Shown here: positions 1-64,000 of the stretch, piece after piece
How the letters are laid out: the number at the start of each line of letters is the position of its first letter
Position numbering within the stretch: position 1 is the stretch's first letter
Source: Psammoneis japonica
Taxonomy: Eukaryota
Assembly: GCA_008632985.1 (NCBI GenBank)
Contig: QPGO01000064.1
Location: forward strand, 1 to 64,000
Direction of reading: 5' to 3'
Length of the DNA stretch: 64,000 bases
Notes under the pieces: generated by a model
Told to the model about the DNA's origin: nothing
The model's input: only the letters and a program-made list of their open reading frames with translations
Databases searched by the model: none
Position numbers and translations under genes: made by a program

Positions 1-1408
1 CCTGCCTTGAAGCCACCACCAAGGAGAAGCTTTACATTGCAGCTGGACCCGAATTTGGCAAACTCGAAGGACACATCCTTGTCATCCACAAGGCACTGTA
101 TGGACTGCGCAGCTCCGGTCTCCGCTGGCACGAGCGCTTCGCCGACTGCCTGCGAGCTGAAGGCTTCTTCCCCTGCCGCGCTGAACCCGACATTTGGATG
201 CGCAGGGACGGCAACCACTGTGAACACATTGGCGTTTATGTGGATGACCTCGCCATTGCCATGAAGGATCCTCAATCTTTCATCAACACTCTCACGGAAA
301 AATGCAAGTTCAAGCTCAAGGGTGCGGGACCCATTGAGTTCCATCTGGGTTGCGACTTTTCCCGGGACCCCGACGGAACCTTGTGCCTGTCTCCGCGCAA
401 GTGCATCGAGCGCATGGTCGACAGCTGCGCCCGATTGTTTGGGGAGAAACCTGCCACCAACGCCCTGTCACCTCTAGAGAAGGGTGACCACCCCGAACTG
501 GACACTTCCGAACTGCTGGGACCCGATGGCATTCACAAGTTCCAGTCTCTTGTTGGTTCACTCCAATGGGCAGTGTCCCTTGGTCGAATTGACATTGCCA
601 CGGCTGTCATGTCACTCTCTAGCTTCCGAGCTGCGCCCCGTCAAGGCACTTGGATCGTGCCAAACGCGTCTGTGGGTGCCTCTCCAAGATGCGACACGGT
701 GCTCTCTGCGTTCGCACGGAAGAGCCCGACTGTTCGGATCTCCCTGCTCCGGCCTGTGAATGGATGCATTCCGTGTGTGGTGAAGCAGAAGAGATGATCC
801 CGAAGGACGCTCCACCGCCCCTTGGCAAGTTCGTCACTGCCACCCACTACGTCGATGCAAACTTGCACCATTGCATGCTCACCGGACGCTCTGTCATGGG
901 AATGCTCCACTTCCTCAACAAATTCCCGGCTGATTGGTTCTCCAAGAAACAAGCCACCGTGGAGACTGCAACCTGCGGATCTGAATTTGTTGCCGCAAGG
1001 AATTGTGTTGAGCAGATTGTCGACCTGCGCATCACCCTGCGCTGCCTTGGCGTCCCGATCCGCAATGTTAGTTACATGTTCGGTGACAACAAGTCAGTTG
1101 TAGACAGTGCCACCATCCCGCACTCCAAGTTACACAAGCGACACACCGCACTGTCGTTCCACCGTGTGCGTGAGGCAATTGCCTCTGGTTGCCTTGAGTT
1201 CCACTTCATCGAGGGCTCCCGCAACCCTGCTGACATTCTCAGCAAGCATTGGGGTTGCTCCCAAATCTGGGACCTTCTCCGCCCCCTCATGTTCTGGAAC
1301 TTCATCCCATCCGAAGTCGAATCTGTTTCTGTAGCTCCTCAAGCAAACTGGGGAGTGACAGGATTTGAACAGGATTTGGATGCGCGCGAAGTATCGCGCG
1401 CTGTTTAG
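1..1408 (+). mobile_element. Ty1/Copia (CoDi-type) LTR retrotransposon pol 3' end (RT + RNase H), degenerate
   Basis: KALYGLRSSG, YVDDL (RT), GRIDIATAV, HYVDANL, WFSKKQATVETATxGSEF, GDNKSVV, NPADILSKHW (RNase H). 1-bp frameshift at ~648 (PRQG/HLDR). Many Tyr positions now Cys/His. Confidence 0.95.
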
Positions 1409-1631
1409 TTTGCCACGCACAGTTTTGTGTGCTTTAGTTCCGCGCGTTCACGTGCGATGTAGTTTGCTTTCGAGCCACAAGGCTCACAAGAACAATGACA
1501 GCAGCCCGATTGCACCGACTTGCACGTCTTTCGGCTCCTGCAACGGTCTCTGAGCGGAGACTCATCTGCTGTTTAGACAGCAGCAAGGAGTCATTGTTTG
1601 AATTCTTGCCATTTGCCTTCATTTTCTGTCA
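1356..1631 (+). repeat. 3' LTR of the Copia element (~276 bp)
   Basis: Purine run GGGGAG (1350-1355, PPT-like) directly precedes TGACAG. The segment ends in the inverted terminus CTGTCA at 1626-1631. Confidence 0.75.
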
Positions 1632-1675
1632 AGACAATCTACTTTCTTCAACACAGTGGGCCTGAAAAGATGAAT

Positions 1676-1748
1676 GAATGTGTGATCTAGATGGTCCAGG
1701 TGTTCCACCATGGCAAGGATGGTCGTGGGTTCGAGTCCCACCCAAGCA
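1676..1748 (+). pseudogene. tRNA-like relic (tRNA pseudogene or SINE head)
   Basis: Perfect T-arm GTGGG-TTCGAGT-CCCAC, A-box-like TGATCTAGATGG, ~73 nt spacing. Acceptor and anticodon stems do not pair well. Confidence 0.4.
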
Positions 1749-2099
1749 CCGCAATGTTCTGCGCGTTTCCGTGTCACCGTGCATGGGGCACGCATGATGG
1801 GCACAAGTCCAGGCACTTCAACCTGGTTAGACCGGCGTGCATGTCCTGAGCGGACATCTCATCCCCTTCATTGAGGGCCTTCAGCGAAGCCGGTGAAAAG
1901 GGTCGGGCCAGAGTTCTGCTCGCCAGCCGATGTGAGAGTGACAGGTGTGATGCCATGCAGCAAATGGTGCCAACAAATGAGCAGTCCTCAATTGTTGGTG
2001 GTCATCTGAAATGTCCCCTGAGAAGTCTTCACAGATTTCTGTCAATGAAGAAGATGGAGCAGATGCAGATGTGAGAATGAAAGAGATCACAGAACAGGA

Positions 2100-3050
2100 A
2101 AATGAAATGTCACATGCTGCAAAGCATGTCGAGTGAGCTCGAAGGCAACGGACACTTGTGCAACAGCACGTTTTGGAAGAGACAGAACACGTGAAAGCCA
2201 ACAAGGCACATGGTGAGCAAACTTGTGCAAGGATTGGTGGCTGTTGTCAAAATGGCGGGCTTCCACATTTTGGGGCGGATCAGCCAGGGGAGATGCACTG
2301 CTTCTTTCCTTTGATGTTCAACACGTTTGAGACTGACGACCCTGCGGGGGAAAAAGTTGTGGTGGTGACGGAAGATGAGTTCAAGGATTTTTTGCATGCA
2401 TCATGTGTCTGCCATGAGGGTGCTGGACAAAAGGGAGGTGACAATGTTGCTTCCCTTGTGATGAAGCACTTGCATGATGGTGGGCTGTTGGATGTCAGCA
2501 AGGGTCCAGGCGGAAAGCTTGCATTGATTTTTGACAACTGCACCGGGCAAAACAAAAACAACACGGTGTTGAGACTTGCTGTGCACCTGGTGGAACAAGG
2601 ACATTTCAAAGAAGTGAGCATTGTTTTTTTGATGAAAGGGCACACCAAGAATGCCTGTGACAGGCTCTTCAACAGCCTCAAGCAAACTCACCATGACAAG
2701 AACATGTTGGCATGTTCCGCAAACTCTTGACAGCCTTGGACACCTCCAAGTGCACTCAGGTCATTGAAGCAAAGGGGAGGAGGATTTTGCAAAACATTCG
2801 ATGGAATGCCGCCATTTTTAAAATGTCACATCATGTGTGTTTGAATTGTTGAACTGACACGCCGAGGCCAACATGCTTGATGTTGGCGGTTCTAACCTGA
2901 TTGTCACAAAGACCCCTGCCAAGAGACTCAGAGTGGAGACTCGAGACAAACCTGAGGATGCCAAAAGGGAGGCAAACTCAGAGGAGCAACAAAGTTGAAA
3001 AGAGCTGCAACTGAGCTGCCTGGAGAGAACACTTGCTGCCAGAGATGAGA
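2100..3050 (+). mobile_element. Decayed DNA-transposon transposase-like ORF (DNCxGQNKN ... GHT ... DxxF motif family)
   Basis: LPHFGADQPG, HEGAGQKGGDNVASL, FDNCTGQNKNN, FLMKGHTKNACDRLF. Stops and frameshifts around it; no Tyr; TpA-free. Confidence 0.7.
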
Positions 3051-4190
3051 ACGAGGAGAGCACTTTTTTGTGAGCCAGGAGATGGGTCAGTGAAAACACC
3101 ATGGGGTCAGTGAAAACATGGGGGGAGCCCATGAACCAAACACTCCAGAGTCACATTGCTGCTGCACAAAAGTGGACATCACTGGCTTGAAGCACTCCAT
3201 GAGGTTTTGTCAAAAGCTCCAGCACCAGCATGGCAGGGAAAACATCATGTCACAGAAGCCAAGAGAAGCAAGCACCTCCAACACAGCAACAACAATGACC
3301 GCCCACATGAGCACCAAGTTTCTGCCTTGTGACAAAAAAAGCCATTGGCACCATGGCATTTTTTGTCTGTGGTTGTTGTTCAACTTTTTTCAGTGCAAAC
3401 AGACAGGCTTGTTGTGAATGATTTTGTTTGGTGGTTTCTCCCCTTTCACAAGTGCAAAGTTCTTGCAACCTCATTTGCGCCTTTTTTCAACTCCCTGCTC
3501 TAAAAGAAATTGAACACACAAACAACACTTTTGAATCTGCTGCATCTGGGTTAGCTCACATGGTCATTGATGTGTTTTGGAGATCTGGCTTGGCCACCTC
3601 CTTGTGCGCTGACTTTGAAACAAGCACCCCGCTTTGTGGCAAGAAGCGCGCGCTGTTTTGCCGCTTCTTTTGGTGCACACATCATGTTCATTTCACATTG
3701 TTGATTGGTGCTGCTCACACAATTGAAAAGTTGAAAGAAGTTGTCAAAGCTGACTGCACACTGTCATGGTGACTTGTGCAAAAAACACATCACAGCGCTG
3801 CCCCGCATGCTGGGGAACATGGCCACACGTTGAACAGACTCCAGTGTGCACTTTGTCATGGAGAATGTGGAGTTGAAGAAGACCAGCTAGAGCTGGAAAT
3901 GGCTGCGAGGTGCTGGGTTTGCTTCAACTGGAACATGCAGGTGTGGGATCTGTGCTTCAAAGAACCAAGTTGGTCTTTTGGCACTCGCAGTTGACCAGAT
4001 GAGCTCCCCACTCTCCCAAGACCCATCACTTTTGGATCCTGCAGTTGCACAGCATGTTGATGGGCGCAGAGTGATTGACATGGAGCCCTTCATGTTGGGG
4101 GAGTGCACCCCAGTCTCTCAATCATTGTGGGAGCTGGCAGTGAGGGCAACGAAAGGGTTGGAACCGCGGTGCTCCGTCGGTTTACGACAA
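3050..4190. mobile_element. TpA/CpG-depleted repeat relic, family uncertain (weak piggyBac-like hints on minus strand)
   Basis: Only ~3 TpA seen in 1.1 kb. Cys/His-rich spurious ORFs. Family assignment rests on faint motif resemblance only. Confidence 0.45.
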
Positions 4191-4742
4191 CCTTGTGGCA
4201 GGCAGTCACTTTAGTGAAAATGTAGACCCTTTCAATTAAAAAAAATGTCGCAGAGAATGTCTATAAAATAGTTCTTCAACGTTGGCGGCTCATCCGCCCT
4301 GCATCGATTGTTGCCGGTCACAGTTTTGTCTTGTCGTCGACATTTTAAGAAGTCTCGAGCGGACAGAATGATTAGTCATAGAGACAAAACATTTATACAG
4401 CATTTCGCGCGAATAGCTATTTAGGGACAAAACATTTAAAAACGACTTTGTCTTTAACAAATTCATCAGCGACATATACAGTTTTTCGTAGCTGTAATCT
4501 TTCGGAATAGCCCTACATGGGAATGAATTAAAGCCCCCCACAATTCGACTTTTATGGTGACAATAATCCTACCTGCGCGTTGTTCAAAAAAGACAACGAA
4601 CGAAAGCCTCTCTACTAGTAGAGGACAAACAAAACATCACAAAGCAAACAATACAAACGTTCTAGTCACTCGACACCAACGTTCGACGTGATAGATTGTG
4701 TATCACGCCGTCGTCTCGACGCGCATCAGCAACTTGAAAACT

Positions 4743-7078
4743 ATGATGATCATCAGAGCGGCATGGACTGTGCTTGCTGCACTTGCTTTTGACGTCTTTG
4801 ACGCAGCTTCGGCGCAAAAACAAGAAAAACCCAATATTGTATTGATTGTAGCGGATGATCTCGATGCCGACGAGCTTGGAGTAACAGCTCAAGAGACAGG
4901 CATTTGGCCAACTAATACAGGAGCTGGACGGCTCGGCTTGTGGACTAAAAAACATGATCCAAATGTACTCACACCACACATTGATTCCCTGGCAAGAGAC
5001 GGTGTACTCATGACCAAATATCATGTCAGCAACACGCAGTGCACCGGAAACCGCTACGCTATGCTAACGGGACGGCAAGCGACGCGTGGAGAGGACTTGC
5101 TGAACCATTTTCCAGTTGGGACTCTCGTCAATTTGGGTTGGGAAGCGGGAATTCTGAGAAACGAAACCAATGTGGCTAAATCGCTTCAAGCACTTGGATA
5201 TCGGACTGGCATTATTGGAAAGTGGCACAACATTCCCGAGAACGAGTATGCCAAACGTAGGCTCCCTTTAAAATATCGACCAGATCATTTGCCAAACGCC
5301 AACTACAGTCACACGCGGTCGGTCCATGGAAACTCAAGGCTCATTATGACGCGCATGTGGCATACCTCAAAGATGGATTTGGTTGGGATGTGGTGGATAG
5401 GATGGAATGGGGTAATTCCATTGTAAATTTACAGTGGCAAGCCCAAGGTGCTGTCGAGTTTATCAAAGAGAGCGCTTATAACAGCCCTTTCTTCCTTTAT
5501 GCTGCTCTCCCTGTACCACACGGTCAATATTTCTTTTCTTTTAATGATCTGGAGAGCTATGACGATCGAGTCACTTCCAGAGGGATCATCACTAACGTGC
5601 CCAAGGTGTTACCGCCTGTATTCAGCGTCAATGCCCGCACGAAAGCGGCTGGTGTGAAGAAAGCGAATGCAATGGCCACACGAATGGATGACTATGTTGG
5701 AGTGATTCTGCGAGAGCTAAAAGATTTGGGCTTGAGTGACAACACCCTCGTAATGTTTACGAGTGACCACGCGAGTCGCGGAAAGAACGGATGCTATTCT
5801 GGCGGTGCTCACGTGCCTTTTATCGCTCGTTGGCCTCGAAAGATTAGGAAGAACACAAGAGTCGACTCCCTTGTGGCCAGCGTTGACCTAGCCCCTACCA
5901 TTATCGATGCCGCGGGAGGAACCGCTCCCGCTGATATGATTGACGGGATTAGCTTCAAGCCCGTGATGTTGGGACAACCCGAACCGAAGAACTTCCGGTC
6001 GAGCATTATACTTGAAGCACAGACTACCCGCGCCGTTGTCACAAAAAAATGGAGCTATATTGCGAACAGAGTGACCCCCGAGATTGCCAAGGCGATGGCA
6101 AAAAGACCGGGCAAAGTCTTTTGGTCCGGAGTCGACCATCACAATTATGATAACGAGCTAATGTATCCTGCGTACTGGGATGCGGACCAGCTGTATAACC
6201 TTGAAACGGATCTTTATCAGCAGGTTAATCTTGTTGCGGACAAACGCTATAGTGGCAAACTGAAATCTCTCAGGGCTGAACTTCATCGGTATATTGCAAC
6301 GACTCTTCATTCCTTTGGTGAATTCGGAAAGGGCGGTTCTCAACTTGACGCGGGCGGTTCCCAACTTGGCGCTTGGACTACACAGAACTTTCTCGAGTTC
6401 ACCGAATCTGAAGGTTATGCGAAAGGAAGCCTTAAGGCCTCTGATGATTGGGTTGGGACTTTGGAAAACTATATGGTGCACCCTGCTGGCCGAGGGTATC
6501 TGCAGCTGCCAAAAAGAAGACATGCACGCAACGTTGCCCTGATGAAAGCTGGGCTTCCTCTTTCAAACAGATATGAAGTTGTGTTGGACTTTAAATTTGT
6601 ACGACGACGAGGGAAACTTGATAAGGAGCAAGGTGTGCTCATGGCTGAGATAAAAGAGCGTTTGAAGAATGGAAAAGAGGGTAGCAAGCTGGGAATTTCT
6701 TTGATGCGATCAAGAAGCGGCGATATATACTTGTTGCGGCTCGAAAATAGCATGAGTTCAGAAGCGTGGAAGGCTAGAGGAATGGACATCAATGAAGACC
6801 TTTTGGGCTTCGGCGGTACAAAAAACGCTGCCCAGAGTGACCAACTGCGACTCACGTTCAAAGTCCAGCGCGGTTCAAAGAAAACTGACTGGAGGGTTAC
6901 CAGCACGATGGAAAATCTCGACAATGAGAAGGTTGTTTCTATACTGACTCATACGCTGGACTCGTCTCAGGACTTCTATACAGATGATATTCTATTCACC
7001 GCTATTAATTCGGTTGACTCAGAGGATTCGTCGCTCTTATTGGGTCGCACGGTTCAAAAGATCACCGCAAGGTCTTGA
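4743..7078 (+). CDS. Secreted sulfatase (S1 family) copy 1 with C-terminal beta-rich domain; 1-bp frameshift at ~5329
   Basis: Signal peptide, KPNIVLIVADDLD, CTGNRYAMLTG, GYRTGIIGKWH, FTSDH, HVPFIARWP, QLYNLETD. CATGG-AAA here versus CATGGCAAA in copy 2. No introns. Confidence 0.9.
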
Positions 7079-7223
7079 GAGACCACGCGGTCGCACTTCT
7101 CAGTCCCTCATCAAAACGTGGCATTTAGTCTAGGTGTATGCTGTTGGCAAATCTTACAAGTATAATGGCACAAAAGCGTTTCCTATAAAAAAGATATAAC
7201 TACTGTAACTGTTCAGGTTTATG

Positions 7224-8760
7224 TCATGTCCTGTGCAAAATTTCTGCCTTGTTGTGGGGCTCAATTTTTGCACATCTGTGTCAAGCACTGTCCTGGTGGC
7301 ACCATTTCATCAGATGACAGTGAATCAGAGGCATGTGATGCAAGCCTCGCTGTGCCTGTGGCAACAACAAACCTGAGAGGGGAAAGAGAAAGAGAGCAGC
7401 AAGGAGATGAGGTGTCCGGGTCATTGCAGGTGCTGCTTTTTGCACTGTGCCAGATGATGCTGGTGCACCCAAAAGATCTGATGTGCAAGAACATTGCTCA
7501 CAGCCTCAAAAGATTCACCCTGTGGTGTCTGGGCTGGCCTGGGACACCAGGGTGGCACACTCCAAACTGGAGGGGAAGCACATGCTTTTTTCAGGAGACT
7601 GCACAGTGCATGATGGCAGCAGCTGGCATGGTGCCCCCCCCCCCCTCTCCTGCCCTTCCCACCTGGAGCAGCATGCATGTGTTAAAGAAGAGGGCAGCTC
7701 ATGCCCCCCTCCTCCCAGGCAAACCTCTCAGACTGTGGCTGCCACCACTCAGAGGCCACTGCTGCAGCACCCCTGCTGGCGCTGCTCCTCCTCCCCGTGC
7801 TGTTGCTCCTCATTGCTCTGCAAGGCCTTTGCCCAAGAAAGCAAGGAAAAAAGCTCTTGCAATGCCTGAAGGAGTGGCTGGGAGAAGTTGCAAAATCCCC
7901 AGATGCTCCAGCCACATGTTGCAGCCCTGGACAAGCCCAAGAGCCTTGGCACCAAATCCAGGATGGGTTTTGTCATCAATTTTTTGGTTTGATTGCCGCT
8001 TTCAAGGTTGTTGCAGAGAGCAGTGCAGCAACCATCTCTTGTGCAAGACAGAGTTGAAAAGGGAAGGCCGCGAGTCGTTGAAACATTTTTGACAAGGTGC
8101 TTCTCAAGAAGGACACAACAGAAAAGAAACAAAGTTGGCCAAGTGTGACAAGCACTTGCGAAGTTGCTCCACAAGCACTTTGTTGGGCAAGAAGGCAGTT
8201 TGAAGTGACAAGAAACTGTGGGCCCCAAACACTGCTCACTGCACTTGCCCTGGCAATGGGGGTTGCTCTTCCAAGGACATGCCAACAACACCCTCAAAAA
8301 GCACAGCTTTGTCAAGCAAAGTGCGTGTGAAAATGTGCAAACGTTGATGCTTTGGTTGTGACTTGCTGTCGAAATTGTGCGCCAGCAGTTTTTTCCCATG
8401 TCTGGCAACAAGGACTCCGCTGTCTTGACTTTCTCTCAGAGCTGACACTGTGCCCAGCAGAAATGGGAAGTGAGCTCCATGTTGCACTGTGCGCTCAGTG
8501 AAGCACAACAGCTGCAGTGAGCATGTCATGCTCAGCTCGATTTTTGAGCTTTGCACGCCTCCCACCCTCCCTCTTTCTTGTGCCGCCACTTTCCTCAGGC
8601 AGTTGCTTGGAGTGTCGAGACAGCAACCTTTTCACTGTCTCCCACCACAGGTTACAATGAGACAGGGCTTTTTTGTCCAAAATGAGAGAGAGTTTTCACC
8701 AATGGCGATCCTCACCAAAAAACAAATTAACGCCCGCACGCTGACACACGTGGGTTGAGT
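7224..8760. mobile_element. TpA/CpG-depleted repeat relic inserted at the end of the sulfatase duplication unit
   Basis: Homology with the copy-2 3' flank (CTGTTCAGGTTTA) stops at ~7221. One TpA (GTTAAA, ~7683) seen between 7224 and 8650. Confidence 0.6.
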
Positions 8761-11049
8761 GCTATCCAAACGGTGTGTCATTGAAATAAATTCCTTTGGT
8801 GGCTGAAGATCACTGGTATGATGGCACGACGCTTTTGGGCCACGTCCGCGCGGCCATCGCTGTGATTTTCGACAAAACGCTCATAACCCATAAAATCAAT
8901 TTTTCTTCATCCAAAACGCAGACACGCGACGCAACTCAAGTCGACCATGGGATCGGTTGCGGCGGCGGCAATATTTAACACCAAGTGTAAGAAACACCTG
9001 GAGAGTATGTTAAAACCTCATTATGATGATAAGGTAAGGGTGATAAAGCAAGGCATCTTCATTTGATGCCTTTAATCGTCATCTGAACTTTTCACTCAAT
9101 TTCTTTGTTTCTTCTGCATCCGACACGACAGCAAATGTTTTGAAGGTGTAAAGTGGAAGGTATTAGGCAGGTACCCATGACTTGGACGATATATTCGATA
9201 AAGATGACATAGAAAGGCACAAGTTCTTTCTTTGGCAGTGTTTTCCGTTTCAAAAACAAAAGCAAGCGCGGAAATCCTTGCTCACAACGATCATTTGCAA
9301 CATTCAAATCGACTCAATGTCTACGTTATTCCATCCAAATGATTCATCAACGGCTAAAACACCACCCTCTATGTCTAAATGAGACGATCCTGGGCAGTTA
9401 TCAGTTGTCAAAAATTTATGAGAGTTCCTGAGGAGCCGCAAGCAGTTGGACCTCGGATCCTTTGAACATGCCAGCTCCAACCAAATCGATTCGGAGCACG
9501 GCTTAAATTGTTCATATTGTCTGCAAAGAGGCGTTTTGAAGCGGCACATATTTCTAAGATCGGGATCAAACTGTAGAAAATGCTGCCAGTGATAGGTAAA
9601 TGACGACAGCTGGCCGGAACCCATTTGTCGGACACCATTTTCATCATTTTGTACAGCATGCACGGAACGATGCGCAGTTTGTCAATAATGTAGATTGAAG
9701 GCTTTAAAATAGTGCAGGAAGCATCTAATATATAGAAGGACATTAAATATGAGCAATAGCAAGAGTCAACAAACACAATTAGTGACATTGAAGCCCGAAA
9801 GTAGGATTGATCCGGAACTTGGTGTGAGCAGGTGGTTCTCTCTGCAAGGCTCCAAGCGCTAGAAATCACTACTGCAATGATGAGAATAGAATTATCAATG
9901 AGTAATTTGACAAAAGTGGTATAGACTAGTGCTGTTAATGGCTAATTATGACTAGGAGCTACATGCCACGACCTCGAGGAGATGCACATGCCACGGCAGA
10001 TTGAACTGGCAGACCCCAGCATGCCGAGAAAACACTCGTATCAATGTCTATTCTCTGCTGAGCATAGTTACAGTTCGATCTTGAAGGTTTGAGGGTCTCG
10101 GCAAAGCCCCTTTGAGGGACAAACAAGGTTTACAACTGTGCTTTGCATCGATTTGGCTGCAGGTGCTAGATTCGCAGAAGTCTGAGTCCACCTGCTTGCG
10201 GGCCCTCACGTCCTTGAATTGCTCTTTTGTTACCTTGTCTTGCCCATATTAGCTTCCTTTATTACATGAAGGGGCTCTCTAATTCCTTGAACAACCCCTC
10301 CTCATGAATTTCTTGGCATTCTGAGTCGATCAGGCGGTTGCAATAGGAAAAGGCGACGGATGCACTTGTGGATGAGCTCTTGTTTTCAGCTCAGCATCAC
10401 CTCCCACAACAGTCAGGATATTTTCTCCTTCATCTCGATCATAAATATCGACGAATGAACGTTATCCTATGCCGCACCTTCAATGTTGAACCTTGAGAAC
10501 GTCGCCTGAAGTTGTCGGAAGCAGCGACATCGGGTGAAACAAGTGGGCGGCAGCAAAAGTCTTTTTTCGCTCTGTAAGTCCAAGATTCGCAATGTTTTAC
10601 ATAGAACGACAGACATGTAAGTAAATGATGAGATACAATTGAAACATTGCGAATGTTGACCCAAGAACGCAAGCAGTAACGTTCTTACCGATGAACGGCG
10701 ACTCACCATTTTCGTTCCGTAACTTTTACGCATTTTTTGTACTGTGAATTGTGGGAGGCAGATCTGAATTTCGGCCCAAAAAAAAGAAGGAAGGAGCGGC
10801 TTTTCAGTACTGCCGTAGAATCTACGTGCAAGATGACGTCACAGTACAAAATGCCATTTCTACGCAGCGGTGGCCGCTCCCGCGAGCGTCGTGTGTTTGA
10901 CAACCTCCGGCCCGGCACTCCAACTCGGCGTCCCGTAGAAATGCACGCGAACGAGATCACAAATCACACAGCATTCTCAAATTCTCCACTTGACACCAAC
11001 CTTCGACGTGACATTCACCGTTCTCACGCCTTCGGTCCTCCTTGCTTCG

Positions 11050-13355
11050 ATGATGAACAAAGCGGCGTGGATTGTGCTCGCTGCACTTGTCGTCCTTGAC
11101 GCAGCTTCGGCGCAAAAACAAGAAAAGCCCAACATTGTGTTGATTGTAGCGGATGATCTCGATGCTGACGAGCTTGGAATAACAGCTCAAGAAACAGACA
11201 TTTGGCCAACGAACACGGGAGCTGGACGGCGCGGATTCTGGACCAAGAAATATGATCCAAATGTCCTCACTCCTCACATTGATTCCATGGCAAAAGACGG
11301 CGTAATCCTGACCAAGTACTATGTCAGCAACACGCAGTGCACCGGAAATCGCTATGCCATGCTAACGGGACGGCAACCGACGCGTGGAGACGACTTACTG
11401 AAACACTTTCCTGCTGGAACTCTCGTCAATTTGGGTTGGGAAGCGGGAATTCTAAGAAACGAAACTAACGTTGCCAAATCTCTCCAAGCATTGGGATATC
11501 GGACTGGCATTATAGGAAAGTGGCACAACATTCCCGAGAACGAGTATGACGAACGTAGACTCCCTAAAAGAAATCGACCAGATCATGCTGCAAATGCCTC
11601 CTACAACCATACGCGGTCGGTTCATGGCAAACTCAAGGCTCATTATGACGCCCATGTGGCATACCTCAAGGATGGATATGGTTGGGACGTGGTGGATAGG
11701 ATGGAATGGGGTAATTCCATTGTAAATTTACAGTGGCAAGCCCAAGGTGCTGTTGAATTCATCAAAGAGAGCGCTAATAAGAGCCCCTTCTTCCTTTATG
11801 CTGCTCTCCCTGTACCACACGGTCAATATTTCTTTTCATATAACAATCTGGAGAGCTATGACGATCGAGTCACCTCCCGGGGGATCATCACTGATGTACC
11901 CAAGGTGCTGCCGCCTGTATTCAGCGTCTATGCCCGTACAAGAGCGGCTGGTGTGAAGAAAGCAAATGCAATGGGCACACGAATGGATGACTATGTTGGA
12001 GTGATTTTACGAGAGCTAAAAGATTTGGGGTTGAGTGACAACACCCTTGTACTGTTTACGAGTGACCACGCAAGTCGTGGAAAGAACGGATGCTATTCTG
12101 GCGGTGCTCACGTGCCTTTTATCGCACGATGGCCTGGAAAGATTCGGAAAAACACAAGAGTCGACTCCCTCGTGGCCAGCGTTGACTTAGCCCCTACGAT
12201 TATCGATGCCGCGGGAGGAACCGCCCCCGCTGATATGATTGACGGGATTAGCTTCAAACCCATGCTGTTGGGACAACCCGAACCGAAGAACTTCCGGTCG
12301 AGCATTATACTTGAAGCACAGACTACCCGCGCCGTTATCACGAAAAAATGGAGTTATATTGCGAACAGAGTGACCCCCAAGATTGCCAAGGCAATGGCAG
12401 AAAATCCAGGCGAAGTCTTTTGGTCCGGAGTCAACCACCACAATTATGACAACGAGCTAATTTATCCTGCGTACTGGGATGCGGACCAGCTGTATAATCT
12501 TGAAACCGATCTTTATGAACAGGTAAACCTCGTCGCGGACAAAAATATAGTGCCCAGCTAACATCTCTCAGGGCTGAGCTAGACCGGTATATTGCAACGA
12601 CTCGTCACTCCTTTGGTGAGTTTGGAACCGGCATTTACCAAGGTATCACGCAGGCTACACAGAACTTGTTCGAGTTCACCGAATCGGAAGGTTATGTGAA
12701 AGGAAGCCTTAAGGCCTCTGATGGTTGGGTTGGGACGTTGGAAAACTACATTGTGCACCCTACTGGGCACGGTTATCTACAACTTCCAAAAGGCAGTCAT
12801 GCACGGAACATCGCGGCGATGAATGCTGGTCTTCCACGTTCAAACACATATGAAGTTGTGTTGGACTTTAAATTTGTACGAAAACGAGGGAGACTTGATA
12901 AGAAGAGAGGTGTGCTCATGGCTGAGATAAAAGAGCAGTTCAAGAACGGAAACGAGGGTAGCAAACTGGGAATTTCTTTAATGCGATCAAGAAGCGGGCG
13001 TATATACTTGTTGTGGCTCGAAAGCAGCATGGGTGCAGAAGCGTGGAAGGCCAGAGGCACGGTCATCAATGAAGACCTTTTGGGTTTCGATGGTACAAAG
13101 GATACCGCCCAGAGTGACCAACTGCGGCTCACGTTCAAAGTTGAGCGCGCTTCAAACAAAAGTGACTGGAGCGTTACCAGCACGATGGAAAATCTCGACA
13201 ATGAGAAGGTCGTCTCTATGCTGACTCATAAACTGGACTCTTCTCAGGACTTCTATACAGATGATATTCTATTCGCCGCTATTAATTCGGTTGACTCAGA
13301 GGATTCGTCGCTCTTATTGGGTCGCACGGTTCAAAAGATCACCGCAAGGTCTTGA
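11050..13355 (+). CDS. Secreted sulfatase copy 2; 1-bp frameshift at ~12545
   Basis: Paralogue of copy 1. ORFs 10990-12561 and 12666-13355 join by restoring one base in GACAAAAATATAGT. Confidence 0.9.
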
Positions 13356-13819
13356 GGGACCACGCGGTCGCACTTCTCAGTCCCTCGTCAATACGTGGCA
13401 TTTAGTTTAGATGTACGCTGTTGGTAAATCTAACAAGTTAAACAAAACCGTGTCCTATAAAAAGATGTAACTAGTAGCTGTTCAGGTTTACGACGGACAG
13501 ATGCTGTATATAAAGTTGTTCTCCTCATCTCAAGCCACATGGCCGACGAAAGGGCAATTTCTCTGTCATTTCCCATTTTGAATTTGAGACATAGCCCAAG
13601 GATATTTTAGTTTTGTGTTGTGGCGATCTGGAGGAGGAAGGTCCAGGTCCAACCATTGGGGTGTGATTGTGCAACTGAGACGCCATCACTTCCCAATGGA
13701 TCTTCACAAGAAAGACATAGTCCACGCACTGCCAAGACCTTGCGTCGTCTGACACTAAAAAAGGAATCATTGTCTTTGTGGATCGAGTTTCTATTTTCCA
13801 CTTCTCTTGTACTTGTACG

Positions 13820-14255
13820 TTAGACCCTCTATCTATCTACTGTAGCTACTCTCTACTAGAGTAGCTACTAGCTAGAGAGGGCCTCTCTCTAGAGTAGTAG
13901 AGGGCTAGAGCGAGAGTGGTACCGTATTGTTGTGGAGGGCTAGCTACTACTAGCTACTCTAGAGTAGCTAGCTAGCTCTAGCTCTAGAGAGAGCTCTAAG
14001 CTACTAGCTACTCTCTAGCTAGAGACTAGAGTAGCTACTCTAGTACTCTCTAGAGTACTAGAGTAGCTACTCTAGAGAGTAGAACTCTCTAGCTAGAGTA
14101 GTTCTAGGTACTCTCTACTCTCTAGAGCCTAGAGTGGACATACAGGTAGAGAGAGTTGAGTACTCTACTCTCGATCTATCTACAGCACTGTACAGTAGAC
14201 TCTCTAGCTCTCTACTAGCTAGCTAGCTCTCTCTAGAGAGTAGAGAGAGCCCTCT
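13820..14255. repeat. Low-complexity CTAG/TAG/CTA/AGAG tract
   Basis: ~430 bp built from shuffled CTAG, TAGCTA, AGAGTAG, CTCTCT and AGTACT words, with no fixed period. Confidence 0.85.
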
Positions 14256-14550
14256 CTGCTGGCGATAGCGTAGACAATAAGTCATCGTACAGTAACAAAA
14301 TGTTTAACGAAAATGACTTATTGTATCTTTTGTTACATAAATCAAAACAATTTGTTGGACATCTGCTATTTAACATATTGGATCCCGAGACAAAAAGAAA
14401 TCAGGAAAGAATGAATCCACCGATGCATCACAAATCACACAACGTACTGTAACATCACACAAGCATTCTACTCGCAATCTTAACACTCTAACTCAACACC
14501 AACATTCGACGTGATTCATCGTTCTCGCGCCTTCGGTCCTCTTTGCTTCG

Positions 14551-16856
14551 ATGATCAACAAAGCGGCATGTATCGTGCTTGCTGCACTTGTTGTTGACGT
14601 CTTTGACGCATCTTCGGCGCAAAAACAAGAAAAGCCCAACATTGTATTGATTGTAGCGGATGATCTCGACGCCGACGAGCTTGGAGTAACAGCTCAAGAC
14701 ACAGGCACTTGGCCAACTAATACAGGAGCTGGACTACTCGGCTTGTGGACAAAGAAACATGATTCAAATGTACTCACTCCGCAGATTGATTCGCTGGCCA
14801 AAGAGGGTGCACTCCTAACCAAATACCACGTTAGCAACACGCAGTGCACAGGAAACCGCTATGCCATGCTGACTGGACGACAAGCAACCAGAGGAGACGA
14901 CTTGCTAAACCACTTTCCTATTGGGACTCTCGTCAATTTGGCTTGGGAAGCGGGTATTCTGAGAAACGAAACCAATGTTGCCAAATCTCTCCAAGCATTG
15001 GGATATCGGACCGGCATTATTGGAAAGTGGCACAATGTTGCCGAGTCTGACGAACGCAGGCTCCCTAAAAGAAATCGACCAGATCATTTGCCACAGGCCA
15101 CCTACGATCACACGCTGTCGGTTCAAGACAAACTCAAGGCTCATTATGACGCGCACGTGGCATATCTCAAAGATGGATTCGGCTGGGATGTGGTGGATAG
15201 GATGGAATGGGGTAATTCCATTGTAAATTTACAGTGGCAAGCCCAAGGTGCTGTCGAGTTTATCAAAGAGAGCGCTAATAAGAGCCCCTTCTTCCTCTAT
15301 GTTGCTCTCCCTGTGCCACACGGTCAATATTTCTTTCCATTTAACGATCTGGAGGGTTTTGACGATCGAGTCACCTCCCGGGGAATCATCACCGACGTGC
15401 CCACGGTGTTGCCGCCTGTATTCAGTGTCTATGCCCGCACGAGAGCGGCTGGTGTGAAGAAAGCGAATGCTATGGCCACACGAATGGATGACTATGTTGG
15501 AGTGATTCTGCGAGAGCTAAAAGATTTGGGGTTGAGTGACAACACCCTTGTACTGTTTACGAGTGACCACGCAAGTCGCGGAAAGAACGGATGTTATTCT
15601 GGCGGTGCTCACGTGCCTTTTATCGCTCGTTGGCCTGGAAAGATTAGGCCAAACACAAAGATTGACTCCCTCGTAGCCAGCGTTGACCTAGCCCCCACGA
15701 TTATCGATGCCGCGGGAGGAACCGCTCCTGCAGATATGATTGACGGGCATAGTTTCAAACCCATGCTGTTGGGACAACCAGAACCGAAGAACTACCGGTC
15801 GACCATCATACTTGAAGCACAGACTTGTCGAGCCGTTGTCACAAAAAACTCGAGTTACGTTGCGAACAGAGTGACCCCCGAGATTGCCAAGGCAATGGCA
15901 CAAAATCCAGGAGATGTCTTCTGGTCTGGAAAGGATCACCACAACTATGATAACGACGTCATGTATCCTGCGTACTGGGATGCGGATCAGCTGTATAATC
16001 TTGAAACCGATCTTTATCAGCAGGTTAACGTCGTCGCGGAGAAAAGCTATGATGCCCAGCTAAAGTCTCTCAGGGCCGAGCTAGACCGGTATATTGCGAC
16101 GACTCGTCACTCCTTTGGTGAGTTTGGAACCGGCATTTACCAAGGTGCCACGCAAGCCACACAGAACTTTCTCGAGTTCACCGAATCTGAAGGTTACGTG
16201 AAAGGAAGCCTTAAAACCTCTGACGGTTGGGTTGGGAACTTGGACAACTACATGGTGCACCCTACTGGGCACGGTTATTTACAACTTCCAAAAGGTAGTC
16301 ATGCAAGGAACATCGCGGTGATGAATGCTGGTCTTCCACGTTCAAAACGATATGAAGTTGTGTTGGACTTCCAGTTTGAATGTAAAAAAGGCAGCCTTGA
16401 TAGGAGGCGTGGCGTGCTCATGGCTGAAATCAGAGAGCTGTCGAAGAACGGAACAGGGAGGAGCGCTTTGGGAATTGCTTTGATGCGATCAAGAAGAGGG
16501 CACAAATACTTGTTGCGGCTCGCAAACAGCATGAATGTGGAATTGTGGAGAGCCAAAGGAACGGTCATCAACGAAGACCTTTTGGGTTTCGGTAGCTCAA
16601 AGGTGTTGTCCAGAGTGATCAACTGCGACTCACGTTCATACTGGAGCGTGGTTCAAACGAAAGTGACTGGGCTTTTACCGGCAGGTTGGAAAACCTCGAC
16701 GATGAGAAGGTTGTATCTATGCTGACTGGCACATTGAACTCTTCCCGGGACTTTTTCTCCGACGAGGTTCTGTTTGCCAGCATTAATTCTCTAGACTCAG
16801 AGGATTCGTCGCTCTTATCCAGACGGACAATTCAAAGGATTGCCGCAAGGTCGTAA
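14551..16856 (+). CDS. Secreted sulfatase copy 3; 1-bp frameshift at ~16602
   Basis: Paralogue of copies 1 and 2. After the shift the frame continues QSDQLRLTF...IAARS to TAA at 16854-16856. Confidence 0.9.
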
Positions 16857-17090
16857 AACCAAAACATCAGTTGATACTACTTGTCAGTAATCCATCAATG
16901 CGACAAATTTCATGCCACGAAGTAGTTTTCTCTATGAAATAAGCTAGACTTCTCTATGAATAAGGCGGGCTATGTCATCGGACCCATAGGTGCGGTAGCT
17001 ATCTTGCGGCTAAAGACTCCGGGAAAACTTCTCAGTCTTACTCTGCGCGGGGTCTGTCTATCTCAGCAACGAGGAGAGGCCGACAACCCT

Positions 17091-19142
17091 TCAAGCAACA
17101 CCTCCAATCATTGTTCTATTCCCTACAGAGTCTTCTGTTGTTGATGCCTCTCCTCTTTTTGCCAATGTCAATTCAAAATTCTGTAACTTCAACCGATCTA
17201 GATAAGGAAAATATTCAGGAGGCTCCCATCGAGTTGAATTGCCAGTGGGAGCATCCCAGTACATTGACCCAGTGTCTATTGGGGCAAAGTCACCCCTGCT
17301 TGCAAATGGTAATAACAACCGATTCGCAATAAACGGCATCGACTTGATAAGCATCGATGGCATGAATCGTCTAGGAATGCATTGCGCCCACACTCTGAGT
17401 CCCATCACTACATGACCGACTCCACTTAATCGCCAACTAAGGAAATGCTCCCAGAGTGCGTCCTGAGACAGCGCGACGAAAAGAAGGTTGGATACGTTTG
17501 GTTTGATCAACAACGCACAATCTTACAAAACGATGATGCAGCGACGAAGTACATACCGGAAGACGAAAGAATCCTGTGAAGAAGTCCCTCAACTCCTGCG
17601 GGCGAAGGAGGCACAGCAGTTCAAAACCAAAATGCATAAAGTCGCGCTGACGTCTCTCGTCGGTTGGCCACACTGCTCCCCAACCAGATGCAGCTACAGC
17701 ATCCAGATCACTCTTATCAATAGGATCGCCACGCTCCAACTTTGATCGGACGTCCTTCAGCGAGGGCGCAACGGAGGCGGCCACTCGTGGTGCAATTTCC
17801 ATTGCTCGAGCCACCATGTATCCTGATGCCGGATGAACGAGTGACGACGTGGCTCCTATCATGAATCATATGGAAAAGAGTGAATGAGTATTATCGAACA
17901 CCCCTTAACGATGAAAACCAGGTCAGAAGCAATGACGGATCTTACCGAAGCCAAGCGTTCGCTGCGGAACAACAGGATCAGCCCCACCCATGGGAATAGC
18001 TGCTCGTTCATCCTCTAAGACCTCGGTTGCCACAATCCCTAGTGCATGCATTCGTTTCTTTAATCTTGCTTGCAAGTCTTTTGAGGATGCACCTGGTCTA
18101 GATACGAGGACAGTCTCTTCCAGAAATAATTCATCTTCTGCCAAAGGCATGGCATATACAAACGACGGAAATCGATCATTTGATGCTCGAAGCTCTGGAT
18201 CGTCATGAAGATGCTTTTCACAATAGTCCATTAGAACCATTCGCTCCAATTTGTAAGGTCCCAAATTCTGCCCCGGCAACGTCGAGGCACATCGAAACAC
18301 GAAATCAGTGACTCCTTTTTTTAAACGGAAGCACCAACCGCATCACACCCGAAAGTGACTTACCTCCACCCGAAACCTTGCACCATATGTCACTTGAAAG
18401 CCAGGATCAAACTTAGTATCATGCTCTACAAATTGTCGAGAAAAGCCAGTCGCATCTGCAACCAGCAGTGCCTTTACAGCTGATACGCATCCCTTGGAAT
18501 CACGAATTGTGACAATTGAAGGCTGGTCCTCGAAATGTTGCAAGTCACAGGCTCTAGCGCATCCAAATATGACACCTCTGTCCGAACATTCCTTAAGCAG
18601 TCGCTCCTTCATTTTCTTTCGGTTTACTCGTCCGTACGGTCGACGAATGATTAATTCGTCCGTTTCTTCGTCGAAAATCACACCCTGGCAACAAAAAAAT
18701 TTTTTTGTTGGAATCACACGGACGAAAAAGCGAAGGGTTGCTGCCCAGCAATCTTCAGACTTACCACTTGTTTCCACACACGGTCGATGCAATCTGCATA
18801 CCCAAACGGTTCTGCTTCATCCATCCACACGCCGTAGTTGTTCGGCCAAGGTTTGTCGAGAACTGGATCCACGACACCGACAGAACATCCTTCTTTTGCA
18901 AGAGCTGATGCAAGCAACAGACCACCCGGACCAGCACCACAAACAATAACATCTAATACCTCAGAGTGCAAGAAATCGTCGTTTCCATTGGCGATCGCGT
19001 CGAGAGCATTCGTTCTTCTCGTACCAAGCGTCGACCGGAAATCCCGGAAGGATGGAGGTTGATGCCTAATGACAGGTAAAACTGCAAAAGCAGAAATTCC
19101 GACCACGCTAACCGAGAGGATAAGAAACGCAATTTGTTTCAT
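17091..19142 (-). CDS. LCYB: Lycopene beta-cyclase (CrtL type), plastid-targeted, about 5 exons
   Basis: Signal + ISA|F transit, DVIVCGAGPGG FAD motif, WPNNYGVWMDE, YGRVNR, ADATG, FLEETVLVSRP, IPMGG, LVHPASGY. GTAAGT donors at ~18764 and ~18363. Confidence 0.88.
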
Positions 19143-19489
19143 TCTTGATTGTCATCAACCAGATTGCCAATCGCAATCACAAATGCTGACAATGCTGAAT
19201 GAAGATAGATAGCCCCTAGACGATAGATTACAGATACATAGATGTTGCTGAAATCGCAAAAGTCCCACCGACCAAACGGCATTGCGTGTTGATGAAGTTG
19301 AGAAGCGCGATCTCTTCTACGAAAATATGTACCAGAGACTACGTAGATTACTTCAACATGTGGAGGGAGAAAACCAAAATCGAAAAACCAAAATTCCATA
19401 CTTGTACTGTAGTGATGCGTGGAGCGAGGGGGGTTGGCATCAGTGAATACACGTTCTGTGTTCACAATCTATTCTATCTACACTACTAG

Positions 19490-22089
19490 CTAGTACCCTG
19501 CAGGTTTCCCACCTTTTCGAATATCCGATACGGCTTGCAGTTGTGTTCGTTTCCATGTCGACTGCCACCGCTTGCACTGTGCCCATGTAATCGACGGGCA
19601 ACAGTGTATGGCCCCTTTTCTTCAATGCAGCTAGGGTTTCGATTGATGTGGCGACTGAAATATTCTTGTCGGTTTGAGCCACCAATGGCTCGCGTTCCCA
19701 TGTTGTAACGGCCCTGCCATGATAAAGCAGTTGATCGTGTAAGCGTGGACTTGCCACTGCTTCATACAAGGGCATTCCCAACCAAGCGTAATTCAATATC
19801 ACTTGTACAACAGCTGATATAATTTTCGGACCACCACTTGCCCCAAGAACAAGCAACAAGCTTCCCAAATCGTTTTCGTCTCTACTTTCTTCATCATCCT
19901 CCTCGCTATCACTATCTGTGGAACGAAAAACCATGGTAGGTGACATGGACGACAATGGGCGTTTCTTGGGCGAAATGTAGTTCGCTTTGGAAGGATGGAG
20001 GCCAAAGTAGTTGAGCTTTCCTGGTGTAGCAAAATCGTCCATCTGGTTGTTGAACACTATCCCTGTAGACGGACTCATCACTTTGGAGCCAAAATACGTG
20101 TTTACTGTTGAAGTGATTGCAACCGCATTACGGTCCTTGTCCACCACTGAAAGATGAGTTGTACCGTGGTCGTGAAGGTATCCAAAATGTCTTAGTTCAC
20201 GTCGTCGTCGCGCCTCGTCTGGTAGCAACAACTGTCTTCGATCTCCTTCATTTGCGTCTCGCATCTCTGCTGTTCCATTTTGTCCATCTCCATCATTCAG
20301 TTTTGCCCATTTTGGTCCGCCATACAGTGACATTGGCAGCTCCTCATCATCCTTGGTCAGCCGCCGAAGTTTGTCCATGTACGTTCCTTGTACCATGTCG
20401 GCGACAGCAGAAGCGGTTGTATTCTGATTAAATGCTGGATCGCTCAATGACATGCGGATTGCGAAAACGTGCTTCAACGATTCGACAAGGCGGTGTTTTG
20501 ACAATGTATCCGCCAAGTAGGCATATGGATTCTTGTAACCCGACAAGAATCTCGCGGCACCGACAATGGCTGCACCGCCCGAACTGGGCGGACCAATCCC
20601 GACAAGATTGACACCGTGAACGTTTCGTGCTACAAGTGGACTTCTCAACACGGGCTTGTATTCCGATAAATCGTCCGCTGTAATAATGCCACCGGCCTCT
20701 TGAATGTCCTTGGCGATTCGTTCTCCCATTTCTCCCTTGTACATGACATCCGCTCCTCCATTCATGATTGCTTCTAGAGTCTTTGCCAGCTTTGGTAATT
20801 TCAACATATCACCTTCTCGAACAAGTCTAGTACTGCCATTCTTATCTCGAATCGAAAAGGCGTTCCATAACTCTGGAAAAGGCTCCATCTTTTTCGTATT
20901 GATTTTGACTTCGTGAGCCAAATAGGGAGATACCACAAAGCCGTCTCGAGCCAACACCATGGCGGGTTCTACCACCTTGGTCCAGGATAATGTACCGTGT
21001 CGAGCATGTGCAAGTTCTAGCCCTCGAAGTTCCGCTGGAACAGCAATCGCCAAGCCACCGACTGGCACATGCGCAAGATATATGGAGAAGAAGTGGCTGG
21101 AATTGAGACGACGAGTGAAATTGAAGAGAACATTCCGAAACAGACACTCACCTTCCGAAGACGCTCCCGGAGCTTTGAACATGTTTTTGCTAGCACCTGC
21201 CGGTGCCTCCTCTCTGCAATCTATAAACTCGGTAACCTTTTCCGACGCATCCACCTTGTCTGCTGTGTCTACTACCCGTGCATCATGAAACGGGGGCGAG
21301 ACGTATTGTTCATGATTCACCTTGGCCTTGTGCGTGTGGAGATTGGAATGAATCAAAATCATGGCACCACCACCAATGCCCGAGGAGGCAGGATTGACAA
21401 CTCCCAAACACAGAGTCGTGGCAACCGCGGCATCCACGGCGTTTCCGTTCTCGTACTGCAAAATGTTGTTGCCCACGTTGCTACAAATTTCCATGTCGGA
21501 TGCGACCGCGCCTTGCATATTTTTGACTAGGAAAGAACAATAGAGAAGAATAAAAGTGAGAAGAAATACCCGTTTGCCATGTCGTTTGATTAAAAAGCCA
21601 GAGAGCAAAACACGTACTTGTGCAGGTAGGTTCGAGCGCCGCAATCGGATCATCACAAACGTCCATGTCAGAATCGTCAGGAAGAATCACTTGATGATGA
21701 TCATCGTAATCGTCACTCGGACTATTGGTTGCAGGAGACCCATTCCAGGACACTGCTAAAATTAAAACAATGAACCCAAGTCCAAGCAGTAGAGCACAAA
21801 TGGCTTGCTTTCGGAATCGAAAATGCGAACCGTTGTGCATCTCATACTTGTCATCCCCGGAAAAGAACGCTTCAAAGGATAAATGACGATTATACGACGG
21901 TTTCTGAGTTTGTGTAGCCGTCTTTCGTCGATGAGGCGCATTGGATGATTCGTCACGGTGCAAAAGGTCATGATCAAAGGATGTCTCGTCGTCGTTGTTG
22001 TTGTTTGCATGCTCGCCTTGCGAGGGCCGCTTTTGATAGGACGATTCAAGCAGACTGCCTTCTTCAATTTTTGCAGAATTTTTAATCAT
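19490..22089 (-). CDS. GGT: Gamma-glutamyl transpeptidase, type II membrane protein with introns; 1-bp frameshift at ~19540
   Basis: GNAVDAAVATTLCLGVVNPASSGIGGG, IDCREEAP, PPSSGG, catalytic HG|TTHLSVVD, PLSSM, GASGG. C-terminus AVSDIRKGGKPAGY* lies in the shifted frame. Confidence 0.9.
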
Positions 22090-22593
22090 GGTTCCACTGC
22101 TGGGTCGTTTGTGCTAATTATGATGTATCTAAGCTTGATGCAGGATATGTAGGTCAATCGAGATAAGAGTTACGGTATTGTTCAGTGCCTTCTTTGTTCT
22201 TGTCGTTGTTCTTTGTTCCCGTGCTAAAAAAGGGGGTCTTGCATTCGTGCTCTGTCCGCCGTGCGAAAAAGCAATTTTGGAATTTATCTTCACACTTTGT
22301 GTTTGATTATAGATATACCTCAATTTGAACGATATTCAGAAAATACTATTATTCAATCCCTTAGTTATCAATTTATTTCCCGCCATTTTTCCTTGATTTT
22401 TTTTTATTTCAGATGTTATGATCGACCATGGCGTCGCCGTCTACCCCGATGCTGTTGAGTGCACCCACACCACATGTTGATTTCAAGAACCGTTCGTAAA
22501 TAGAGAAGGACCAGCAGGCGATATCATACTGGATCTTTGTTTAGAATCGATCCTCGTTGTTGAAGCAGCGCGCTTCCAGTAGAATACCTCGAC

Positions 22594-24488
22594 ATGGCAG
22601 TTCCAACTCGATATCTCACCAAGTCGCTCTTCAAAAAGGCCCTCGAGTGTCCTCGAAAGCTTGCATATGCGCTCTCGTCCGACTATACAGAAAAGACAAT
22701 GGACGCATTTCTTCAGAGCTTGGTGGACGATGGAAAACTGATTGGTGCCTACAGCCGTCTCTTGTTTCCCAACGGCATTGAAATTATTGGAGAGGGACCA
22801 GTTGACGAGCTTGTCCAACAAACCAACAATTTATTGGAAGCAAATGACTCTATTATAACGATATTTGAAGCTGCCGCTCGAACGAGAATTGCCTTATTCG
22901 TGCAGACATTCTACAGAAAACTGCTTGTGGTGACTTGGAATTGATGGAAGTCAAGGCCAAATCATGGGACGCTGCAAAGGGTCTTGATCAAATTGTCACC
23001 AAGAGCGGTGATATCAAATCTGCCTTTTTACCATATATTCAGGATGTGGCATTCCAGAAATTGGTTCTTCAAGAATGCTTTCCTGGCCGCAATGTGACGG
23101 CATACCTTGTGTTGCCAGACAAGACCAAAATCAACAACACCATTCCTGGACTGAACAGCTTGTTTCAACGAGACGAGAATGGAAATTTCTGGTTGTACGA
23201 TGCTTCTCGACAATTGATTCTGGACTCGAATGAAATACTAGTCTCAAAAATTCATGTCGACGATCTGGTTGACAAGGTGATTGACGGTCAAGTCTCTGCA
23301 CCTGGCATTCATGGGGACTTTCGGCAAGTAGTTTGTGATTTGGCTGACATTTTGCGACAAGAGGATGGGATTGAAAGTTTATCGCCTCCTATTGGTAGCC
23401 AATGCCGAAACTGTGAATTCCGTACTCGACAAGAAAATTCTGGATATGATGCTTGCTGGAGTCGAGCGGCTGGTATTTCAAACGCCAGTCAGGAAAATCT
23501 TGTGGTTGACTTGCACTACGGTGGAAAAATCGTCGATTCATTTATATCAAACAATCAATATTTCATGGCGGACTTGGAACCTTCAGATCTTGGACTGGAT
23601 AAGAGTGGCAAAGATCCAAAGAAGAAAGGATTAGGATTCAGTCGCTCAGAAAAGCAGTGGTATCAAGCGCAGAACGTGGATTCGGTTATTCTGGACCGAG
23701 ACTACCTTTGTCAAGAAATGGCTTCATGGGAGTACCCTTGGCACTTTATTGACTTTGAAACAATTTCTTCGGCGCTTCCCTACACGACAAACAAGCGGCC
23801 TTGGGAGATACTCGCGTTTCAATTCTCCCACCACATTTTGGATCGAGATGGGAGCGTCACGCACGCGTCTGAATTTCTACACGCAGCACCTGGACAATGC
23901 CCGAATCGCCCGTTCCTTGTTGCTTTGGCTGAGGCTTTGCGACAGTACAATGGCACAATCTTTCGTTGGGGAGCGCATGAGAACACTGTCCTCTCCAATC
24001 TTGTCAAATCTGAAGCTCTCTCGGGTCCCGATTTAGACATGATTGAGTCGCTGATTGTCGGTGGCGAGAGAGCAATGGTTGATCTTATGCGAATCGCTCA
24101 AAAGGGCATTTACGTTCCCGGTAGTAATGGGAGTTCATCCATCAAAAAGCTGTTGCTTCCGACGATGAAAATCTCTGGTTATCTGAAAGATCTTTACAGT
24201 CTACCATACAATGGCAAGAATTTCACGGGCATGCAGTGGTGGCAACAAGACTGCGAAAGTGGATATCCTTTAGACCCGTACTCGGTTCTATCCTCCAACA
24301 CGACTGGTGCAAAAGTGGCGGACGGCGGAGACGCCGTTGTCGCCTACAAGGCGCTTCAGTCCATCAATCTTGACAATGGCGAACGTGCATTGATCGAAAA
24401 GTCGCTTCTCAAGTATTGCGAGTTGGACACGCTGGCAATGGCAATGATTGCGCAAGGTTTACAAGGCTTTGTAGCAGATGCCGGTTGA
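22594..24488 (+). CDS. DUF2779-like protein (PD-(D/E)xK-type N-terminus plus RNase H-like/DEDD C-terminus), bacterial type; frameshift at ~22880
   Basis: YLTKSLFKKALECPRKL, RADIL...EVK, QDVAFQ, CxxCEF...C, HFIDFET, FQFSHH, HENTVL, SIKKLL, YCELDTLAM. No introns. Confidence 0.75.
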
Positions 24489-24879
24489 CTTGGTTCATTC
24501 AACAATGGGATTCATGACGGACATCTGTAAAACGAATGGGTGTCCAGAAGAAAGTATCGTATTAGACTGTCGCCCCCACTTGCCAGCTGATGCAACAGCA
24601 GACAGAGCGTAGTGACACACTGTACTTTCCTGTCGGATTGAACGAGACCAACGAGCTACCGCATGGGTTTTAATGTGATTTATCATGCAGTACGCGTTGC
24701 CGATCTCGAGAGTGAAGGCCAAGAAAAAAATGAAAGAGTCAATTAGAACTAGCAACTAGAACTTGTTGAATTGTCCAATGCCCCTCGAGAAGTGAAACTG
24801 TGGTTTTACATCTTTGTCCGTGACATTTCTAGGTGAGCTGTTGAGACAATAAGGAGCTGTCTTGGTCCCGCTTCGCTTG

Positions 24880-26150
24880 GCCATTTTGACATGCTCCAGA
24901 CTGTTTGTCAGAAACCACAAAACAAAGTTCTCATCGCTGCGTGGACCTGTCAAGACTGCAGGTGCATGATTGTGGCAATGCAGCAAGTGTCCTCCTGCAT
25001 CATTCATTTGGATGAAGCAATCCATTTCATCTTGCATCACTTTGTCACACAGTCACAAGAGATGCGGTTGTCCCACAGCCCCAGCAAGGATTTGGCCAGG
25101 GGGGTTGTCATCATCCACTGTTGTTGTTTTTCCTTGGAAATGGATTTGAGAGCAAGATGACTCACTAAAAAACAGCAAGCTTGTTGGTGAAAAAACAGCT
25201 GATGATTTCAGATGCCACCCAGGGGGCTGCACAGCTCTCTGTGTCCATGAAGCAAGTGCTGTGCACCACATTTCTTCTGTCATGTGTCTTTGTTGAAAGC
25301 AGCAGGCATTCCCATGTGAGTGCAAGCTTGCCAACACTGATGGTAAAAAAGCCAGGGTCTCATTGCATGGTCCAAGCCAAGCTGGGCAGACCAGCTCATG
25401 ATGGGCCATCGTCTTTTTGTGCACACAACTTGCTTCAAGTTCTCTAACTTTTCAACCTTGCTGCTTGCTTCTAGCAAGCTCTCCCTCCAGTGGTGTGCAG
25501 CTTTCAATGTGCCTGCAATGAGTGCTGGTGCGGCATTGTTGCTGATGTGCTCCATGTGCTGCAGTGTGTTTCTGCGCCACAATTTTTCTCACCAAGTGTG
25601 CCAAAGGCACAAAAAAGCCATGCACACATGTTTTTCTGAAATGTTTTGGCAGCAGTCATCATCTTCAGCACAGCAGCTGAGCAACAAAACAGCAGCCATC
25701 ATGTGCCATTGTTGGTGTCTGCTGCTCCTGTCAGCAGCACACACAGCCCTTGGGGACAAGGTTGGCTTTGTGGCCACCAAGGGCTTTGAAGGGCACAACA
25801 TGTGTGTGTGGTTGACAAACCAGGTGCTGCAAAGGATTTGAAAAAAACCTCCCCACCTGTGTGAGACTTTGTTGTGGCATGCTGTGCCTTGGAGTGGCTG
25901 CCCACAAACTTCTTCTCAGTGCTGGCTGCCCATCATGAGGCAGCTCATGATGGGAGAAACAGCAGAGCTCTGCCACATGGTGGCCAGCATCAACCCACCA
26001 CTCGAGCAGGCTGTGCCTGGTGTACAGGAAGCTGTTGGTCCCAACAAGTGGCACCTGGCTTGTTCATTTGACAACGCAATTTGTTTTGCACTTTTTCTCA
26101 TGTCATGCGGTCAGCATGTCGGCATTTGCGAAAGCACGAACGCTTTTCTT
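24880..26150. other. TpA/CpG-depleted island, decayed minus-strand coding relic of unknown origin
   Basis: About 5 TpA seen in 1.2 kb. The minus-strand ORF 24756-25040 grades from Tyr-free (HLLHCHNH) to Tyr-containing at the island edge. Confidence 0.6.
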
Positions 26151-26310
26151 AGATTGGTGCGAATCTTTCCAGGTTTTTTTCACTTTTCTCGCAATGGGCA
26201 CAATGTGAAATGGCGGCGGTGGGAATTTAAATCCAGCAACCTTTCAACCAATCTAAAAAATGAACATCTGGTCTTTGTCTCGAACTCAATTGCCGAGTAG
26301 TTTCAATATT

Positions 26311-27336
26311 ATGTTGCCGCGATCTTCCCTTGGATCTACGTTGTTGCCCAGGAGATCATTGTTTTCGTCGCTAACCAGACCATCCGTTGTTTATTCCAAT
26401 CATCACATTTGCGGTAAGTTAAAAGGAGAAAACAAATTACATGGAGAGTATCTACTTGCATCAACCCTCATCTCTTAATTGGTTTTTGCATCAGTAATCA
26501 ACAAGCCCGCTGGTTGGCATTCCATCCCCAACTCTACTCCCAGCATCAATAGCATTCTAACCATGCCCACGAAAAAAGAAAAAGAAGAGGACAACAAAAA
26601 GTGTCTCTTGTCGTGGAGTAAAGACAACAAGTTGGGCGGTGGAAGTGATGGTCGATTTTTGTTGCCGCTTCATCGGCTAGACCAGCCTTGTACCGGTGCT
26701 CTCGTCATGGCGAAAACGAGCAAGGCAGCAACTCGAATCACCAAGGAATGGAAGATTGGAAAGGTGATCAAATCGTATCTTTGTGTCTTGCCAAAAAAGA
26801 AAAAGAGTCTTAATAGACTTTGTCAGTATTCGAAAAGAATTGCAAACGGCAAGCAAGGATATACACACGAACTGAGCGGGCTCTTGACAAAGGATCGCAA
26901 ACCATTGAAAGTAAAGGGGAGAGTGCAGTCGAATGCTGGCTGGTCTGTTGTTATGAAACCGCTGAAAGACCGAGGTACGAAAAAGAAGTCTCCTCCAGGA
27001 ACAAGACTGTGCCGTATTCAATGGAAGGTTGTCAAAACACCGAACGAGTCGTTTGCAGTAATCAAAGTCAAGACGACCATTGGGGCGCGCCACATGATTC
27101 GAGCGTTGCTGGGTCAAATTGCCAGCACTCCTATTGCCGGTGATACACGATATGGGTCTTCTATTGACAACAAGCTTCCCGACAAGTCAGTGGCTCTGCA
27201 TGCGTATGAGATTACCTTTTCGCCCTCTCTCAAACTTGGTGGTCTGGATAGCGCGAACCGTCATTTTGTGGCACCGCTCCCGTCAATATGGAAAGCCTAC
27301 TTTGACCTTACGGACGCTTGTATAAGTCAAGATTAA
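26311..27336 (+). CDS. RluA-family pseudouridine synthase (intron 26414-26494)
   Basis: VVYSNHHIC|VINKPAG, HRLDQPCTGALVMAK, GARHMIR, PIAGDTRYG, ALHA. The GTAAGT..CAG intron keeps the frame. Confidence 0.88.
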
Positions 27337-27361
27337 AATAGCTTATCTAATTACTAGCATA

Positions 27362-28579
27362 CTACTCATAGCAAAATCCGTCGTCAAGGCATTCACAAAG
27401 ATCATAGGAAAAGGGAAAGTGCAAAGCCGAATGTGTCTCGATAACGTCTGGAGAACTCAGCTTATTCGGCATGAGAGTCATGCCGATTAATACAGTCAGA
27501 AGCATCGACAAGAATATTCGCACTCGTTGTGAGTGCTTCCATTCTAAAGCTTCGTGTCTCATGCTTGCCAGAAATGACAATATCATTCCCAACTGTCTCC
27601 AAGGGTCCTCTTTTACATATGCATTGTTTTCATTCTGTAGTAGCAACTGCTCTTGCACAAGTTCGGCCACGACTTCTGCCATGCGATTGGTCTCGTAGCA
27701 AACGACTTGAACCGCCGACGTTTGTTCTTGAGCTGCCAAGTGAGCTTCCATGAGATTTGTGTCTTCCCAAGGAATTTCAGGTACATCTCCATCAAGCGCA
27801 AGCGAGAGTAGGAAACGGGATTGCGTTGTTTCGGGTGTTTCCAAAAGCCCAGGTGGAGTCAAATCATTTGAAAGCGTTTTCACGTCGCTTAAATCATCAT
27901 CTTTCGAATCATCAAAAAGTATCTCATCTTCTTTCAACCACTCCAGAGCTTGTTTCATTTCCTTCGCCGTCTGTTCTGCAGTCGCGGCCTGACGATTGGA
28001 TTCCTCCACGGCATCTCGGCTGTGCGATTCCACGCTTGCATCGTCCATGCTGGCAAACGTCGTGGACGATTCAGCAACGTGAATCTCCTCAACCAGTACA
28101 TCCTCATGAACATCAACAGGATGTACCTCACTACCATCATCAGAAGATAAAGATACGGTTGAATCCTTGGAATCTTCTGGATGTTTCGTACCTCGACTCT
28201 GATCTTCTGCATCTACGAGATTCCATTCACGCAGTGCCTGCTTCATTTCAAACGCATTTCGTTCCGCTCTACCCGCCAATACTGAACTCTGTACTACTGC
28301 ATCATCATCGTCGTCTTTTGCTGATTCGACAATGGACATGAATCGTAGACGTTCAAGCCAGTGATTTGTTGCCGTACCTCTTGTGCGTTTTGGAGACAGC
28401 CGTTCTCTCGGAGAGACGCATCTGTTGATAGCACCATGATCTTCTGCATTACTACTAGACCACGAGGAAGAGGATATAGTGTCGTTTGCAAGGGGAGAAA
28501 GCGGTGGAGCGTGAGAACATCTATCATGCTGCTGCTGCTGCTGCTGCTTCCTTCTGGAGTGATGGTTCTCATGATCCAT
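27362..28579 (-). CDS. Hypothetical acidic protein with polyQ and a C-terminal transmembrane helix
   Basis: 405-aa ORF with ATG start, (CAG)7 run, repeated AxEMKQALxxW motif, IFLSMLLTVLIGMTLM helix. Confidence 0.65.
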   Translation of the reverse strand: MDHENHHSRRKQQQQQQHDRCSHAPPLSPLANDTISSSSWSSSNAEDHGAINRCVSPRERLSPKRTRGTATNHWLERLRFMSIVESAKDDDDDAVVQSSVLAGRAERNAFEMKQALREWNLVDAEDQSRGTKHPEDSKDSTVSLSSDDGSEVHPVDVHEDVLVEEIHVAESSTTFASMDDASVESHSRDAVEESNRQAATAEQTAKEMKQALEWLKEDEILFDDSKDDDLSDVKTLSNDLTPPGLLETPETTQSRFLLSLALDGDVPEIPWEDTNLMEAHLAAQEQTSAVQVVCYETNRMAEVVAELVQEQLLLQNENNAYVKEDPWRQLGMILSFLASMRHEALEWKHSQRVRIFLSMLLTVLIGMTLMPNKLSSPDVIETHSALHFPFSYDLCECLDDGFCYE

Positions 28580-28929
28580 TTTTTCCTATATTCAAAGAGC
28601 TACCTGAGCGCCATCTCTCGATGCTCTGAAGTTCAAACCACTGTTTCCCTCTTTAATATCGGTGGCTCTCCCACTCAAGAACAGAACTTAGAGCAATGGA
28701 ATGGAGTTATTGTGATTGCATGTGTGAGATCGATCGTGACGTGCGTGCCGGTGGTGGCTTCTTCGCGCCTTTTTGCAGATCGCTCAAATCGCTGAACCGC
28801 GCGCGTGTCATCGCGCTCGTGACTCACACCTGTGACTGACTGACTCACCAATCGTCTCCAGTCCGCCGTGTGGCAAGAAAGCATCACAACAACCTCTCAC
28901 TGCCACCGGCAGAGGTAGATTCTCATCCC

Positions 28930-30600
28930 AACTCTAGAGACATGGCAAAATGGCAGACACAATGGCTCTCCACCAGCAAAAAATCAAGATGTGTCATTGC
29001 CCATTTTTCAACAATTTGCCATTGAAGTTTGACCTTGTTGTGCCCGCAGCTTGTTCTCCAGCTCCAGGTGTTTAAAAAGGGGCGCGATTCATCACTCGCC
29101 CATTTTTGCATTTGGCACAATGAACTCTTTCAGTTTCAATTTTTTTTTACAATGGAAGGGTGAGTGTTCATGAACATTTTATTTTTTTCAAAATGATCAA
29201 AATTGAAAAGGAGAGTGCCGTGTGCAAGGTTTGATGATGCAGCAACAGCATGTGGATGAAAGCTGATGCTGCTGAGCACACAAAAGTGGGTCCATTGCTG
29301 TGGTGCACCTGTGTCGCAAGCGTGGGGCCAAGTTTGTGGAGCAATGACAGCAACGTGTTCAAGCCGCACACGAGCCAAAACATGCACAAAAACACAACAT
29401 TCGCACAATTTTTGTGCGGTCTCTCACTTGCAAATGAGCTTTTGCCACCAAAAGCGCAGATTCATGCAAACACAAATGTTTTGCAACATTGACAAGACTT
29501 GTGTCAGCGCTGCAATGTCATTGATTTTTTGTGCAGTTGATGTTTTTCATTGCGACAAACGAGTTGCAACAGCCACAGCGGATGATCGTTTCCAAAATTT
29601 TTGAAGATTCATGTGCTGTTGCTGTTTGAAAACTAACATGAAATGTTTGTGCATGCATTTTGTAGCATCAATCTGCTTGCACAAAAGTTTCTGCATTTCA
29701 AGCACTGGTGCACAGTCTGCATTTTTTCTGCACAAAAATTTTGTCTCACATGTGTGTCTCATGTGAAGACTTGAGCACCAACAAAACATTCATTTAAATG
29801 TGCACACTCTAACAAGTGCAAAAGCCAGAGTGCACAAGCATTTTAATGAGCAGCCTCAATGCACGAAGCTTGTGCAAAGTGTGTGCAAAACGGATTGTCG
29901 TTTTGTGCATCACCTGGTGCTGAAACATGCCCAGCTGCAAACCTCCCATCTCTGTGCAGCTTGTGCTCTCTTTCTTGCTGGTTGCCCATGCAAGGGTCCC
30001 TCGTTTTGCTTGGCTTGCAAGAGCATAAAAACAATGGACCAACACAGCAGCAAGCTTTGCAAACCATTTGAGTGCTCTTTTGTGTCTCTGCTGCCGCCAA
30101 ATTGGCTGATTTGGTGCTTTTCAATCTTTGATTTTTTAGCTGATTTGTCCTGAGAAAGATGAATGTTTTGGAAAGGAATTAAAGTCTGCTCTCCAGCTGT
30201 CATTGGCAACACACACAGGCACTTTCACAGAGTGTCTGTTGCCGCAAAGCTGCTCTCATGGTGTTGGCACGCGGGCAGAGCCGCCAGCTCATGGGGGGGA
30301 CTCATCCGTCACACCAAACAAGTGGTCAACATGGTTCTTGGGCGATGTGCATGTGCAGCAAAGGTGGTCATCCTGTAAATCACAAAGATGCAGGCAACTC
30401 TGCTCAAAGCTCTGTGACGACAGAGCCGCGCCGGCGGTGCTGTGGGCAGCCAAGCCTTGTTGCCCCCAAAGAAAGTTTTTTGAAGGTGTTTTGTGGTGGG
30501 GGCAGGAGCACAGCAGCAAGTTGTGTCAGATCTCAGGGTGATTTTCTGTCCTCCAACACTGAGAAACAAAGAAATCATCAAAAAAGCCTCTGTCAACTTC
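28930..30600. mobile_element. TpA/CpG-depleted repeat relic, family uncertain
   Basis: Extreme TG/CA enrichment. Residual TpA is mostly TAA/TAG. Only Cys/His-rich spurious ORFs. Confidence 0.55.
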
Positions 30601-30988
30601 TCGGAACACCAACTCATTCCCTTCTTCTCTCGTGACTTGGTTGACGCCCGTGATGCGATGGCCTGACTCCACTGTCGGTCTCCACGACGCGCCGGTACGT
30701 GTTTCGTCGGTGCACGTCATTGCACGAAATGCTGGCCACTGATTGGTGGAACATCGCTCTTTTTTCTCTGACGATGAGAACCCCAAAATGCTTGGCTTTT
30801 TGGCTGAACATGTGACGTCACGCAGCCAGCACAACACGCGAATTGGCTGATGGAATTTTTCTCACAACACACCTTGAACCTGATTCTACACAGACACGGC
30901 ATTAGAGTTGTCATTCTTTGTGTCTCCAGCGAGTGGCTGGGACTCGTTCCCATTCTTTCGTCGTTCATTTGCGTTTGCAAGATCAATC

Positions 30989-32264
30989 ATGAAGGCTGCT
31001 TTGTTGATATTCGTCGGGGTTACGGCCGTGGAAGGCTTTGTTGCTCCCAACATGCCGTTTGTTCCGGTAAGAATCTTCCCAGCAGAATTGAGAGTTTCTG
31101 TTTGCAGTTGGTCGCAGACAGACACGAGAGAAAACCCTCAACACGATTTTTTGACGTTGTTCTCACGATTCCTCACGATTAGATGAACAACGTGTTGGGA
31201 AGCAGAATCCATAAGCCTATTTACATGGCAGACTCGACCATGTTCGTAGATTCGTCGGAAGGAATGGGACCAGGAGGTGGTAACAATCCCGCGGAGGAGT
31301 CGTTGGGATCATCGATGCCCTTGCAGGCTGAATCAGCAGAAACACCCCAGCCAGTCGTTGCCGAAGTTGAAACTCTCGAGGAGATGAAAGTGAAGGATCC
31401 GATTGGAGTACTCTTGAATGAAGTTCGTGCTCTGGATATGAATACCGTAATCAACACGGCTGTATTGGTTTGCGTTGTTCTTGCAGTGCTTACCAAGCTC
31501 TCCACAGTAGATTCGGGATTGACCAGAGGATGGTCGGTTGAAGAAATTGCGCTTCGAATTCCTCTCGACACTTGGCAGTCGTATTCTGCCGTTTTGGAGG
31601 AAGCGCCCATCTCCACAAAGGCAGTCACGAGTGCCACGGTGTACACGATTGGAGACGTCATTTCACAGACGACCGAGGGAAGAGAGATTGGAGAATTGGA
31701 CCGTCCTCGTGTTCTCCGTAGTTTGTTGGCGGGCCTTATTGGTCACGGACCACTTTCGCACCTGTGGTACAATTTCAGTGAAGGAATATTCAACGATTTC
31801 TTGCACTGGACGGCTTGGTGGTCCTTTTTTCCAAAGGTTGTTCTTGATCAAACCACGTGGGGGCCAATCTGGAACAACAGTAAGTCAATTCCTTATTGAA
31901 GTATCGTTGGTTGTGAGTTGAGGTTCGAGACACAATTCTTACATTCCTCTCAATGTTGGTTATGGTTTTTACAGCCTACATTTTGCTCCTTGGTCTCATG
32001 AAGTTGGACAAGCCCGAGACGATTTTTAGTGAAATGAAACGCACGACCATTCCCTTAATTGTCTCTGGTCTCAAGCTATGGCCTTTGGCGCACTGCGTCA
32101 CATACGGTCTGATTCCGGTCGAGAATCGACTCTTGTGGGTCGATTTGGTGGAGATTATCTGGGTCACCATTCTCTCCACCGCTGCATCCGGTGCAGCTGA
32201 GGAGGTCATGTTGGAAGAAGAAATTGCAGAAGAGGAAGTAGCAGCATCCGCCGCCACAACATGA
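30989..32264 (+). CDS. Mpv17/PMP22-family membrane protein, plastid-targeted, 3 exons
   Basis: MKAALL...VEG|FVAP, PISTKAVTSATVYTIGD, GPLSHLWY, KVVLDQTTWGPIWN, LKLWPLAHCVTYGLIPVENRLLWV. Introns ~31067-31182 and ~31880-31974. Confidence 0.9.
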
Positions 32265-32812
32265 CACGCCGCAACAGAATACTGCTTCTTCCCAATGTTT
32301 TCGACTCGCTGCCACACTGGTGTCGAGACATTATTATTACACATTATGCATCCGCATGCCACACGCACACACCACAATTTTCTGCGTTACAAGACAAAGC
32401 ACACCACACAAGTAACCCATATAGTCATTTGCACACACATTGCTTACATATTGAATTTAGAGTATTTTAATTGCTCCGAGGGTAGATTCGCATCTTTCAA
32501 GTAGCTGCAGCATCCATTGGTTCGTTCTCAGTTCCCGGAACACGGTTGTGGTACTTTGTCCGTCATTGTCTGAAACAATTCCTATCCGTGACGCTGCAGT
32601 CGTTGGCTTGAAGGGAGAAAGAATCTGGAAGTAGAAAGTATTGGGCAAGGGACTCCGAGACCGCGGTTATGAGGAAACGTGAGAAGAACGATCTTAGTCT
32701 CCAAAAAAGTAGAGTTTTACTTTTAAATATATGAAAACATTAAAATCAGTTACGCAAAAAGAAACGTCCCATCTGATGGATCAATCTTCAACTACGCGAG
32801 CATGCTGCCGGA

Positions 32813-33484
32813 TTAGAAAGGATTACCATTATGATCACACGGACAGGGTTCAATGTTGCTGAAAAAATCGTGTAGCTGTGAGGCCGGACATCGCTTTGCC
32901 AGAGCACCTTGCCATCACCGTAAAGGGTGAGCCTGTTCTCGGTAGGATGTTGGTCATATGCAGCACAAAGATAACAGTCTTTGAGCCTAGTATTCCTCGC
33001 ATTGGACTCCCACTTGATTTCCCAATGCCGGCCAAGTCTTTTCCTTCGAAAAGGAGCAACTTGCAATCCCTCTGCAAGTACATGGTGAGGTTGGAGCCAC
33101 CGGAAAACTTGTTATCGGACGGGCTGTACAAGTTTCCTCTCTTGAGGGAATTGTAATAGGGCTTCTCATTCTGCGAAAGGGAGAAGCAGTCCAAGCTATT
33201 CCAAACTCCGAACCTCTTCTTGATATATACATAGAACAAGTGTCTCCTTGGAGGTAGAGTTTGTAGAAAGCTCTTCCGAGGTTCGTGCCAGTGGCATAGA
33301 CGATCTCATTGTCCCCCCCTCCCGGATGTCGGTAGACGATCAAGTTCCCATCCGAATGCATTGCCACGAAAACCTCTCCCCTCTGCTTGGGTTTCCTGTA
33401 TGCCAAGGAGTCTTGAATTGGCCGTTAATCTTCCGCTCCACCATCAGATTACCACAGTTCCTTAGACGCAGCCGGCAGTTGCCG
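32813..33484 (-). pseudogene. 5'-truncated, frameshifted bulb-type (B) lectin-like duplicate
   Basis: Aligns to 39274-39955. MHSDGNLIVY and LQRDC motifs. Frameshifts near 33235 and 32860. No signal exon. Confidence 0.8.
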
Positions 33485-33598
33485 TGGGAAGAAGCTGTGG
33501 ACTAATCAAAATTGTCTCTCACGACACTTACTTCCATATCTTCACATTTATGTACATATGGTAAACCAACGCCACACTCCACCAAACTACCTAGGGCC

Positions 33599-36500
33599 CT
33601 ATTCCTCCTGCGCAGTCGCAGGCTCCTCGATGATGGCTTCGCAGAACTGATCATGGGAAGTCGGATCCTTTTGGCATTCCCGTTCCTCTACGGTTGGGCC
33701 ATCTTGGCATTTCCTTTCGGTTGTGGTGGAATCCTCTTGGTGTTTTTGTTTTGTCATAATTTGGACCTTTTGTTCTTCCTTGTCTGTCGTAACTCGATCC
33801 TCTGGGTCTTCTCCTTCTGTTGTAGATAGAACTGGGTCTTTCGCTTCTGTTTCATCATTGGATCCGCCAACAACACTTACGTTAGAGTTGTAGGATGCAC
33901 GCGAAGAAAATCCACTGCTGCTAGTGGGTCCATCATCTGTGGTCTTTGGGACCACTGTCGTAGAATTCTGATTCTTCAACGAACTTTCAAACGCCATACT
34001 CGACGAACGTTGTACGTGTAAGGGAGCCGAAGATGTACCAGGGTCTTCGAAGCCTGAGATATGCACGCGACCGCGACTGTGTTCACTGACGGCGGTGGTG
34101 AAGTGATCACTACCACCATCAAGAATGTACTGATGTACGTTCTGAATGATGGGCACAAAAATCAAGCCAAGCATACTACCACAGACAGCAAATATTAGTG
34201 CTATCTGTAGAACATACTTGATAAGAGTGTCATCGTCATCGATTAAGAAGATAACAGGGAGGCCAACCATAAGGAGCTGTAACCAGCATAACACAGCGAT
34301 ACCGACGTATTTGCTCTCGCTTAGCTCGCTGGGGAGATTCCGGGCCTTAAAGGCCTGCCAGACCGCCAATAGCAAGGTGGCGAGGTTAACGGAAATGGTG
34401 AGTCCCAAGAACACATCCCCAGCTACACCTTCGCTCTTGCATGATCCATATGTATTCCACTCTTCCCCATTAACAGGCAGACGTTGCCATGTGAGTGGAT
34501 CGATGATCGTCCATAGCACTAGAACAACAACGTTTAAAGAAAGCATGACAGACCCCCAAAGTAGGACATCCTTGGCGGTAATTTTTCTCCTCACAAAGCT
34601 CCCCGCATTCAGCAGCTTGTTGACTCGCAACAGCTTCGAAAAGAGAGCTGCGCAGGACAGCGAAAAACCGATTGACAACAGCCAGGGCGTTGCCTGACAA
34701 GAAAAGTCGCACACGTTGTCCGGCGCAATTTGATCGTCAATTCCCAGCATAATCATGGCGCAGCCAATGATACCAACTCCAGTTAAAAGGATATAGAGAA
34801 AGGAGGGCTGCATTTTCGTCAGGGTAGGAATGAATGAATTCCGTACGACCCATATTGCCAGCCCGACAGCAGACAAAACGACAATGGCAGCCAACGTAAA
34901 GCCAAGGTAACGAACGTTTCCAATGTAGTTCATTTCGGGTGTCGGATCGACGCGCATAATCACATCAAAGGTAGCATCTAGCCCTTCGCAGCCCACATGC
35001 AGTCCTCCGTCGAGAATACGAAAGGCGACTTGCCCGTGCGCACTGCCAGGTTCGAGGTTTCTCGCAGAAACCTGATAGTCAATGGAGAGTCTTGACCCTG
35101 CGTTGAGCAAAAAGGGAGCATCCTTGACAAAGATGTTACCAAGTTCCTCATCCTCATTCAACTTGGCTTCGGTAATCTCGAGCCATGATGGCAGACTCTT
35201 GGGTCCAACGTTGACGGGAAATACGGCACCATTCACCAAAGACGCTGTACTTGTCACATTCTTGGTGGACCCCGTTTCACCGTGAAATTCAAAGTTGGAT
35301 CCTACCCACACTATGTTATTCGTCTTGGGACAGGGCAGACAACTTTGCAGAGCTGCATTGTACGTAGTTGACACGGTGCAATTCTCTGGCATCTGCACAA
35401 GATTCATTACATCCGTGGAGGAAGTATCATTAATGAGACGGCCTTGGAGTGTGGTATTGTAGGGCTGGTCCTCCTTGGCATGAAACGTATTCATATACGC
35501 AATGGTAGCACTGAGGGCCGACTCGCTGCCAATGACTCCTGGGACTTCTCCTTCAATCACCAAGTCCGAAACGGTCAGTGCCGGAAATTTACCATGTGAT
35601 CCACACTCATAACTGTTGGTGACAAAGCTGTACATGGTCAATCGTTGGACTGGTTCATAGGCCTGTGTTGTTTCATTCCAAACATCCAAGGCCAACAAAC
35701 GGGAACTGTCTTGGGGAATATTGGCATTATAGGTCAGGCGCATGCCAGAGACCTGGAGTAGCTTGGACCATCGACCGCCAAAAAACTTGCTGACCCGTGT
35801 AGAATATTCTGCCAATTCAAAGAGGGAAATGCCGCTCATGACGCCCTGACACAGTGTCACAGGAAATGGAAAGGTGGACCACAAGCTTAATGCATCAATG
35901 GGACCAGCCTCCCAACCCACTCCACGCATGGGTCCAGCGGAAAGAAACGCAACTTGCGCACCAGCATTCCACCGGTAGGCATCTGCCAAGAGATTGCCAA
36001 TGGCGCATTCCCCATGGCGACAGGTTACCCCAATGGGCGGCATGGTTGTAGTGTACCCCGCAATGGGATTGTGACGAAAGGCCTCTTGCGTCAAAGCGGC
36101 CACGGCGGCGACATTCTTACGATACGTGCCGTCAACGGCCTGTTCCGGGAGTTTAGGATAGGGCCGCTGGAGTACTGTTACGTTGGCCAAGCGCGTGGGA
36201 TCATTATTATCGGTGCTGATGCTACTGCGCGTCAACTGAAATTGGAGGTATTGACCGGCTTCACGACTAGCCGAAACAATCCAGGGTGCCCATGTTGAAT
36301 CATTACCATAGCGAATTGGCTTGTGGTCGGCCTCGGGCATATTAGCCACAAGATTGACAATGAGAGCTGGCGGTGGCGAATCGATTGTGGCATTTGTTGT
36401 GACTTGTTGTAGATATCGTTCGAAGAATCCAGGGTTCCATCCAGGTGATTTAAGAAATAGAACTGGAGTCCAGCAGCCAGGGGGGTTGCCGGGCTTGCTG

Positions 36501-37216
36501 TTATTGTTGTTGTGGGCGAGTTGACTGTTGTTTTGAAAGCAGCCATTCTCCCGATTGACTCTGGCAACATAGCGCGTAAGGGCTATGGAAGCATCTGCCC
36601 GAGGGATACCGATCACGGCAGGATTGGAGCGAGCATCAAAGTACATAATAGCCAAGAGCGTGTCATGGTCAAAGTATATGTTGCGATGGTACGGCCAAAA
36701 AGAATTCATGGGCGTCAAGCTCACGTCGGACAAGAGAGAAGGAAAGGCCAGATCTTGTAAAGCCGTGATATTTCTCTGCCGCGACCTATCATAATCATCC
36801 GTCGAAGGGTTGATGCCTAGATTTGACGGGTTCGTCATGTAGAATTTCCATCCCAACAAGTCTTTGAGAACAGTAGCATGGACGCCCCACTGGTCGGGAT
36901 GTAGATTTGTGATATAATCCAAATAATTCAATTCTGGCACCACAACGTACGGCAGTGCAGCAGTCGTTGCAGTGGTCGTGGAGTTGTTGTTGTTGTTGTT
37001 GTTGTTACCCTCTTCTTCTGGTGCTAGTGATTGACTGTAATAGCGCACGAGGGCATCGGCCACCACCGGACCGGCGTAACATGCTTCTTCCTCTCCCACA
37101 ACGGGGCCCTCACGACAGGATGAGAGGTTTTTGCCGCTTGCGAAATTCACGAGGCCTGGCAAGGCCATCAAGACAGTATTGCGACTGTCACTGCCGTCGT
37201 CGTTGTTGCTGCTCAT
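33599..37216 (-). CDS. Class C (GABA-B-like) 7TM receptor with extracellular 5'-nucleotidase-like domain
   Basis: 1205-aa intronless ORF. CRHGECAIGNLLADA..AFLSAG..FPF..LQVSGMRLTY (5'-nucleotidase C-terminal domain), then MQPSFL, PWLLSIGFSL, LFSKLLRV, DPLTW, SESKYV (7tm_3). Confidence 0.88.
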   Translation of the reverse strand: MSSNNDDGSDSRNTVLMALPGLVNFASGKNLSSCREGPVVGEEEACYAGPVVADALVRYYSQSLAPEEEGNNNNNNNNSTTTATTAALPYVVVPELNYLDYITNLHPDQWGVHATVLKDLLGWKFYMTNPSNLGINPSTDDYDRSRQRNITALQDLAFPSLLSDVSLTPMNSFWPYHRNIYFDHDTLLAIMYFDARSNPAVIGIPRADASIALTRYVARVNRENGCFQNNSQLAHNNNNSKPGNPPGCWTPVLFLKSPGWNPGFFERYLQQVTTNATIDSPPPALIVNLVANMPEADHKPIRYGNDSTWAPWIVSASREAGQYLQFQLTRSSISTDNNDPTRLANVTVLQRPYPKLPEQAVDGTYRKNVAAVAALTQEAFRHNPIAGYTTTMPPIGVTCRHGECAIGNLLADAYRWNAGAQVAFLSAGPMRGVGWEAGPIDALSLWSTFPFPVTLCQGVMSGISLFELAEYSTRVSKFFGGRWSKLLQVSGMRLTYNANIPQDSSRLLALDVWNETTQAYEPVQRLTMYSFVTNSYECGSHGKFPALTVSDLVIEGEVPGVIGSESALSATIAYMNTFHAKEDQPYNTTLQGRLINDTSSTDVMNLVQMPENCTVSTTYNAALQSCLPCPKTNNIVWVGSNFEFHGETGSTKNVTSTASLVNGAVFPVNVGPKSLPSWLEITEAKLNEDEELGNIFVKDAPFLLNAGSRLSIDYQVSARNLEPGSAHGQVAFRILDGGLHVGCEGLDATFDVIMRVDPTPEMNYIGNVRYLGFTLAAIVVLSAVGLAIWVVRNSFIPTLTKMQPSFLYILLTGVGIIGCAMIMLGIDDQIAPDNVCDFSCQATPWLLSIGFSLSCAALFSKLLRVNKLLNAGSFVRRKITAKDVLLWGSVMLSLNVVVLVLWTIIDPLTWQRLPVNGEEWNTYGSCKSEGVAGDVFLGLTISVNLATLLLAVWQAFKARNLPSELSESKYVGIAVLCWLQLLMVGLPVIFLIDDDDTLIKYVLQIALIFAVCGSMLGLIFVPIIQNVHQYILDGGSDHFTTAVSEHSRGRVHISGFEDPGTSSAPLHVQRSSSMAFESSLKNQNSTTVVPKTTDDGPTSSSGFSSRASYNSNVSVVGGSNDETEAKDPVLSTTEGEDPEDRVTTDKEEQKVQIMTKQKHQEDSTTTERKCQDGPTVEERECQKDPTSHDQFCEAIIEEPATAQEE

Positions 37217-37439
37217 GATTGACGTCTCTCAGCTCCCTCTCTCATCTTTTTGGGAATAGCGGTCGGAAGTTGAAGGTCGCGATCTCTCTTCTGTGTCTTA
37301 TTGTTTGTGTTGTTCACCCGTGCACCGTGCGTGCGGCATGTTTACGGTACTGCGTTCAGCGTATCATACAGGACATACCGGTACAGCCGTGGCGTGCTGT
37401 ACCTGGTACGGCCTCTCGGTCCTTCAGCGGTGCGACGCA

Positions 37440-38490
37440 TGTGTGACAGACGGTAAAACCCAGGGTTTTTGAGTGTTGAGTGAGCCAGTTGAGATTGGAG
37501 CTTGGATGAGTGTCTTGCAAGCTGGTCAGCCATGGATTCAGTGACCAAAACACTGAGGCTCTGAAGGTCCCATTGGGAGGGTGTGTGGTGGGTGTGTGGT
37601 GGGTGCAACTGTGAGAGACGAGAGCTGGCTGAGACACAAATGCTTTTCACAGCAGCAGGCTCCAGCAGGCAGAGCTGTTGCTGCAGGGGAAAGATGCTGG
37701 TGCCACAGGAGGAAGGGAGCTGGGCAAAAGAAAATGAATCATGGGCATGAGGAAGTTAAAAAGAAGCAGCTGTTGTCCAAGGCAGAGCAGAGCTGGAGTG
37801 GGGGGCACCTTGGTCAGGAGGCCATCAAAGAGGCTGGTGTGGGCAAAGTGGTTGGGTGCGCCGAGATGGCCAACACAAGTGGGGCAAGACAAGGATGTTG
37901 GTGCTGGGAGGTGGCCCATGAATGAGGAGAGAGCTTTTGGGTTGCCAGTCTTGGTTGCAAAACTGTGGGTGGCACATGTCGGAAAAGATTGGGTGCCAGC
38001 CGAGTGACAAAAAGTGGGGGCAGAGCCGGCTGAGATGGTGGAGTGACACCCGGGCTCCATTGGGCTGATGCAGGCACACTTGTGGGAGAGAAAGAGTGCA
38101 TGGGGGGGGCAGTGTCAGATCTCAGATCTGTTGCAGCAGCACCCATTTGGACCCTTTCTTCTTGGACCCCCTCCGTTGAAAGTGCTCGCCCTGCGGCAGA
38201 TGCCCCAGTTTGCCGTGGTTGTGACACATTTCTTGGTTCCTTGTCAGCAGGGACAAGTTGGCAGCTGGCATGTGGTCACTTTTGTTTCATGATTTGCCAC
38301 CAATGTTGGGGGCATTTTTGCTCATGTGATGGCTGCTCATCATGTGGGTGGCTGGTGGCAAAAAGTGCGATGTCATGAGTGGCGATGCTGCTGGCTGATG
38401 AAGTCTCTCTGGGCAGAGAGAGAGAGAGACACACACATGAGGTGCAGTGGGCAAGACATGAAAAACAGCAGCTTGTGATGACTTGTGCAC
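37440..38490. mobile_element. TpA/CpG-depleted repeat relic
   Basis: Only about 2 TpA seen in ~1 kb; TG/CA-rich. Confidence 0.55.
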
Positions 38491-38720
38491 TCAGAAGGAA
38501 ACAAAATGTGCAGCTGTTCCCTTGATCATCTCTGGTTTCAAGTTGCGGCCTTTGGTGTGCAGCATCACACATGGGTTGATTTCGGATGAGAAACCACCAA
38601 AACACTCTTGCATGTGGGTTGATTTGGTGGAGATTGTCTGGGTCACCATTCTCACCACCACTGCACCACCACAACAACATGACATGCACCACAAGAAAAT
38701 GCTGCTCCTTTCCAAAATGA
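38490..38720 (+). pseudogene. Hypermutated duplicate of the Mpv17 last exon
   Basis: VPLIISGFKLRPLVCSITHGLIS...WVDLVEIVWVTIL versus IPLIVSGLKLWPLAHCVTYGLIP...WVDLVEIIWVTIL. The homologous block continues to ~39955. Confidence 0.9.
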
Positions 38721-39273
38721 TTTAGACTCACTGCCACGCTGCTGTCCAGACATCATTGTCACAAAAATTGTGCATCCTTGTGCCACACACCCACACACCA
38801 CAGTTTTCTGCTCTTCAAGATGGAGCACACTGCACACCCCACAAGTGTCTCATGCAGTCATTTGCACACCCATGCTTTCATGTTAAGTCTGGAGAGCATT
38901 TTAATGGCTCCAAGGGTAGATTCTGTTCTTTCAAGCAGCTGCAGCATCCCTTGCTGGGTTCATAACCGGAAAACCGTCATCGCACTTTGTCCGTCAGTGG
39001 CTGAAACAATTCCTAACCATGACACTGCAGTAATTGGCTTGAAGGGACAAAGAATCTTCAAGTAGATAGTGTCGGGCAAGGGACTCCGAGACCGCGGTTA
39101 TGAAGAAAAGTGGAAAGAACGATCTTACTGTTGTCCAAAAGTGGAGCTACTCTAACATATGAAAACATTTCAGAATCAGTTATAAAGAAGAAACGTCCCA
39201 TCTGATGCTTTTTTCTTTGTACGACTGCTAACTTCTCAGGATCAATATTCAACTACGCTAGCATGCTGCCAGA

Positions 39274-40291
39274 TTAGGAAGGGTTTCCGTTATGGTCACA
39301 CGGATAGGGCCCATTGTCGCTCAAACAAATCGTGTAGCTGTGAGGCCAGACATCGCTGTGCCAGAGCACCTGGCCATCACCGTAAAGGGTGAGCCTGTTC
39401 TCAGTAGGATGCTGGTTATATGCAGCAGAAAGATAGCAATCCTTGAGCCTAGTATTCCTCGTATTGGATGCCCACTTGATTTCTCCCATGTCAGCCAAGT
39501 CATTTCCTTTGAAAATGATCAAGTTGCAATCCCGCTGCAAGTACATGGTGAGGTTGTCACCGCCGGAAAACTTGTTGTCGGACGGGCTGTACAAGTTTCC
39601 TCTCTTGAGGGAATTGTAATAGGGATTCGCGTTCTGAGAAAGCGAGAAGTAGTCCAAGCTATTCCAAACTCCGGAACCTCTTCGTGACAGATAAAGAGAG
39701 CAGGTGTCTACTTGGAGGTAGAGTTTGTAGGAAGCGCTGCCGAGGTTCGTGCCAGTGGCATAAACGACCTCGTTGTCATTTCCTCCCGGACCATTCTCTC
39801 GGTAGACGACCAAGTTCCCGTCGGTCTGCAATGCCGCGAAAAACTCTCCACCTCTGCTTGGGTTTCCTGTCTGCCAAGAAGTCTTGAATTGGCCGTTAAT
39901 CTTCCGCTCCACCATAAGATTACCACGGTTGTTTAGACGCAGCCGGCATTTGCCGCCAGGGTTAACCTTTGCGTTAGACACCCCGGGGTACAAGCGTTCT
40001 GCGGGTGGCGAGCCCATTATCTGTTCAATAACACCAAGTTTCCTCTACAAACCAGAAAAACGCAAAACAGTATGATCAGCAAGAGTTCGCCTCGTCACAA
40101 CCCTTCACTTTACCTGAACTTACATCGTCTTCTTCTCCAAGTCGCCTCTGGACCAACAAGATTGGAAAAACAGATAAACAACATCAGAAACTCTAACTAT
40201 ATGGCTGTTCGAGATTCATACTTCCGATACGTACACTTTCTCCCTGTCCAACGAGAAGCAGCGCTAGGATTGCGATTGAAGGGATCTTCAT
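39274..40291 (-). CDS. Secreted bulb-type (B) lectin-like protein, 3 exons
   Basis: MKIPSIAILALLLVGQGES signal exon, 24-nt microexon RRLGEEDD, LQTDGNLVVY, YATGT, LQRDCNLIIF, WASNT. Confidence 0.8.
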
Positions 40292-41372
40292 TTTGTCGAA
40301 TATCTGCCACGGTAGCAACGGAGACGAGGGGGCATCAACCGTGAGTGCGGATCAATCACAGAGTGAGACGGTGACCTGATCAAGACACTTACTAGTACAA
40401 TTCTTTTTGTGCGTAACGCCGAGTCTATTTCGATTCGTTGTGTCTGACAAACGGAAGGAACAAAAAGAACATTAGAAACGAAGCGTTGCAGTGTGCATAC
40501 ATCATTCTTCGGTACGCTCTACTACCGGGGGACAAGCGTCTTTGCTTCTTAACACACTGAAAAGTGTTGACAAAGCAACAGTTTTCTCACCTTTATGTTT
40601 TTGTGAGAGGGTCGAAAACAAAGGCATCTTTTGCAACCACGAGTTGGAGACGCAAACAGGTCTGCTGCGGAGATGGATTCGTGGCATGTTTCGTGTGGGG
40701 CCATTCATTGCATTTAAGAATGGCGCGAAGAAAAAGCACAAGGGAGTGAGATTCGCGAATGCGAAAGTTTCCCGCGGTTACGAGGTGTTGATGCATAAAT
40801 AGCCCGATCGTGGGCAGCTCAACTTTGGGATGGTGCCAGTTTGGGTTCGCGAATTTTGATGTGACGGCTTCTCATTTGACATTGCCTCTCGCACACCGTC
40901 TGTGCTTCCTCATTCTTTGCTTTCAATCCATCGGAACAAAGGCTATCATCCAAAGTGTGACGACTATTGTTTTCATTATCAAGGTCGCTTGATCCGGAGT
41001 GCAGATTAAAGTTGCGGCGGCGCCCATCGCTATCATCGTCGGTTTCCGTTTCCCTCGTCCTCGCGCTCTCATTCTCATTTTTTTCTGGGGGACGGAGGGA
41101 GTTCGCAAGAAGCGAACAGCGAATTTTTTTAAAAATCAAAAAATTGAAAAAACGAGAAACAGCTCGAAAGATTATTCGCGACGACGATCTTGATGCATGT
41201 ACTATGGATGTTATTTTTCTTTGTACAGAATGGATTTTACATACTCGTAGTGTAGAAGCAACCGAGAAGAGGAATTGTCATATACAGCAACACGCACAGG
41301 ATGATGTAGTTGTTTGTATGCACATGAGTCGAAACGACACCGATGTTCATCAAGATTCTCAAGTCCCTATCT

Positions 41373-43136
41373 CTAGGGTAGCGGGGTAAGCTCGATGTAT
41401 CTGAATGTAGCCTCCTCGAGCTCGTCTTTAGCAGGATCCTCGCCCGGTTCTGTGTCGTCTTCAAAGGACGTAACTGCCAATCCGACGAAAACCTCTTCAG
41501 GCATCTCGATCGTTTCCGTCACATTCCACCAACGATAAAAACTGTCCTCCGGGGGAGGGACCGGGGGAGGAACACAAACATTATCTTCCTCCGGGAAGGA
41601 GCCAGATTCCGTGAATTTCGCCGTGATTACGTTACCGATGCGTTCCATTTTCATCCACCAGCAGTAAACATCTGCAACAGCAAAGTTAGAGACAACTACA
41701 GTTCCATCGAATTCCGTTCGAGTTGACGGGTTGAAATACACAGAATTCGGCGTATACCCATTGAACACGTGTTTTGCCACAGGGTCAAGACTGCCCCGTA
41801 TCATGAGCCCCGTCCTTCCTACGAGGCTTTCCGATTGTTCTTCTTCGATCGAAGTTACGTCACACACTAGAGCGTGCATCCTGAAATTGCCAGAAACTCT
41901 CTTGTATGCAAAGTGAAGAGCATCTGGACACGGACCATCTGTACCGGCGTCACACCCAACACGGCCACTTCCACGCACTGTGTATGACCAATCATCGAAT
42001 TGATTGTAGCTACCTGCTTTTGGAACAGTTCCTATATCCACGCTGTCTTCGATGTCAAATGAAGGAACTGGTGATAGATCGCAAACGGGATAGCCACGGC
42101 GATCACACGGAAAAGGTCCGTCTTCACTTAAACAGACAACATAATTGTCAGGCCAACCGGCGGCACCATGCCAGAGCACCTCATCATCACCATCGTAGAG
42201 GGTTAGTCTGTCTTCAGCGGACAGATAGCATTTGCCGAGGCTACTGTCCCTCGTGTTGGAAGCCCACTTCACTTCTCCCATGTCAGCCAAGTCCGTTCCT
42301 TGCGAAATGAGCAAATTGCAATCATTTTGCACGTACATAAACAGGTCACCCGAGTTGGTGTAGTACCCAATAGGGCTGTACAGGTTTCCTCTTTTCAAAA
42401 TGTTGCGAGGAGGATCGGCATTATTGACCAAGACACGATCATTCACGCTTTGCCACACAATCTTCTCCGGGGGACCAGAAGTCAACGAAAGGCCACACGT
42501 TTCTTCGTCGAGATAAAGCCTGTATTCGGGGCCTATGCCATGATTCGTCCCCGTAGCAAACACGGATGTACTACCTTGACTGTCTTCGCGATAAACAACA
42601 ATGTTCCCATCCACCTGCAACGCCATAAAGAAACTATCACCTCCTCCAGGCGGGTTCCCTGTTTGCCAGGCAGTCCTGAAACCACTTCCACCAACCTCCT
42701 TCTCAACATAAAGATTACCTCCGGTATTAAGACGGAGACGGCACTTTGTACCACGGCCGTTATCAGTAACTATAGCGTTGGCCACTCGGGGGTACAAACG
42801 CTGAGCCGGTGGCGTGAACGGGGATCCCGAGCGCATTATCTCTTGCAAATCGCCAAGTTTCCTCTAAACCAACCACCCGGAAGAGTTCAATAAAAGCAGA
42901 GATAAGTATCTCAAAGCTTCTTTAGCAATGGACGTTGAAATCACAGTAGAGAAACTTACTCTTTCTTGTTCTCCAAGGCGCCGCTAGACCAAAGCGACCA
43001 GAGAAGACCACAGAAAAAGACGTCATGAGCAGTCCCGTCAAAACCAATCATTCGCTTTACCATACAATGGCCGACGTACACTCTCTCCCTTTCCAAGGAG
43101 TATCAGCGCTAATATAGCACTTGAAGCAATCTTCAT
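41373..43136 (-). CDS. Secreted bulb-type lectin plus C-terminal ConA-like (DUF1349-like) beta-sandwich, 3 exons
   Basis: Signal exon MKIASSAILAL, LQVDGNIVVY, VQNDCNLLI, then DIG..AGS..TVRGSG, DALHFAYKRVSGNF, TGLMIRGSL, KMERIGN, VFVGLAVTS. Confidence 0.8.
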
Positions 43137-43887
43137 TGTTACACCTGCGTAAAGGTGAGAAAGAAGAGTAGGGCGCATAGTCAGCATCAAACGAATCGAC
43201 TCGTGGGAAGATTACCGGTAGGTTGAAGGTAGACGAGAAATCACCTTTTCCTCAACTAGCTTCTTTGTTTCCTTATTGTTGAATCTCTGGGTAGGGAAAC
43301 ATAAGTCGCAGTATTAAGGTAAGACGTGAAAGACCACCGAGTTATGGTTCATACGCTCACAAAGTTGCAACCAGTTAATGTGCAGAAGCAACGAAAGCTC
43401 ACCTTGCGTTCTTTCTTTATATTATGGGAACCTTGCGGCGGGACTGCAACCAAGATTGCATTCGCAAAGCAGAGTTCTCGTTCGCAATGACACGATTGAT
43501 TTCTCGATACACATGAAAAGAAAATGCGAGAGAATAGAGGAAATGAATGCGAACCCGTATTATCTGCGACCACTTGAGACGTTGATCCCTAAGTAATTGT
43601 GTCGTGGAACGACCGAAGAAAAATGTGCGAATCACGTTACGAGTGTAGGTGTCACATTGAGCTCTTCTGTCGAACCAAGGTCAAACGGTCCGTCGGAACC
43701 TGTTTCCAGTGACTGGGACGCCGAGATCGTTTTCAAAATGCTCGGAGCGACGCATCATGGCAACAAAGCAATAATACGATGAAACTGGAACGTGAACCGA
43801 TCAAAGTTAGAGTTGTGTTCCGCAAAACCTCGGCATCGATAGATAGACAGAGAAAGCCTCTAACCTTTGGGCACAGTTCTATTTCAA

Positions 43888-45250
43888 TTAACTCTGAATC
43901 AACTGCTCCAAATAGCTACCTGGAGGTATCAATACAGCAATCTCGTCCGTTCTTGCTGAGTCCTGGTCTGTCGGAGACGCTGTGTCCGCGGCTTGGTCAA
44001 GCCACTTTTCCGTGATGGAACGTCCAAAGACAAACTTGTCGTTGTTACCGCGATTTCTAGTTTCTTGATTGCCTACAATAGAGACTGGTGCTGCTTTCAA
44101 AACCACATGGGTTTCGTTATAGACAGGAAGCCCGGCACAATGGCAAAAGTCCAAGGCGGCTTGTGCGCTCGGCAAAAACAGCAATCGTGCCATCTAGAGA
44201 GAGACAAAGCAGACATCAGTCGCCATACAACATGGTTCCAACAGCAAACATTTAACAACCATCGCCTCACCTCTTCTCCTTCGACCTTTTCCTCCTTTCG
44301 AAGAGCCTTGTTATACTGCCGTAAGGCTCCAAGACGAATAGCGCGCAACGCGGGTGCTATGCAACAACGACACAAAACGGCAAAGGAAGTATCTCCTGCC
44401 GAGGTCAAGAGACGAAGAATCAAACGATAATGCCCGATTGCAGCCGCACTCGCAATCTCCAATGCAAGTTTAACTTGTGGGGATTCCATAATGCTAGAAC
44501 CTTTCGTCGTCGTATCGATTCGCCAAAACTCTTGCAGCAGAGACGAGTATCCGCCGTGTTGTTGTTGGTATGCATCGTCAAAGCCTCCACTATTGCTTGG
44601 CTCGTGCTGTCGCAGCAAGGACGCAACACGACACAATACCGTAAGACATAGCATATCTTCATAATCAGATCGAATGTTGTTGTCTTCATGATGACTATTA
44701 TGACTCCAGTATGCTCCAAAGGCAGTCCACAGTGCCTTGGTAGCAAATTTCGTCTCGTACTTTGGATGCCTCCCTTCCGAAAAATCACTCAATAGAAACA
44801 TGGCGACAACATGGTATCGTACAATCTGTGCCTGAAGAAACGTGCTTTCTGGAACCAATTCACCCTTGACGATATCAACTTGCATGGCACGGATTCGATC
44901 GTCCACAAACAAAACTGCCGACAACAAGGATTGTTGCTTCATGACCGATTGCACCCTTTGACATGCTAGAACTACTCGAAACAAATGCAGGAGCGTAATT
45001 TCCAATTGATGTAGCGATCGTGGACTATGCTTTTGTACAGAACCCGCAGCTGACCGTCGGTATTTCGAAACAGCCAAGCGTGGATCTAGTGTGCGATCTC
45101 GGGGTAGCTTTTTGTGGCAGGTCTCAGCGGTTGCCTCCCACACGGATACTTCGTTGTGACGAGTCCGCTCTTCACATTCACTCTACTGCACATTGTGTAG
45201 GGCTCTGGAAACACGGAGCTTTCGTCATGATTGCCCGTCATGGTTGTCAT
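43888..45250 (-). CDS. SAC3/GANP-family protein (one intron ~44194-44269; frameshift at ~45185)
   Basis: MC..E...R...VSVWE, AVSKYRRSAAG, PRSLHQL, FVDDRIRAMQVD, IRLGALRQYNKA. Confidence 0.75.
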
Positions 45251-45508
45251 AGTTTTGGACGCATACCATGTTTTGTGTTATCGCTCGGCATCGCAGCAAA
45301 GAGCGCTTTTGGCTGGCTTTTGGGCCGCACAATCAGTACAACCGCCTAAAACGCTTGACGATGAAATTCCTCACATGCATGATCGATGGGATGGTTCCTC
45401 CGGCTTATTCTAGCTAGAGACTACAGAGGAACTATAGATAAGCTCTATAACAAACTCTAGTAAAGAGTAGCAACCCCCTCTATTCTAGTGTTCCCCCAGA
45501 ATATCACA

Positions 45509-46403
45509 TCAGCTAGTATACGAATGATTGAACTTCTGTCTAGCCCATTCGTACAACTCAATATCCATTTCATTCGCTGCCTCTATCTTTTTCAATACAT
45601 CCACTGGTATCGCTTGCTTTACCTTTCCCACATTGGCTTTGGAAATGGCAAGATTTCCGTCTGAATGGCGTTGTGTAGTTTCCGCAGGCACCCTCAAAAT
45701 CTGGAAAGAAGCAAACCAAATCCATGGAGTCAAGAAACGACTTGGCCCTTTCCAGGTTGCTCTTGTCCATGCTGGGCTGAAACGCTTTTTTGTGATGCAT
45801 CATGCTCCATGTAGCGGTTATGGAAAACATGCGAGTCATGTAATCAAAGTACGAGGGACAATACATGCATTGCTCTCCCGCATAAATAGTATCCCACGTC
45901 GAATTGGGACTCATAGCATTGTCTGATGATGATAATGATACATACTAATGACTCGAGACACTGGCTCTCGCAACAAGGTCATTCGATAGCAGTGATGCGT
46001 ATGCTTGACTTGCAAAAAACTTGGTGTAAGATGCCCGGTATGGATAATCTTTGTGGAACTGTAAACAAAGGGTCCCGGTCCGGGTCGACGATTGTTGTAC
46101 CATTCAACGTAGGACCAGTTTTTGTAAAAGGCAGCTTGTTCCATCACTCGAGCCATGGACGATCCAGCACATTTGGGTACGTGATAGACCACCAGGCAGT
46201 CTCGTGATTTGTTTGAAACAATGTCAACAAACTCATTGGTGGCCGTGAAAACGTCTGGAGTGATTTCGTCCAAAAAAATTGCTTTGATTCAAGGAAACAA
46301 GAAATAATGCATCTTCTACTAGCCAAAACACCAGAAAAGATATCGTAACGACAATAGCAAGGGGACGTATCTTTATGGAACGCATATTGATATTGGACGG
46401 CAT
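45509..46403 (-). CDS. Golgi-type sulfotransferase-like protein with about 3 frameshifts (pseudogene or assembly errors)
   Basis: N-terminal TM, 5'-PSB-like YHVPKCAGSS, 3'-PB-like TLLREPVSRVISMYHY, C-terminal NEMDIELYEWARQKF, spread over different frames. Confidence 0.7.
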
Positions 46404-46708
46404 GCGGCCACAACATGGTGGTGCGGGATGAAGTATGAAAGCGTTGAGTTGCGAGAAACGAAAAACGCTCACGCGCGGAGGATGCGCGATTTATGGCGGG
46501 AAACGCCGAAGTATCGAATACTCCCGGTAATGAATACATATATCAAAAGAACTTGCCGCCGACATACTGTAGCGGCGGCAGAGAAACCTGACGCAGTCGC
46601 AGGACGACGATGAGGGTTTTTCTTCTTTGCCGTGTTTTCATCATCTCGACAACGCTATTCTACTTCTCAAGCAATCCATAGTGTGAATCAATCAGTCCAA
46701 CAACCATC

Positions 46709-48419
46709 ATGGCAAAAGTGTGTAGAACAGCAACACTGTTGTTATTCTTCATCCTCCAGAATGCCGCTGCTTTTCTCGTCTCGTCGAAACCAGCATTTCG
46801 TTCGAAATTCTCGTCACGGCTACAGGCACAACCGAATGGCGCAGTCTTGTCGGATGCACCAGTCACGATTGGAACTGCCACTTTGCTCTTGCCCCAGAAT
46901 GCTCTTGACGTTCCATCTCTGTTTGGTAGCAAATCACCCGTGGAGAATCCATCGTGGCTCGACGCTGCCAATCACTTGGCGAGAAAAACTGTATTCTTTT
47001 CCAATGCAACCATTGACGTCAATGTTGTTTGCGTTCCAGACAAGAAAGACGACATTACAATGAAACGACTGCTGGAATCGGATGCGCTGATTGCCATGGG
47101 CATGACGGATGCCATGGATGTGGATTTTACGCGAGACATTTTTCGCAAGAGACTCGAGACGGACGAATCCTTCAGCAAGTGCCAATTTGCATTGGAATGT
47201 AACGACAACGATTTACCCGCCGTGGTGGGTCCCTACAATACAGCAGTTCCATCTCCCATGTCCGTCTTGGCATGGACGGATGTTGCGAGTGGACAACGAC
47301 TGCACAATTACATGTCGGGCATGTTTTCACGATGGACCAGTGACGACTTTTGCGTTGCACTCGTCTTGTACTTTAATCAATTTGTCGCTCCCGTCGATTG
47401 GGTCAAATATTCTGTCGACGCGACATGGGAAAAGGGTCCTCTCCAAAACGCACAAGAATTCAAAGACATGATTGCCAAGTGCGGTCCGTGTATTTCAAAG
47501 TGTCTGGCAAACGAAGAGTGTCGAACCTGTCTGACGGCTCTGACCGAAGTGGATACACGTGATCAAGTAACATCGTATCGAACCATTGTTTCGTATGAAT
47601 CGGAACTGTTACGGGATTTTTCACTTTGTATATTGCAGAAGAATAACATTTTTCAATGCTCGGCCGACATTCCAACCATTCCCAGGGTAGAACCGCTGAC
47701 AAAGTGGCGTGGCAAGACGTTGACAAAAGAAATGGGCCAAGCCCTGTTGATTGGTCATTTGGACGATGAGGATGCCCCAGAGGTGTGTTGTATTGTGGTT
47801 TGTCTTGTACACATGTTGTTATTGTTATTGTCTTCCTCACTACTCAACCCATCCTTTGTGACTTGCACAGCAATCATTAAAACTACCAACATCCTGGAAG
47901 GTTGCCGCGGGTGCCAATGTTGCATACGATCAATTCCCATGCCAAAATCAATTGTTTTACAAGGACGAAAAGAAGAAAGGCATGTGGTATGATCCCGTGT
48001 TTCGGGTGGAAACCATTGATGGACGAAGTGTGTGGTGCAAGCGCCACTACCGTGTCCGCAACGGACCCAAACCAGGAACCTTTTACTTTTCCGTACTAGA
48101 CAATGGCGTGACATCCAACGAGTATTGGAACATTGTCGGTGCCGCCGATGACTTGTCGTGGATTGTCTTTCATTATGCCGGTGCCGCAGGAGCTGTTGGA
48201 CAACAATATTTGGGAGGATTGCTGTGTACGCCCAATGGCGAATTGCCAAGCAAGGATTTGGATACAATTCATGACTTGCTCGAATCGGCCGGCATTGCCC
48301 CGTGGGAACTGTTTGTCGTCAATAATAGTGACGAACATGACTCGGGACCACCGCCGTTGGATTACTATCGAACGCAAACTCTACAAAAAAAGAAGAAAGC
48401 TGTTGTTGAAGTAGCATAA
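46709..48419 (+). CDS. VDR: Violaxanthin de-epoxidase-related protein (intron ~47783-47870)
   Basis: Signal + AAA|F, Cys-rich C..C...CL....CR.CL, DQVTSYRTIVSYES, lipocalin WKVAAGANVAYDQFPCQ, WYDPVF...WCKRHYRVR. Confidence 0.85.
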
Positions 48420-48779
48420 TGATTGGGAAACAGTAGATCAACTCGAATGCATGCTAGAGTAGAGAGTAGAAAATGAGCACCAATGCGAACTGTTGCATTG
48501 TTGCAAATGCGAACGATCACACATCATCATCAGGAGTGACACTCTTTGAGTCCTCTTCCTGCTTTCTTGATGAAACTCATCTTGAATCAAGCGACTCTTC
48601 GACGCTGGAAAAACAACGAAAATGTGTGTGTTTTTTGTGAGAATATGATTCAGTAGGACTTTCTACGTACATACAAAAAGTACATCATTGATCTGAATGA
48701 CGTCGTGACGAAGCCGAATCGAACGGCATGCGTGCAAAAGTGATCATAACCTTTGAACTGCCTCAACGGCAAAAGTTTA

Positions 48780-49530
48780 ACTTCGGTGTCTGTCAGTCTT
48801 GGGCTTCGTGCTCGCGATGTGTTCTCTGATTCTCTGGCCTGGCTGTGCTACACACACTCATTTTGTTTTTGCGGTAGCGTTGGTGCCTCAAACCACGGTT
48901 CTTGGGAAATGGGTCCACACACAGAGGGGCAACAAGGACACCATGCCAGCAGAACGACGTCAAAAGCTAGACGACATTGGGTTTGTTTGGGACGCTTTTG
49001 AATGTGCTTGGAATGAAAAATGCCAACAGTTGTGTGAATGCCGCGAGACTCATGGAAACAGCAAGCACTGCCATTTGTGATGCTTCAACTCATTTCTGTC
49101 TCATCATGATCTAAGATTGTGCTCTGTTCATTTTGTGTTTGCGGCAGCGTTGGTGCCCAAAACCTTGGTTCTTGGGAAATGGGTCTCAAAGCAGAGGGGC
49201 AACAAGGATGCGATGACAGCTGAACGACGTCAAAAGCTAGACGACATTGGGTTTTCTTGGACGGGCAAGAAACTCAGTGAATGGGAAGTGCACATGGCCA
49301 TGATGCAGGCAACTGGGAAAGCTGACTGTGCTTCTCCTGCTCCTGCTCCGGCAGCTGCTGCGCACGCCGCTGCTCCACCGCCGGTGCTCTCATTGCGCCT
49401 GCCATTGCGCCTGCTTTCGGTTCACTCGCACGGCGGAGCTAGAACAGAATCGAGAGCTGTTCGATGCCGAGGCGCACCTGGAGCAGCGCTGTTTTGGAAG
49501 GCCATCTCTAGAGAATTGACAGCATACACT
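48780..49530 (+). pseudogene. Helicase-associated (HA) repeat gene relic, TpA-depleted
   Basis: Two LGKWVxxQR...ERRQKLDDIGFxW repeats. WNEKCQQLCECRETHG has Cys at positions that are normally aromatic. Intron-like spacers. Confidence 0.7.
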
Positions 49531-49803
49531 TAGAATCGGCACTAGAGAGCATCTACGGTATATTATCCCACTTCAATGACTTTTTGATGTTTTGATCCCT
49601 CCACGGCACCAGACACGTCACGCTTGGCGGCATTTTTTGTTATGGAAAATATATTAAAATATGAATACATTTGATTAGATCCAACGCTTTGTCTGTCCGT
49701 TGACATTCCTCAAAAAGACTCGAAAAAAAACACGAGTTCGCGTTTGCAACACTACCAACGGGTCTCACTAATGTGTTTAGTTTGTGTTACTGTTGTTGAC
49801 AAA

Positions 49804-52800
49804 ATGCCTGCTGCATCAAATACCACCGACAGCCCTAGCAACCGCAATCATATAACTAAAATGATTGAAACCATTCATCACGCTCCTGTGATGACGGAAG
49901 TGAGCCGTGACGAAAAGGAGAATGCAACAGACGGCTCTCTCCATAGCAACAACAACAGCCCCAGAAATGACTCCAAAACCGCTTCTTCTTCTACAAGCAA
50001 ATTGCAGTGGTTCTTCTTTGATCTTCCCCTTGCGACGGTCTTTTTCGTATGTCTCTCCTTTCTCCTCACACAGCATGTATACCACACGCTCGTTCTTCCT
50101 ATTGTCGATTCCTACCGCCGCGGAGACATGGATGATTTTTACCCGGAATTGGAAAACGACTTTACCTATTACAACCGTCTCTGTGACGCATCCGACATTA
50201 CCACGACGGACTCGAGTGATTTGATTGTTCACAATGGCAAACAAGCCGCCGATACCATGCTGAAACACGGATCAATTTTATTCAAAAATGTAGTCAACAA
50301 CGAAACCACCACGGCACTTCGGGCTTATCTCGATTTCGTCAATCATAAGTTGGAACGAAATGCCTTGGGATTTAACGAGAATTTCTTTGACGAAGAAGAC
50401 CGTTTGGCTCTGGGATTGGGCATTCATGATCACCCCGCTATTGCACAAGCGCTTCAGCAAATTGGAACCCATCCCGTTGTCAAGGAATCGCTCGAAGCCA
50501 TTTTAGGTCCCGATCCGGCCGTGTTGGAGATTTCAACCATGACATCCATGCACGGTGCCCCAGATCAAGGTATTCATTCCGATAGTGATTGGTTTGGATC
50601 GTCACTCTTGTATGGAAGAAACTTTTTGCATTCCTACAGCATGTTTGTGGCACTCCAAGATACTACTTCCCAAATGGGTGCCACTACGGTCTGCCCTGGT
50701 AGCCATCATTGTGCCAATCAAGATTTAGAAGATGTTTGTCTAGACAATGGTGCTTTTGAAGTTTCTTCGAATGGACACACGGGTGAGAACGGTGCTTTGC
50801 TTACGGGTGATGCGGTAAGTTCTTTTATTGTTTCTTCAGAAATTTTGTTCGTCATCATTTTCCTGGTGTTACGATCCTCTTACGATTTTTCGCTGTATTG
50901 TGTTTTTGAAACAGATGCTCTTTGCACAAGACGGTTGGCACAGAGGAGCAGCCAATCAAGACCCCAACACGGATCGCATCATGTTTATCGTTACCTACGC
51001 ATCCCGAACCAAACAAACGCCGAGTGATTATCGTCAACAAGCACTCGGAACGTATTATTATCAACGATGGAACATGTGGGGACACACCTACCAAGATCTC
51101 AAGACGGCAGCCACAACCATGGCACTACCCTTTGGTGCGTTGCGCGGATTGGGTTTGTGGAAATGGCCCAATGCCAATTGGGGTATTACGTGGATTGAAC
51201 AATTTAGTCGGCAAATGGCCAACAAGGAAGATTTTTATGATTATGATTGCTTGTTGGATTTTGTCAATGTCCTCCGCAAATGGTCGGTTCCGGAATTCTT
51301 GCTAGCCAATTTGACGGGAAACGAGGAAGAAGATACGTGGGATCGGTTTCTAGAAGAAAGCATGAACAATGTGGCTACCTTTTTGTGTCTAGTGTATGCT
51401 GCTGTGCTGGGTGGTTACGTCTTGATGCGGTTGCTCATGACGGTCATTTCTAGAAACAAGAACCGTCCCTTTGCTTGGTTCAAGCGTCTTGTACTGACGC
51501 ACACTGCCGTTTTGCTTCTCGTGGGATTATTGTACAAGTGGATTCAATCGTCTCACTTGGCAAAGAGCGTCACGTCGGGACACGTGTTTGACAAGCCCTA
51601 TGATTATGATCGTATCGACTCGGAGCACGGTGCCTCCTTGGGACCCACCACGCTTCCCACACGCAACGATGTCTTGATTGGTTCCAGATTTGATTCCGAC
51701 TTTTTGGGACTTGCCAATCGCTTTCTGGAAGTGCATCCCGGCAATGAGCGTTTCAACGATTTGATTCAAGGCGTTGCAGACATGCCAAGCAATGTACAAG
51801 ACGAGGCTGTGAAACACATTGTCCAGACTATTGAAGCCCGTGACGAATCGACGGGTTTGATTGGACGCTTTCTTCTTCAAGACTACACCAATGGGCATTG
51901 GACCACAACGACCCATGAGGATGCGATCGAGTACACCAAGAAGCAAATCAAAATGCTGTCTAGCCGACTCCACAAGGGACTTGGCAAGCATTTGGCCTCA
52001 GTCTTGGCCGAGAGCCGGTTTGGTGCCAACCGTGCCACGGCCATGTCGCGCAAGTTTGCTCCAAAGTTTGTCAACCAGTGGGAATCCATTGTCTTTGCTA
52101 AGAAAGAAAAAGAGTTGGGATCCAAGTATTGTCGCGTCCCTGTAGACGAGCCGTACAATGTCTTCTTTGATTATTTTCAGATTGTTCCGACTGTCACGAC
52201 TCCATCATCCTTGCTTGCGGCTCTACCTATGCGTGCCGCAACGTATTCGGGTCTACCCATTCCGGAAGAGCATGACTTTGACGTGGGCCATTTCGTCTTG
52301 GCCAATTACGGAAACTTTGGACGATGGATGCCTGCAAAGATTGAAGGCTTTACAGAAGATGGTGATTACCTTTTGCAATACGAATCTGGAACCGGAGCCG
52401 TAGAGGGGACCGAGGACCAATTGAGAGTGTTTGACTCGTTCGTCGCGGGCGACGAAGTGAACGTGGAGGTGGGAGGACTAACAGATCGGTGGTTGGCAGC
52501 CGTGGTTACCGATTGTCATCCCGATGGTACCTTTTCAGTAGAGTATGAAGATGGTGTCGTTGCGACTGGAATCAAGAATATTCACATTCGATTTGCCGGC
52601 TTGCCCGGTCCCGCCGCCGAGCGCATTCAAGCGGACTTCTACACTTTGAACGAACAAGTCGAGGGCAACTATCTTAATGAGGGCGAATGGTTTTTAGGCA
52701 CAATTACAGCGGTTAACTACTTCGATGGCGCGTACCAGTACGACGTCCTTTACGATGACGGAGATGAGGAGACCGATGTGGACCCCGAGTTTCTTCGCAA

Positions 52801-52813
52801 AGTGCGGAGTTAG
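49804..52813 (+). CDS. Membrane protein with PhyH-like 2OG-Fe(II) dioxygenase, DUF6824-like domain and three Tudor/Agenet-like repeats (copy 1; intron ~50815-50930)
   Basis: QGIHSD, FVALQD...GATTVCPGSH, WHRG.AN...R, NDVLIG..HPGNERF..GRFL..GHW, W.PAKI...Y.LQY, YDVLYDDGDEETDV. Confidence 0.8.
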
Positions 52814-52918
52814 CCAGCGGGTTGCAAAGTAGAAGAATGTGTGTACCTTTTATCAAATAATTTTACATGTAACAGAATAACAAAATAGGCGTGGCTTATT
52901 GCTACAAAGCGAAAAACT

Positions 52919-53220
52919 TCATGAGGACTCGTCCTTTGCCATTATTGGCTTGACATGCGAGTCACATGCCGCATGTTCAAGTTGCACCTGTACCAAACAA
53001 TGCTTTCCCGGAATCATGGCTTGACTCAGCTCTTTTGTGACCGTGACGCTGTTTTCTCCCAAGGTTCCTCCAGAGCAAACATCTGGATCTGTTTGTAGTT
53101 CTTCCACAGCCTTGGCCAAGATTGCATTTTTCCTGTCTGTTGAGGGAAGAAAGATTTTTAAGCATTGACCACAGACTGCAATTCTGGGAACATGTTCCAA
53201 AGAAAAAGAGACATCACAGT
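52919..53220 (-). pseudogene. Mutated duplicate of LSM gene exon 2, followed by TpA-poor sequence to ~53460
   Basis: Aligns to 56889-57160 with repeated TA to CA/TG changes. Exon 1 is absent. Confidence 0.85.
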
Positions 53221-53787
53221 CAAATGAAAAGAGTTTTTGCTGACTTTGTGCTGCAGTCACAGCCAAAGTCACTTCATCAAGAGCCCCGATGAACAGTCAA
53301 AGTCAAAGTCAGGCAGTCAGCTGAAAGGACGACCACAAGTCAATTAACAGTCATGGTCAGTCATGTCTCATGGTGTTCAGTGAGCAAACTGACTAACATG
53401 CATCACTTGTTGAGGCCATCTGCAACTTGTTTCTGCTCAGCGCGCGTGCCTTTATTTGATCGAAAAGGTTTCCTTCAAGTTGGAGGGAGGAGTGAGTCGA
53501 AGTGGTACTGTACGTACCGGTACGTACCTGGTAGTACCGGTACATAATGATGTACCGTACAATAAGTCTGTTAGGGCAACTTAAAAGTCATACCGGTAGT
53601 CATAGTCATTTCAAAGAAACAAGCAGTGACTTGCTATACTATTGTACTACGCTACTGAATTTTGTATTTACTGGAGTGTCTGTCCGCTGACATTCTTGAA
53701 AAAGACTCGAAAATTCCAAAAAACACGACTTCGCGTTTGCAACACGGGTCTCACTATTTTGCGATTTCATGATCTGTAGTTGACACA

Positions 53788-56778
53788 ATGCCAGCTGCAT
53801 CGGATACCACCGACAGCCCTAGCAACCGCGAACGCAACTAAAATGATTGAAACCATTCATCATGCTCCCGTGATGACGGAAGTGAGCCATGACGAAAAGC
53901 AGAATGCCACAGACGGCTCACTCCACTACAGCAACAACAACCACAGCCGCAGAAATGACTCCAAAACCGCTTCTTCTTCTACAAGCAAACTGCAGTGGTT
54001 CTTCTTTGATCTTCCCCTCACGACGGTCTTTTTCGTGTGCATCTGCTTTCTCCTCATACAGCATATCTACCACACGCTCGTTCTTCCCATTGTCGATTCC
54101 TACCGCCGCGGAGACATGGAGGATTTCTATCCGGAATTGGAAAACGACTTTACCTATTACAACCGTCTCTGTGACGCATCCGACATTACCACGACGGACT
54201 AGAGTGATTTGATTGTTCACAATGGCAAGCAGGCCGCCGATACCATGCTGAAACACGGATCGATTTTATTCAAAAATGTAGTCAACAACGAAACCACCAC
54301 GGCACTTCGGGATTATCTCGATGACGTCAATCATAAGTTGGAACGAAATGCTTTAATTTCTTTGACGGAGAAGACCGTTTGGCTCTGGGATTAGGCATTC
54401 ATGATCATCCCGCCATTGCACAAGCGCTGCAGCAAATTGGAAACCATCCCGTCGTCAAGGAATCACTGGAAGTCATTCTAGGTCCCGATCCGGCCGTTTT
54501 GGAGATTTCGACCAGGACATCCATGCACGGTGCCCCAGATCAGGACATTCATTCCGACAGTGATTGGTTTGGATCGTCGCTCTTGTGTGGAAGAAACTTT
54601 TTGCATTCCTACAGCATGTTTGTGGCACTCCAAGATACAACTTCCCAAATGGGCGCCACTACGGTCTGCCCTGGTAGCCATCATTGTGCCAATCAAGATT
54701 TGGAAGATGTGTGTCTAGACAATGGTGCTTTTGAAGTATCTTCGAATGGACACACGGGTGAGCACGGTGCTTTGCTCACGGGCGATGCGGTGAGTTTTTT
54801 TCAGAGACTTGTTGGTCATCTTTTTCTTGGAGTTTCGATCCTCTTATCGATTTGCGCTGTATTGTTTTTCGCTAACGATTCTACAGTTGCTTTTTGCACA
54901 AGACGGTTGGCACAGAGGAGCAGCCAATCAAGACCCCCACACGGATCGCATCATGTTTATCGTTACCCACGCCTCCCGAACCAAACAAACGCCGAGTGAT
55001 TGTCGTCAACAAGCACTGGGGACGTATTATTATCAACGATGGAACATGTGGGGACACACCTATCAAGATCTTAAGACTGCAGCCACAACCATGGCACTAC
55101 CCTTTGGCGTTTTGCGGGGACTGGGTTTGTGGAAATGGCCCAGCGCCAATTGGGGCATTACGTGGATTGAACAATTCAGTCGGCAAATGGCAAACAAGGA
55201 AGATTTTTATAATTACTTTTGCTTGTTGGATTTTATCGATTTCCTCCGCGAATGGTCGGTTCCGGAATTCTTGCTAGCCAATTTGACGGGAAAGGAGGAA
55301 GAAGATACGTGGGATCGGTTTCTGGAAGAAAGCATGAATAATGTGGCTACCTTTTTGTGTGTAGTGTATGCTGCTGTACTGGGTGGATACGTCCTGATGC
55401 GGTTGCTCGTAGCGGCCATTTCCAGAAACAAGAACCGTCCCTTTGCTTGGTTCAAGCTCTTGTACTGACGCACACTGCCGTGTTGCTTGTCGTGGGATTA
55501 TTGTACAAGTGGATTCAATCGTCTCACTTGGCAAAGAGCGTCACGTCGGGACACGTGTTTGACAAGCCCTATGATTATGATCGCATAGACTCGGAGCACG
55601 GTGCCTCCTTGGGACCCACCACGCTTCCCACACGCAACGATGTCTTGATTGGTTCCAGATTTGATTCCGACTTTTTGGGTCTTGCCAATCGCTTTCTGGA
55701 AGTGCATCCCGGCAATGAGCGTTTCAACGATTTAATTCAAGGCGTTGCAGACATGCCAAGCAATGTACAAGACGAGGCTGTGAAACACATTGTCCAGACT
55801 ATTGAAGCACGTGACGAATCGACGGGTTTGATTGGACGTTTTCTTCTTCAAGACTACACCAATGGACATTGGACCACAACGACCCATGAGGATTCGATCG
55901 AGTACACCAAGAAACAAATCAAAATGCTGTCCAGTCGACTCCACAAGGGTCTCGGCAAGCACTTGGCCTCAGTCTTGGCCGAGAGCCGCTTTGGTGCCAA
56001 CCGTGCCAAGGCCATGTCGCGCAAGTTTGCTCCAAAGTTTGTCAACCAGTGGGAATCCATTGTCTTTGCTAGAAAAGAAAAAGAGTGGGAATCCAAATAT
56101 TGTCGCGTCCCTGTAGACGAGCCGTACAATTTCTTCTTTGATTACTTTCAGATTGTTCCAACCGTCATGACTCCATCATCCTTGCTTGCGGCTTTACCTA
56201 TGCGTACCGCCACATATTCGGGTCTACCCATTCCGGAAGAGCATGACTTTGACGTGGGCCATTTCGTCTTGGCCAATTACGAAGACTTTGGACGATGGAT
56301 GCCTGCCAAGATTGAAGGCTTTACAGAAGATGGTGAGTATAGTTTGCGGTACGAATTTGGAACTGAAGAGGCGACCGAGGACCAATTAAGAGTGTTTGAC
56401 TCGTACGTCACGGGCAATGCCGTGGACGTGGAGGTGGGTGGTGAAACAGATCAGTGGTTGGAAGCCGTGGTTGCCGATTGTCATCCCGATGGTACCTTTT
56501 CTGTAGAGTATGAAGACGGTGTCGTTGCGACTGGAATCACGAATATTCACATTCGATTTGCCGGCTTGCCCGGACCCGCCGCCATGCCCTTTCAAGCGGA
56601 CTTCTACACTTTGAACGAACGAATCGAGGGCAACTATCTTGATCGGGGCGAATGGTTTCCAGGCATAATTACAGCGGCCAACTACTTCGATGGCGCGTAC
56701 CAGTACGACGTCTTGTACGATGACGGAGATGAGGAGACCAATGTGGACCCCGAGTTTCTTCGCAAAGTTCGGAGGTAG
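53788..56778 (+). pseudogene. PhyH-DUF6824-Tudor copy 2, disrupted
   Basis: Tandem paralogue of 49804-52813. In-frame TAG at 54200-54202 (TCG in copy 1); deletions or frameshifts at ~53835, ~54352 and ~55457. Confidence 0.8.
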
Positions 56779-56888
56779 CCAACGGGTTGCAAAGTAGAAG
56801 AACATGCATACGGTACCTGGTATCACATAGTTTTACATGTAACAGAATAGCAAAATAGAAGTGGCTTGTTGCTACAACTCGAAACTCT

Positions 56889-57453
56889 TCATGAAGAATC
56901 GTCCTGTGTCATTACTGGTTTGATATGCGAGTCATATGCCGTCTGTTCAACTTGCACCTGTACCAAATGCTTTCCCGGAATCATGGCTTGACTTAGCTCT
57001 CTTGTGACTGTGACGCTGTTCTCCCCCAAGGTTCCTCCGGAGTAAAGGGCTGGATCTGTTTGTCGTTCTTCGACAGCCTTGGCCAAGATTATATTTTTCC
57101 TACCCAATGAGGGGAAGAAAGTGTTAAGTATTGACTGCAATTCTAAGGACGTGATCCAAGAGAAACAAGCGTGTTAAAACTACTTACAGTCTGTCAATCG
57201 CGAGCAGGTCCCCAGTGACTTGACGTCCATCGTCTAAAGTGCATTTGAGTTTGGATCCCAACAAATTCTCCATGGCTCGTGCTGCTGGTGCCGTTCGTGC
57301 GGGTTGAGTCTTTACAATTGCATCGTTGTGTGCAGCAGCATCGAGCTCAGACTCTGCGTCGAGTGTTGGGACCGCGTTTGTTGTTTCCTCCGTTACTGCC
57401 GTGTTGGGATTGGGCGCTGCGTCTGACTCAGCGGCGTTTGATTTAACAGACAT
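56889..57453 (-). CDS. LSM-domain protein (NAA38/LSMD1-like NatC subunit), intron ~57101-57187
   Basis: LLGSKLKCTLDDGRQVTGDLLAIDRL|KNIIL...E.R...RELSQAMIPGKHLVQV. Confidence 0.8.
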
Positions 57454-57865
57454 GTAGACACTCCAAGAGAATCACTGCTTGTTGATAAGGATAAAAGTTG
57501 TTGGTTTCAATACTTGGTAGAGAAGAGCAACGGGCAACAGTGGTGCTACAGTCTGCAGTGGGTTTTGTGCCATCGTGATGATCTGACGGACTTGATTGCT
57601 TTTATTTTTGTGTTGAGTTTGCCGTCTGTCCTTCAGCTCTGAAACCTGATAAGCGGAGAGCTCGTCGGAGCTCAAAAGTTCATCAGAACAACCACGCGCG
57701 CGCAAAACGCAACAACCATACCTTCGCATACCGGTAGCATCATACCGTAGGGCCTACAACAGCGCAGAACAGGAGATGATGGAGCCGATGCTGCGACGAT
57801 GATCATGTTTCTGCGCCGCTAGAGAGAAAGGTTAATCAGCGGCAAAGGATAGTAGAGTAACAAAA

Positions 57866-59134
57866 ATGAAGATTCGTTTCTTTGTCATGGGATTTGCTTC
57901 TCATCAAACATGGGCAGAAGGATATCAACGGGCTGCTAGTAGTAGCTCGCATCAACACGAAATTCACGTGGAACTCGTTTCTGGAGAGCGATGGAAATAC
58001 CGAATGATGTCAGCAAGTGCCGATTTGTGGGAAGGAAAAATAGATCCAGATGATGATGTTGTTGTGGTGGATGGAATGTTGGATGTTACAGTCTTGGTAG
58101 CTTTGCTCTGGAAAGGCGCAGCAGCGAGAAAAAAGCCTCCTCCCAAAGTGTTGGTGTATCTGCACGAGAACCAGCTTACGACACCCTTTACCACGCAAGA
58201 TCGGGATAAGAAGAACAATACGCATTGGCATTACGGTATGGCTCACTGGAAATCATTGCTCGTGGCTGATGGGTTTGTTTTCAATAGTCAAACGCATCTG
58301 GACGCATTTGCGAGAGCTCTGCCAAACCTCATTAACGAGCAGTGCCCACGAGATGCCATCGAGTGGCATTTGAAACGAATCCAGGAGCTGGTTGAGACGA
58401 AATGTACTGTTTTGAGATATGGGTTGGAACTAGATGAATTGCTGCAGCTGGTGCAACAAAGCAACAAACGGCCTTTTGATCAACTCGGTTGTCCTCCAGC
58501 GACGAGTTCTTCTTCACCGACCATCTTGTGGAATGCTCGTCTAGAAGAGGACAAGAATCCGGCTGCCTTTTTGGATTTATTGCATCAGGTACGAAAACGA
58601 AAAGATAAGGACCTAGACTTCCAACTGATCATTCTGGGAACGGACCCATCTGTGGAGCAAAAGTGGGAAACGAGAATACGAAATGAGTTTTCCAAGGAAT
58701 TGCTTTACTTTGGATGGTGTACGGACCGAAAAGAATATGCGCGGTGGCTCCAAAAGTCGTCTATTGTCGTTTCTACAGCTTATCACGAAACGTTTGGAAT
58801 ATCCATTGTGGAGAGTGTATTTTGTGGAGCACTCCCACTGCTGCCCAAACGCTTGTCTTATCCCGAACTGTTTCCGCCAAACGAATTTGGAGACCACCAT
58901 CTTTACTCTACCACTCGTGGGGATGGCCTAAACAAGCTACTGAATTTGCTCTCCATTGTAGTCAAGGATCCAGAGAAACACGCCGCGATGCAAGCTCGAG
59001 CCAAGTCTGCTGTGGAACGCTTTCGGTGGTGTCGCATGGGAGCCGTCTACGATGATTTCTTTTCCAACATTGCTGCTGGGGAGCCAATCACGTTGGCTGG
59101 GAAAAGGGCCGCCACATTATGTACTCGAAGATAA
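57866..59134 (+). CDS. GTDC1: GTDC1/QTMAN-like glycosyltransferase (DUF3524 + GT-B)
   Basis: RWKYRM, YLHENQLTTP, FNSQTH, ILWNARLEEDKNP, STAYHETFGISIVE, PKRLSYPELF. Confidence 0.8.
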   Translation: MKIRFFVMGFASHQTWAEGYQRAASSSSHQHEIHVELVSGERWKYRMMSASADLWEGKIDPDDDVVVVDGMLDVTVLVALLWKGAAARKKPPPKVLVYLHENQLTTPFTTQDRDKKNNTHWHYGMAHWKSLLVADGFVFNSQTHLDAFARALPNLINEQCPRDAIEWHLKRIQELVETKCTVLRYGLELDELLQLVQQSNKRPFDQLGCPPATSSSSPTILWNARLEEDKNPAAFLDLLHQVRKRKDKDLDFQLIILGTDPSVEQKWETRIRNEFSKELLYFGWCTDRKEYARWLQKSSIVVSTAYHETFGISIVESVFCGALPLLPKRLSYPELFPPNEFGDHHLYSTTRGDGLNKLLNLLSIVVKDPEKHAAMQARAKSAVERFRWCRMGAVYDDFFSNIAAGEPITLAGKRAATLCTRR

Positions 59135-59171
59135 GCTCATTTCCGATCCAGTATCCACAACAGCAGCAGTC

Positions 59172-60105
59172 ATGGAAAACGGCATAACCGAAACGAATAC
59201 AGACGATAAGGATTCGCCAATGATTCAACCTCAACTAATTTCCGAGGCTACCGACAACCGAGTAGCACTTTTTCGTCCGAAAAGCGTGCGAATCATGAGG
59301 AATACAATGCTCAAATAGCCAACCTACAAGCAAAGGAATTGAAGTATCGCTTCATGGAGGGCGCCGTGCTACGGTTCGAATGCTAGAAGCGATTACAATG
59401 GGAGCGAAATTCGACCCATTTCCTTCTTGCGACGCGCGACCTAGCAGAAAATATTCTTTTGAAGCCTATCCAACATCATAACAGGGATGCTCAGTTTATG
59501 TTGCAGATACCAAGGATTTGTTGGATGAAATTCGCGGACAAAAGCTAAATTCGGGGGATGCAGTACTGTGCATGGTGCAGTTTCCGATCGCTTCCGAGCT
59601 GGAGGAATTGATTGCCAATCCGCCCATTTTGATCTTTGATGACGTTCGAAATGCAGAGAATATCGGCAGCATCCTTCGAACAGCCTTTTGCTTGGGTATC
59701 AAATCGATTGTGGCATCCAATACCGCGTGGGCGGCACTCAAAGACAGCCGCGCGGCTCGCTGCAGTATGGGAACCATGTACTATCACCGGTATTACAAAT
59801 CAGCGGATCTACTCAGCACAATCAAAGATATAAGAGCAAAGAATATAAGTGTTTATGGAGTGGAGATTGGCCCCGATGCAGTCCCAGTAGCACCTCATGG
59901 CCCGAACAAGAACTGGGCGGCCGTCGTGGGAAACGAAGACGCTGGTTTGAACAAGGATATTGCTGCTGGTTGCTGTAAGATTGTCTTTGTCCCTCAAGCA
60001 CATGGGGACTCGCTCAATGTTGGACACGCTGCCGCAGTTACCATGTTTGAGCTCGGGAGAGAATGCCCGACACCTAAGCATGATGGTCGAGCAGCTTGTG
60101 CATAG
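59172..60105 (+). CDS. SpoU/TrmH-family RNA 2'-O-methyltransferase, frameshifts in the 5' part; possibly the C-terminus of the upstream protein
   Basis: DDVRNAENIGSILRTA, ARCSMG, VVGNEDAGL, DSLNVGHAAAVTMFE. Confidence 0.85.
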
Positions 60106-60132
60106 CTGCTTTATTTCCAAGAAAAAGCAGCG

Positions 60133-60543
60133 GTGACGACGATTGCTAGCACATGTGGCGACGGTGTCCATGCCGTTGGAACAGACGGCTACTCTTTGAG
60201 TGCTCGCGACATTTTTGGTGAAACACCTCTCGACAGTGCGTGCCGGAATGGTTGCGCCGGGATTGTCAGGCTACTTTTGAAAAGTGGCTCCGAAGTTAAT
60301 GCGGCAACCCGTATTGGTGGTACTACTCGTTTCCCTCTACACACAGCTGCAGAATATGGGCATTTTAACGTAATTCAGATGCTCTTGAAGGGTGGAGCGA
60401 ACACAAAAGCCGTCGACGAAAGTAGATTGACGCCTCTACACACAGCTGCCGAATATGGGCATTTTGACGTAGTTCAGATGCTCTTAAAGGCTGGAGCGAG
60501 CATGAATGCCGTCGACATACATAGATTGCTGCTGGATTATTGA
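60133..60543 (+). pseudogene. Ankyrin-repeat fragment
   Basis: GETPLDSAC..G..IVRLLL and two near-identical 99-bp PLHTAAEYGHFxVxQMLLKxGA repeats. No clear start codon. Confidence 0.65.
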
Positions 60544-61277
60544 TGGCTTGGGGTGCACGCATTCGCGTCTAAGAAATGAAAGCGCTTCGCTGCGTTTGCT
60601 GTAGTAGCTCAGTCTTTAGATTCTTCACGTTTGCGTTCATTGTCGCTCTAATGCGAAGCTTGTAGCCCTACCTGTACACACTTCTCTTCATACCACTAGT
60701 AGTGCAGATATATGTTGCTTAAGGATACTGCAACTGCTTTTGTCGCGCTCGTACAGGGTTGCGTTCAACTAGCTAGTGATTAAAAGGCAAAAACCACAGT
60801 AAATTATCTCTCTCAAACTTTTCCTGACCTTTTGCGTAAAGCCGGCGAGGGTGTGCACCGGTTCTCAATGGGCGCTCTCTACCGATAGACGATACGAATG
60901 CTTCAGACAACTTCGTGTAGGTGGAAGTGAAGTACTGTACACAGAAGCTACAACAGGCAGGATAGGACTGGCTAGTGTGCAGACCACGCCTAAGCTGGAT
61001 CAATCCTACTCTCTACTAGCTTTGTCTAGAGGCTACAGCTCCAAATGCTAGACATGCAATCCACAAAACCATGCACACAAAAGTAGAGTATTCAACAATG
61101 TCATTGACTAAAAACTGCTTCTACTACAACTACAAAACAAACATATAGCAATACTCGCCACATTGCATTTCTCTCTTGCTGGGTCCCTTCTTATACAAAA
61201 GCAATCCGCATTGGTTCAAACACACGTGGCTTGCGCATAAAAACACACATAAACAAAACGACGTTGGCTTGTCCTTC

Positions 61278-62654
61278 CTACACACTTGCTTCCTTTTCCG
61301 TCGTTTGTTCCTCCTCTTCCTGTTGTTCCTCATTTTCTTCATACTCAAGATACTGAGAAACATCCGTAAAGTTTCCAGGCGCCGGCGGCCCTCCAGCAGG
61401 CGCCGCTGCAGCCTCCTCTTCAAAACCAGGTCGTCCAATCGAAATGGTCATGCTTCCATCGGCGTGTCGTCGTTGTTCCACTCGTGACGACGATTGTGGC
61501 AAATGCAATTGTGATCTTGCCGGTGTTCCCTCTCCTCCTCCGAGCAAATCAGCATTTGCGCTAGCAGCAGTACCACCGGGTGTTTCCAAAACACCCGGTT
61601 GCGTCCTTGGACTTGGGAATCTCATCAATCCCGGCGACGCAAAGGCTGGTGACTGCAAATGATGATGATGAGACGACGGAAGGGGTGACATGGGAATATC
61701 TGCCATGAAGGGGTGGTGATGATGATGCAACGGAGGTGGTTGCCTGGCAGCCGCCGCTTGTGCCGCCTTGATTCCCTGTTGTTTGATTCTCTGTCGACGT
61801 ACCCGATCCCCCTCGTTCTTTCGTTGCTTGGCCTGAAGAGCCTGTTCTAAAAACTCTTGTTCTTGTTTTGTTCTCTTTTTATCAGGTCTTGCTAGAATGC
61901 GTTCAATCTCTGTCTTTTTCTCAATCGCGCGTTCTCTCGATCGATTGTTCTTTCGTTGACGTCTGTCTTCAAAGGAGGCAAGCTTGTCTCGTTCTTCTTG
62001 CGTAAGTTCTTCCTGAGGTTTTCGGCGAATCGCTTCAATTTGTTCTCGAAGTCTCGCGGCCCGCAATCGAGACTGCGCATTCTTTCGGTTCCTCCGATCG
62101 TCCATGGTCTGCGCCTTGGTCCTGCGTCGTTTTGCCGGAGGAGGCTTGAGCGATGCTTCTGCCTCTGGGGGTAAGCCAGCTACATCAGGAGGAGGAACTC
62201 CGGGAGCCCCTTCTTCGTACCTCGATGCATCTTGATAAAACGGAGGCAAATGTGACGGGTAAGGAGCATATCCACCATGAGGAGCATGTCCCTGAGGAGG
62301 CGGAGGATATGGAGCATACATTGGGTACGGTGGTGGAGCTCCAGCACCATAAGGCTGAGGAGGCCACCCCGGAGGATAACGTGGCGCATGCAAGCCGGGA
62401 GGAGGATACCCCGGTAAACCCGCAGCAGCGGCAGCAGCAGCCGATCCAGGAGGATACATTCCGGCGGCAAAGGCTGCAGCTTGATGATGTTGTTGAGCAG
62501 CAGCGGCGGCAGCACTTGCAGCACTAGGAGCCGCAGAAGTAGTAGCAGCAGCTGCGCTTCGTTTCGGAGCTGAAGCAGTAGCAGCAGAAGTAGCAGCGAC
62601 TGGAGCTTCCGCCGTCTTTTCTTCTTCCCCTTGATCCCCTTTGTTGCTACTCAT
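61278..62654 (-). CDS. Putative transcription factor with repeated bZIP-like basic regions
   Basis: Ala/Pro/Tyr-rich N-terminus, PPAKRRR NLS, RRNRKNAQSRLR, RRQRKNNRSRER, KQRKNEGDRVRR with coiled coils. Confidence 0.7.
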   Translation of the reverse strand: MSSNKGDQGEEEKTAEAPVAATSAATASAPKRSAAAATTSAAPSAASAAAAAAQQHHQAAAFAAGMYPPGSAAAAAAAGLPGYPPPGLHAPRYPPGWPPQPYGAGAPPPYPMYAPYPPPPQGHAPHGGYAPYPSHLPPFYQDASRYEEGAPGVPPPDVAGLPPEAEASLKPPPAKRRRTKAQTMDDRRNRKNAQSRLRAARLREQIEAIRRKPQEELTQEERDKLASFEDRRQRKNNRSRERAIEKKTEIERILARPDKKRTKQEQEFLEQALQAKQRKNEGDRVRRQRIKQQGIKAAQAAAARQPPPLHHHHHPFMADIPMSPLPSSHHHHLQSPAFASPGLMRFPSPRTQPGVLETPGGTAASANADLLGGGEGTPARSQLHLPQSSSRVEQRRHADGSMTISIGRPGFEEEAAAAPAGGPPAPGNFTDVSQYLEYEENEEQQEEEEQTTEKEASV

Positions 62655-63494
62655 CGCTTATACGTTCTTATTGCACTCGTTCCTACACTCAGGCGGCAAT
62701 TGTCATAGTCTCGCTCTTCTTCGTTGTATACATTTATTTATAGATGATTTTGATTGCTTTCCCCAAATCCGTTTTTTCTCTCTCTGTATTTTCCCCGTGC
62801 AGAACGAACCAACCTTGGTAACCCCGGCAATCCAATTGCTCGAGACCCCGGTGATGATGTTACTCTGCACAACTACACTCAACAGAGAGAAAGAGAGTTG
62901 TGTGTGTGTGTGCTGTTGTTGCGGTTGTTGCGGCGTGTTGGATGCACTGCACAAACGCGGGATCGCCCGTTCCGCCACGCCTCACGATTTATATAAATAT
63001 TCATAACAATATATGCGGTTACAAAAATTCGAGCGCCAAACGGCGAGCGTTATCCGTTGAATATACATACTTGATGAAGTCATAAAATTATCAAATTTAT
63101 TTTTCAAATATTCAAGTATATATTCTAAGCACACAAATGACAGTTTAAATACTTAACAAGAGAGTTCGCCAAGCATTCTCAAACATATAAGAAGTGTGAA
63201 AGGAAATATTTAAATGCTATTCAATGACAAAGGTTATTCATTTATTATGCCTTTCTCGAGCTATCACTTTGCGTTTACTCTTCACCTCCCTGGGCGAGGC
63301 TGCTCGGACCAAAATTTGACGGGCGCGCCAAAATTGTCAAACAAAAAATTTGAAGAGACACGAAGAGTTCCGAATGCTCCTTGATCGTGATCTCATTGCC
63401 TGGTTGCCTTCTACCGGTACCCAATAGGAATCATTCGGGTCCTCAGAGTCATCACGTAGAAATTGTGTAGGACAGTACCAAAAATAATTATAAT

Positions 63495-64000
63495 GAGTCT
63501 GTCCATCAGTCCGTGTGTGAATGTCAACTTCTCGGGAAATCAATTGAAATGCCATCTGATCGACGGTGTTTTGATTCACATGGTGAAGGCCAATGCCGTC
63601 AATCAGATGGCATTTCAATTCAGTTCCCGAAAAGTCATTAGCTCCAATCACTCTCTTGTGTGACATTGTGTGCATTTCTGCGCAATTTTGTGTTTTTCCC
63701 CACGCAAAATGTCAATTGTGACTCATGCGACATTTTCGAATGACTCCTGTTGGCATCTTCTCGTGACGTGTCGTCGAGTGGTGATGTCGGTCGGTGCCAA
63801 TGCTCGTTGGAGGAGCATTCTCTTGTTTCTGGTCATGTTTCATTCACGCTGTTGTGCATCCAAAATGGACTCTGCATTCTCTGGAGATGCCATTCCTGAG
63901 CTGCTGGCTGCACAGCTGGTGACACACAAGAGGGAAAGGCCGGCCCTGCCCCCGCCAAATGGGGCAGAGAGCCAAAGCCCAAAAAGTTTTTCATGGAGCA
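63495..64000. mobile_element. Start of another TpA-depleted repeat island (runs off the window)
   Basis: One TpA (ATTAG, ~63639) seen in the last 500 bp; TG/CA-rich; contains the inverted repeat. Confidence 0.5.
63527..63635. repeat. 44-bp imperfect inverted repeat with 21-nt spacer
   Basis: Arm 63527-63570 is the reverse complement of 63592-63635 with about 6 mismatches. Confidence 0.85.

Follow-up and report, generated by a model that had tools for sequence, protein, structure and literature searches.

TpA-specific hypermutation as the probable cause of TpA-depleted islands in a diatom nuclear genome

The locus considered here raises the question of how discrete tracts of DNA could lose nearly all their TpA steps and become rich in TpG and CpA. 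In the window (the whole stretch of 64,000 nucleotides that was analysed), host genes, like the two transposon proteins, have their best matches in diatoms, and the window is part of a diatom nuclear genome. A two-state HMM segmentation, using TA/(TA+TG+CA) as its only input, delimited eight TpA-depleted islands that comprise 12,314 bp (19.2% of the window) and in which TA represents 0.023 of the TA+TG+CA steps, compared to 0.223 outside. All eight TpA-poor, TG/CA-rich islands previously proposed from a sequence-only reading were recovered by this independent segmentation, with the following borders and contents:

3-4171: island 1, composite, 24 TA in 4169 bp (HMM)
3-794, continued in another frame to about 1405, + strand: Copia pol fragment of island 1 (Pfam RVT_2, E 2e-15)
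to about 2000: LTR-like tail of island 1, high-copy as judged by depth
2137-2727, + strand: DUF7869 transposase relic of island 1 (Pfam DUF7869, E 4e-15)
to 4171: remainder of island 1, sequence of no identified origin
7222-8724: island 2, 2 TA and 20 CG in 1503 bp, single-copy depth
24858-26221: island 3, intergenic, 6 TA in 1364 bp, with 19 CG, 163 TG and 159 CA
28711-31006 (core 28930-30600): island 4, 17 TA in 2296 bp
37461-38882: island 5, 2 TA in 1422 bp, its right third (38462-38725) being a dead duplicate
48881-49430: island 6, 3 TA and 24 CG in 550 bp, the weakest island
52946-53448: island 7, 5 TA in 503 bp
63494-64000: island 8, running past the end of the window, 1 TA in 507 bp

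Across the eight islands, the observed/expected ratio (o/e) ranged from 0.01 to 0.18 for TA, from 0.17 to 0.74 for CG and from 1.5 to 2.1 for TG/CA. When seven of them were pooled (11,097 bp, 48780-49500 being left out), the TA o/e was 0.08 (58 TA) compared to 0.59 in the rest of the window, the CG o/e 0.39 compared to 0.97, the CA o/e 1.73 compared to 1.17 and the TG o/e 1.69 compared to 1.19. ApA and TpT were not depleted in the islands (o/e 1.26 and 1.25), whose GC content was 50% versus 47% for the rest. The longest TA-free runs extended over 217, 208 and 198 TG/CA steps when the maximum across 1000 label shuffles was 72, and 11 runs reached at least 60 steps, a length seen at most once in any of the shuffles, which excludes chance as their source. 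The largest TA-free gaps measured 991, 970 and 966 bp. The islands begin and end abruptly, over no more than tens of bases, the flanking TA lying 2-10 bp from the HMM borders and TA-rich spacers adjoining the islands, which occupy the gaps between transcription units and end 150-500 bp from the ORFs. It should be noted that the least convincing parts are island 48881-49430 and the outer flanks of 28711-31006, which are CG-rich and belong less clearly to the island than its core (TA o/e 0.10, CG o/e 0.40).

The affected DNA includes a retroelement (Copia), a DNA-transposon-like gene (DUF7869) and a piece of a host pseudogene. The initial proposal that the islands correspond to transposon relics and dead duplicates was borne out for some of them but not for four others, the origin of which was not found by Pfam searches on their ORFs and similarity searches within the window. 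A foreign or mobile origin of the targets would agree with the Copia reverse transcriptase (RT) and DUF7869 in island 1, yet it leaves aside the dead host-gene piece and these four islands. Summed depth over positions 1-2001 amounted to 70,000-196,000, single-copy DNA being at about 58. Island 2 starts about 145 bp past the stop codon of sulfatase gene 1; none of its 12 ORFs gave a Pfam match, and the stretch 7224-8650, in which a single TpA had been noticed by eye, was counted to hold 1 TA in 1427 bp. Similarly, island 3 gave no Pfam match and no similar sequence elsewhere within the window. Island 4, for which no origin was identified, sits between the start ends of two diverging genes. Island 6 corresponds to a tandem pair of helicase-associated (HA) domain ORFs (Pfam E 8e-10 and 3e-7) broken by stops, and island 8 contains an inverted repeat of 53 nt at 63527-63635 with arms that are 81% complementary. 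Island 7 begins within the tail of copy 1 of a 4-kb tandem duplicate: the last aligned bins hold 2 versus 7 and 0 versus 5 TA in copies 1 and 2, respectively, and 10 TA were matched by TG/CA in the island, with 1 case in the reverse direction.

The direction of the change can be read from a duplicate at 32.0 and 38.5 kb, only one copy of which is affected and which crosses an island edge:

31917-32264: 3' exon of an Mpv17/PMP22-like gene, live copy (Mpv17_PMP22, E 8e-16)
38517-38950, + strand: part of duplicate B that is hypermutated, aligned with its normal counterpart, 32050-32520
38951-39970, + strand: rest of duplicate B, outside the island, serving as internal control, aligned to 32520-33500
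39274-40044, - strand: intact lectin-like gene in the control part

The dead copy (38462-38725) gave no Mpv17_PMP22 match in the Pfam search, and 30 of 68 residues are identical between the live and the dead copies (E 1e-18). Within the island part, 15 of the 17 aligned TA of the normal copy were lost (9 TG, 6 CA, 2 TA), with a single reverse change from TG/CA to TA (binomial p 5e-4), and 13 of 14 CG were lost with 2 reverse cases. By contrast, the control part kept 30 of 37 TA (7 changes in one direction, 5 in the opposite one) and 28 of 36 CG (7 and 9 changes). Divergence from the normal copy was 14.6% in the control part and 19.8% in the island part. At TpA in the island part, transitions had occurred at 9 of 19 A (47%) and 6 of 19 T (32%), compared to 7 of 77 (9%) and 5 of 92 (5%) at other A and T, an enrichment at TpA only, as opposed to the generic A>G/T>C change that would have spoken against the original proposal. 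The control part gave 4/42 and 3/42 at TpA and 19/212 and 13/210 at other A and T, a background rate at which the non-TpA A and T of the island part change as well. These results establish that the direction is from TA to TG/CA, that the effect stops at the island edge and that the A>G/T>C transitions are confined to TpA. Ratios of TA to TG/CA changes over the reverse were 15:1, 27:1, 26:0 and 41:7 across the duplicate and Copia comparisons, which are two-sequence comparisons without outgroups, the protein consensus tests being the exception.

These tests were carried out on tyrosine codons. For the Copia RT ORF (3-794, + strand), 83 of 150 homologues, those aligned over at least 180 aa, defined 9 Tyr-consensus columns at which the window encodes Tyr 3 times, Cys 3 times (TGT, TGC, TGC), His once (CAC) and Phe twice, so that 4 of the 9 conserved tyrosines are now Cys or His. 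At position 403, 90% of the depth from other genomic copies reads TAC (Tyr) and the window TGC. Comparison with a Copia relative (L003) showed 27 TA that are TG or CA in the window and 1 opposite case. It should also be noted that position 1069 is CA in 90% of the depth and TA in the window; in this high-copy family the source copies may already have been mutated, and part of the TA loss would then be inherited and not acquired in place. In the DUF7869 ORF (2137-2727, + strand), none of the 197 residues is Tyr, Cys amounts to 4.6% and His to 7.1%, compared to 3.3% Tyr, 1.5% Cys and 2.6% His in host genes. At the 12 Tyr-consensus columns obtained from 48 of 51 homologues, it carries 4 Cys, 3 His, 2 Val, 2 Phe, 1 Asn and no Tyr (7 of 12 now Cys or His), and the invariant YY pair (98%) reads HC (CAC TGC).

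We then considered the TpA loss in relation to CpG loss. Positions 1-1400 of island 1 combine a TA o/e of 0.18 with a CG o/e of 0.80, and positions 2001-4190 a TA o/e of 0.04 with a CG o/e of 0.33. Between Copia loci L066 and L072, the changes in the two directions number 41 versus 7 for TA and 25 versus 32 for CG, and L052 has lost CG while L062 has lost TA. CpG>TpG/CpA decay was thus rejected as the sole source of the TG/CA excess, of which it explains a part only, since TA loss occurs without CpG loss; TpA loss is a process independent of it. The duplicate, Tyr-consensus and Copia comparisons agree here with the second A:T>G:C process acting at TpA that the sequence-only reading had postulated. 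The signature extends to other sequences: 4 of 80 metagenome Copia loci contain TA-free stretches of at least 500 bp (L062 has 3 TA in 2750 bp), and Tyr does not exceed 1.5% in 10 of 150 Copia proteins from databases, which are high in Cys and His.

The accompanying statement that no system of this polarity had been described has to be withdrawn, as one is reported in a preprint on the chlorarachniophyte Bigelowiella natans (Mettrop et al., bioRxiv 2026, 10.64898/2026.01.13.699255). As described there, NCLDV and virophage DNA integrated in the genome undergoes hypermutation restricted to TpA; in the hypermutable regions, 230 of 231 mutations were A>G/T>C, all at TpA, the de novo rate in mutation-accumulation lines is raised about 1000-fold, and 124 TpA-poor, CpA+TpG-rich clusters are enriched in transposon domains (reverse transcriptase, DDE). 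Its authors favour adenine deamination and propose an ADAT2-like deaminase, and the Discussion states that ADAR prefers a 5' U (10.64898/2026.01.13.699255). With the thresholds of the preprint, 8 of the 64 1-kb windows pass here, and r(Rho_TA, Rho_CA+TG) is -0.86. The diatom islands carry the same signature as the de novo mutations in the integrated viral DNA of B. natans: A>G/T>C at TpA only and on both strands, confinement to discrete stretches of silent or non-host DNA next to normally mutating DNA, and a long-term footprint of TpA-poor, CpA+TpG-rich clusters. They differ in their host, a stramenopile instead of a rhizarian, in their targets (Copia, the relic of a DUF7869 transposase and the dead host-gene piece instead of giant-virus inserts), in a near-complete conversion (TA o/e 0.01-0.1 versus 0.45 in the B. 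natans NCLDV region) and in the CpG decay that accompanies TpA loss; moreover, the process is known here from its accumulated footprint alone whereas de novo mutations were caught in B. natans. Our literature search found no report of TpA-erasing hypermutation in diatoms.

Other known systems resemble the islands in part. Fungal RIP changes C to T at CpA, creating TpA, and mutates both copies of any sizeable duplicate. The process seen here resembles RIP in that transitions accumulate densely in a specific context, inactivate transposons where they lie and produce islands of distinct composition. Its polarity is opposite, however; tandem duplicates that are 88-98% identical remain intact, and of the 32.0/38.5-kb pair only one member was hit. 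Deamination of 5-methylcytosine (5mC) converts CpG to TpG/CpA and cannot remove TpA; it shares with the islands the TG/CA products and the silenced DNA, and CpG decay is present in most of them, but TpA is lost and the two losses are uncoupled in the Copia sequences described above. ADAR/APOBEC editing of retroelement intermediates leaves marks on retroelements only, with an asymmetry between strands. Here again a deaminase-type hypermutation of retroelements is recognised, but TG and CA outcomes are balanced and non-retroelement DNA is hit; ADAR-like editing of retroelement transcripts, for which A>G on the sense strand only is expected, was therefore rejected (16 TG and 11 CA on the Copia sense strand). 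Finally, the WA-motif errors of Pol-eta in somatic hypermutation share the A>G change at A after T, but the motif includes ApA. Pol-eta-like patch repair, initially listed as a candidate, fits poorly because ApA/TpT are not depleted.

Taken together, these results lead us to consider, with a probability of about 0.75, that the islands are the accumulated footprint of a TpA-specific hypermutation of dead, probably silenced DNA, the enzyme probably being a DNA adenine deaminase. The A of 5'-TA-3' would be changed to G on either DNA strand, yielding TG, or CA if the other strand is hit. The most likely chemistry would be enzymatic adenine deamination by a TadA/ADAT-like deaminase, with the next round of replication reading the product as G. 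The process would act only in delimited tracts, dead and probably silenced, that lie between transcription units (transposon relics, dead duplicated host-gene pieces and sequence of no identifiable origin), and would be near saturation and faster than the CpG>TpG/CpA decay by 5mC deamination that usually accompanies it. Among 75 sites, 27 became TG and 38 CA, both strands being affected; since the signature is strand-symmetric, A>G is indistinguishable from T>C, and it would also fit an alternative in which, within silenced DNA, TET/JBP-type oxidation turns the thymine of TpA into 5-hydroxymethyl- or 5-formyluracil, which mispairs with G, giving T>C, seen as A>G on the opposite strand. In dinoflagellates 5hmU is found preferentially at TpA, and 5-formyluracil mispairs with G. 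Nevertheless, we regard this alternative as improbable: near-total conversion would demand a highly miscoding base, and adenine deamination is favoured by the authors of the B. natans study.

With regard to targeting, the process had been thought to be directed at repeats. Repeat-induced targeting is not supported, in view of the sulfatase triplicate (88-94% identical, untouched), the 4-kb tandem duplicate (89-98% identical, untouched), a non-coding repeat of 15-30 copies at 8.7-10.9 kb with normal TpA, the one-sided hit in the 32.0/38.5-kb pair and the single-copy island 2. Chromatin state rather than homology would direct the deamination. Targeting might also be dispensed with, if a genome-wide TpA>TpG/CpA bias or lesion left its trace in unselected or unrepaired DNA such as untranscribed heterochromatin; the position of the islands in the gaps between transcription units and the moderate TA deficit of the rest of the window (o/e 0.59) would agree with this. 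This seems to us rather less probable still than thymine oxidation, as the non-coding repeat has normal TA, TA-rich spacers adjoin the sharp edges, and the lectin-like copy at 32.8-33.4 kb, which carries a frameshift and has the same age as the island part of its duplicate, keeps its TA (30/37). A version in which repair differs between tracts would be compatible with these observations.

An artefact, in which modified bases of silenced DNA were miscalled, had been set beforehand as a refutation. The TA-free sequence, island flanks on both sides included, recurs in contigs (up to 315 kb) that derive from a public run (X1) on this sample. Across the right edge of island 1 (3405-4827), a 1423-nt contig departs from the window by 2 letters and 2 gaps; at 7050-8342, a 1295-nt contig (depth 53.5) does so by 4 letters and 4 gaps, where an artefact would need about 70 substitutions, and at 8395-8824 a 484-nt contig has a single differing letter. 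This check is strong but not fully independent, since X1 may be the data behind the assembly and its library type is not on record. The small indels relative to the run contigs (4 gaps per 1295 nt) suggest that the window comes from a long-read assembly, a point in favour of an artefact; it is nonetheless very unlikely, given that Tyr>Cys/His changes and TA loss of the same kind are present in metagenome contigs and predicted proteins of unrelated projects, and that the duplicate copies differ by indels and transversions typical of real divergence. Even less credible is an origin from DNA that was TA-poor on arrival (foreign or viral DNA, TA-avoiding transposon lineages) or from GC-biased gene conversion: some TA-poor states are common to most Copia copies (position 1069), but a dead host-gene piece is affected and its live copy is not, conserved catalytic-region tyrosines were destroyed, no intact active element with TA-free but Tyr-containing ORFs was seen here, and non-TpA A/T are unchanged with only a small GC difference (50% versus 47%).

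The occurrence of one signature in a stramenopile and a rhizarian raises a tentative possibility, which we think more doubtful than the hypermutation itself, that TpA-directed DNA adenine deamination is an old and widespread genome-defence arm of SAR protists, aimed by chromatin state and not by homology or foreignness. Were the aim set by chromatin state, any silenced DNA, dead host genes included, would be erased faster than by 5mC decay. If this is true, the enzyme, which would be a natural DNA adenine editor specific for TA, should be sought in genetically tractable diatoms.

Eight tracts of the window are strongly depleted of TpA, as the sequence-only reading had described: in the eight islands that it delimited, the observed/expected ratio (o/e) is 0.01-0.18 for TpA, 0.17-0.74 for CpG and 1.5-2.1 for TpG/CpA, and 1427 bp at 7224-8650 carry a single TpA. 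The same tracts were recovered independently by a two-state HMM whose sole input was the share of TpA among TpA, TpG and CpA steps.

Islands delimited by the HMM
3-4171: island 1
7222-8724: island 2
24858-26221: island 3
28711-31006: island 4
37461-38882: island 5
48881-49430: island 6
52946-53448: island 7
63494-64000: island 8

These islands sum to 12,314 bp and make up 19.2% of the window, and the TpA share among the three steps is 0.023 within them versus 0.223 outside. The longest TpA-free runs reach 217, 208 and 198 steps, whereas 1000 label shuffles produced none longer than 72, and 11 runs of at least 60 TpA-free steps were counted versus no more than one in any shuffle. Run lengths so far beyond the shuffles cannot be explained by chance; the feature is real and striking, and its first sighting was correct. 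The decrease of ApT and the increase of GpC in the islands follow from the arithmetic of TAT>TGT, ATA>ACA, TAC>TGC and GTA>GCA changes. The GC content is 50% in the islands versus 47% in the rest of the window.

Dinucleotide o/e in seven pooled islands (48780-49500 excluded from the pool) and in the rest of the window
TA: islands 0.08, rest 0.59
CG: islands 0.39, rest 0.97
CA: islands 1.73, rest 1.17
TG: islands 1.69, rest 1.19
AT: islands 0.79, rest 0.95
GC: islands 1.23, rest 1.03
AA: islands 1.26, rest 1.14
TT: islands 1.25, rest 1.16

A base-calling artefact on modified DNA was considered and rejected, as contigs from a public sequencing run of the same sample (X1), which contains 69% of the sampled words from bases 1-10000, reproduce the TpA-free sequence across island edges; it should be noted that X1 is possibly the assembly's own source data and that its library type is unrecorded. 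The left edge of island 2 lies within a 1295-nt contig (7050-8342, depth 53.5) that departs from the window by 4 letters and 4 gaps, its right edge within a 484-nt contig (8395-8824) that departs by 1 letter, and the right edge of island 1 within a 1423-nt contig (3405-4827) that departs by 2 letters; a normal-TpA version of island 2 is expected to differ at some 70 positions. An independent argument against an artefact comes from unrelated metagenome assemblies, described below, which carry the same signature. The 4 small gaps suggest that one of the two assemblies contains homopolymer errors; about 13 consecutive C occur at 7637-7650.

The genes of the window are intron-poor and tightly packed, and include three tandem sulfatases, a gamma-glutamyltranspeptidase (GGT), a 7tm_3 fusion, SAC3, PhyH, an Agenet/DUF6824 protein, which had no usable match in the protein atlas, and a QTMAN-like transferase. 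The best matches of GGT are found in the diatoms Attheya, Seminavis, Cylindrotheca, Thalassiosira, Nitzschia and others (45-56% identity), and named relatives of the Copia and DUF7869 proteins come from Cylindrotheca closterium and Cyclotella meneghiniana. Three genes of this diatom were noted individually:

22935-24488, plus strand: DUF2779 protein
33599-37216, minus strand: single 1205-aa ORF in which a class-C (7tm_3) receptor domain is fused with a 5'-nucleotidase C-terminal domain
57866-59134, plus strand: QTMAN-like glycosyltransferase (tRNA-queuosine mannosyltransferase N-terminal domain)

The islands occupy the spaces between transcription units, with ORFs 150-500 bp away from their ends. 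A Pfam run on 98 island ORFs identified RVT_2, DUF7869 and HA only. Island 1 is a composite: a Copia pol fragment (RVT_2, E 2e-15) from a very high-copy family (summed depth 70,000-196,000 versus about 58 for single-copy DNA) precedes the relic of a DUF7869 transposase (E 4e-15). The last exon of an Mpv17/PMP22-like gene has a dead duplicate in island 5, HA-domain ORFs form a broken pair in island 6, and island 7 starts where a 4-kb tandem duplicate has its tail. The earlier equation of the islands with transposon relics and dead duplicates could be confirmed for some islands only; islands 2, 3 and 4 and the left part of island 5 gave no Pfam match and no blastn or tblastn partner in the window, and the depth of island 2 is single-copy. 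In the high-copy tail that follows the Copia pol fragment, a T-arm-like stretch was seen at 1700-1750 (GGTTCGAGTCC, near 1720-1750), and ARAGORN found no tRNA, there included. In island 8, at the window end, a 53-nt inverted repeat at 63527-63635, with arms 81% complementary and 3 nt apart, may mark the end of a transposon or form a hairpin.

The direction of the change can be read from a duplicate, since 32050-33500 is repeated at 38500-39970 and the edge of island 5 (about 38880-38950) falls within the second copy. In the island part, 17 aligned TpA of the normal copy correspond to 9 TpG, 6 CpA and 2 TpA, with a single reverse case (p 5e-4), and CpG was lost at 13 of 14 sites, with two reverse cases. 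Outside the island, the same duplicate kept TpA at 30 of 37 sites, with 7 changes one way and 5 the other, and CpG at 28 of 36, with 7 and 9. The normal-copy side of this outside part holds a lectin-like gene whose frameshift indicates that it is probably dead; as this copy keeps its TpA, DNA of the same age and probably non-functional retains TpA outside the islands. The process therefore tracks the domain rather than the sequence family.

Transitions in the island part of the duplicate
A in TpA: 9/19
T in TpA: 6/19
Other A: 7/77
Other T: 5/92

The expected enrichment of A>G and T>C at TpA was thus found. A and T outside TpA change at the same rates as in the control, which excludes generic GC-biased conversion. 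A Pol-eta-like polymerase erring at WA motifs, one of the candidates put forward at the outset, is disfavoured by the same control-level rates and by the undepleted ApA and TpT. Action on retroelement RNA is rejected since the targets also include a DNA-transposon-like gene and a piece of a host gene, so that the process acts on DNA.

The postulated second process beside CpG decay was supported by pairwise counts among the window Copia and Copia loci from metagenomes (L003 to L072), in which forward means TpA (or CpG) in the first-named sequence and TpG/CpA in the second, and reverse the opposite.

Forward versus reverse counts
L003, then window: TA 27 versus 1; CG 32 versus 12
L052, then L062: TA 26 versus 0; CG 2 versus 16
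L066, then L072: TA 41 versus 7; CG 25 versus 32

The discordance of the two counts shows that TpA loss is separable from CpG loss, and the window Copia has a TpA o/e of 0.18 yet a CpG o/e of 0.80, which fits a TpA process that outpaces CpG decay.

Outcomes were balanced between strands, with 27 TpG and 38 CpA at 75 usable sites, and TpG 16 versus CpA 11 on the Copia sense strand; at the 75 sites, the outcome did not depend on the -2 or +1 base. The 53 surviving island TpA are enriched in TTAG/CTAA, TTAA and CTAG, with nearly none in ATAN/NTAT, and A is the 5' neighbour of TpA in 5 of 106 island cases versus 1191 of 4350 elsewhere in the window (p 5e-11). This suggests that Y-TA-R is converted more slowly, a preference to which the outcomes assign no strand. 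The context of TadA is UAC.

Tyrosine codons (TAY) served as natural reporters of TpA loss. Tyr accounts for 3.3% of residues in host genes, versus 1.1% and 0.8% in the two Copia ORFs and none of 197 residues in the DUF7869 ORF, and Cys and His are elevated in all three ORFs. At 9 Copia columns with a Tyr consensus (of 150 listed homologues, the 83 that aligned over 180 residues or more), the window reads Y 3, C 3, H 1 and F 2, the Cys/His codons being TGT, TGC, TGC and CAC; at 12 such DUF7869 columns (48/51 homologues), it reads C 4, H 3, V 2, F 2, N 1 and Y 0. Among same-genome Copia copies, TAC at 402-404 is retained in 90% of depth, the TpA that survive in the window at 1069 and 1074 are replaced by CpA or TpG in other copies, and 1671/1672 and 1789/1790 read TpG in one copy and CpA in another.

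Ten of the best 150 Copia matches in a representative library have at most 1.5% Tyr and high Cys/His, and all nine of these that were looked up are metagenome proteins. In their alignment, the motif YEYIxVYVDD becomes CEHI.., CECI..C.. or CKCIAHH... In a word-indexed search, Copia relatives were nearly all intact and Tyr-normal (1 of 118 with at most 1.5% Tyr), one match being named as Cylindrotheca closterium. Tyr-free, Cys/His-rich 'Copia' ORFs were seen in public collections (database proteins P0159, P0161, P0211, P0260, P0226, P0232, P0192, P0230 and P0154), long and spurious because hypermutated DNA lacks TAA and TAG stops.

A metagenome scan with an alignment of six sequences gave 540 confirmed matches, of which the best-scoring 80 loci were analysed, so that heavily mutated copies are probably under-represented. 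The majority of these 80 have a TpA o/e of 0.5-1.0, and 4 of the 80 contain a TpA-poor stretch of at least 500 bp. The outliers are as follows:

L062: TA o/e 0.02 over the whole locus, 3 TA in 2750 bp
L056: TA o/e 0.13
L041: TA o/e 0.31
L072: TA o/e 0.33, bases 1-650 almost TpA-free

Nearly TpA-free Copia relatives, on metagenome contigs from unrelated assemblies, are thus L062 (whole), L056, L052:1-600 and L072:1-650. Past base 600, L052 displays the opposite decay, with a CpG o/e of 0.23 and normal TpA.

Repeat targeting, as proposed from the sequence alone, is contradicted by the sparing of high-identity duplicates and of a multi-copy repeat. The tandem sulfatase paralogues (4784-7074, 11082-13351 and 14589-16852), 88-94% identical over more than 2 kb, have equal TpA and CpG counts and no trace of island mutation, and the counts are also equal in the 4-kb tandem duplicate (89-98% identical). 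A non-coding repeat at 8672-10900 (depth 900-1700, about 15-30 copies, many internal joints in X1 contigs), probably a transposon that is either young or non-autonomous, directly adjoins island 2 with a normal TpA o/e of 0.59, and the 32.0/38.5-kb duplicate carries the mutations in just one of its copies. What the islands have in common is position and deadness, not copy number, and we infer targeting by chromatin state. Alternatively, lesions may occur everywhere and stay unrepaired in silent chromatin.

Taken together, these results argue, with a probability of roughly three in four, for a process in which the A of TpA would be converted to G at the DNA level, on both strands, inside bounded silent domains. 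Within this reading, the most likely chemistry is adenine deamination, for which a TadA/ADAT-like enzyme would be the candidate; the main alternative is an oxidised, miscoding thymine. TadA/ADAT-like enzymes prefer a 5'-U/T. This preference is also cited in a bioRxiv preprint on Bigelowiella natans (10.64898/2026.01.13.699255), the only directly relevant report that full-text literature searches for a diatom case returned, no diatom case being found.

The statement that no system of this polarity had been described is therefore outdated. According to that preprint (10.64898/2026.01.13.699255), 231 of 302 nuclear mutations in B. natans mutation-accumulation lines fell within integrated NCLDV and virophage sequences, 230 of these 231 were A>G or T>C, all at TpA, and the rate was about 1000-fold above background; 124 TpA-poor, CpA- and TpG-rich genomic clusters were enriched in reverse-transcriptase and DDE domains, and an ADAT2-like deaminase was proposed. 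By its thresholds, 8 of the 64 1-kb windows here qualify. The polarity is thus not categorically new and the islands are not repeat-induced; they are best filed as a new diatom case of a type of local hypermutation that has been described only very recently. Compared to the published case, the host lineage differs, conversion is near-saturated, CpG decay accompanies TpA loss, and a dead host-gene piece is mutated whereas homologous live DNA is spared; the following of a domain and the uncoupling from CpG methylation decay are new over the published case.

To date, the reports of selective TpA mutation in silent DNA come from a single organism, and from a preprint only. The diatom footprint and the Copia relatives on unrelated metagenome contigs suggest that it is not one alga's curiosity. 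The islands are also an annotation hazard, giving long spurious ORFs without TAA or TAG and Tyr-free 'proteins' that are already in public databases. In diatoms, a major group among the ocean's primary producers, the process may shape both base composition and the way transposons decay.

Follow-up and report, generated by a model that had tools for sequence, protein, structure and literature searches.

Loss of TpA from a diatom Copia retrotransposon and from discrete islands of the same contig suggests a TpA to TpG/CpA transition process

The stretch of DNA analysed here, referred to below as the window, comprises positions 1 to 64,000 of contig QPGO01000064.1 of the diatom Psammoneis japonica (assembly GCA_008632985.1), read on the forward strand. 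Positions 1-1320 encode the terminal RT and RNase H portion of a Ty1/copia polyprotein, and the element is laid out as follows:

1..647, + strand: RT part of Ty1/copia pol, frame 3, truncated by the window start (RVT_2, tblastn)
646, + strand: 1-bp deletion moving pol from frame 3 to frame 2 (tblastn frames; other copies)
650..1318, + strand: RNase H and C-terminal part of pol, frame 2 (homology searches)
1321..1736, + strand: 3' non-coding part with a very-high-copy LTR-like segment, approximate bounds (TA observed/expected, o/e, 0.30; CG 0.84)

Frame 3 of 3-797 matched the Pfam family RVT_2 with 57.5 bits, the cutoff being 31.6 (E 2e-15). A tblastn search with the closest full-length relative, a protein of 1859 amino acids (P0004), returned two pieces in two frames, 6-647 (73% identity) and 632-1312 (74%), which correspond end to end to residues 1413-1848 of that protein; relatives of about 1886 amino acids gave the same picture. 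The order is thus RT and then RNase H, closing a long gag-pol polyprotein at its C-terminus. On P0004 itself Pfam reported RVT_2 alone, so that the order of integrase before RT was not confirmed in this way. In a set of 5.8 billion proteins, the 'longer' and 'near' length classes yielded nothing above 74% identity. Other copies, making up 63% of the summed depth, carry an extra C behind 646 (run X1). With this frameshift, and with 14 of 19 conserved tyrosine columns replaced (see below), the element lacks autonomous coding capacity. Tyrosine apart, it is little decayed: 25 of 236 conserved amino-acid columns are changed, 10 of these being Tyr columns, and beyond the 1-bp deletion neither reading frame of 1-1320 contains a stop codon. 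The earlier note on this DNA had proposed death by missense rather than by stops; indeed no stop was created, but the killing itself is conjecture, and the 1-bp deletion is present as well.

The family is extremely abundant in the diatom genome. Summed contig depth reaches 330,000-580,000 over 1365-1612 and is about 140 from 1737 on, and loose ends at 1599 and 1631 lie about where other copies diverge. Within the window the LTR evidence consists of this 3' high-copy segment (~1365-1631), any 5' LTR lying beyond it; a search with the loose-end motif gave 0 matches to an LTR continuation elsewhere in the window, and DNA self-BLAST and tblastn with 4 polyproteins revealed no further Copia copies inside it. 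Searches for tRNAs and Rfam families gave 0 matches each, and a tRNA T-arm-like string near 1725-1750 has no such match behind it. We conclude that a degenerate Ty1/copia LTR retrotransposon ends, on its 3' side, in 1-1736. Diatom Copia elements include the CoDi lineages CoDiI, CoDiII and CoDi6 (Maumus et al, 2009; PMC2806351), and the present element may be CoDi-like. A diatom host agrees with the neighbouring gamma-glutamyltranspeptidase, whose named best hits come without exception from diatoms, with identities of at most 56%.

The earlier note had quoted peptides reading Cys or His where Copia proteins have Tyr. All of them occur here, and all correspond to Tyr in the aligned relatives. 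We compared the element with two sets: a codon alignment of 61 of 79 metagenomic loci (18 were dropped, having no uninterrupted match of at least 400 amino acids) and a protein alignment of 56 full-length homologues, namely those longer than 1300 amino acids among 120 listed. In the protein alignment, 80% or more of the 56 agree on Tyr at 16 columns, where the element has Tyr 5 times, Cys 9, His 1 and Phe 1; by comparison, only 26 of 263 other conserved columns are altered (Fisher p 1.4e-7). In the codon alignment, half or more of the relatives have Tyr at 19 columns, and the element reads Y 5, C 11, H 1 and F 2 there. The codon starts, from the Tyr table of the codon alignment except for the last entry, are:

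3, 219, 303, 402 and 426, + strand: Tyr to Cys, RT part
225, + strand: Tyr to His
540, + strand: Tyr to Phe
33, 99 and 237, + strand: Tyr retained, RT part (237 is the Tyr of YVDD)
671, 677, 731, 755, 776, 974, 1043 and 1256, + strand: Tyr to Cys, RNase H part
848 and 1073, + strand: Tyr retained, RNase H part
707, + strand: Arg to Cys, CGC to TGC by CpG decay and not from Tyr (copies, alignment)

Columns that are 97-100% Tyr in relatives are among those lost (402, 677, 776, 974, 1043). Over the whole stretch the element has 5 Tyr (17-26 in relatives), 21 Cys (1-10) and 20 His (13-24). Two of the 19 columns read Phe, a TA to TT transversion for which a TpA to TpG/CpA process does not account.

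In 1-1320 the dinucleotide TA occurs 10 times (o/e 0.16), CG 81 times (0.78), TG 119 times (1.57) and CA 110 times (1.28), whereas the remainder of the window has TA at 0.52 and CG at 0.86. Across the 61 intact metagenomic relatives TA o/e runs from 0.44 to 1.12 (median 0.72), placing the element below all of them, while its CG value lies inside their range (0.15-1.23). The GC-matched relatives (n=21) contain 36-64 TA per 1314 nt, and the element exceeds their means by 26 TG and 12 CA. At non-Tyr sites 1% of the expected TA is kept, as opposed to 12-18% in leave-one-out controls. Where most relatives agree, the element keeps 5 of 19 TA sites but 17 of 19 CG sites, so CpG decay has barely begun in this Copia. 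The earlier note was therefore right that CpG is still abundant (the CpG-rich string it quoted lies at 129-146) and that TpA conversion runs ahead of CpG decay.

The change is specific to TpA. Among nucleotides conserved in at least 80% of the 61 relatives, A to G was seen at 9 of 16 TpA sites and at 2 of 131 other A sites (p 8e-9), and T to C at 3 of 21 TpA sites and 1 of 127 other T sites. Mutations are thus limited to TpA and yield TpG or CpA. Since they run from A:T to G:C in this one dinucleotide, they are not a by-product of 5-methylcytosine (5mC) deamination, in agreement with the earlier note. A further example offered there, GTGP read as GAGP, holds in part: the GGT GCG is present and relatives have Thr after Gly, but the third base of the Gly codon varies among them and GGT-ACT is the third commonest pair (5 of 61), so that an ancestral T|A is possible only.

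TpA loss extends well beyond pol. About 11.7 kb of the window falls into nine sharply bounded islands with TpA o/e of 0.00-0.30 and an excess of TG and CA. Downstream of the Copia segments the TpA-poor features, with strand unassigned except where given, are:

1737..4190: low-copy older repeat adjoining the Copia, TA o/e 0.04 (7 TA in 2454 nt), CG 0.38, TG 1.74, CA 1.70
2137-2727, + strand: DUF7869-domain ORF remnant (Pfam DUF7869, E 4e-15; Atlas cluster of DUF7869 proteins)
7221..8652: TpA-free island B, 1 TA, o/e 0.01; CG 0.19
24851..26022: TpA-poor island C, TA o/e 0.06, CG 0.12
28709..30886: TpA-poor island D, TA o/e 0.10, CG 0.62
37455..38883: TpA-free island E, 2 TA, o/e 0.02; CG 0.17
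48468..49439: weak island F, TA o/e 0.21, CG 0.83; 133-nt internal repeat and a match to a helicase-associated (HA) domain
63640..64000: TpA-free stretch G, truncated by the window end, 0 TA in 361 nt, CG 0.61

Pooled, the islands have TA 0.09, CG 0.45, TG 1.69 and CA 1.67 against a background of 0.60, 0.97, 1.18 and 1.17; TpA depletion is accompanied by enrichment of both TpG and CpA. The longest TA-free gaps reach 991 nt (median gap 16), and TAA plus TAG occur at 3.6/kb as against 17.3/kb. The repeat at 1737..4190 has a depth of 84-865 (about 60 for single contigs), contains TA-free gaps of 991 and 608 nt, and meets TA-rich intergenic DNA abruptly at ~4183-4200; island B starts exactly where homology between tandem sulfatase segments ends. 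In the DUF7869 repeat and the other islands TG and CA are symmetric, and a runs test for strand-coordinated clusters of TG versus CA inside islands gave z of -2.1 to +1.2, the same as background. Hidden kinship between islands was also considered, but a purine/pyrimidine-coded self-BLAST returned known tandem gene duplications only, and the islands are unrelated.

Foreign or mobile origin is supported for 1-4190, that is, for the Copia and the DUF7869 repeat, and a description of the change as aimed at mobile DNA holds for this interval only. A Pfam search of 24 island ORFs (E up to 1) gave no match to a family of mobile elements; the one HA domain is that of island F, which may be host sequence, and islands B to G have no mobile-element match. 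Across the nine islands CpG loss correlates with TpA loss (rank correlation rho 0.72, p 0.03). CpG loss follows TpA loss but lags. The earlier note had called the two mutation types uncoupled; this did not stand, as both decays occur in the same sharply bounded islands, which argues for a common target although the chemistry differs.

The TA dinucleotides that survive in islands are disproportionately in the context Y-TA-R (31 of 60, compared with 370 of 2146 in the background; chi2 47.5, p 5e-11). With background TA contexts, mostly coding, standing in for the ancestral contexts of the islands, loss exponents fitted by the base 3' of the A were 2.4 for TAT, 1.35 for TAC, 0.6 for TAG and 0.5 for TAA (likelihood ratio 44.8, 3 df). 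The products show the same asymmetry, TGY being in excess by 25/kb and TGR by 12/kb, and RCA by 20/kb and YCA by 6/kb. At copy-polymorphic TA sites with T-A-Y on one strand only (40, 1063, 1074, 1412, from the best 40 of 231 variant rows) the predicted product was found in 4 of 4. The target therefore looks like T-A-Y, which the complementary strand reads as R-T-A. One site, 1069, does not conform: it is T-TA-G, outside this motif, and 90% of depth reads CA there. The preference for T-A-Y explains why Cys is far commoner than His at Tyr codons, where sense A to G outnumbers T to C by 11 to 1 (binomial p 0.006). The earlier note correctly observed both TG and CA products, but the ratio at Tyr codons is this lopsided one, and it stems from the T-A-Y preference and not from RNA editing. 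Because TpA is self-complementary, A to G at T-A-Y and T to C at R-T-A are indistinguishable in these data; the latter is an equally valid reading, and adenine deamination is not separated from thymine-based chemistry.

Other copies bear on timing. Consensus-like contigs of the Copia family (runs X2-X4) match this copy at 97-99% identity and have the same Cys codons, the exception being the change at 403, which is private. Post-integration change, as envisaged earlier, is thus not borne out, and most Tyr to Cys changes may predate this insertion. Since the Cys residues are mostly common to the dominant family version, either a heavily mutated version will have spread, or the copies will all have arrived at one state independently. 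Other copies depart from this one chiefly at TA and CG sites, and overall the differences comprise 197 transitions and 33 transversions. Sorted by type, as the earlier note had proposed, the 16 best-supported differences in 1-1320 are TA<>TG/CA 6, CG<>TG/CA 6 and other 4, with 10 TA and 81 CG sites available; these come from the best 40 of 231 variant rows, and per-site rates are rough. TA to CA differences between copies lie at 40, 99, 1063 and 1069, and the 98%-conserved Tyr at 99, kept here, is lost in other copies at 73% of depth. Another Copia of the clade, on metagenome contig L037, is not sister to this element and has TA o/e of 0.31 and CG of 0.76; at 39 Tyr positions of P0004 it has Cys 9 times and His 6. 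We count it as support for what appears to be an independent recurrence of TpA erosion.

The pattern has a definite context and direction, is restricted to islands and continues among copies that are nearly identical; from this we think it probable that a TpA to TpG/CpA transition process preferring T-A-Y acted on the Copia element and on the other discrete islands. Under this model the DNA of element and islands would have been exposed to a context-specific process converting TpA to TpG or CpA (A:T to G:C), with T-A-Y favoured. Tyr would become Cys (TGY) wholesale and His (CAY) less often, because Tyr alone has codons (TAY) that always hold the motif on the coding strand; TAA and TAG stops would be erased rather than created. 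Per site the process would be much faster than the CpG to TpG/CpA decay of the same islands. It may be a hypermutation that the host directs at silenced or mobile DNA, like that described in Bigelowiella natans, and a candidate agent would be a DNA-acting adenine deaminase of TadA/ADAT2 type.

The same pattern might arise by different chemistry, if the T in R-T-A were modified (for example oxidised to 5-hydroxymethyluracil or a derivative resembling base J) or mis-repaired in methylated heterochromatin, giving T to C. TpA being its own complement, both chemistries would leave one and the same pattern, and CpG decay in the islands suggests modified, silenced chromatin. 5-Hydroxymethyluracil in dinoflagellate DNA favours TpA. 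Moreover, LTR retrotransposons of the diatom Phaeodactylum tricornutum are cytosine-methylated (PMC2806351). Against this, we found no support for thymine modification in diatoms, and the sole experimental precedent, as far as its accessible text goes, proposes adenine deamination, without proving it. We consider thymine chemistry unlikely.

ADAR-like A-to-I editing of retrotransposon RNA before reverse transcription, inherited by daughter copies, would account for the sense-strand excess at Tyr codons and for the sharing of most changes across an abundant family. However, T-A-Y accounts for the Tyr bias, and outside the Tyr codons the rise in CA is no smaller than that in TG (0.27-0.30 versus 0.17-0.18 of expected TA). 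The TA to CA differences between copies, and TA-free islands with symmetric TG and CA, do not fit it either. Neither sense-only A to G nor a 3' G preference was found: ADAR favours 3' G (PMC10661471), yet TAG and TAA are what survive here. This explanation is improbable.

Low TpA could instead be ancestral or selected (UpA avoidance), with Cys and His tolerated in a functional lineage. Indeed, the dominant, very abundant version has the same Cys, and the ORF of the present copy is open save for one frameshift that 63% of depth lacks. On the other hand, 0 of 61 relatives have TA o/e below 0.44, nearly invariant Tyr columns were lost here and at 99 in other copies, and the best protein in the size classes searched is only 74% identical. 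Furthermore, Tyr-codon TA was kept at a rate (5 of 19) close to that of all TA (10 versus about 49 in GC-matched relatives), and hence there is no sign of selection protecting Tyr. That no special process acted is very hard to believe. A regional bias (GC-biased gene conversion, late replication) predicts A:T to G:C change and the raised GC of 1-1320 (0.56; window mean 0.48), but deserves next to no credence given that TpA alone is affected (non-TpA A to G 2 of 131), CpG decays oppositely in the same islands, and island edges are abrupt (tens of bases) and lie at repeat boundaries.

To date, hypermutation of foreign DNA at TpA has been described from a single chlorarachniophyte, B. natans (Mettrop et al, 2026, bioRxiv 10.64898/2026.01.13.699255, accessible text), and we found no report of TpA hypermutation in diatoms in the literature searched. 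A clear diatom signature would mean that the process is not peculiar to one species, that retrotransposons are targeted as well as viral inserts, and that it can run to near completion (TpA o/e 0.01). The T-A-Y preference speaks for a TadA/ADAT2-like agent rather than one resembling ADAR, and the order of events appears to be TpA erosion first and CpG decay after, in the same islands. Islands without TAA and TAG contain long overlapping false ORFs on both strands, and gene finders and repeat dating that assume CpG-type decay would misread them. More tentatively, and with rather more doubt than confidence, we suggest that diatoms might possess a RIP-like defence of opposite polarity, in which a nuclear TadA/ADAT2-derived deaminase acts at T-A-Y in silenced mobile DNA and erodes it far faster than CpG decay, and that this could be an ancient trait of SAR (stramenopiles, alveolates, rhizarians), shared with Rhizaria. 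If so, ghost ORFs rich in Cys and devoid of TpA and of stops would betray it in any genome.

The changes seen here can be set against several known systems. RIP in ascomycete fungi causes C to T mainly at CpA, creates TpA and stop codons, and lowers GC. The present case resembles RIP in its dinucleotide-context transitions, its occurrence in repeats and mobile DNA, its sharp edges and the inactivation of elements. It differs in that TpA is destroyed, GC rises and stops are removed; the TpA enrichment and new stops of fungal-type RIP were not found. With 5mC deamination it shares the islands and the TG and CA products, and CpG methylation is known on diatom LTR retrotransposons (PMC2806351), but that reaction (G:C to A:T) runs in the opposite direction at another dinucleotide.

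In B. natans mutation-accumulation lines, hypermutation was described in integrated viral DNA, where only TpA was changed, to TpG or CpA; RT and DDE domains are over-represented among the TpA-poor coding sequences of that genome, and the authors suggested a defence, naming an ADAT2-type deaminase as the candidate enzyme (bioRxiv 10.64898/2026.01.13.699255, accessible text). The transitions, the depletion of TpA, the enrichment of CpA and TpG and, as far as 1-4190 is concerned, the effect on foreign or mobile DNA are alike in the two cases. The hosts are a diatom (Stramenopila) here and a chlorarachniophyte (Rhizaria) there, and the substrates are a high-copy LTR retrotransposon plus islands as opposed to a single-copy NCLDV or virophage insert. 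Depletion is deeper here (o/e 0.01-0.16, versus Rho 0.45 for the B. natans NCLDV region), though we see a historical signature only, whereas the B. natans rate was measured in its lines. CpG decay accompanies TpA loss here and T-A-Y is preferred; the accessible text of the preprint contains neither 'CpG' nor 'diatom' and does not mention such a preference.

As with ADAR and APOBEC3 editing, the pattern would represent deaminase-type restriction of repeats, and ADAR likewise favours a 5' U. The substrates of those enzymes are RNA or cDNA, and a single strand bears the changes, whereas both strands are affected here, with a 3' pyrimidine, and so is a neighbouring repeat that lacks retroelement identification. 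In tRNA the 5' neighbour of A34 is the invariant U33, and early adenine base editors preferred YAC. The natural substrate of TadA/ADAT2 is a tRNA loop, and the fitted preference here, TAT over TAC, is not strictly A-C. According to the table of a review, preferred sites are 5'UAG for ADAR1/2 and 5'ACG for TadA/ADAT2 (PMC10661471, accessible part); the preference for a 3' pyrimidine in the present DNA is at odds with that of ADAR. It does resemble TadA/ADAT2 and TadA-derived base editors, which deaminate an A followed by a pyrimidine, and possible DNA activity of TadA/ADAT2 has been noted in the accessible parts of both sources (bioRxiv 10.64898/2026.01.13.699255; PMC10661471).

Judged from its sequence, the segment 1-1320 encodes the last, C-terminal third of a polyprotein of Ty1/copia type. 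Its frame 3 is matched by the Pfam family RVT_2 over 3-797 (E 2e-15), and tblastn with the closest full-length relative, a Copia polyprotein of 1859 aa (P0004), gives matches in two frames, over 6-647 at 73% identity and over 632-1312 at 74%. The change of frame is caused by a 1-bp deletion at 646, where an extra C occurs in 63% of the summed depth over other copies of the family (sequencing run X1). No stop codons were found in the two pol frames of 1-1320. Relatives are polyproteins of ~1886 aa on metagenome contigs of ~7 kb, at 63-74% identity; the 5' LTR of the window element lies beyond the window. Just past the truncated LTR, near 1725-1750, stands a tRNA T-arm-like string (GGTTCGAGTCC-like), for which neither ARAGORN nor Rfam gave a report. 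The window is gene-dense, with long ORFs free of introns. Its host is a diatom: for the gamma-glutamyltranspeptidase at 19443-21686 the named best matches are all diatoms, at no more than 56% identity.

This element is a genuine and strong case of a retrotransposon eroded by TpA>TpG/CpA changes. It holds 10 TpA (observed/expected ratio, o/e, 0.16) and 81 CpG (0.78), with TG at 1.57 and CA at 1.28. Across the corresponding segment of 61 intact relatives, drawn from 79 metagenome loci after leaving out 18 without a single unbroken match of 400 aa or more, the median TpA o/e is 0.72 (range 0.44-1.12) and the median CpG o/e 0.81 (0.15-1.23). Per 1314 nt, the 21 GC-matched relatives contain 36-64 TA, ~93 TG, ~97 CA and 67-116 CG, against 10, 119, 109 and 80 in the window element. 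At nucleotide positions with a conservation of 80% or more among relatives, A>G has occurred at 9/16 TpA sites but at only 2/131 elsewhere (p 8e-9), and T>C at 3/21 and 1/127, respectively; at CpG sites, C>T is seen in 1/10 and G>A in 1/42. Other changes are few: 25 of 236 conserved amino-acid columns differ, 10 of them Tyr, and substitutions at conserved nucleotides number 32, the leave-one-out control mean being 35, so that, TpA sites aside, the copy departs from the clade consensus roughly as much as an ordinary intact relative does. Outside the Tyr sites, with each site weighted by the frequency of TA in relatives, 1% of TA is kept in the window element and 12-18% in controls (minimum 7%). 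Four intact relatives on metagenome contigs (L003, L006, L017 and L023) have a CpG o/e of 0.15-0.26 and a mildly low TpA o/e of 0.44-0.53; their order of decay is the reverse of the window's, and their hosts presumably have CpG methylation and lack the TpA process.

The effect on the protein is concentrated on tyrosine. In 56 full-length homologues, 16 columns are Tyr in at least 80%, and here the window reads Tyr 5, Cys 9, His 1 and Phe 1; changes affect 26/263 conserved non-Tyr columns of the same alignment (Fisher p 1.4e-7). In the 61 codon-aligned relatives, 19 columns are Tyr in at least 50%, the window having Tyr 5, Cys 11, His 1 and Phe 2. The 19 majority-TA dinucleotide sites (TG 11, TA 5, TT 2 and CA 1 in the window) we take to be these same columns, and hence not independent evidence. 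Overall counts are 5 Tyr and 21 Cys in the window element, and 17-26 and 1-10 in the relatives. Every peptide quoted in the earlier note as having lost Tyr to Cys or His was verified. Its further example of a TpA change, GTGP>GAGP, is possible, but GGT-ACT is only the third commonest codon pair at that place (5/61 relatives). The Cys at 707 arose from Arg CGC via CpG decay. Two Tyr columns read Phe (TTC at 540-542 and 938-940); being TA>TT transversions, these are not explained by transitions at TpA. Selection does not seem to have protected Tyr, since TA is kept in 5/19 Tyr codons, near the overall ratio of 10 to ~49 in GC-matched relatives, and since a Tyr at 99 that is 98% conserved is lost in most copies.

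The erosion extends beyond the Copia. Discrete islands in the window emerged from a 1-kb scan together with a list of TA-free gaps.

TpA-poor islands of the window (forward-strand coordinates)
1-1320, island A1, Copia pol: TpA o/e 0.16, CpG o/e 0.78
1321-1736, island A2, LTR-like: TpA o/e 0.30, CpG o/e 0.84
1737-4190, island A3, DUF7869 repeat: TpA o/e 0.04, CpG o/e 0.38
7221-8652, island B: TpA o/e 0.01, CpG o/e 0.19
24851-26022, island C: TpA o/e 0.06, CpG o/e 0.12
28709-30886, island D: TpA o/e 0.10, CpG o/e 0.62
37455-38883, island E: TpA o/e 0.02, CpG o/e 0.17
48468-49439, island F: TpA o/e 0.21, CpG o/e 0.83
63640-64000, island G: TpA o/e 0.00, CpG o/e 0.61

Pooled (11.7 kb), the islands have o/e values of 0.09 for TpA, 0.45 for CpG, 1.69 for TG and 1.67 for CA; the remainder of the window, taken as background, has 0.60, 0.97, 1.18 and 1.17. 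TA-free gaps reach 991 nt, the median gap being 16. Island edges are sharp, with a switch to TA-rich intergenic DNA at ~4183-4200, and island B starts at the exact end of homology between tandem sulfatase segments. The stretch 1737-4190 contains a DUF7869-domain remnant (Pfam; Atlas cluster) and, in the source genome, belongs to a repeat of low copy number (depth 84-865 against ~60 for single contigs). A search for the identity of islands B to G gave none, so 'mobile DNA' as the target holds for 1-4190 only. Density of TAA plus TAG is 3.6/kb in islands and 17.3/kb in background, with TGA not reduced; this loss accounts for long overlapping ORF stacks on both strands within islands (1-4190, 7166-8631 and 37345-38752), in which no Pfam families were found but RVT_2 and DUF7869, and which are likely to misguide gene finders.

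Several duplications lie nearby. The sulfatase (Pfam Sulfatase and SGSH_C) forms three tandem 2.4-kb copies, 84-88% identical (4745-7221, 11049-13490 and 14496-16852), with a TpA-free island after the first only; the spacer between the second and third (13501-14500) has a TpA o/e of 1.21 and a CpG o/e of 0.44, the opposite of the islands. A 3.5-kb segmental duplication with PhyH, Agenet and DUF6824 ORFs (49690-53205 and 53677-57165) is 90% identical, and another of 1.3 kb (32050-33484 and 38517-39955; 81%) borders island E on one side.

Products in Tyr codons are skewed, 11 TG to 1 CA (binomial p 0.006), which would point to a process acting on one strand, for example RNA editing, but outside these codons the rise in CA is at least that in TG. 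The excess of Cys over His is instead explained by a flanking-base preference, T-A-Y (Y, pyrimidine; R, purine): Tyr codons have this motif on the coding strand by definition, and on the opposite strand only after a purine. Among surviving TA, the type Y-TA-R makes up 31/60 in islands and 370/2146 in background (chi2 47.5, p 5e-11). Compared with their density in background, TA survive at a level of 0.37 in Y-TA-R, 0.085 where T-A-Y stands on one strand and 0.049 in R-TA-Y. A Poisson fit, in which background contexts, mostly coding, stand in for those that the islands had ancestrally, yields loss exponents per strand of 2.4 for TAT, 1.35 for TAC, 0.6 for TAG and 0.5 for TAA (likelihood ratio 44.8, 3 df). 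Product excess follows suit, TGY at 25/kb against TGR at 12/kb, and RCA at 20/kb against YCA at 6/kb. All five Tyr>Cys cases listed with a preceding pyrimidine give Cys (5/5), and the four listed with a preceding purine give 3 Cys and 1 His. Among the variants listed, four TA sites that vary between copies have the motif on a single strand (40, 1063, 1074 and 1412), and each of the four shows the predicted product.

The source genome is extremely rich in this Copia family: contig depths, which are not copy numbers, sum to 55,000-116,000 across pol and to 330,000-580,000 across 1365-1612, with ~60 for nearby single contigs. Differences between copies in run X1 comprise 197 transitions versus 33 transversions. 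In three small sequencing runs on the same sample, consensus-like contigs match the window at 97-99% identity and carry its Cys codons; the exception is 403, with TA (Tyr) in 90% of the depth. Most Tyr losses are common to the dominant family version, which reflects either the spread of a version already mutated, in trans or through duplication, or the convergence of copies under a process that follows the motif and comes near saturation. At 99 and 1069 the reverse is seen, with TA in the window copy and CA in 73% and 90% of the depth, respectively. It follows that the TpA process was still active after the copies diverged.

That TpA loss comes first and fast and CpG loss later, as the earlier note proposed, is backed by the relatives, the copy differences and the island series. 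The 16 best-supported copy differences in 1-1320, among 40 of 231 variants, comprise 6 TA<>TG/CA, 6 CG<>TG/CA and 4 others, the sites available in this segment being 10 TA, 81 CG and >1000 other dinucleotide positions. Per site, TA therefore changes most, CG several-fold less and others about a hundred-fold less, rough rates in that they are based on those 40 variants. The o/e of TpA and that of CpG are correlated from island to island (nine islands; rank correlation rho 0.72, p 0.03), with TpA the more deeply depleted in every one. The two losses, described as uncoupled, are so in chemistry, since the transitions are opposite in direction, but not in targeting, since the islands are common to both.

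A second eroded Copia of the same clade, with one stop, is encoded by L037:1-2759 (2759 nt; TpA o/e 0.31, CpG 0.76), one of the 79 metagenome loci. Where P0004 has Tyr (39 positions), this Copia has Cys at 9, His at 6 and Tyr at 14. Once Tyr columns are masked, it is nearest to the intact L002 and L005, and the window element to L001; the two eroded elements are therefore not sisters. This suggests that TpA erosion is present in other environmental hosts.

The agent may be an adenine deaminase or thymine chemistry, both being candidates. Position 33 of tRNA is an invariant U and would provide the 5' T. A review table gives preferred sites of 5'UAG for ADAR1/2 and 5'ACG for TadA/ADAT2, the latter with substrate 'RNA, DNA?' (PMC10661471); the 3'-pyrimidine preference of the window fits the TadA/ADAT2 site, but not that of ADAR1/2.

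Our literature searches listed no account of TpA-directed erosion in diatoms. The founding CoDi paper, in its accessible text, makes no mention of RIP, dinucleotide, hypermutation, deamination or degenerate, and describes LTR retrotransposons of P. tricornutum as methylated, apparently at CpG (PMC2806351). The closest precedent is in Bigelowiella natans, where 231/302 nuclear mutations in mutation-accumulation lines fell in two integrated viral regions, 230/231 of these being A>G or T>C, all on TpA; TpA-poor coding sequences were enriched in RT and DDE domains, and the authors proposed a defence via DNA adenine deamination, naming an ADAT2 homologue (bioRxiv 10.64898/2026.01.13.699255). The accessible text of that preprint contains neither 'diatom' nor 'CpG', and nothing on bases flanking TpA. 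Our best reading is that the window would represent a diatom counterpart of this chlorarachniophyte hypermutation, to which it adds the preference for T-A-Y and a set order with respect to CpG decay.

Follow-up and report, generated by a model that had tools for sequence, protein, structure and literature searches.

A segmental duplicate in the diatom Psammoneis japonica probably records regional hypermutation of TpA together with slower CpG decay

The two copies of a 1.45-kb segmental duplicate in the diatom Psammoneis japonica probably record a DNA-level hypermutation that acted in place, was limited to a bounded domain of the nuclear genome, and was accompanied by a slower decay of CpG. In the affected part of one copy every aligned TpA of the other has gone, most of them to TpG or CpA. 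The change runs in that direction, is restricted to islands, and is independent of the general divergence of the copies. The pair lies in a stretch of 64,000 nucleotides (the window), in which there are about eight sharply bounded islands of 0.2–2.4 kb, and the left half of the derived copy is in one of them. The components of the pair are as follows.

32046 to 33484: block A, partner of block B in the 1.45-kb duplicate
38507 to 39955: block B, partner of block A
31974 to 32264, plus strand: the parent, an intact last exon of an Mpv17/PMP22 gene, in block A (Pfam PF04117, E=6.6e-16)
32046 to 32463, plus strand: "before" part of A, the exon end and proximal 3′ flank, which pairs with the fully TA-erased part of B
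38507 to 38897, plus strand: "after" part of B, a degenerate Mpv17 exon fragment and flank
38898 to 39273, plus strand: edge zone of the island in B, also the 3′ flank of lectin B; the TpA excess is partial here
32788 to 33484, minus strand: lectin A, a frameshifted pseudogene (three ORF pieces; 1-nt alignment gaps)
39274 to 40020, minus strand: lectin B, an intact B-lectin-like ORF (Pfam B_lectin, E=5e-6, below the curated cut-off)

Global alignment of the blocks gives 1170 identical bases in 1365 aligned (85.7%), with 110 transitions and 85 transversions. The initial annotation had proposed aligning the copies and tabulating their substitutions by dinucleotide, and we did so for dinucleotides with a single difference, using a two-sided binomial test. 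On the Mpv17 side (A 32046–32790), TA in A faces TG or CA in B at 19 sites and the reverse holds at 2 (p=2.2e-4); CG in A faces TG or CA at 14 sites, against 3 in reverse (p=0.013). The asymmetry is absent from the lectin body, 32791–33484, where the same tally gives 2 vs 4 for TA and 5 vs 8 for CG. All nine of the TA>TG/CA string pairs that the annotation had listed, and all three of its CpG losses, are seen in the global alignment; its statement that both strands are hit also holds, since the 19 TA-derived products comprise 11 TG and 8 CA. The duplication itself stands as annotated, but its start does not: homology begins near 38507 rather than at 38490.

Within A 32046–32463 there are 17 TpA, none of which is kept in B: one falls in a deletion, two are TT, and 14 are TG (nine) or CA (five) in 38507–38897. 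The 18 CpG of the same segment fare similarly, with one deleted, 11 now TG or CA, five otherwise changed and one kept, so that the survivors number 0 of 16 aligned TpA and 1 of 17 aligned CpG. Transitions affect 14 of the 33 TA bases and 12 of the 153 other A/T bases (Fisher p=5e-6); for CG bases and other G/C bases the figures are 11 of 36 and 12 of 134 (p=0.002). The remaining bases of the erased part differ at 39 of 287 positions (13.6%), and those of the lectin body at 66 of 576 (11.5%). The loss of TpA and CpG is thus independent of general divergence, the other bases having diverged to a degree similar to that seen elsewhere. We rejected GC-biased gene conversion, as the GC contents of the two aligned pieces are nearly equal (0.478 vs 0.483) and only TA and CG show the excess. 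A reader might suspect ordinary neutral divergence, with examples chosen by eye, given that transitions over the whole block are near balance (60 AT>GC vs 50 GC>AT). This has practically no probability in view of the left-half tallies, the Fisher value for TA bases, and the long TA-free runs of the window (991, 970 and 966 bp, at a mean TpA spacing of 28.7 bp), which have a chance probability of about 1e-15.

Full erasure stops near 38897, and a weaker excess continues to about 39160. In the edge zone, transitions are found at 5 of 31 TA bases and 6 of 150 other A/T bases, with TpA retained at 38902, 38917, 39014, 39063 and other positions. Beyond it, lectin B has normal TpA (28 and 19 per 500 bp) and normal CpG. 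The lectin A pseudogene, which lies outside any island, is a control for ordinary decay: when its 31 lineage changes are polarised by paralogue C, two are TA and two are CG transitions, and the signature is absent.

The direction of change is set by the exon. The Mpv17 exon of A has 62–79% identity to 20 diatom homologues and carries the residues common to them (W36, A39, Y44, P48, V49 and others). B differs at conserved residues and has indels; therefore B is the derived copy within the exon, and the initial annotation was right to read TpA to TpG/CpA, together with CpG loss, in this direction. At Tyr44, for example, the codon is TAC in A and CAT in B. For the non-coding part of the pair the same direction is supported by the exon, by the island context, and by two transposon ORFs elsewhere in the window that can be polarised with outgroups and agree with a change from TA to TG/CA. 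In the reverse transcriptase ORF at 3–794, six of eight conserved Tyr are lost (four to Cys, one to His, one to Phe; the replacement codons are TGY for Cys and CAC for His), against changes in 5 of 113 other conserved columns (Fisher p=3e-6). In the DUF7869 ORF at 2137–2727, all six conserved Tyr are lost (three to Cys, three to His), against 11 of 71 other conserved columns (p=5e-5), and R>H (CAT) and T>M (ATG) changes are present as well. Pooled, Tyr has given way to Cys or His at 11 of 14 conserved positions.

Conversely, A might have gained TpA by a RIP-like C>T change at CpA/TpG, leaving B nearer to the ancestor, and it is true that raw pairwise differences alone give no direction in the non-coding part. 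The chance of this is slight indeed, however, because A encodes the conserved residues, Tyr44 included, and is of ordinary composition (rho TA 0.59–0.67), B sits in a zone of rho TA 0–0.15, 14 CpG gains in A would also be needed, and the outgroups of the transposon ORFs give TA>TG/CA.

The islands and related elements of the window, for which no strand is assigned except where given, are these.

1 to 1800, plus strand: Copia-type retrotransposon remnant (RVT_2, E=2e-15, in the ORF at 3–794)
1829 to 4183: island with the DUF7869 ORF (E=4e-15); 5 TpA in 2355 bp
7221 to 8653: island; 1 TpA and 19 CpG in 1433 bp
24851 to 26023: island; 4 TpA and 9 CpG in 1173 bp
29181 to 30887: island upstream of Mpv17; 10 TpA in 1707 bp
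37455 to 38506: island core, contiguous with the mutated copy, with a sharp left boundary at 37455
48969 to 49440: small island with an HA-domain ORF (49081–49440)
53076 to 53345: small island whose left edge forms a second before/after pair with 57027–57160
63492 to 64000: island cut off by the end of the window; 1 TpA in 509 bp

In the 9265 bases of the islands there are 25 TpA in all, a density of 7% of that outside; CpG is at 38% of the outside density and CA/TG at 1.48 times, with TG and CA roughly balanced. In 1-kb island windows, the CpG observed/expected ratio is 0.07–0.65. The second pair repeats the first on a small scale: six of the seven TpA in 57027–57160 are TG or CA in 53060–53200, and the one that is kept is in TTAA. 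At 7221–7240, TATA is replaced by TGCA; the island here begins where the alignment of sulfatase copies 1 and 2 ends. The Copia remnant has rho TA of 0.08–0.33 and rho CG of 0.62–0.89, and within 1–1500 TpA is lost while rho CG stays at 0.79–0.89. It follows from this stretch, TpA-depleted with near-normal CpG, that the losses of TpA and of CpG are two separable processes.

The TpA that survive in the islands are not a random sample: 20 of 25 are YTAR, where 17% would be expected (p=1.5e-11), which fits a substrate preference better than blanket selection. A stricter rule, that TAY is the substrate and TAR is spared, gave the right product strand at only 6 of 10 informative sites, and is not claimed.

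The island that holds copy B has a single TpA, at 37757, in its core (37455–38506), and TA-free runs of 303 and 966 bp span 37455–38723. The duplicate is affected in its left part alone because the rest of it lies outside the TA-free, CpG-poor island, 37455–38897. We asked whether such runs could be an artefact of assembly or base calling, in which modified bases (5mC at CpG, A or T at TpA) were misread as TG/CA. Some long-read platforms make systematic miscalls at methylated motifs, and exactly two dinucleotides, both palindromic, are affected here. Three public runs of one sample, which may be the source, bear on the matter. A contig of 6194 nt built from the reads of a run that may itself be the source sample and whose library type is not on record (word depth about 60) shows no substitutions and one 1-nt insertion against 36800–39607. 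X1 and X2 show no variants in the island, X2 having no cover at 37370–38509; the differences at 39358–39916 come from contigs of paralogous copies that aligned on block B. Moreover, a two-strand miscall would be expected to show up as a consensus that is mixed or ambiguous, not as clean TA-free runs of 1 kb, and the reverse transcriptase zone is TA-depleted with its CpG retained. We therefore regard an artefact as very improbable.

Among 50 island ORFs of at least 90 aa, three have Pfam matches (RVT_2, DUF7869 and HA-domain), so a mobile or foreign origin is evident only for island 1, which has the RVT_2 and DUF7869 ORFs, in addition to the HA-domain ORF at 49081–49440. The six ORFs of at least 90 aa in the core 37455–38506 gave no Pfam match, and the repeats sought in this core were not found; the 289-aa ORF at 7223–8089 had no match among 1.84 billion representatives. 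Terminal inverted or long direct repeats were absent from the four islands checked. For eight islands, parents were sought elsewhere in the window by RY-coded 28-mers and transition-tolerant local alignment; one was detected for 53160–53345 (score 52, median 30), and none for the others within the window. GTAC-rich clusters lie beside two islands and not the others, and were dropped as a boundary signal. Copy B itself is host DNA, and its island has no Pfam match. Since the affected Mpv17 fragment is host DNA, either spreading or a different targeting rule is needed. In 40 other diatom-like contigs (366 kb) such an island is found in only one, where it contains a MULE transposase; the process must then be lineage-restricted or rare near this gene.

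It could be supposed that nothing was mutated in place, and that the islands, being foreign or expressed sequences, avoid UpA and CpG. Joint suppression of CpG and UpA with an excess of TG/CA is a known compositional pattern (PMC3829696), and for most islands no parent can be identified in the window. The before/after pairs nevertheless largely refute this explanation, to which we give a low probability: copy B is a dead gene fragment descended from a sequence that contained TA and CG, the destruction of conserved catalytic-domain Tyr in two transposon ORFs is the opposite of purifying selection, and neither the edge gradient nor the YTAR-biased survivors would be expected.

The extent of the affected zone also bears on whether an ADAR-like, A-to-I edited transcript was copied into DNA by reverse transcription. 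ADAR characteristically prefers U on the 5′ side, according to a recent preprint (10.64898/2026.01.13.699255), and one island does contain a retrotransposon. Against this, B is part of a genomic block with a convergent gene, of which only the left 400 bp is affected; the zone runs on leftward into unrelated island DNA and fades at its right edge; and non-retro elements, namely the DUF7869 ORF and the MULE element of the other contig, are affected too. Such a route is highly improbable.

We favor, instead, hypermutation of chromosomal DNA. Inside the islands, TpA on either strand would be converted to TpG or CpA (A:T to G:C) at a rate far above background until nearly none remains, while CpG would pass to TpG/CpA more slowly and apparently independently, the simplest cause being cytosine methylation and deamination. 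Since some islands have transposon-type coding remnants, mobile or foreign DNA that has been silenced is most likely what the process marks, and it may extend a few hundred bases into adjoining DNA, which here would be the redundant Mpv17 fragment of the duplicate. An enzyme may drive it by deaminating adenine at 5′-TA-3′ in DNA, as proposed for Bigelowiella natans, and chromatin or small RNA may guide it.

Because TA>CA and TA>TG are strand mirrors, the sequence cannot tell which base of the pair was attacked. The 11 TG and 8 CA products would equally follow if an enzyme of TET/JBP type, with the same regional targeting, oxidised T at TpA to 5-hydroxymethyl- or 5-formyl-uracil, as the products of thymine oxidation mispair with G and yield T>C. 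A single class of 5-methylpyrimidine enzyme could then touch both T at TpA and 5mC at CpG. We consider thymine modification unlikely, if worth keeping in mind; the stretch 1–1500, where TpA is lost and CpG is near normal, argues against one enzyme for both.

The closest known system is found in the chlorarachniophyte B. natans, where regional hypermutation confined to TpA affects integrated viral DNA (Mettrop et al., bioRxiv 10.64898/2026.01.13.699255). Of 231 mutations in two hypermutable regions of its mutation-accumulation lines, 230 were A>G or T>C; according to the authors, the GC-biased mutations there are all on TpA. The same feature is present in our pair, with 14 of 16 aligned TpA turned to TG/CA. 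In both organisms the A:T>G:C transitions are confined to TpA, giving TpG or CpA by strand; they are sharply regional, leaving DNA depleted in TpA and enriched in CpA+TpG; and they are opposed to the usual GC>AT bias. In B. natans they are tied to viral or transposon-type sequences, which some of the diatom islands contain as well. The differences are several. The host is a diatom (a stramenopile) rather than a rhizarian. The islands are 0.2–2.4 kb, as against regions of 25–186 kb or clusters of at least three 1-kb windows; 8 of our 64 1-kb windows pass both cut-offs of the B. natans type, at most two being consecutive on a fixed grid. Erasure is essentially complete here, whereas the NCLDV region of B. 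natans still has a TpA content of 3.3%. CpG is co-depleted in most of the diatom islands, while the accessible text of the preprint makes no mention of CpG. A host-derived duplicate is affected in the diatom, and surviving TpA are YTAR-biased. Finally, the B. natans mutations arose de novo in mutation-accumulation lines, and the diatom process is known here from its footprint alone.

Fungal RIP, too, ruins duplicated or mobile DNA by hypermutation, through transitions at a specific dinucleotide, and leaves a before/after record in duplicates. RIP, however, changes C to T at CpA and creates TpA, whereas the diatom islands lose it (rho TA 0–0.15), as the outgroups confirm. It also hits both copies along their duplicated length; in the diatom one copy is changed, over about 400–650 bp of 1.45 kb, and the mutated zone continues into non-duplicated DNA. 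Copy A is of normal composition, and the lectin part of neither copy is enriched. The decay of 5mC by deamination in methylated transposons shares the change of CG to TG/CA (11 of 17 aligned CpG) and the low CpG observed/expected ratio, and would account only for the CpG half of the signature; the CpG loss may reflect methylation. Methylation of transposons is known in diatoms, as reported in PMC9998398. The hyper-editing of viruses and retroelements by ADAR and APOBEC is similar in being of deaminase type, context-dependent, and directed against invading nucleic acids. Those enzymes act on RNA or single-stranded cDNA, unlike the diatom process, whose changes are fixed in chromosomal DNA. The segment is not a retrocopy: the affected zone consists of unrelated island DNA and part of a genomic duplicate that includes a convergent gene, and it fades at the edge.

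TpA-only hypermutation of chromosomal DNA has one prior report, the 2026 preprint on a chlorarachniophyte; for diatoms, neither TpA-depleted islands nor TpA hypermutation turned up in a literature collection that covers few subscription journals. A saturated footprint in a diatom extends TpA hypermutation to a major group of phytoplankton, and this case comes with an adjacent parent, with transposon ORFs in which Tyr>Cys/His changes are polarised by outgroups, and with a pseudogene that lacks the signature and serves as control. It indicates that the process can spill onto host DNA and is separable from CpG decay, and the suggested preference for flanking bases, with YTAR spared, constrains any candidate enzyme. 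There is a practical side as well. Spurious ORFs of great length arise in every one of the six frames of TA-free islands, for example those of 150–300 aa at 37342–38752 and 7166–8435; they mislead gene finders, and the islands mislead composition-based detection of foreign DNA.

It is tempting to propose, though we do so tentatively and with some doubt, that diatoms possess a guided DNA-editing genome defence that erases TpA over silenced transposon domains and their surroundings, alongside CpG methylation, and that it is homologous to the Bigelowiella process. Such a defence, if it exists, would be an ancient equivalent of fungal RIP, shared across SAR and opposite to it in chemistry, and could disable adjacent host duplicates and reshape intergenic composition.

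Within the window, TpA has been converted to TpG or CpA in a dinucleotide-specific, strand-symmetric and regionally bounded manner, with derived polarity, and there is CpG decay in addition. A neighbouring pseudogene has undergone neither the TpA conversion nor the CpG decay. The window is nuclear DNA of a diatom; the best protein matches of its Mpv17 exon are from Thalassiosira, Chaetoceros, Cyclotella, Pseudo-nitzschia and unnamed marine sequences, and its transposon ORFs match entries from Cylindrotheca and Cyclotella. The change can be followed in a segmental duplicate, block A (32046-33484) and block B (38507-39955), which are 85.7% identical over 1365 aligned bases in a global alignment; a repeat finder gives the same pairing, in pieces. 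The blocks retain complementary genes, the Mpv17 exon in A and the lectin in B:

Block A: last exon of Mpv17/PMP22 (Pfam PF04117), intact
Block A, 32788-33484, minus strand: B-lectin-like gene, split by 1-nt gaps in the alignment into three reading-frame pieces
Block B: degenerate Mpv17 exon fragment; in the global alignment 61 nt are deleted and insertions of 8 nt and 4 nt are present
Block B, 39274-40020, minus strand: intact lectin ORF
33599-37228, minus strand, between the blocks: 1209-aa ORF with a 5'-nucleotidase C-terminal domain and a family-3 GPCR seven-transmembrane domain

The gaps in the block A lectin lie near 33022, 33209 and 33378, and its 5' end is missing. The DNA between the blocks comprises the 1209-aa gene and about 1 kb of unassigned sequence, and the arrangement of a block, 5 kb with another gene and a second block resembles a duplication on either side of an insertion.

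The initial annotation had read the Mpv17 duplicate as having lost TpA to TpG or CpA, and CpG as well, from parent A to copy B. Every pair of strings that it quoted is present in the A/B alignment, and the dinucleotide tally bears out the loss of TA and CG toward B in 32046-32790. There, 19 TA in A are TG/CA in B, against 2 in the reverse direction (binomial p = 2.2e-4), and 14 CG in A are TG/CA in B, against 3 (p = 0.013). The corresponding counts for the lectin body, 32791-33484, are 2 against 4 for TA and 5 against 8 for CG. The effect saturates within B 38507-38897, where the 17 parental TpA became TG (9), CA (5) or TT (2) or were deleted (1), with none surviving; of the 18 parental CpG, 11 became TG/CA, 5 were changed otherwise, 1 was deleted and 1 survives. 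Transitions in this stretch affect 14/33 TA bases vs 12/153 other A/T bases (Fisher p = 5e-6), and 11/36 CG bases vs 12/134 other G/C bases (p = 0.002). Since differences outside TA and CG (39/287, 13.6%) are close in frequency to those in the lectin body (66/576, 11.5%), the stretch is not generally hypermutable. To the right of 38897, TpA is partly retained, with a residual excess of 5/31 vs 6/150.

The direction of change, which the annotation took from the functional exon, agrees with 20 diatom Mpv17 homologues, and together with the tallies this supports its interpretation. The homologues share W36, A39, Y44, P48, V49 and other residues with A; B departs from them (the Tyr44 codon went from TAC to CAT), so in the exon B is the copy that changed. 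Polarity elsewhere was examined in two transposon ORFs, compared with protein homologues, and in the lectin pseudogene, compared with a third paralogue:

3-794: Copia-type reverse transcriptase ORF (RVT_2, E=2e-15)
2137-2727: DUF7869 ORF (E=4e-15)

Against 35 homologues, the first departs at 11 of 121 strongly conserved columns, and 6 of these 11 are Tyr, replaced by Cys (TGY) four times, His (CAC) once and Phe once; conserved Tyr is thus retained at 2/8 columns vs 108/113 for the others (Fisher p = 3e-6). Compared with 31 homologues, the DUF7869 ORF has Cys or His at 6/6 conserved Tyr (Fisher p = 5e-5 for Tyr loss), and it also carries R>H (CAT) and T>M (ATG), the changes expected from CpG decay. 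As a control, the block A lectin pseudogene, which lies outside any island, was polarised by the paralogue at 41373-42863; among the 31 changes in its lineage are only 2 TA and 2 CG transitions.

Copy B's affected half forms the right-hand portion of a discrete island (37455-38897), one of about eight TpA- and CpG-poor, TG/CA-rich stretches in the 64 kb:

1829-4183: island
7221-8653: island
24851-26023: island
29181-30887: island
37455-38884: island holding the left half of copy B
48969-49440: island
53160-53345: island
63492-64000: island

Together they hold 25 TpA in 9265 bases, 7% of the outside density; their CpG density is 38% of that outside, CA/TG and GC stand at 1.48x and 1.36x, and TG and CA are in balance. 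The longest TA-free runs are 991, 970 and 966 bp, vs an average distance of 28.7 bp between TpA (chance probability of one such run ~1e-15), and 20/25 surviving TpA stand in the context YTAR, vs 17% outside islands (p = 1.5e-11). The host genes (three sulfatases, gamma-glutamyltranspeptidase, pseudouridine synthase, Mpv17, lectins and a SAC3/GANP protein) have ordinary composition. Two further before/after pairs lie at island edges: six of the seven TpA of 57027-57160 are TG/CA in 53060-53200, the one kept being TTAA, and TGTATATAAA at about 13505 corresponds to TGTGCA-AAA at 7221-7240. That modified bases produced the island signature as an artefact is unlikely, as a contig built directly from the reads of a public run, which may be the source sample and whose library type is not on record, matches 36800-39607 with no substitutions.

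Since a TA-free sequence can contain neither TAA nor TAG, the islands show long open frames of up to 308 aa, in several frames of either strand, at 37342-38752 and 7166-8435. They are almost certainly not genes; a search with the 289-aa frame (7223-8089) matched none of 1.84 billion representatives.

Other features of the window include three tandem sulfatase paralogues:

4793-7155: sulfatase (Pfam Sulfatase + SGSH_C), copy 1
11091-13432: sulfatase (same domains), copy 2
14612-16715: sulfatase (same domains), copy 3

An island directly follows copy 1, and a TA-rich patch (13501-14500, between copies 2 and 3) follows copy 2. The composition of this patch is opposite to that of the islands, with 41 and 58 TpA per 500 bp (rho, the dinucleotide ratio, 1.1-1.3), low CpG (rho 0.43-0.45) and low TG/CA (rho 0.77-0.92). 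An inverted RY-coded match joins 14384-14415 and 22383-22414. Two tandem copies of a block that codes for PhyH-like and Agenet/DUF6824 proteins lie at 49810-53140 and 53794-57107, with small islands upstream of each copy's position. At 37347-37409 (4 GTAC) and 53505-53560 (9 GTAC), directly beyond the edges of two islands, GTAC/CGGTAC motifs form dense clusters, among them a (GTACGTACCG)n array; none is seen at the remaining islands of the window. At 60334-60516 there is a tandem repeat (99-nt unit, 1.8 copies, 89% match).

The two losses are separable, since the reverse-transcriptase zone 1-1500 is depleted in TpA (rho 0.08-0.33) yet keeps its CpG (rho 0.79-0.89). The Copia-type remnant as a whole (1-1800) has lost most TpA with CpG near normal, which suggests that the erasure of TpA either outpaces CpG decay or proceeds independently of it.

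The island criteria, under which 33/255 windows of the 64 kb itself qualify, were also applied to forty metagenomic contigs that encode Mpv17 relatives (each at least 3 kb, 366 kb in total). Three island windows were found, all at 1500-4000 of one environmental diatom-like contig, L035; this stretch, a weaker island that is depleted in TpA and CpG and enriched in TG/CA, codes for a MULE transposase and a SWIM finger. Such islands are therefore not universal near the Mpv17 gene, yet they recur with a transposon. No report of such islands or hypermutation in diatoms was found in the literature searched, whose coverage is incomplete.

We propose an enzyme-driven process that would be guided to silenced mobile DNA and would spread a few hundred bases beyond it. 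Adenine deamination would be the leading chemistry, with thymine oxidation as the alternative, and the CpG loss may most simply be methylation-dependent. RIP is ruled out, since TpA is lost here instead of being created, a single copy is altered and the duplicated length is affected only in part. The one close precedent in the literature searched is a 2026 preprint on Bigelowiella natans (10.64898/2026.01.13.699255). In its mutation-accumulation lines, A>G or T>C made up 230/231 mutations in two integrated viral regions, at rates ~1000-fold above background; by the authors' account these GC-biased mutations were all on TpA, and they suggest that an ADAT2-like enzyme deaminates adenine in DNA as a defence (10.64898/2026.01.13.699255). 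The diatom window shares the signature with that case and probably also the regional restriction and the link to transposons; its lineage, the size of its islands, how complete the erasure is, CpG co-depletion, YTAR-biased survivors and the host-derived segment caught in an island set it apart. The finding is best filed with a kind described only very recently, to which it adds real value.

Follow-up and report, generated by a model that had tools for sequence, protein, structure and literature searches.

For mutation directed at the TpA dinucleotide, a single published case could be found: a preprint of 2026 that deals with viral inserts of a rhizarian alga and that, in its available text, stops short of an enzyme or a targeting rule. 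In this alga, Bigelowiella natans, TpA-only A>G/T>C mutation was measured in integrated NCLDV and virophage DNA; according to the accessible portion of the preprint, the process is ongoing, with a rate per generation raised about 1000-fold in a subset of lines, TpA-poor transposon domains are also seen, and ADAT2 is proposed (Mettrop et al., bioRxiv 10.64898/2026.01.13.699255). No earlier report of TpA hypermutation in diatoms was found in the literature outside subscription journals.

Fungal RIP depends on pairing, on the sexual cycle and on RID. Its dinucleotide-specific transitions in repeats can overrun adjacent single-copy host sequence, as described in the available sections of one account (PMC3105345), and RIP converts C to T, which creates TpA. 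TadA/ADAT enzymes and adenine base editors convert A to G through inosine, and the natural site of TadA is given as U-A-C-G in the accessible part of the source (PMC10586758). In diatoms, silenced transposons also undergo 5-methylcytosine CpG decay.

The locus described here lies in the window, a stretch of 64,000 nucleotides that forms the first part of contig C61 in a 91-Mb, 597-contig assembly of Psammoneis japonica. As in Bigelowiella, to judge from the available text, T/A to C/G transitions occur at TpA on both strands, regionally, in chromosomal DNA and without requirement for a second copy. Unlike Bigelowiella, a rhizarian with viral inserts, the organism here is a stramenopile and the affected sequences are DNA transposons and adjacent host DNA; as far as the accessible text allows comparison, near-complete erasure of TpA in blocks, paired with CpG loss, also sets the present case apart. 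The same text mentions neither diatoms, nor a 3′-pyrimidine preference, nor spill-over into host genes, although its Fig. 2B and Table S2 may show context, and its rates are measured per generation, whereas the evidence here is historical. Compared with the confinement to foreign or mobile regions in Bigelowiella, blocks here centre on mobile DNA and two tracts reach host-derived duplicates. The overrun into neighbouring sequence resembles RIP leakage and spans about 260 bp at an orphan exon and about 600 bp at 38517-39160, being absent at several other edges. Unlike in RIP, the direction of change is the opposite one, mutation is confined to a single member of the duplicated pair and the greater part of the duplication escapes. 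The TA-free blocks are also CpG-poor, as in CpG decay of silenced diatom transposons, but the TpA process acts on another base and is faster. Repeat-seeded regional TpA hypermutation, with a spill of some 260 bp into a dead host exon, is proposed as the whole explanation of the locus with a probability of roughly three in four.

Reciprocal gene loss after a 3.5-kb tandem duplication

Self-BLAST delineates a tandem duplication whose left unit (49690-53205, plus strand) is 90% identical over 3.5 kb to 53677-57165. Each unit originally held a plus-strand PhyH/Agenet-domain gene and a convergent LSM-domain gene. The left PhyH copy (49804-52813, plus strand), identified by Pfam and represented by a spliced contig, has open frames and an intron at about 50815-50914 and retains its TpA. 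The right copy (53788-56778, plus strand) is a pseudogene, interrupted by a stop at 54200 and by deletions of 13 bp and 1 bp that shift the frame; it keeps its TpA as well and serves as a negative control within the locus. The right LSM-domain gene, hereafter the parent (56889-57453, minus strand), is intact and encodes about 158 amino acids in exon 1 (57188-57453) and exon 2 (56889-57099); the intron between them (57100-57187) is fixed by a contig of run X2 that skips 88 bases with GT-AG ends. The left LSM copy, hereafter the orphan, retains only exon 2 (52919-53132, minus strand), an open frame with a 3-bp in-frame insertion, together with 70 bases of the 3′ end of the intron (53133-53203, minus strand); exon 1 is gone. 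The region 49690-57165 has undergone reciprocal gene loss after tandem duplication, PhyH surviving on the left and LSM on the right.

The convergent genes of the left unit are separated by a 105-bp spacer (52814-52918), 15% diverged, which keeps all nine shared TpA and forms the outer limit of the mutated tract. On the other side of the orphan, homology to the parent stops near 53203, and not at 53220 where the earlier note had placed the end of the segment. There the intron stub abuts a near-terminal fragment of a TA-depleted dispersed repeat (53204-53445, plus strand), which has two TpA left and recurs at six other loci with 68-88% identity. It is followed by a TA-rich junction and the upstream region of PhyH copy 2 (53449-53676), of which 37 bp are shared with the margin of a TA-free block on contig C75. 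Inverted ends and a target duplication were looked for at the repeat and none was found; at a locus on C21, a TA-free block that starts with the same repeat end holds a hAT transposase remnant (PF05699). The repeat family contains long internal arrays of units of about 190 bp (L011:3600-6200 and L013:4700-9100). Directly upstream of PhyH copy 1, at 48858-49550, lies a TA-poor fragment of a helicase-associated (HA) domain repeat, for which run X1 yields many variant contigs.

The LSM-domain gene may correspond to Naa38/LSMD1. Single exons have no Pfam match to the LSM domain (PF01423), and two orthologues (P0002 and P0011) score above the cut-off; exon 1 weakly resembles Sm protein B (E 0.22). 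Neither exon retrieved a homologue in word-based searches. A full HMMER scan yielded 41 homologous proteins, and six homologues that were looked up include a close one from Fragilaria crotonensis and two others from marine eukaryote transcriptome sets. An alignment of 25 of the 41, mostly the longer and better-scoring ones, lacks the Ala and the two Cys that the orphan carries at three main sites, where the Tyr of the parent is usual. Because the aligned orthologues never show the orphan residues at these sites, the parental state is ancestral. Conserved Tyr, Tyr, Ile, Arg and Arg are replaced in orphan exon 2. Its codon changes outside TpA comprise 11 replacement and 7 silent ones, several of them conservative; the orphan copy may have been functional for some time before truncation.

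TpA conversion in the orphan exon and its boundary

The alignment of orphan and parent spans 273 columns with 37 differences. Nine of the 12 parental TpA have become CpA (six) or TpG (three) in the copy and three are retained, whereas in the reverse direction none of the four TpA of the copy corresponds to CA or TG in the parent. Six of the eight TpA in the exon and three of the four in the intron stub are converted. The seven parent-to-copy changes listed in the earlier note are all present and contain eight of the TpA changes; the ninth (parent 57144, copy 53185) was missing from that list. Full tabulation also upholds the excess of TpA-directed changes over other transitions: counted per base, transitions affect 9/24 TpA positions compared with 7/125 at other A/T sites (Fisher P 9.3e-5) and 17/249 at all remaining sites (P 8.1e-5), so that TpA bases change roughly 12-fold more often than other A/T bases, with a lower bound of 4.8. 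Since unpolarised pairs always give some TpA excess, TpA being rare, five paralogue pairs of the window were pooled as background, where turnover amounts to 137 of 865 TpA (16%); the orphan exceeds it with P 8.7e-6. Outside the two tracts at repeat edges, the highest value of any 12-site window is 7/12 converted. With 12 sites only, the 95% interval for conversion in the orphan is 43-95%, and the exon by itself is a small replicate.

One duplicate alone is affected, with nine changes in the copy versus none in the parent (P 0.004). Selection on the parent is not the cause of this asymmetry, because intronic and synonymous TpA behave in the same way: five out of five are retained in the parent and four of these are lost in the copy. 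CpG sites survive, as had been observed, five of nine being kept, two having become CpA and two carrying transversions; the loss of 2/9 (22%) is not above background (P 0.26).

The amino-acid changes LYSGG>VCSGG and AYDS>ACDS had been read correctly, the L>V portion not being due to a TpA change. The change CCTAC>CCTGT had been interpreted as destruction of the splice acceptor, an interpretation that fails: it alters the -3 base, converting TAG to CAG, and the AG at 53133-53134 is intact. Loss of the acceptor in the orphan is thus rejected. For annotation, TpA mutation removes TAA and TAG stops and turns Tyr into Cys or His; dead sequences stay open and appear older than they actually are.

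The converted sites define a tract in host-derived DNA (52954-53186, 9/11 TpA converted) that has its far limit some 260 bp away from the repeat fragment and runs into it directly at about 53204, while the other 3.2 kb, which do not touch the left edge of the fragment, are at background. None of the nine TpA in the adjoining spacer is converted, as against 9/12 in the orphan (P 0.001), despite the 15% divergence of the spacer. A step at 52950, a boundary picked post hoc, separates 9/11 converted sites on the repeat side from 0/10 beyond (P 2e-4). The remaining duplication shows 13/104 converted (P 1e-5 against the orphan), and within it the PhyH part does not depart from background in either direction (13/95 and 23/105; difference P 0.13), with 98 TpA in the 3.1-kb pseudogene and 108 in the intact copy. 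TpA sites differ two to three times more often than other A/T sites, the gene part of the duplication included. The affected stretch covers 0.26 kb of the 3.5 kb, and about 92% of the duplication is at background. Three sulfatase paralogues of the window (4745-7221, 10993-13490 and 14496-16852), with 84-88% identity, likewise display background TpA turnover. Because the PhyH parts, the pseudogene and these paralogues are all at background, duplication or loss of function alone is insufficient.

For the intact PhyH gene, a spliced-type contig extends over the spacer to 52877, which fits a boundary set by this neighbouring gene, with the proviso that contigs cannot reveal transcript ends. The spacer TpA could also have been retained through selection on 3′ untranslated signals. 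The locus provides controls for targeting, in that duplication and pseudogene status are insufficient and repeat adjacency is sufficient, with an edge just short of the 3′ end of an intact gene; this sufficiency is qualified by repeat edges that show no leak (position 7220, repeat copies on C21 and C36, and the right side of the fragment itself). What the locus displays is overflow from a domain centred on the repeat; host duplicates per se are not the target. The exon had been described as an independent replicate on a host-gene fragment rather than a TE. It does constitute a host-derived before/after pair, but its independence from transposons has to be given up, as it abuts a 240-bp TA-free repeat fragment.

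Run X1, which may be the source sample and therefore verifies the sequence rather than representing a second strain, provides a short-read contig over 52746-53979 whose sole difference falls outside the exon, and a contig over the parent (56683-58000), also with one difference. Across the duplicated region X1 departs from the window at four positions with full contig depth, all of them where the window equals its paralogue; such differences are expected at 90% identity, and polishing cross-talk is not thereby shown. Run X2 is labelled DNA yet holds intron-skipping contigs; its lack of cover on the orphan and its low cover on PhyH copy 2 are not taken as evidence of silence. At 52897, 22 bp past the orphan stop, X1 has C where the window has T (TA to CA) and the parent has TG. 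The edge of the tract could here carry a recent or still-segregating hit, a weak case as one among about six differences. At 57033, in the parent exon, X1 and X2 agree on A against T in the window, a synonymous difference that creates a parental TpA and reflects an allele or an assembly error; if the X1 allele is assumed to be ancestral, the count becomes 9/13 (P 2e-5).

Transposon copies, sequence context and other repeat edges

A DUF7869-domain DNA transposon is present in nine copies with 88-96% mutual identity over 2.6 kb where compared. These were aligned from 14 matches as the 89-91% group, leaving aside the copy in the window itself, three copies at 77-78% and one short match; a hAT search gave three copies only, which were excluded from the counts. 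The alignment contains 111 inferred TpA sites, which take up 201 of its 506 variable columns, and at 92 of them both TG and CA occur among the copies. As the same sites carry either product, the changes arose separately after copying, on both strands. Per copy, 63-93% of TpA are converted, compared with 21-46% at 140 CpG sites, and the orphan, with 75% and 22%, agrees with this profile. The process turns TpA into TpG or CpA on either strand in the resident DNA of transposon-containing blocks and outpaces CpG decay.

The edited fraction of TpA depends on the base 3′ of the A, being 0.54 for C, 0.45 for T, 0.28 for G and 0.25 for A, and 35 of 43 informative sites follow the predicted direction (P 4e-5): T-A-pyrimidine is preferred on the strand whose A changes. 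In depleted blocks, which were defined by low TpA, survival is 0.55 for TTAA, 0.31 for CTAA/TTAG, 0.13 for CTAG and at most 0.075 for other contexts. Among the TpA that survive in the orphan, TTAA is as expected, and GTAC at 52991 is unexpected, this context being nearly always erased in TA-free blocks; three of five informative orphan sites agree with the T-A-pyrimidine direction and two oppose it. The context preference and the controls at the locus open the process to experiment in a group for which genetic tools exist. The end of the DUF7869 transposon (L028-L035, about position 2655) reads TTAA in most copies and TCAT in two, which suggests that TTAA is the target of the element and has itself been mutated in two copies.

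Across the window, observed TpA is 0.51 of expected, with several CpG-poor blocks that are almost devoid of TA; one of these, 2001-4000, stands at 0.04. A Copia-like reverse transcriptase region at 1-1400 has low TpA yet largely retains CpG. A second leak tract occupies 38517-39160, a duplicate of 32050-32700, where loss of TpA and CpG tapers off with distance from a TA-free block within about 600 bp. In the pair 32050-33484 and 38517-39955, 14 of the first 16 TpA and 5 of the following 13 are converted, after which background is reached; CpG loss lies near the block. Sharp edges without leak are found at 7220, between a sulfatase paralogue and a TA-free insert, at the repeat copies on C21 and C36, where TpA persists within the first 100-200 bases of the element, and on the right side of the 53204-53445 fragment. 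As the boundary varies with the neighbour, a chromatin domain suits the data better than sequence recognition. The pattern is one of action by region rather than by sequence identity, and conversion halts before it reaches the intact PhyH gene at its 3′ end.

Mechanism, alternatives and candidate enzymes

A tandem duplication copied the PhyH gene together with the LSM gene convergent to it. On the left, the LSM copy lost exon 1 where the transposon-type repeat sits in the intron, and on the right the PhyH copy decayed, which leaves one survivor of each gene. The region acted upon would be a domain of silenced chromatin that the repeat seeded and that active genes delimit. A longer element was probably once present and later deleted, which would account for the one-sided tract.

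A different account holds that any silent, promoterless host DNA is targeted regardless of transposons and that the orphan was hit through loss of its promoter. Both leak tracts indeed lie in dead duplicates, edges beside intact genes are sharp, and pseudogene copy 2 has a slight excess of TpA loss (23 versus 13). However, this excess is not significant, with TpA totals that remain close, and in the second pair the loss declines with distance from the block, all of which makes the account quite unlikely, even though copy 2 may retain a promoter and is weakened as counter-evidence to that extent. RIP-like pairing, the reading implied by the earlier note, would sense the duplication and mutate duplicated DNA. 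It suits a tract located within a closely linked tandem duplicate but is improbable, considering that a single copy is hit, that most of the duplication and all three sulfatase paralogues stay at background, and that the target region in Bigelowiella is single copy according to the available text.

Relaxed selection on a pseudo-exon combined with ordinary TpA mutability, GC-biased conversion or chance would draw on the low TpA content of the whole window, on the higher variability of TpA even in the gene part and, for chance, on a region chosen after being seen. Such an explanation is highly improbable against a roughly 12-fold rate that leaves other A/T sites unraised, a diverged spacer that lost no TpA, 12-site windows that never exceed seven away from repeat edges and a pseudogene copy 2 that stays near 16% turnover. 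The four full-depth X1 differences in the duplicated region might point to an assembly or polishing artefact, a practically negligible prospect given the X1 contigs over orphan and parent, which refute it for the nine changes.

Under repeat-seeded regional hypermutation, the chemistry would be, with odds slightly better than even, enzymatic deamination of DNA adenine of the TadA/ADAT type, the resulting inosine then being read as G. This is favoured because TadA recognises U-A-C-G, which resembles T-A-pyrimidine, and because ADAT2 is the enzyme proposed for Bigelowiella. Modification of the thymine opposite the A, which leaves an identical footprint, is rather unlikely. Oxidised thymine can pair with G, and the same regional process could, as a possible though not a likely course, involve a thymine lesion (5-hydroxymethyl- or 5-formyluracil at purine-T-A) or an error-prone polymerase, a difference of chemistry only. 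T-A-pyrimidine equals purine-T-A on the opposite strand, so that sequence cannot distinguish the two; the U-A-C preference of the TadA family, as given in the accessible part of its source, matches the motif and speaks against the lesion. More tentatively, and at somewhat less than even odds, silenced chromatin in diatoms may recruit a native editor of DNA adenine, with T-A-pyrimidine as its motif, that destroys several transposon classes and spreads into adjoining host sequence until it reaches an active gene. Such an editor would be a pairing-free, A-to-G counterpart of RIP, shared with a rhizarian alga and either ancient in SAR or convergent.

Searches for deaminases returned nine and five matches, which by eye comprise dCMP deaminase, RibD-like, TadA-like, ADAT2 and oxygenase-fused deaminases and one other small deaminase; among them ADAT2 alone was compared with structures. 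The ADAT2/Tad2 homologue, at a locus on C26 (E 1.4e-16), carries the Asn noted by the Bigelowiella authors. The same Asn occurs in all three aligned ADAT2/Tad2 chains (vertebrate and yeast), so that this ADAT2 is ordinary and the Asn not diagnostic. Natural TadA/ADAT enzymes act on tRNA, as far as the available account goes, and a specialised DNA-acting or chromatin-targeted version was not found in this genome, the deaminase matches having no obvious chromatin-reader domain in the partial frames that were read. A TET/JBP search was blank, as was its control, and counts neither way. One open frame (L022:310-1785, on G000 C79) appears by eye to join a zinc deaminase domain with a 2-oxoglutarate/Fe(II) oxygenase and probably serves nucleobase salvage. 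A two-domain dCMP deaminase-like gene is present with identical scores on G000 C41:505477-506590 and C317:55748-56795, possibly as a haplotig pair.
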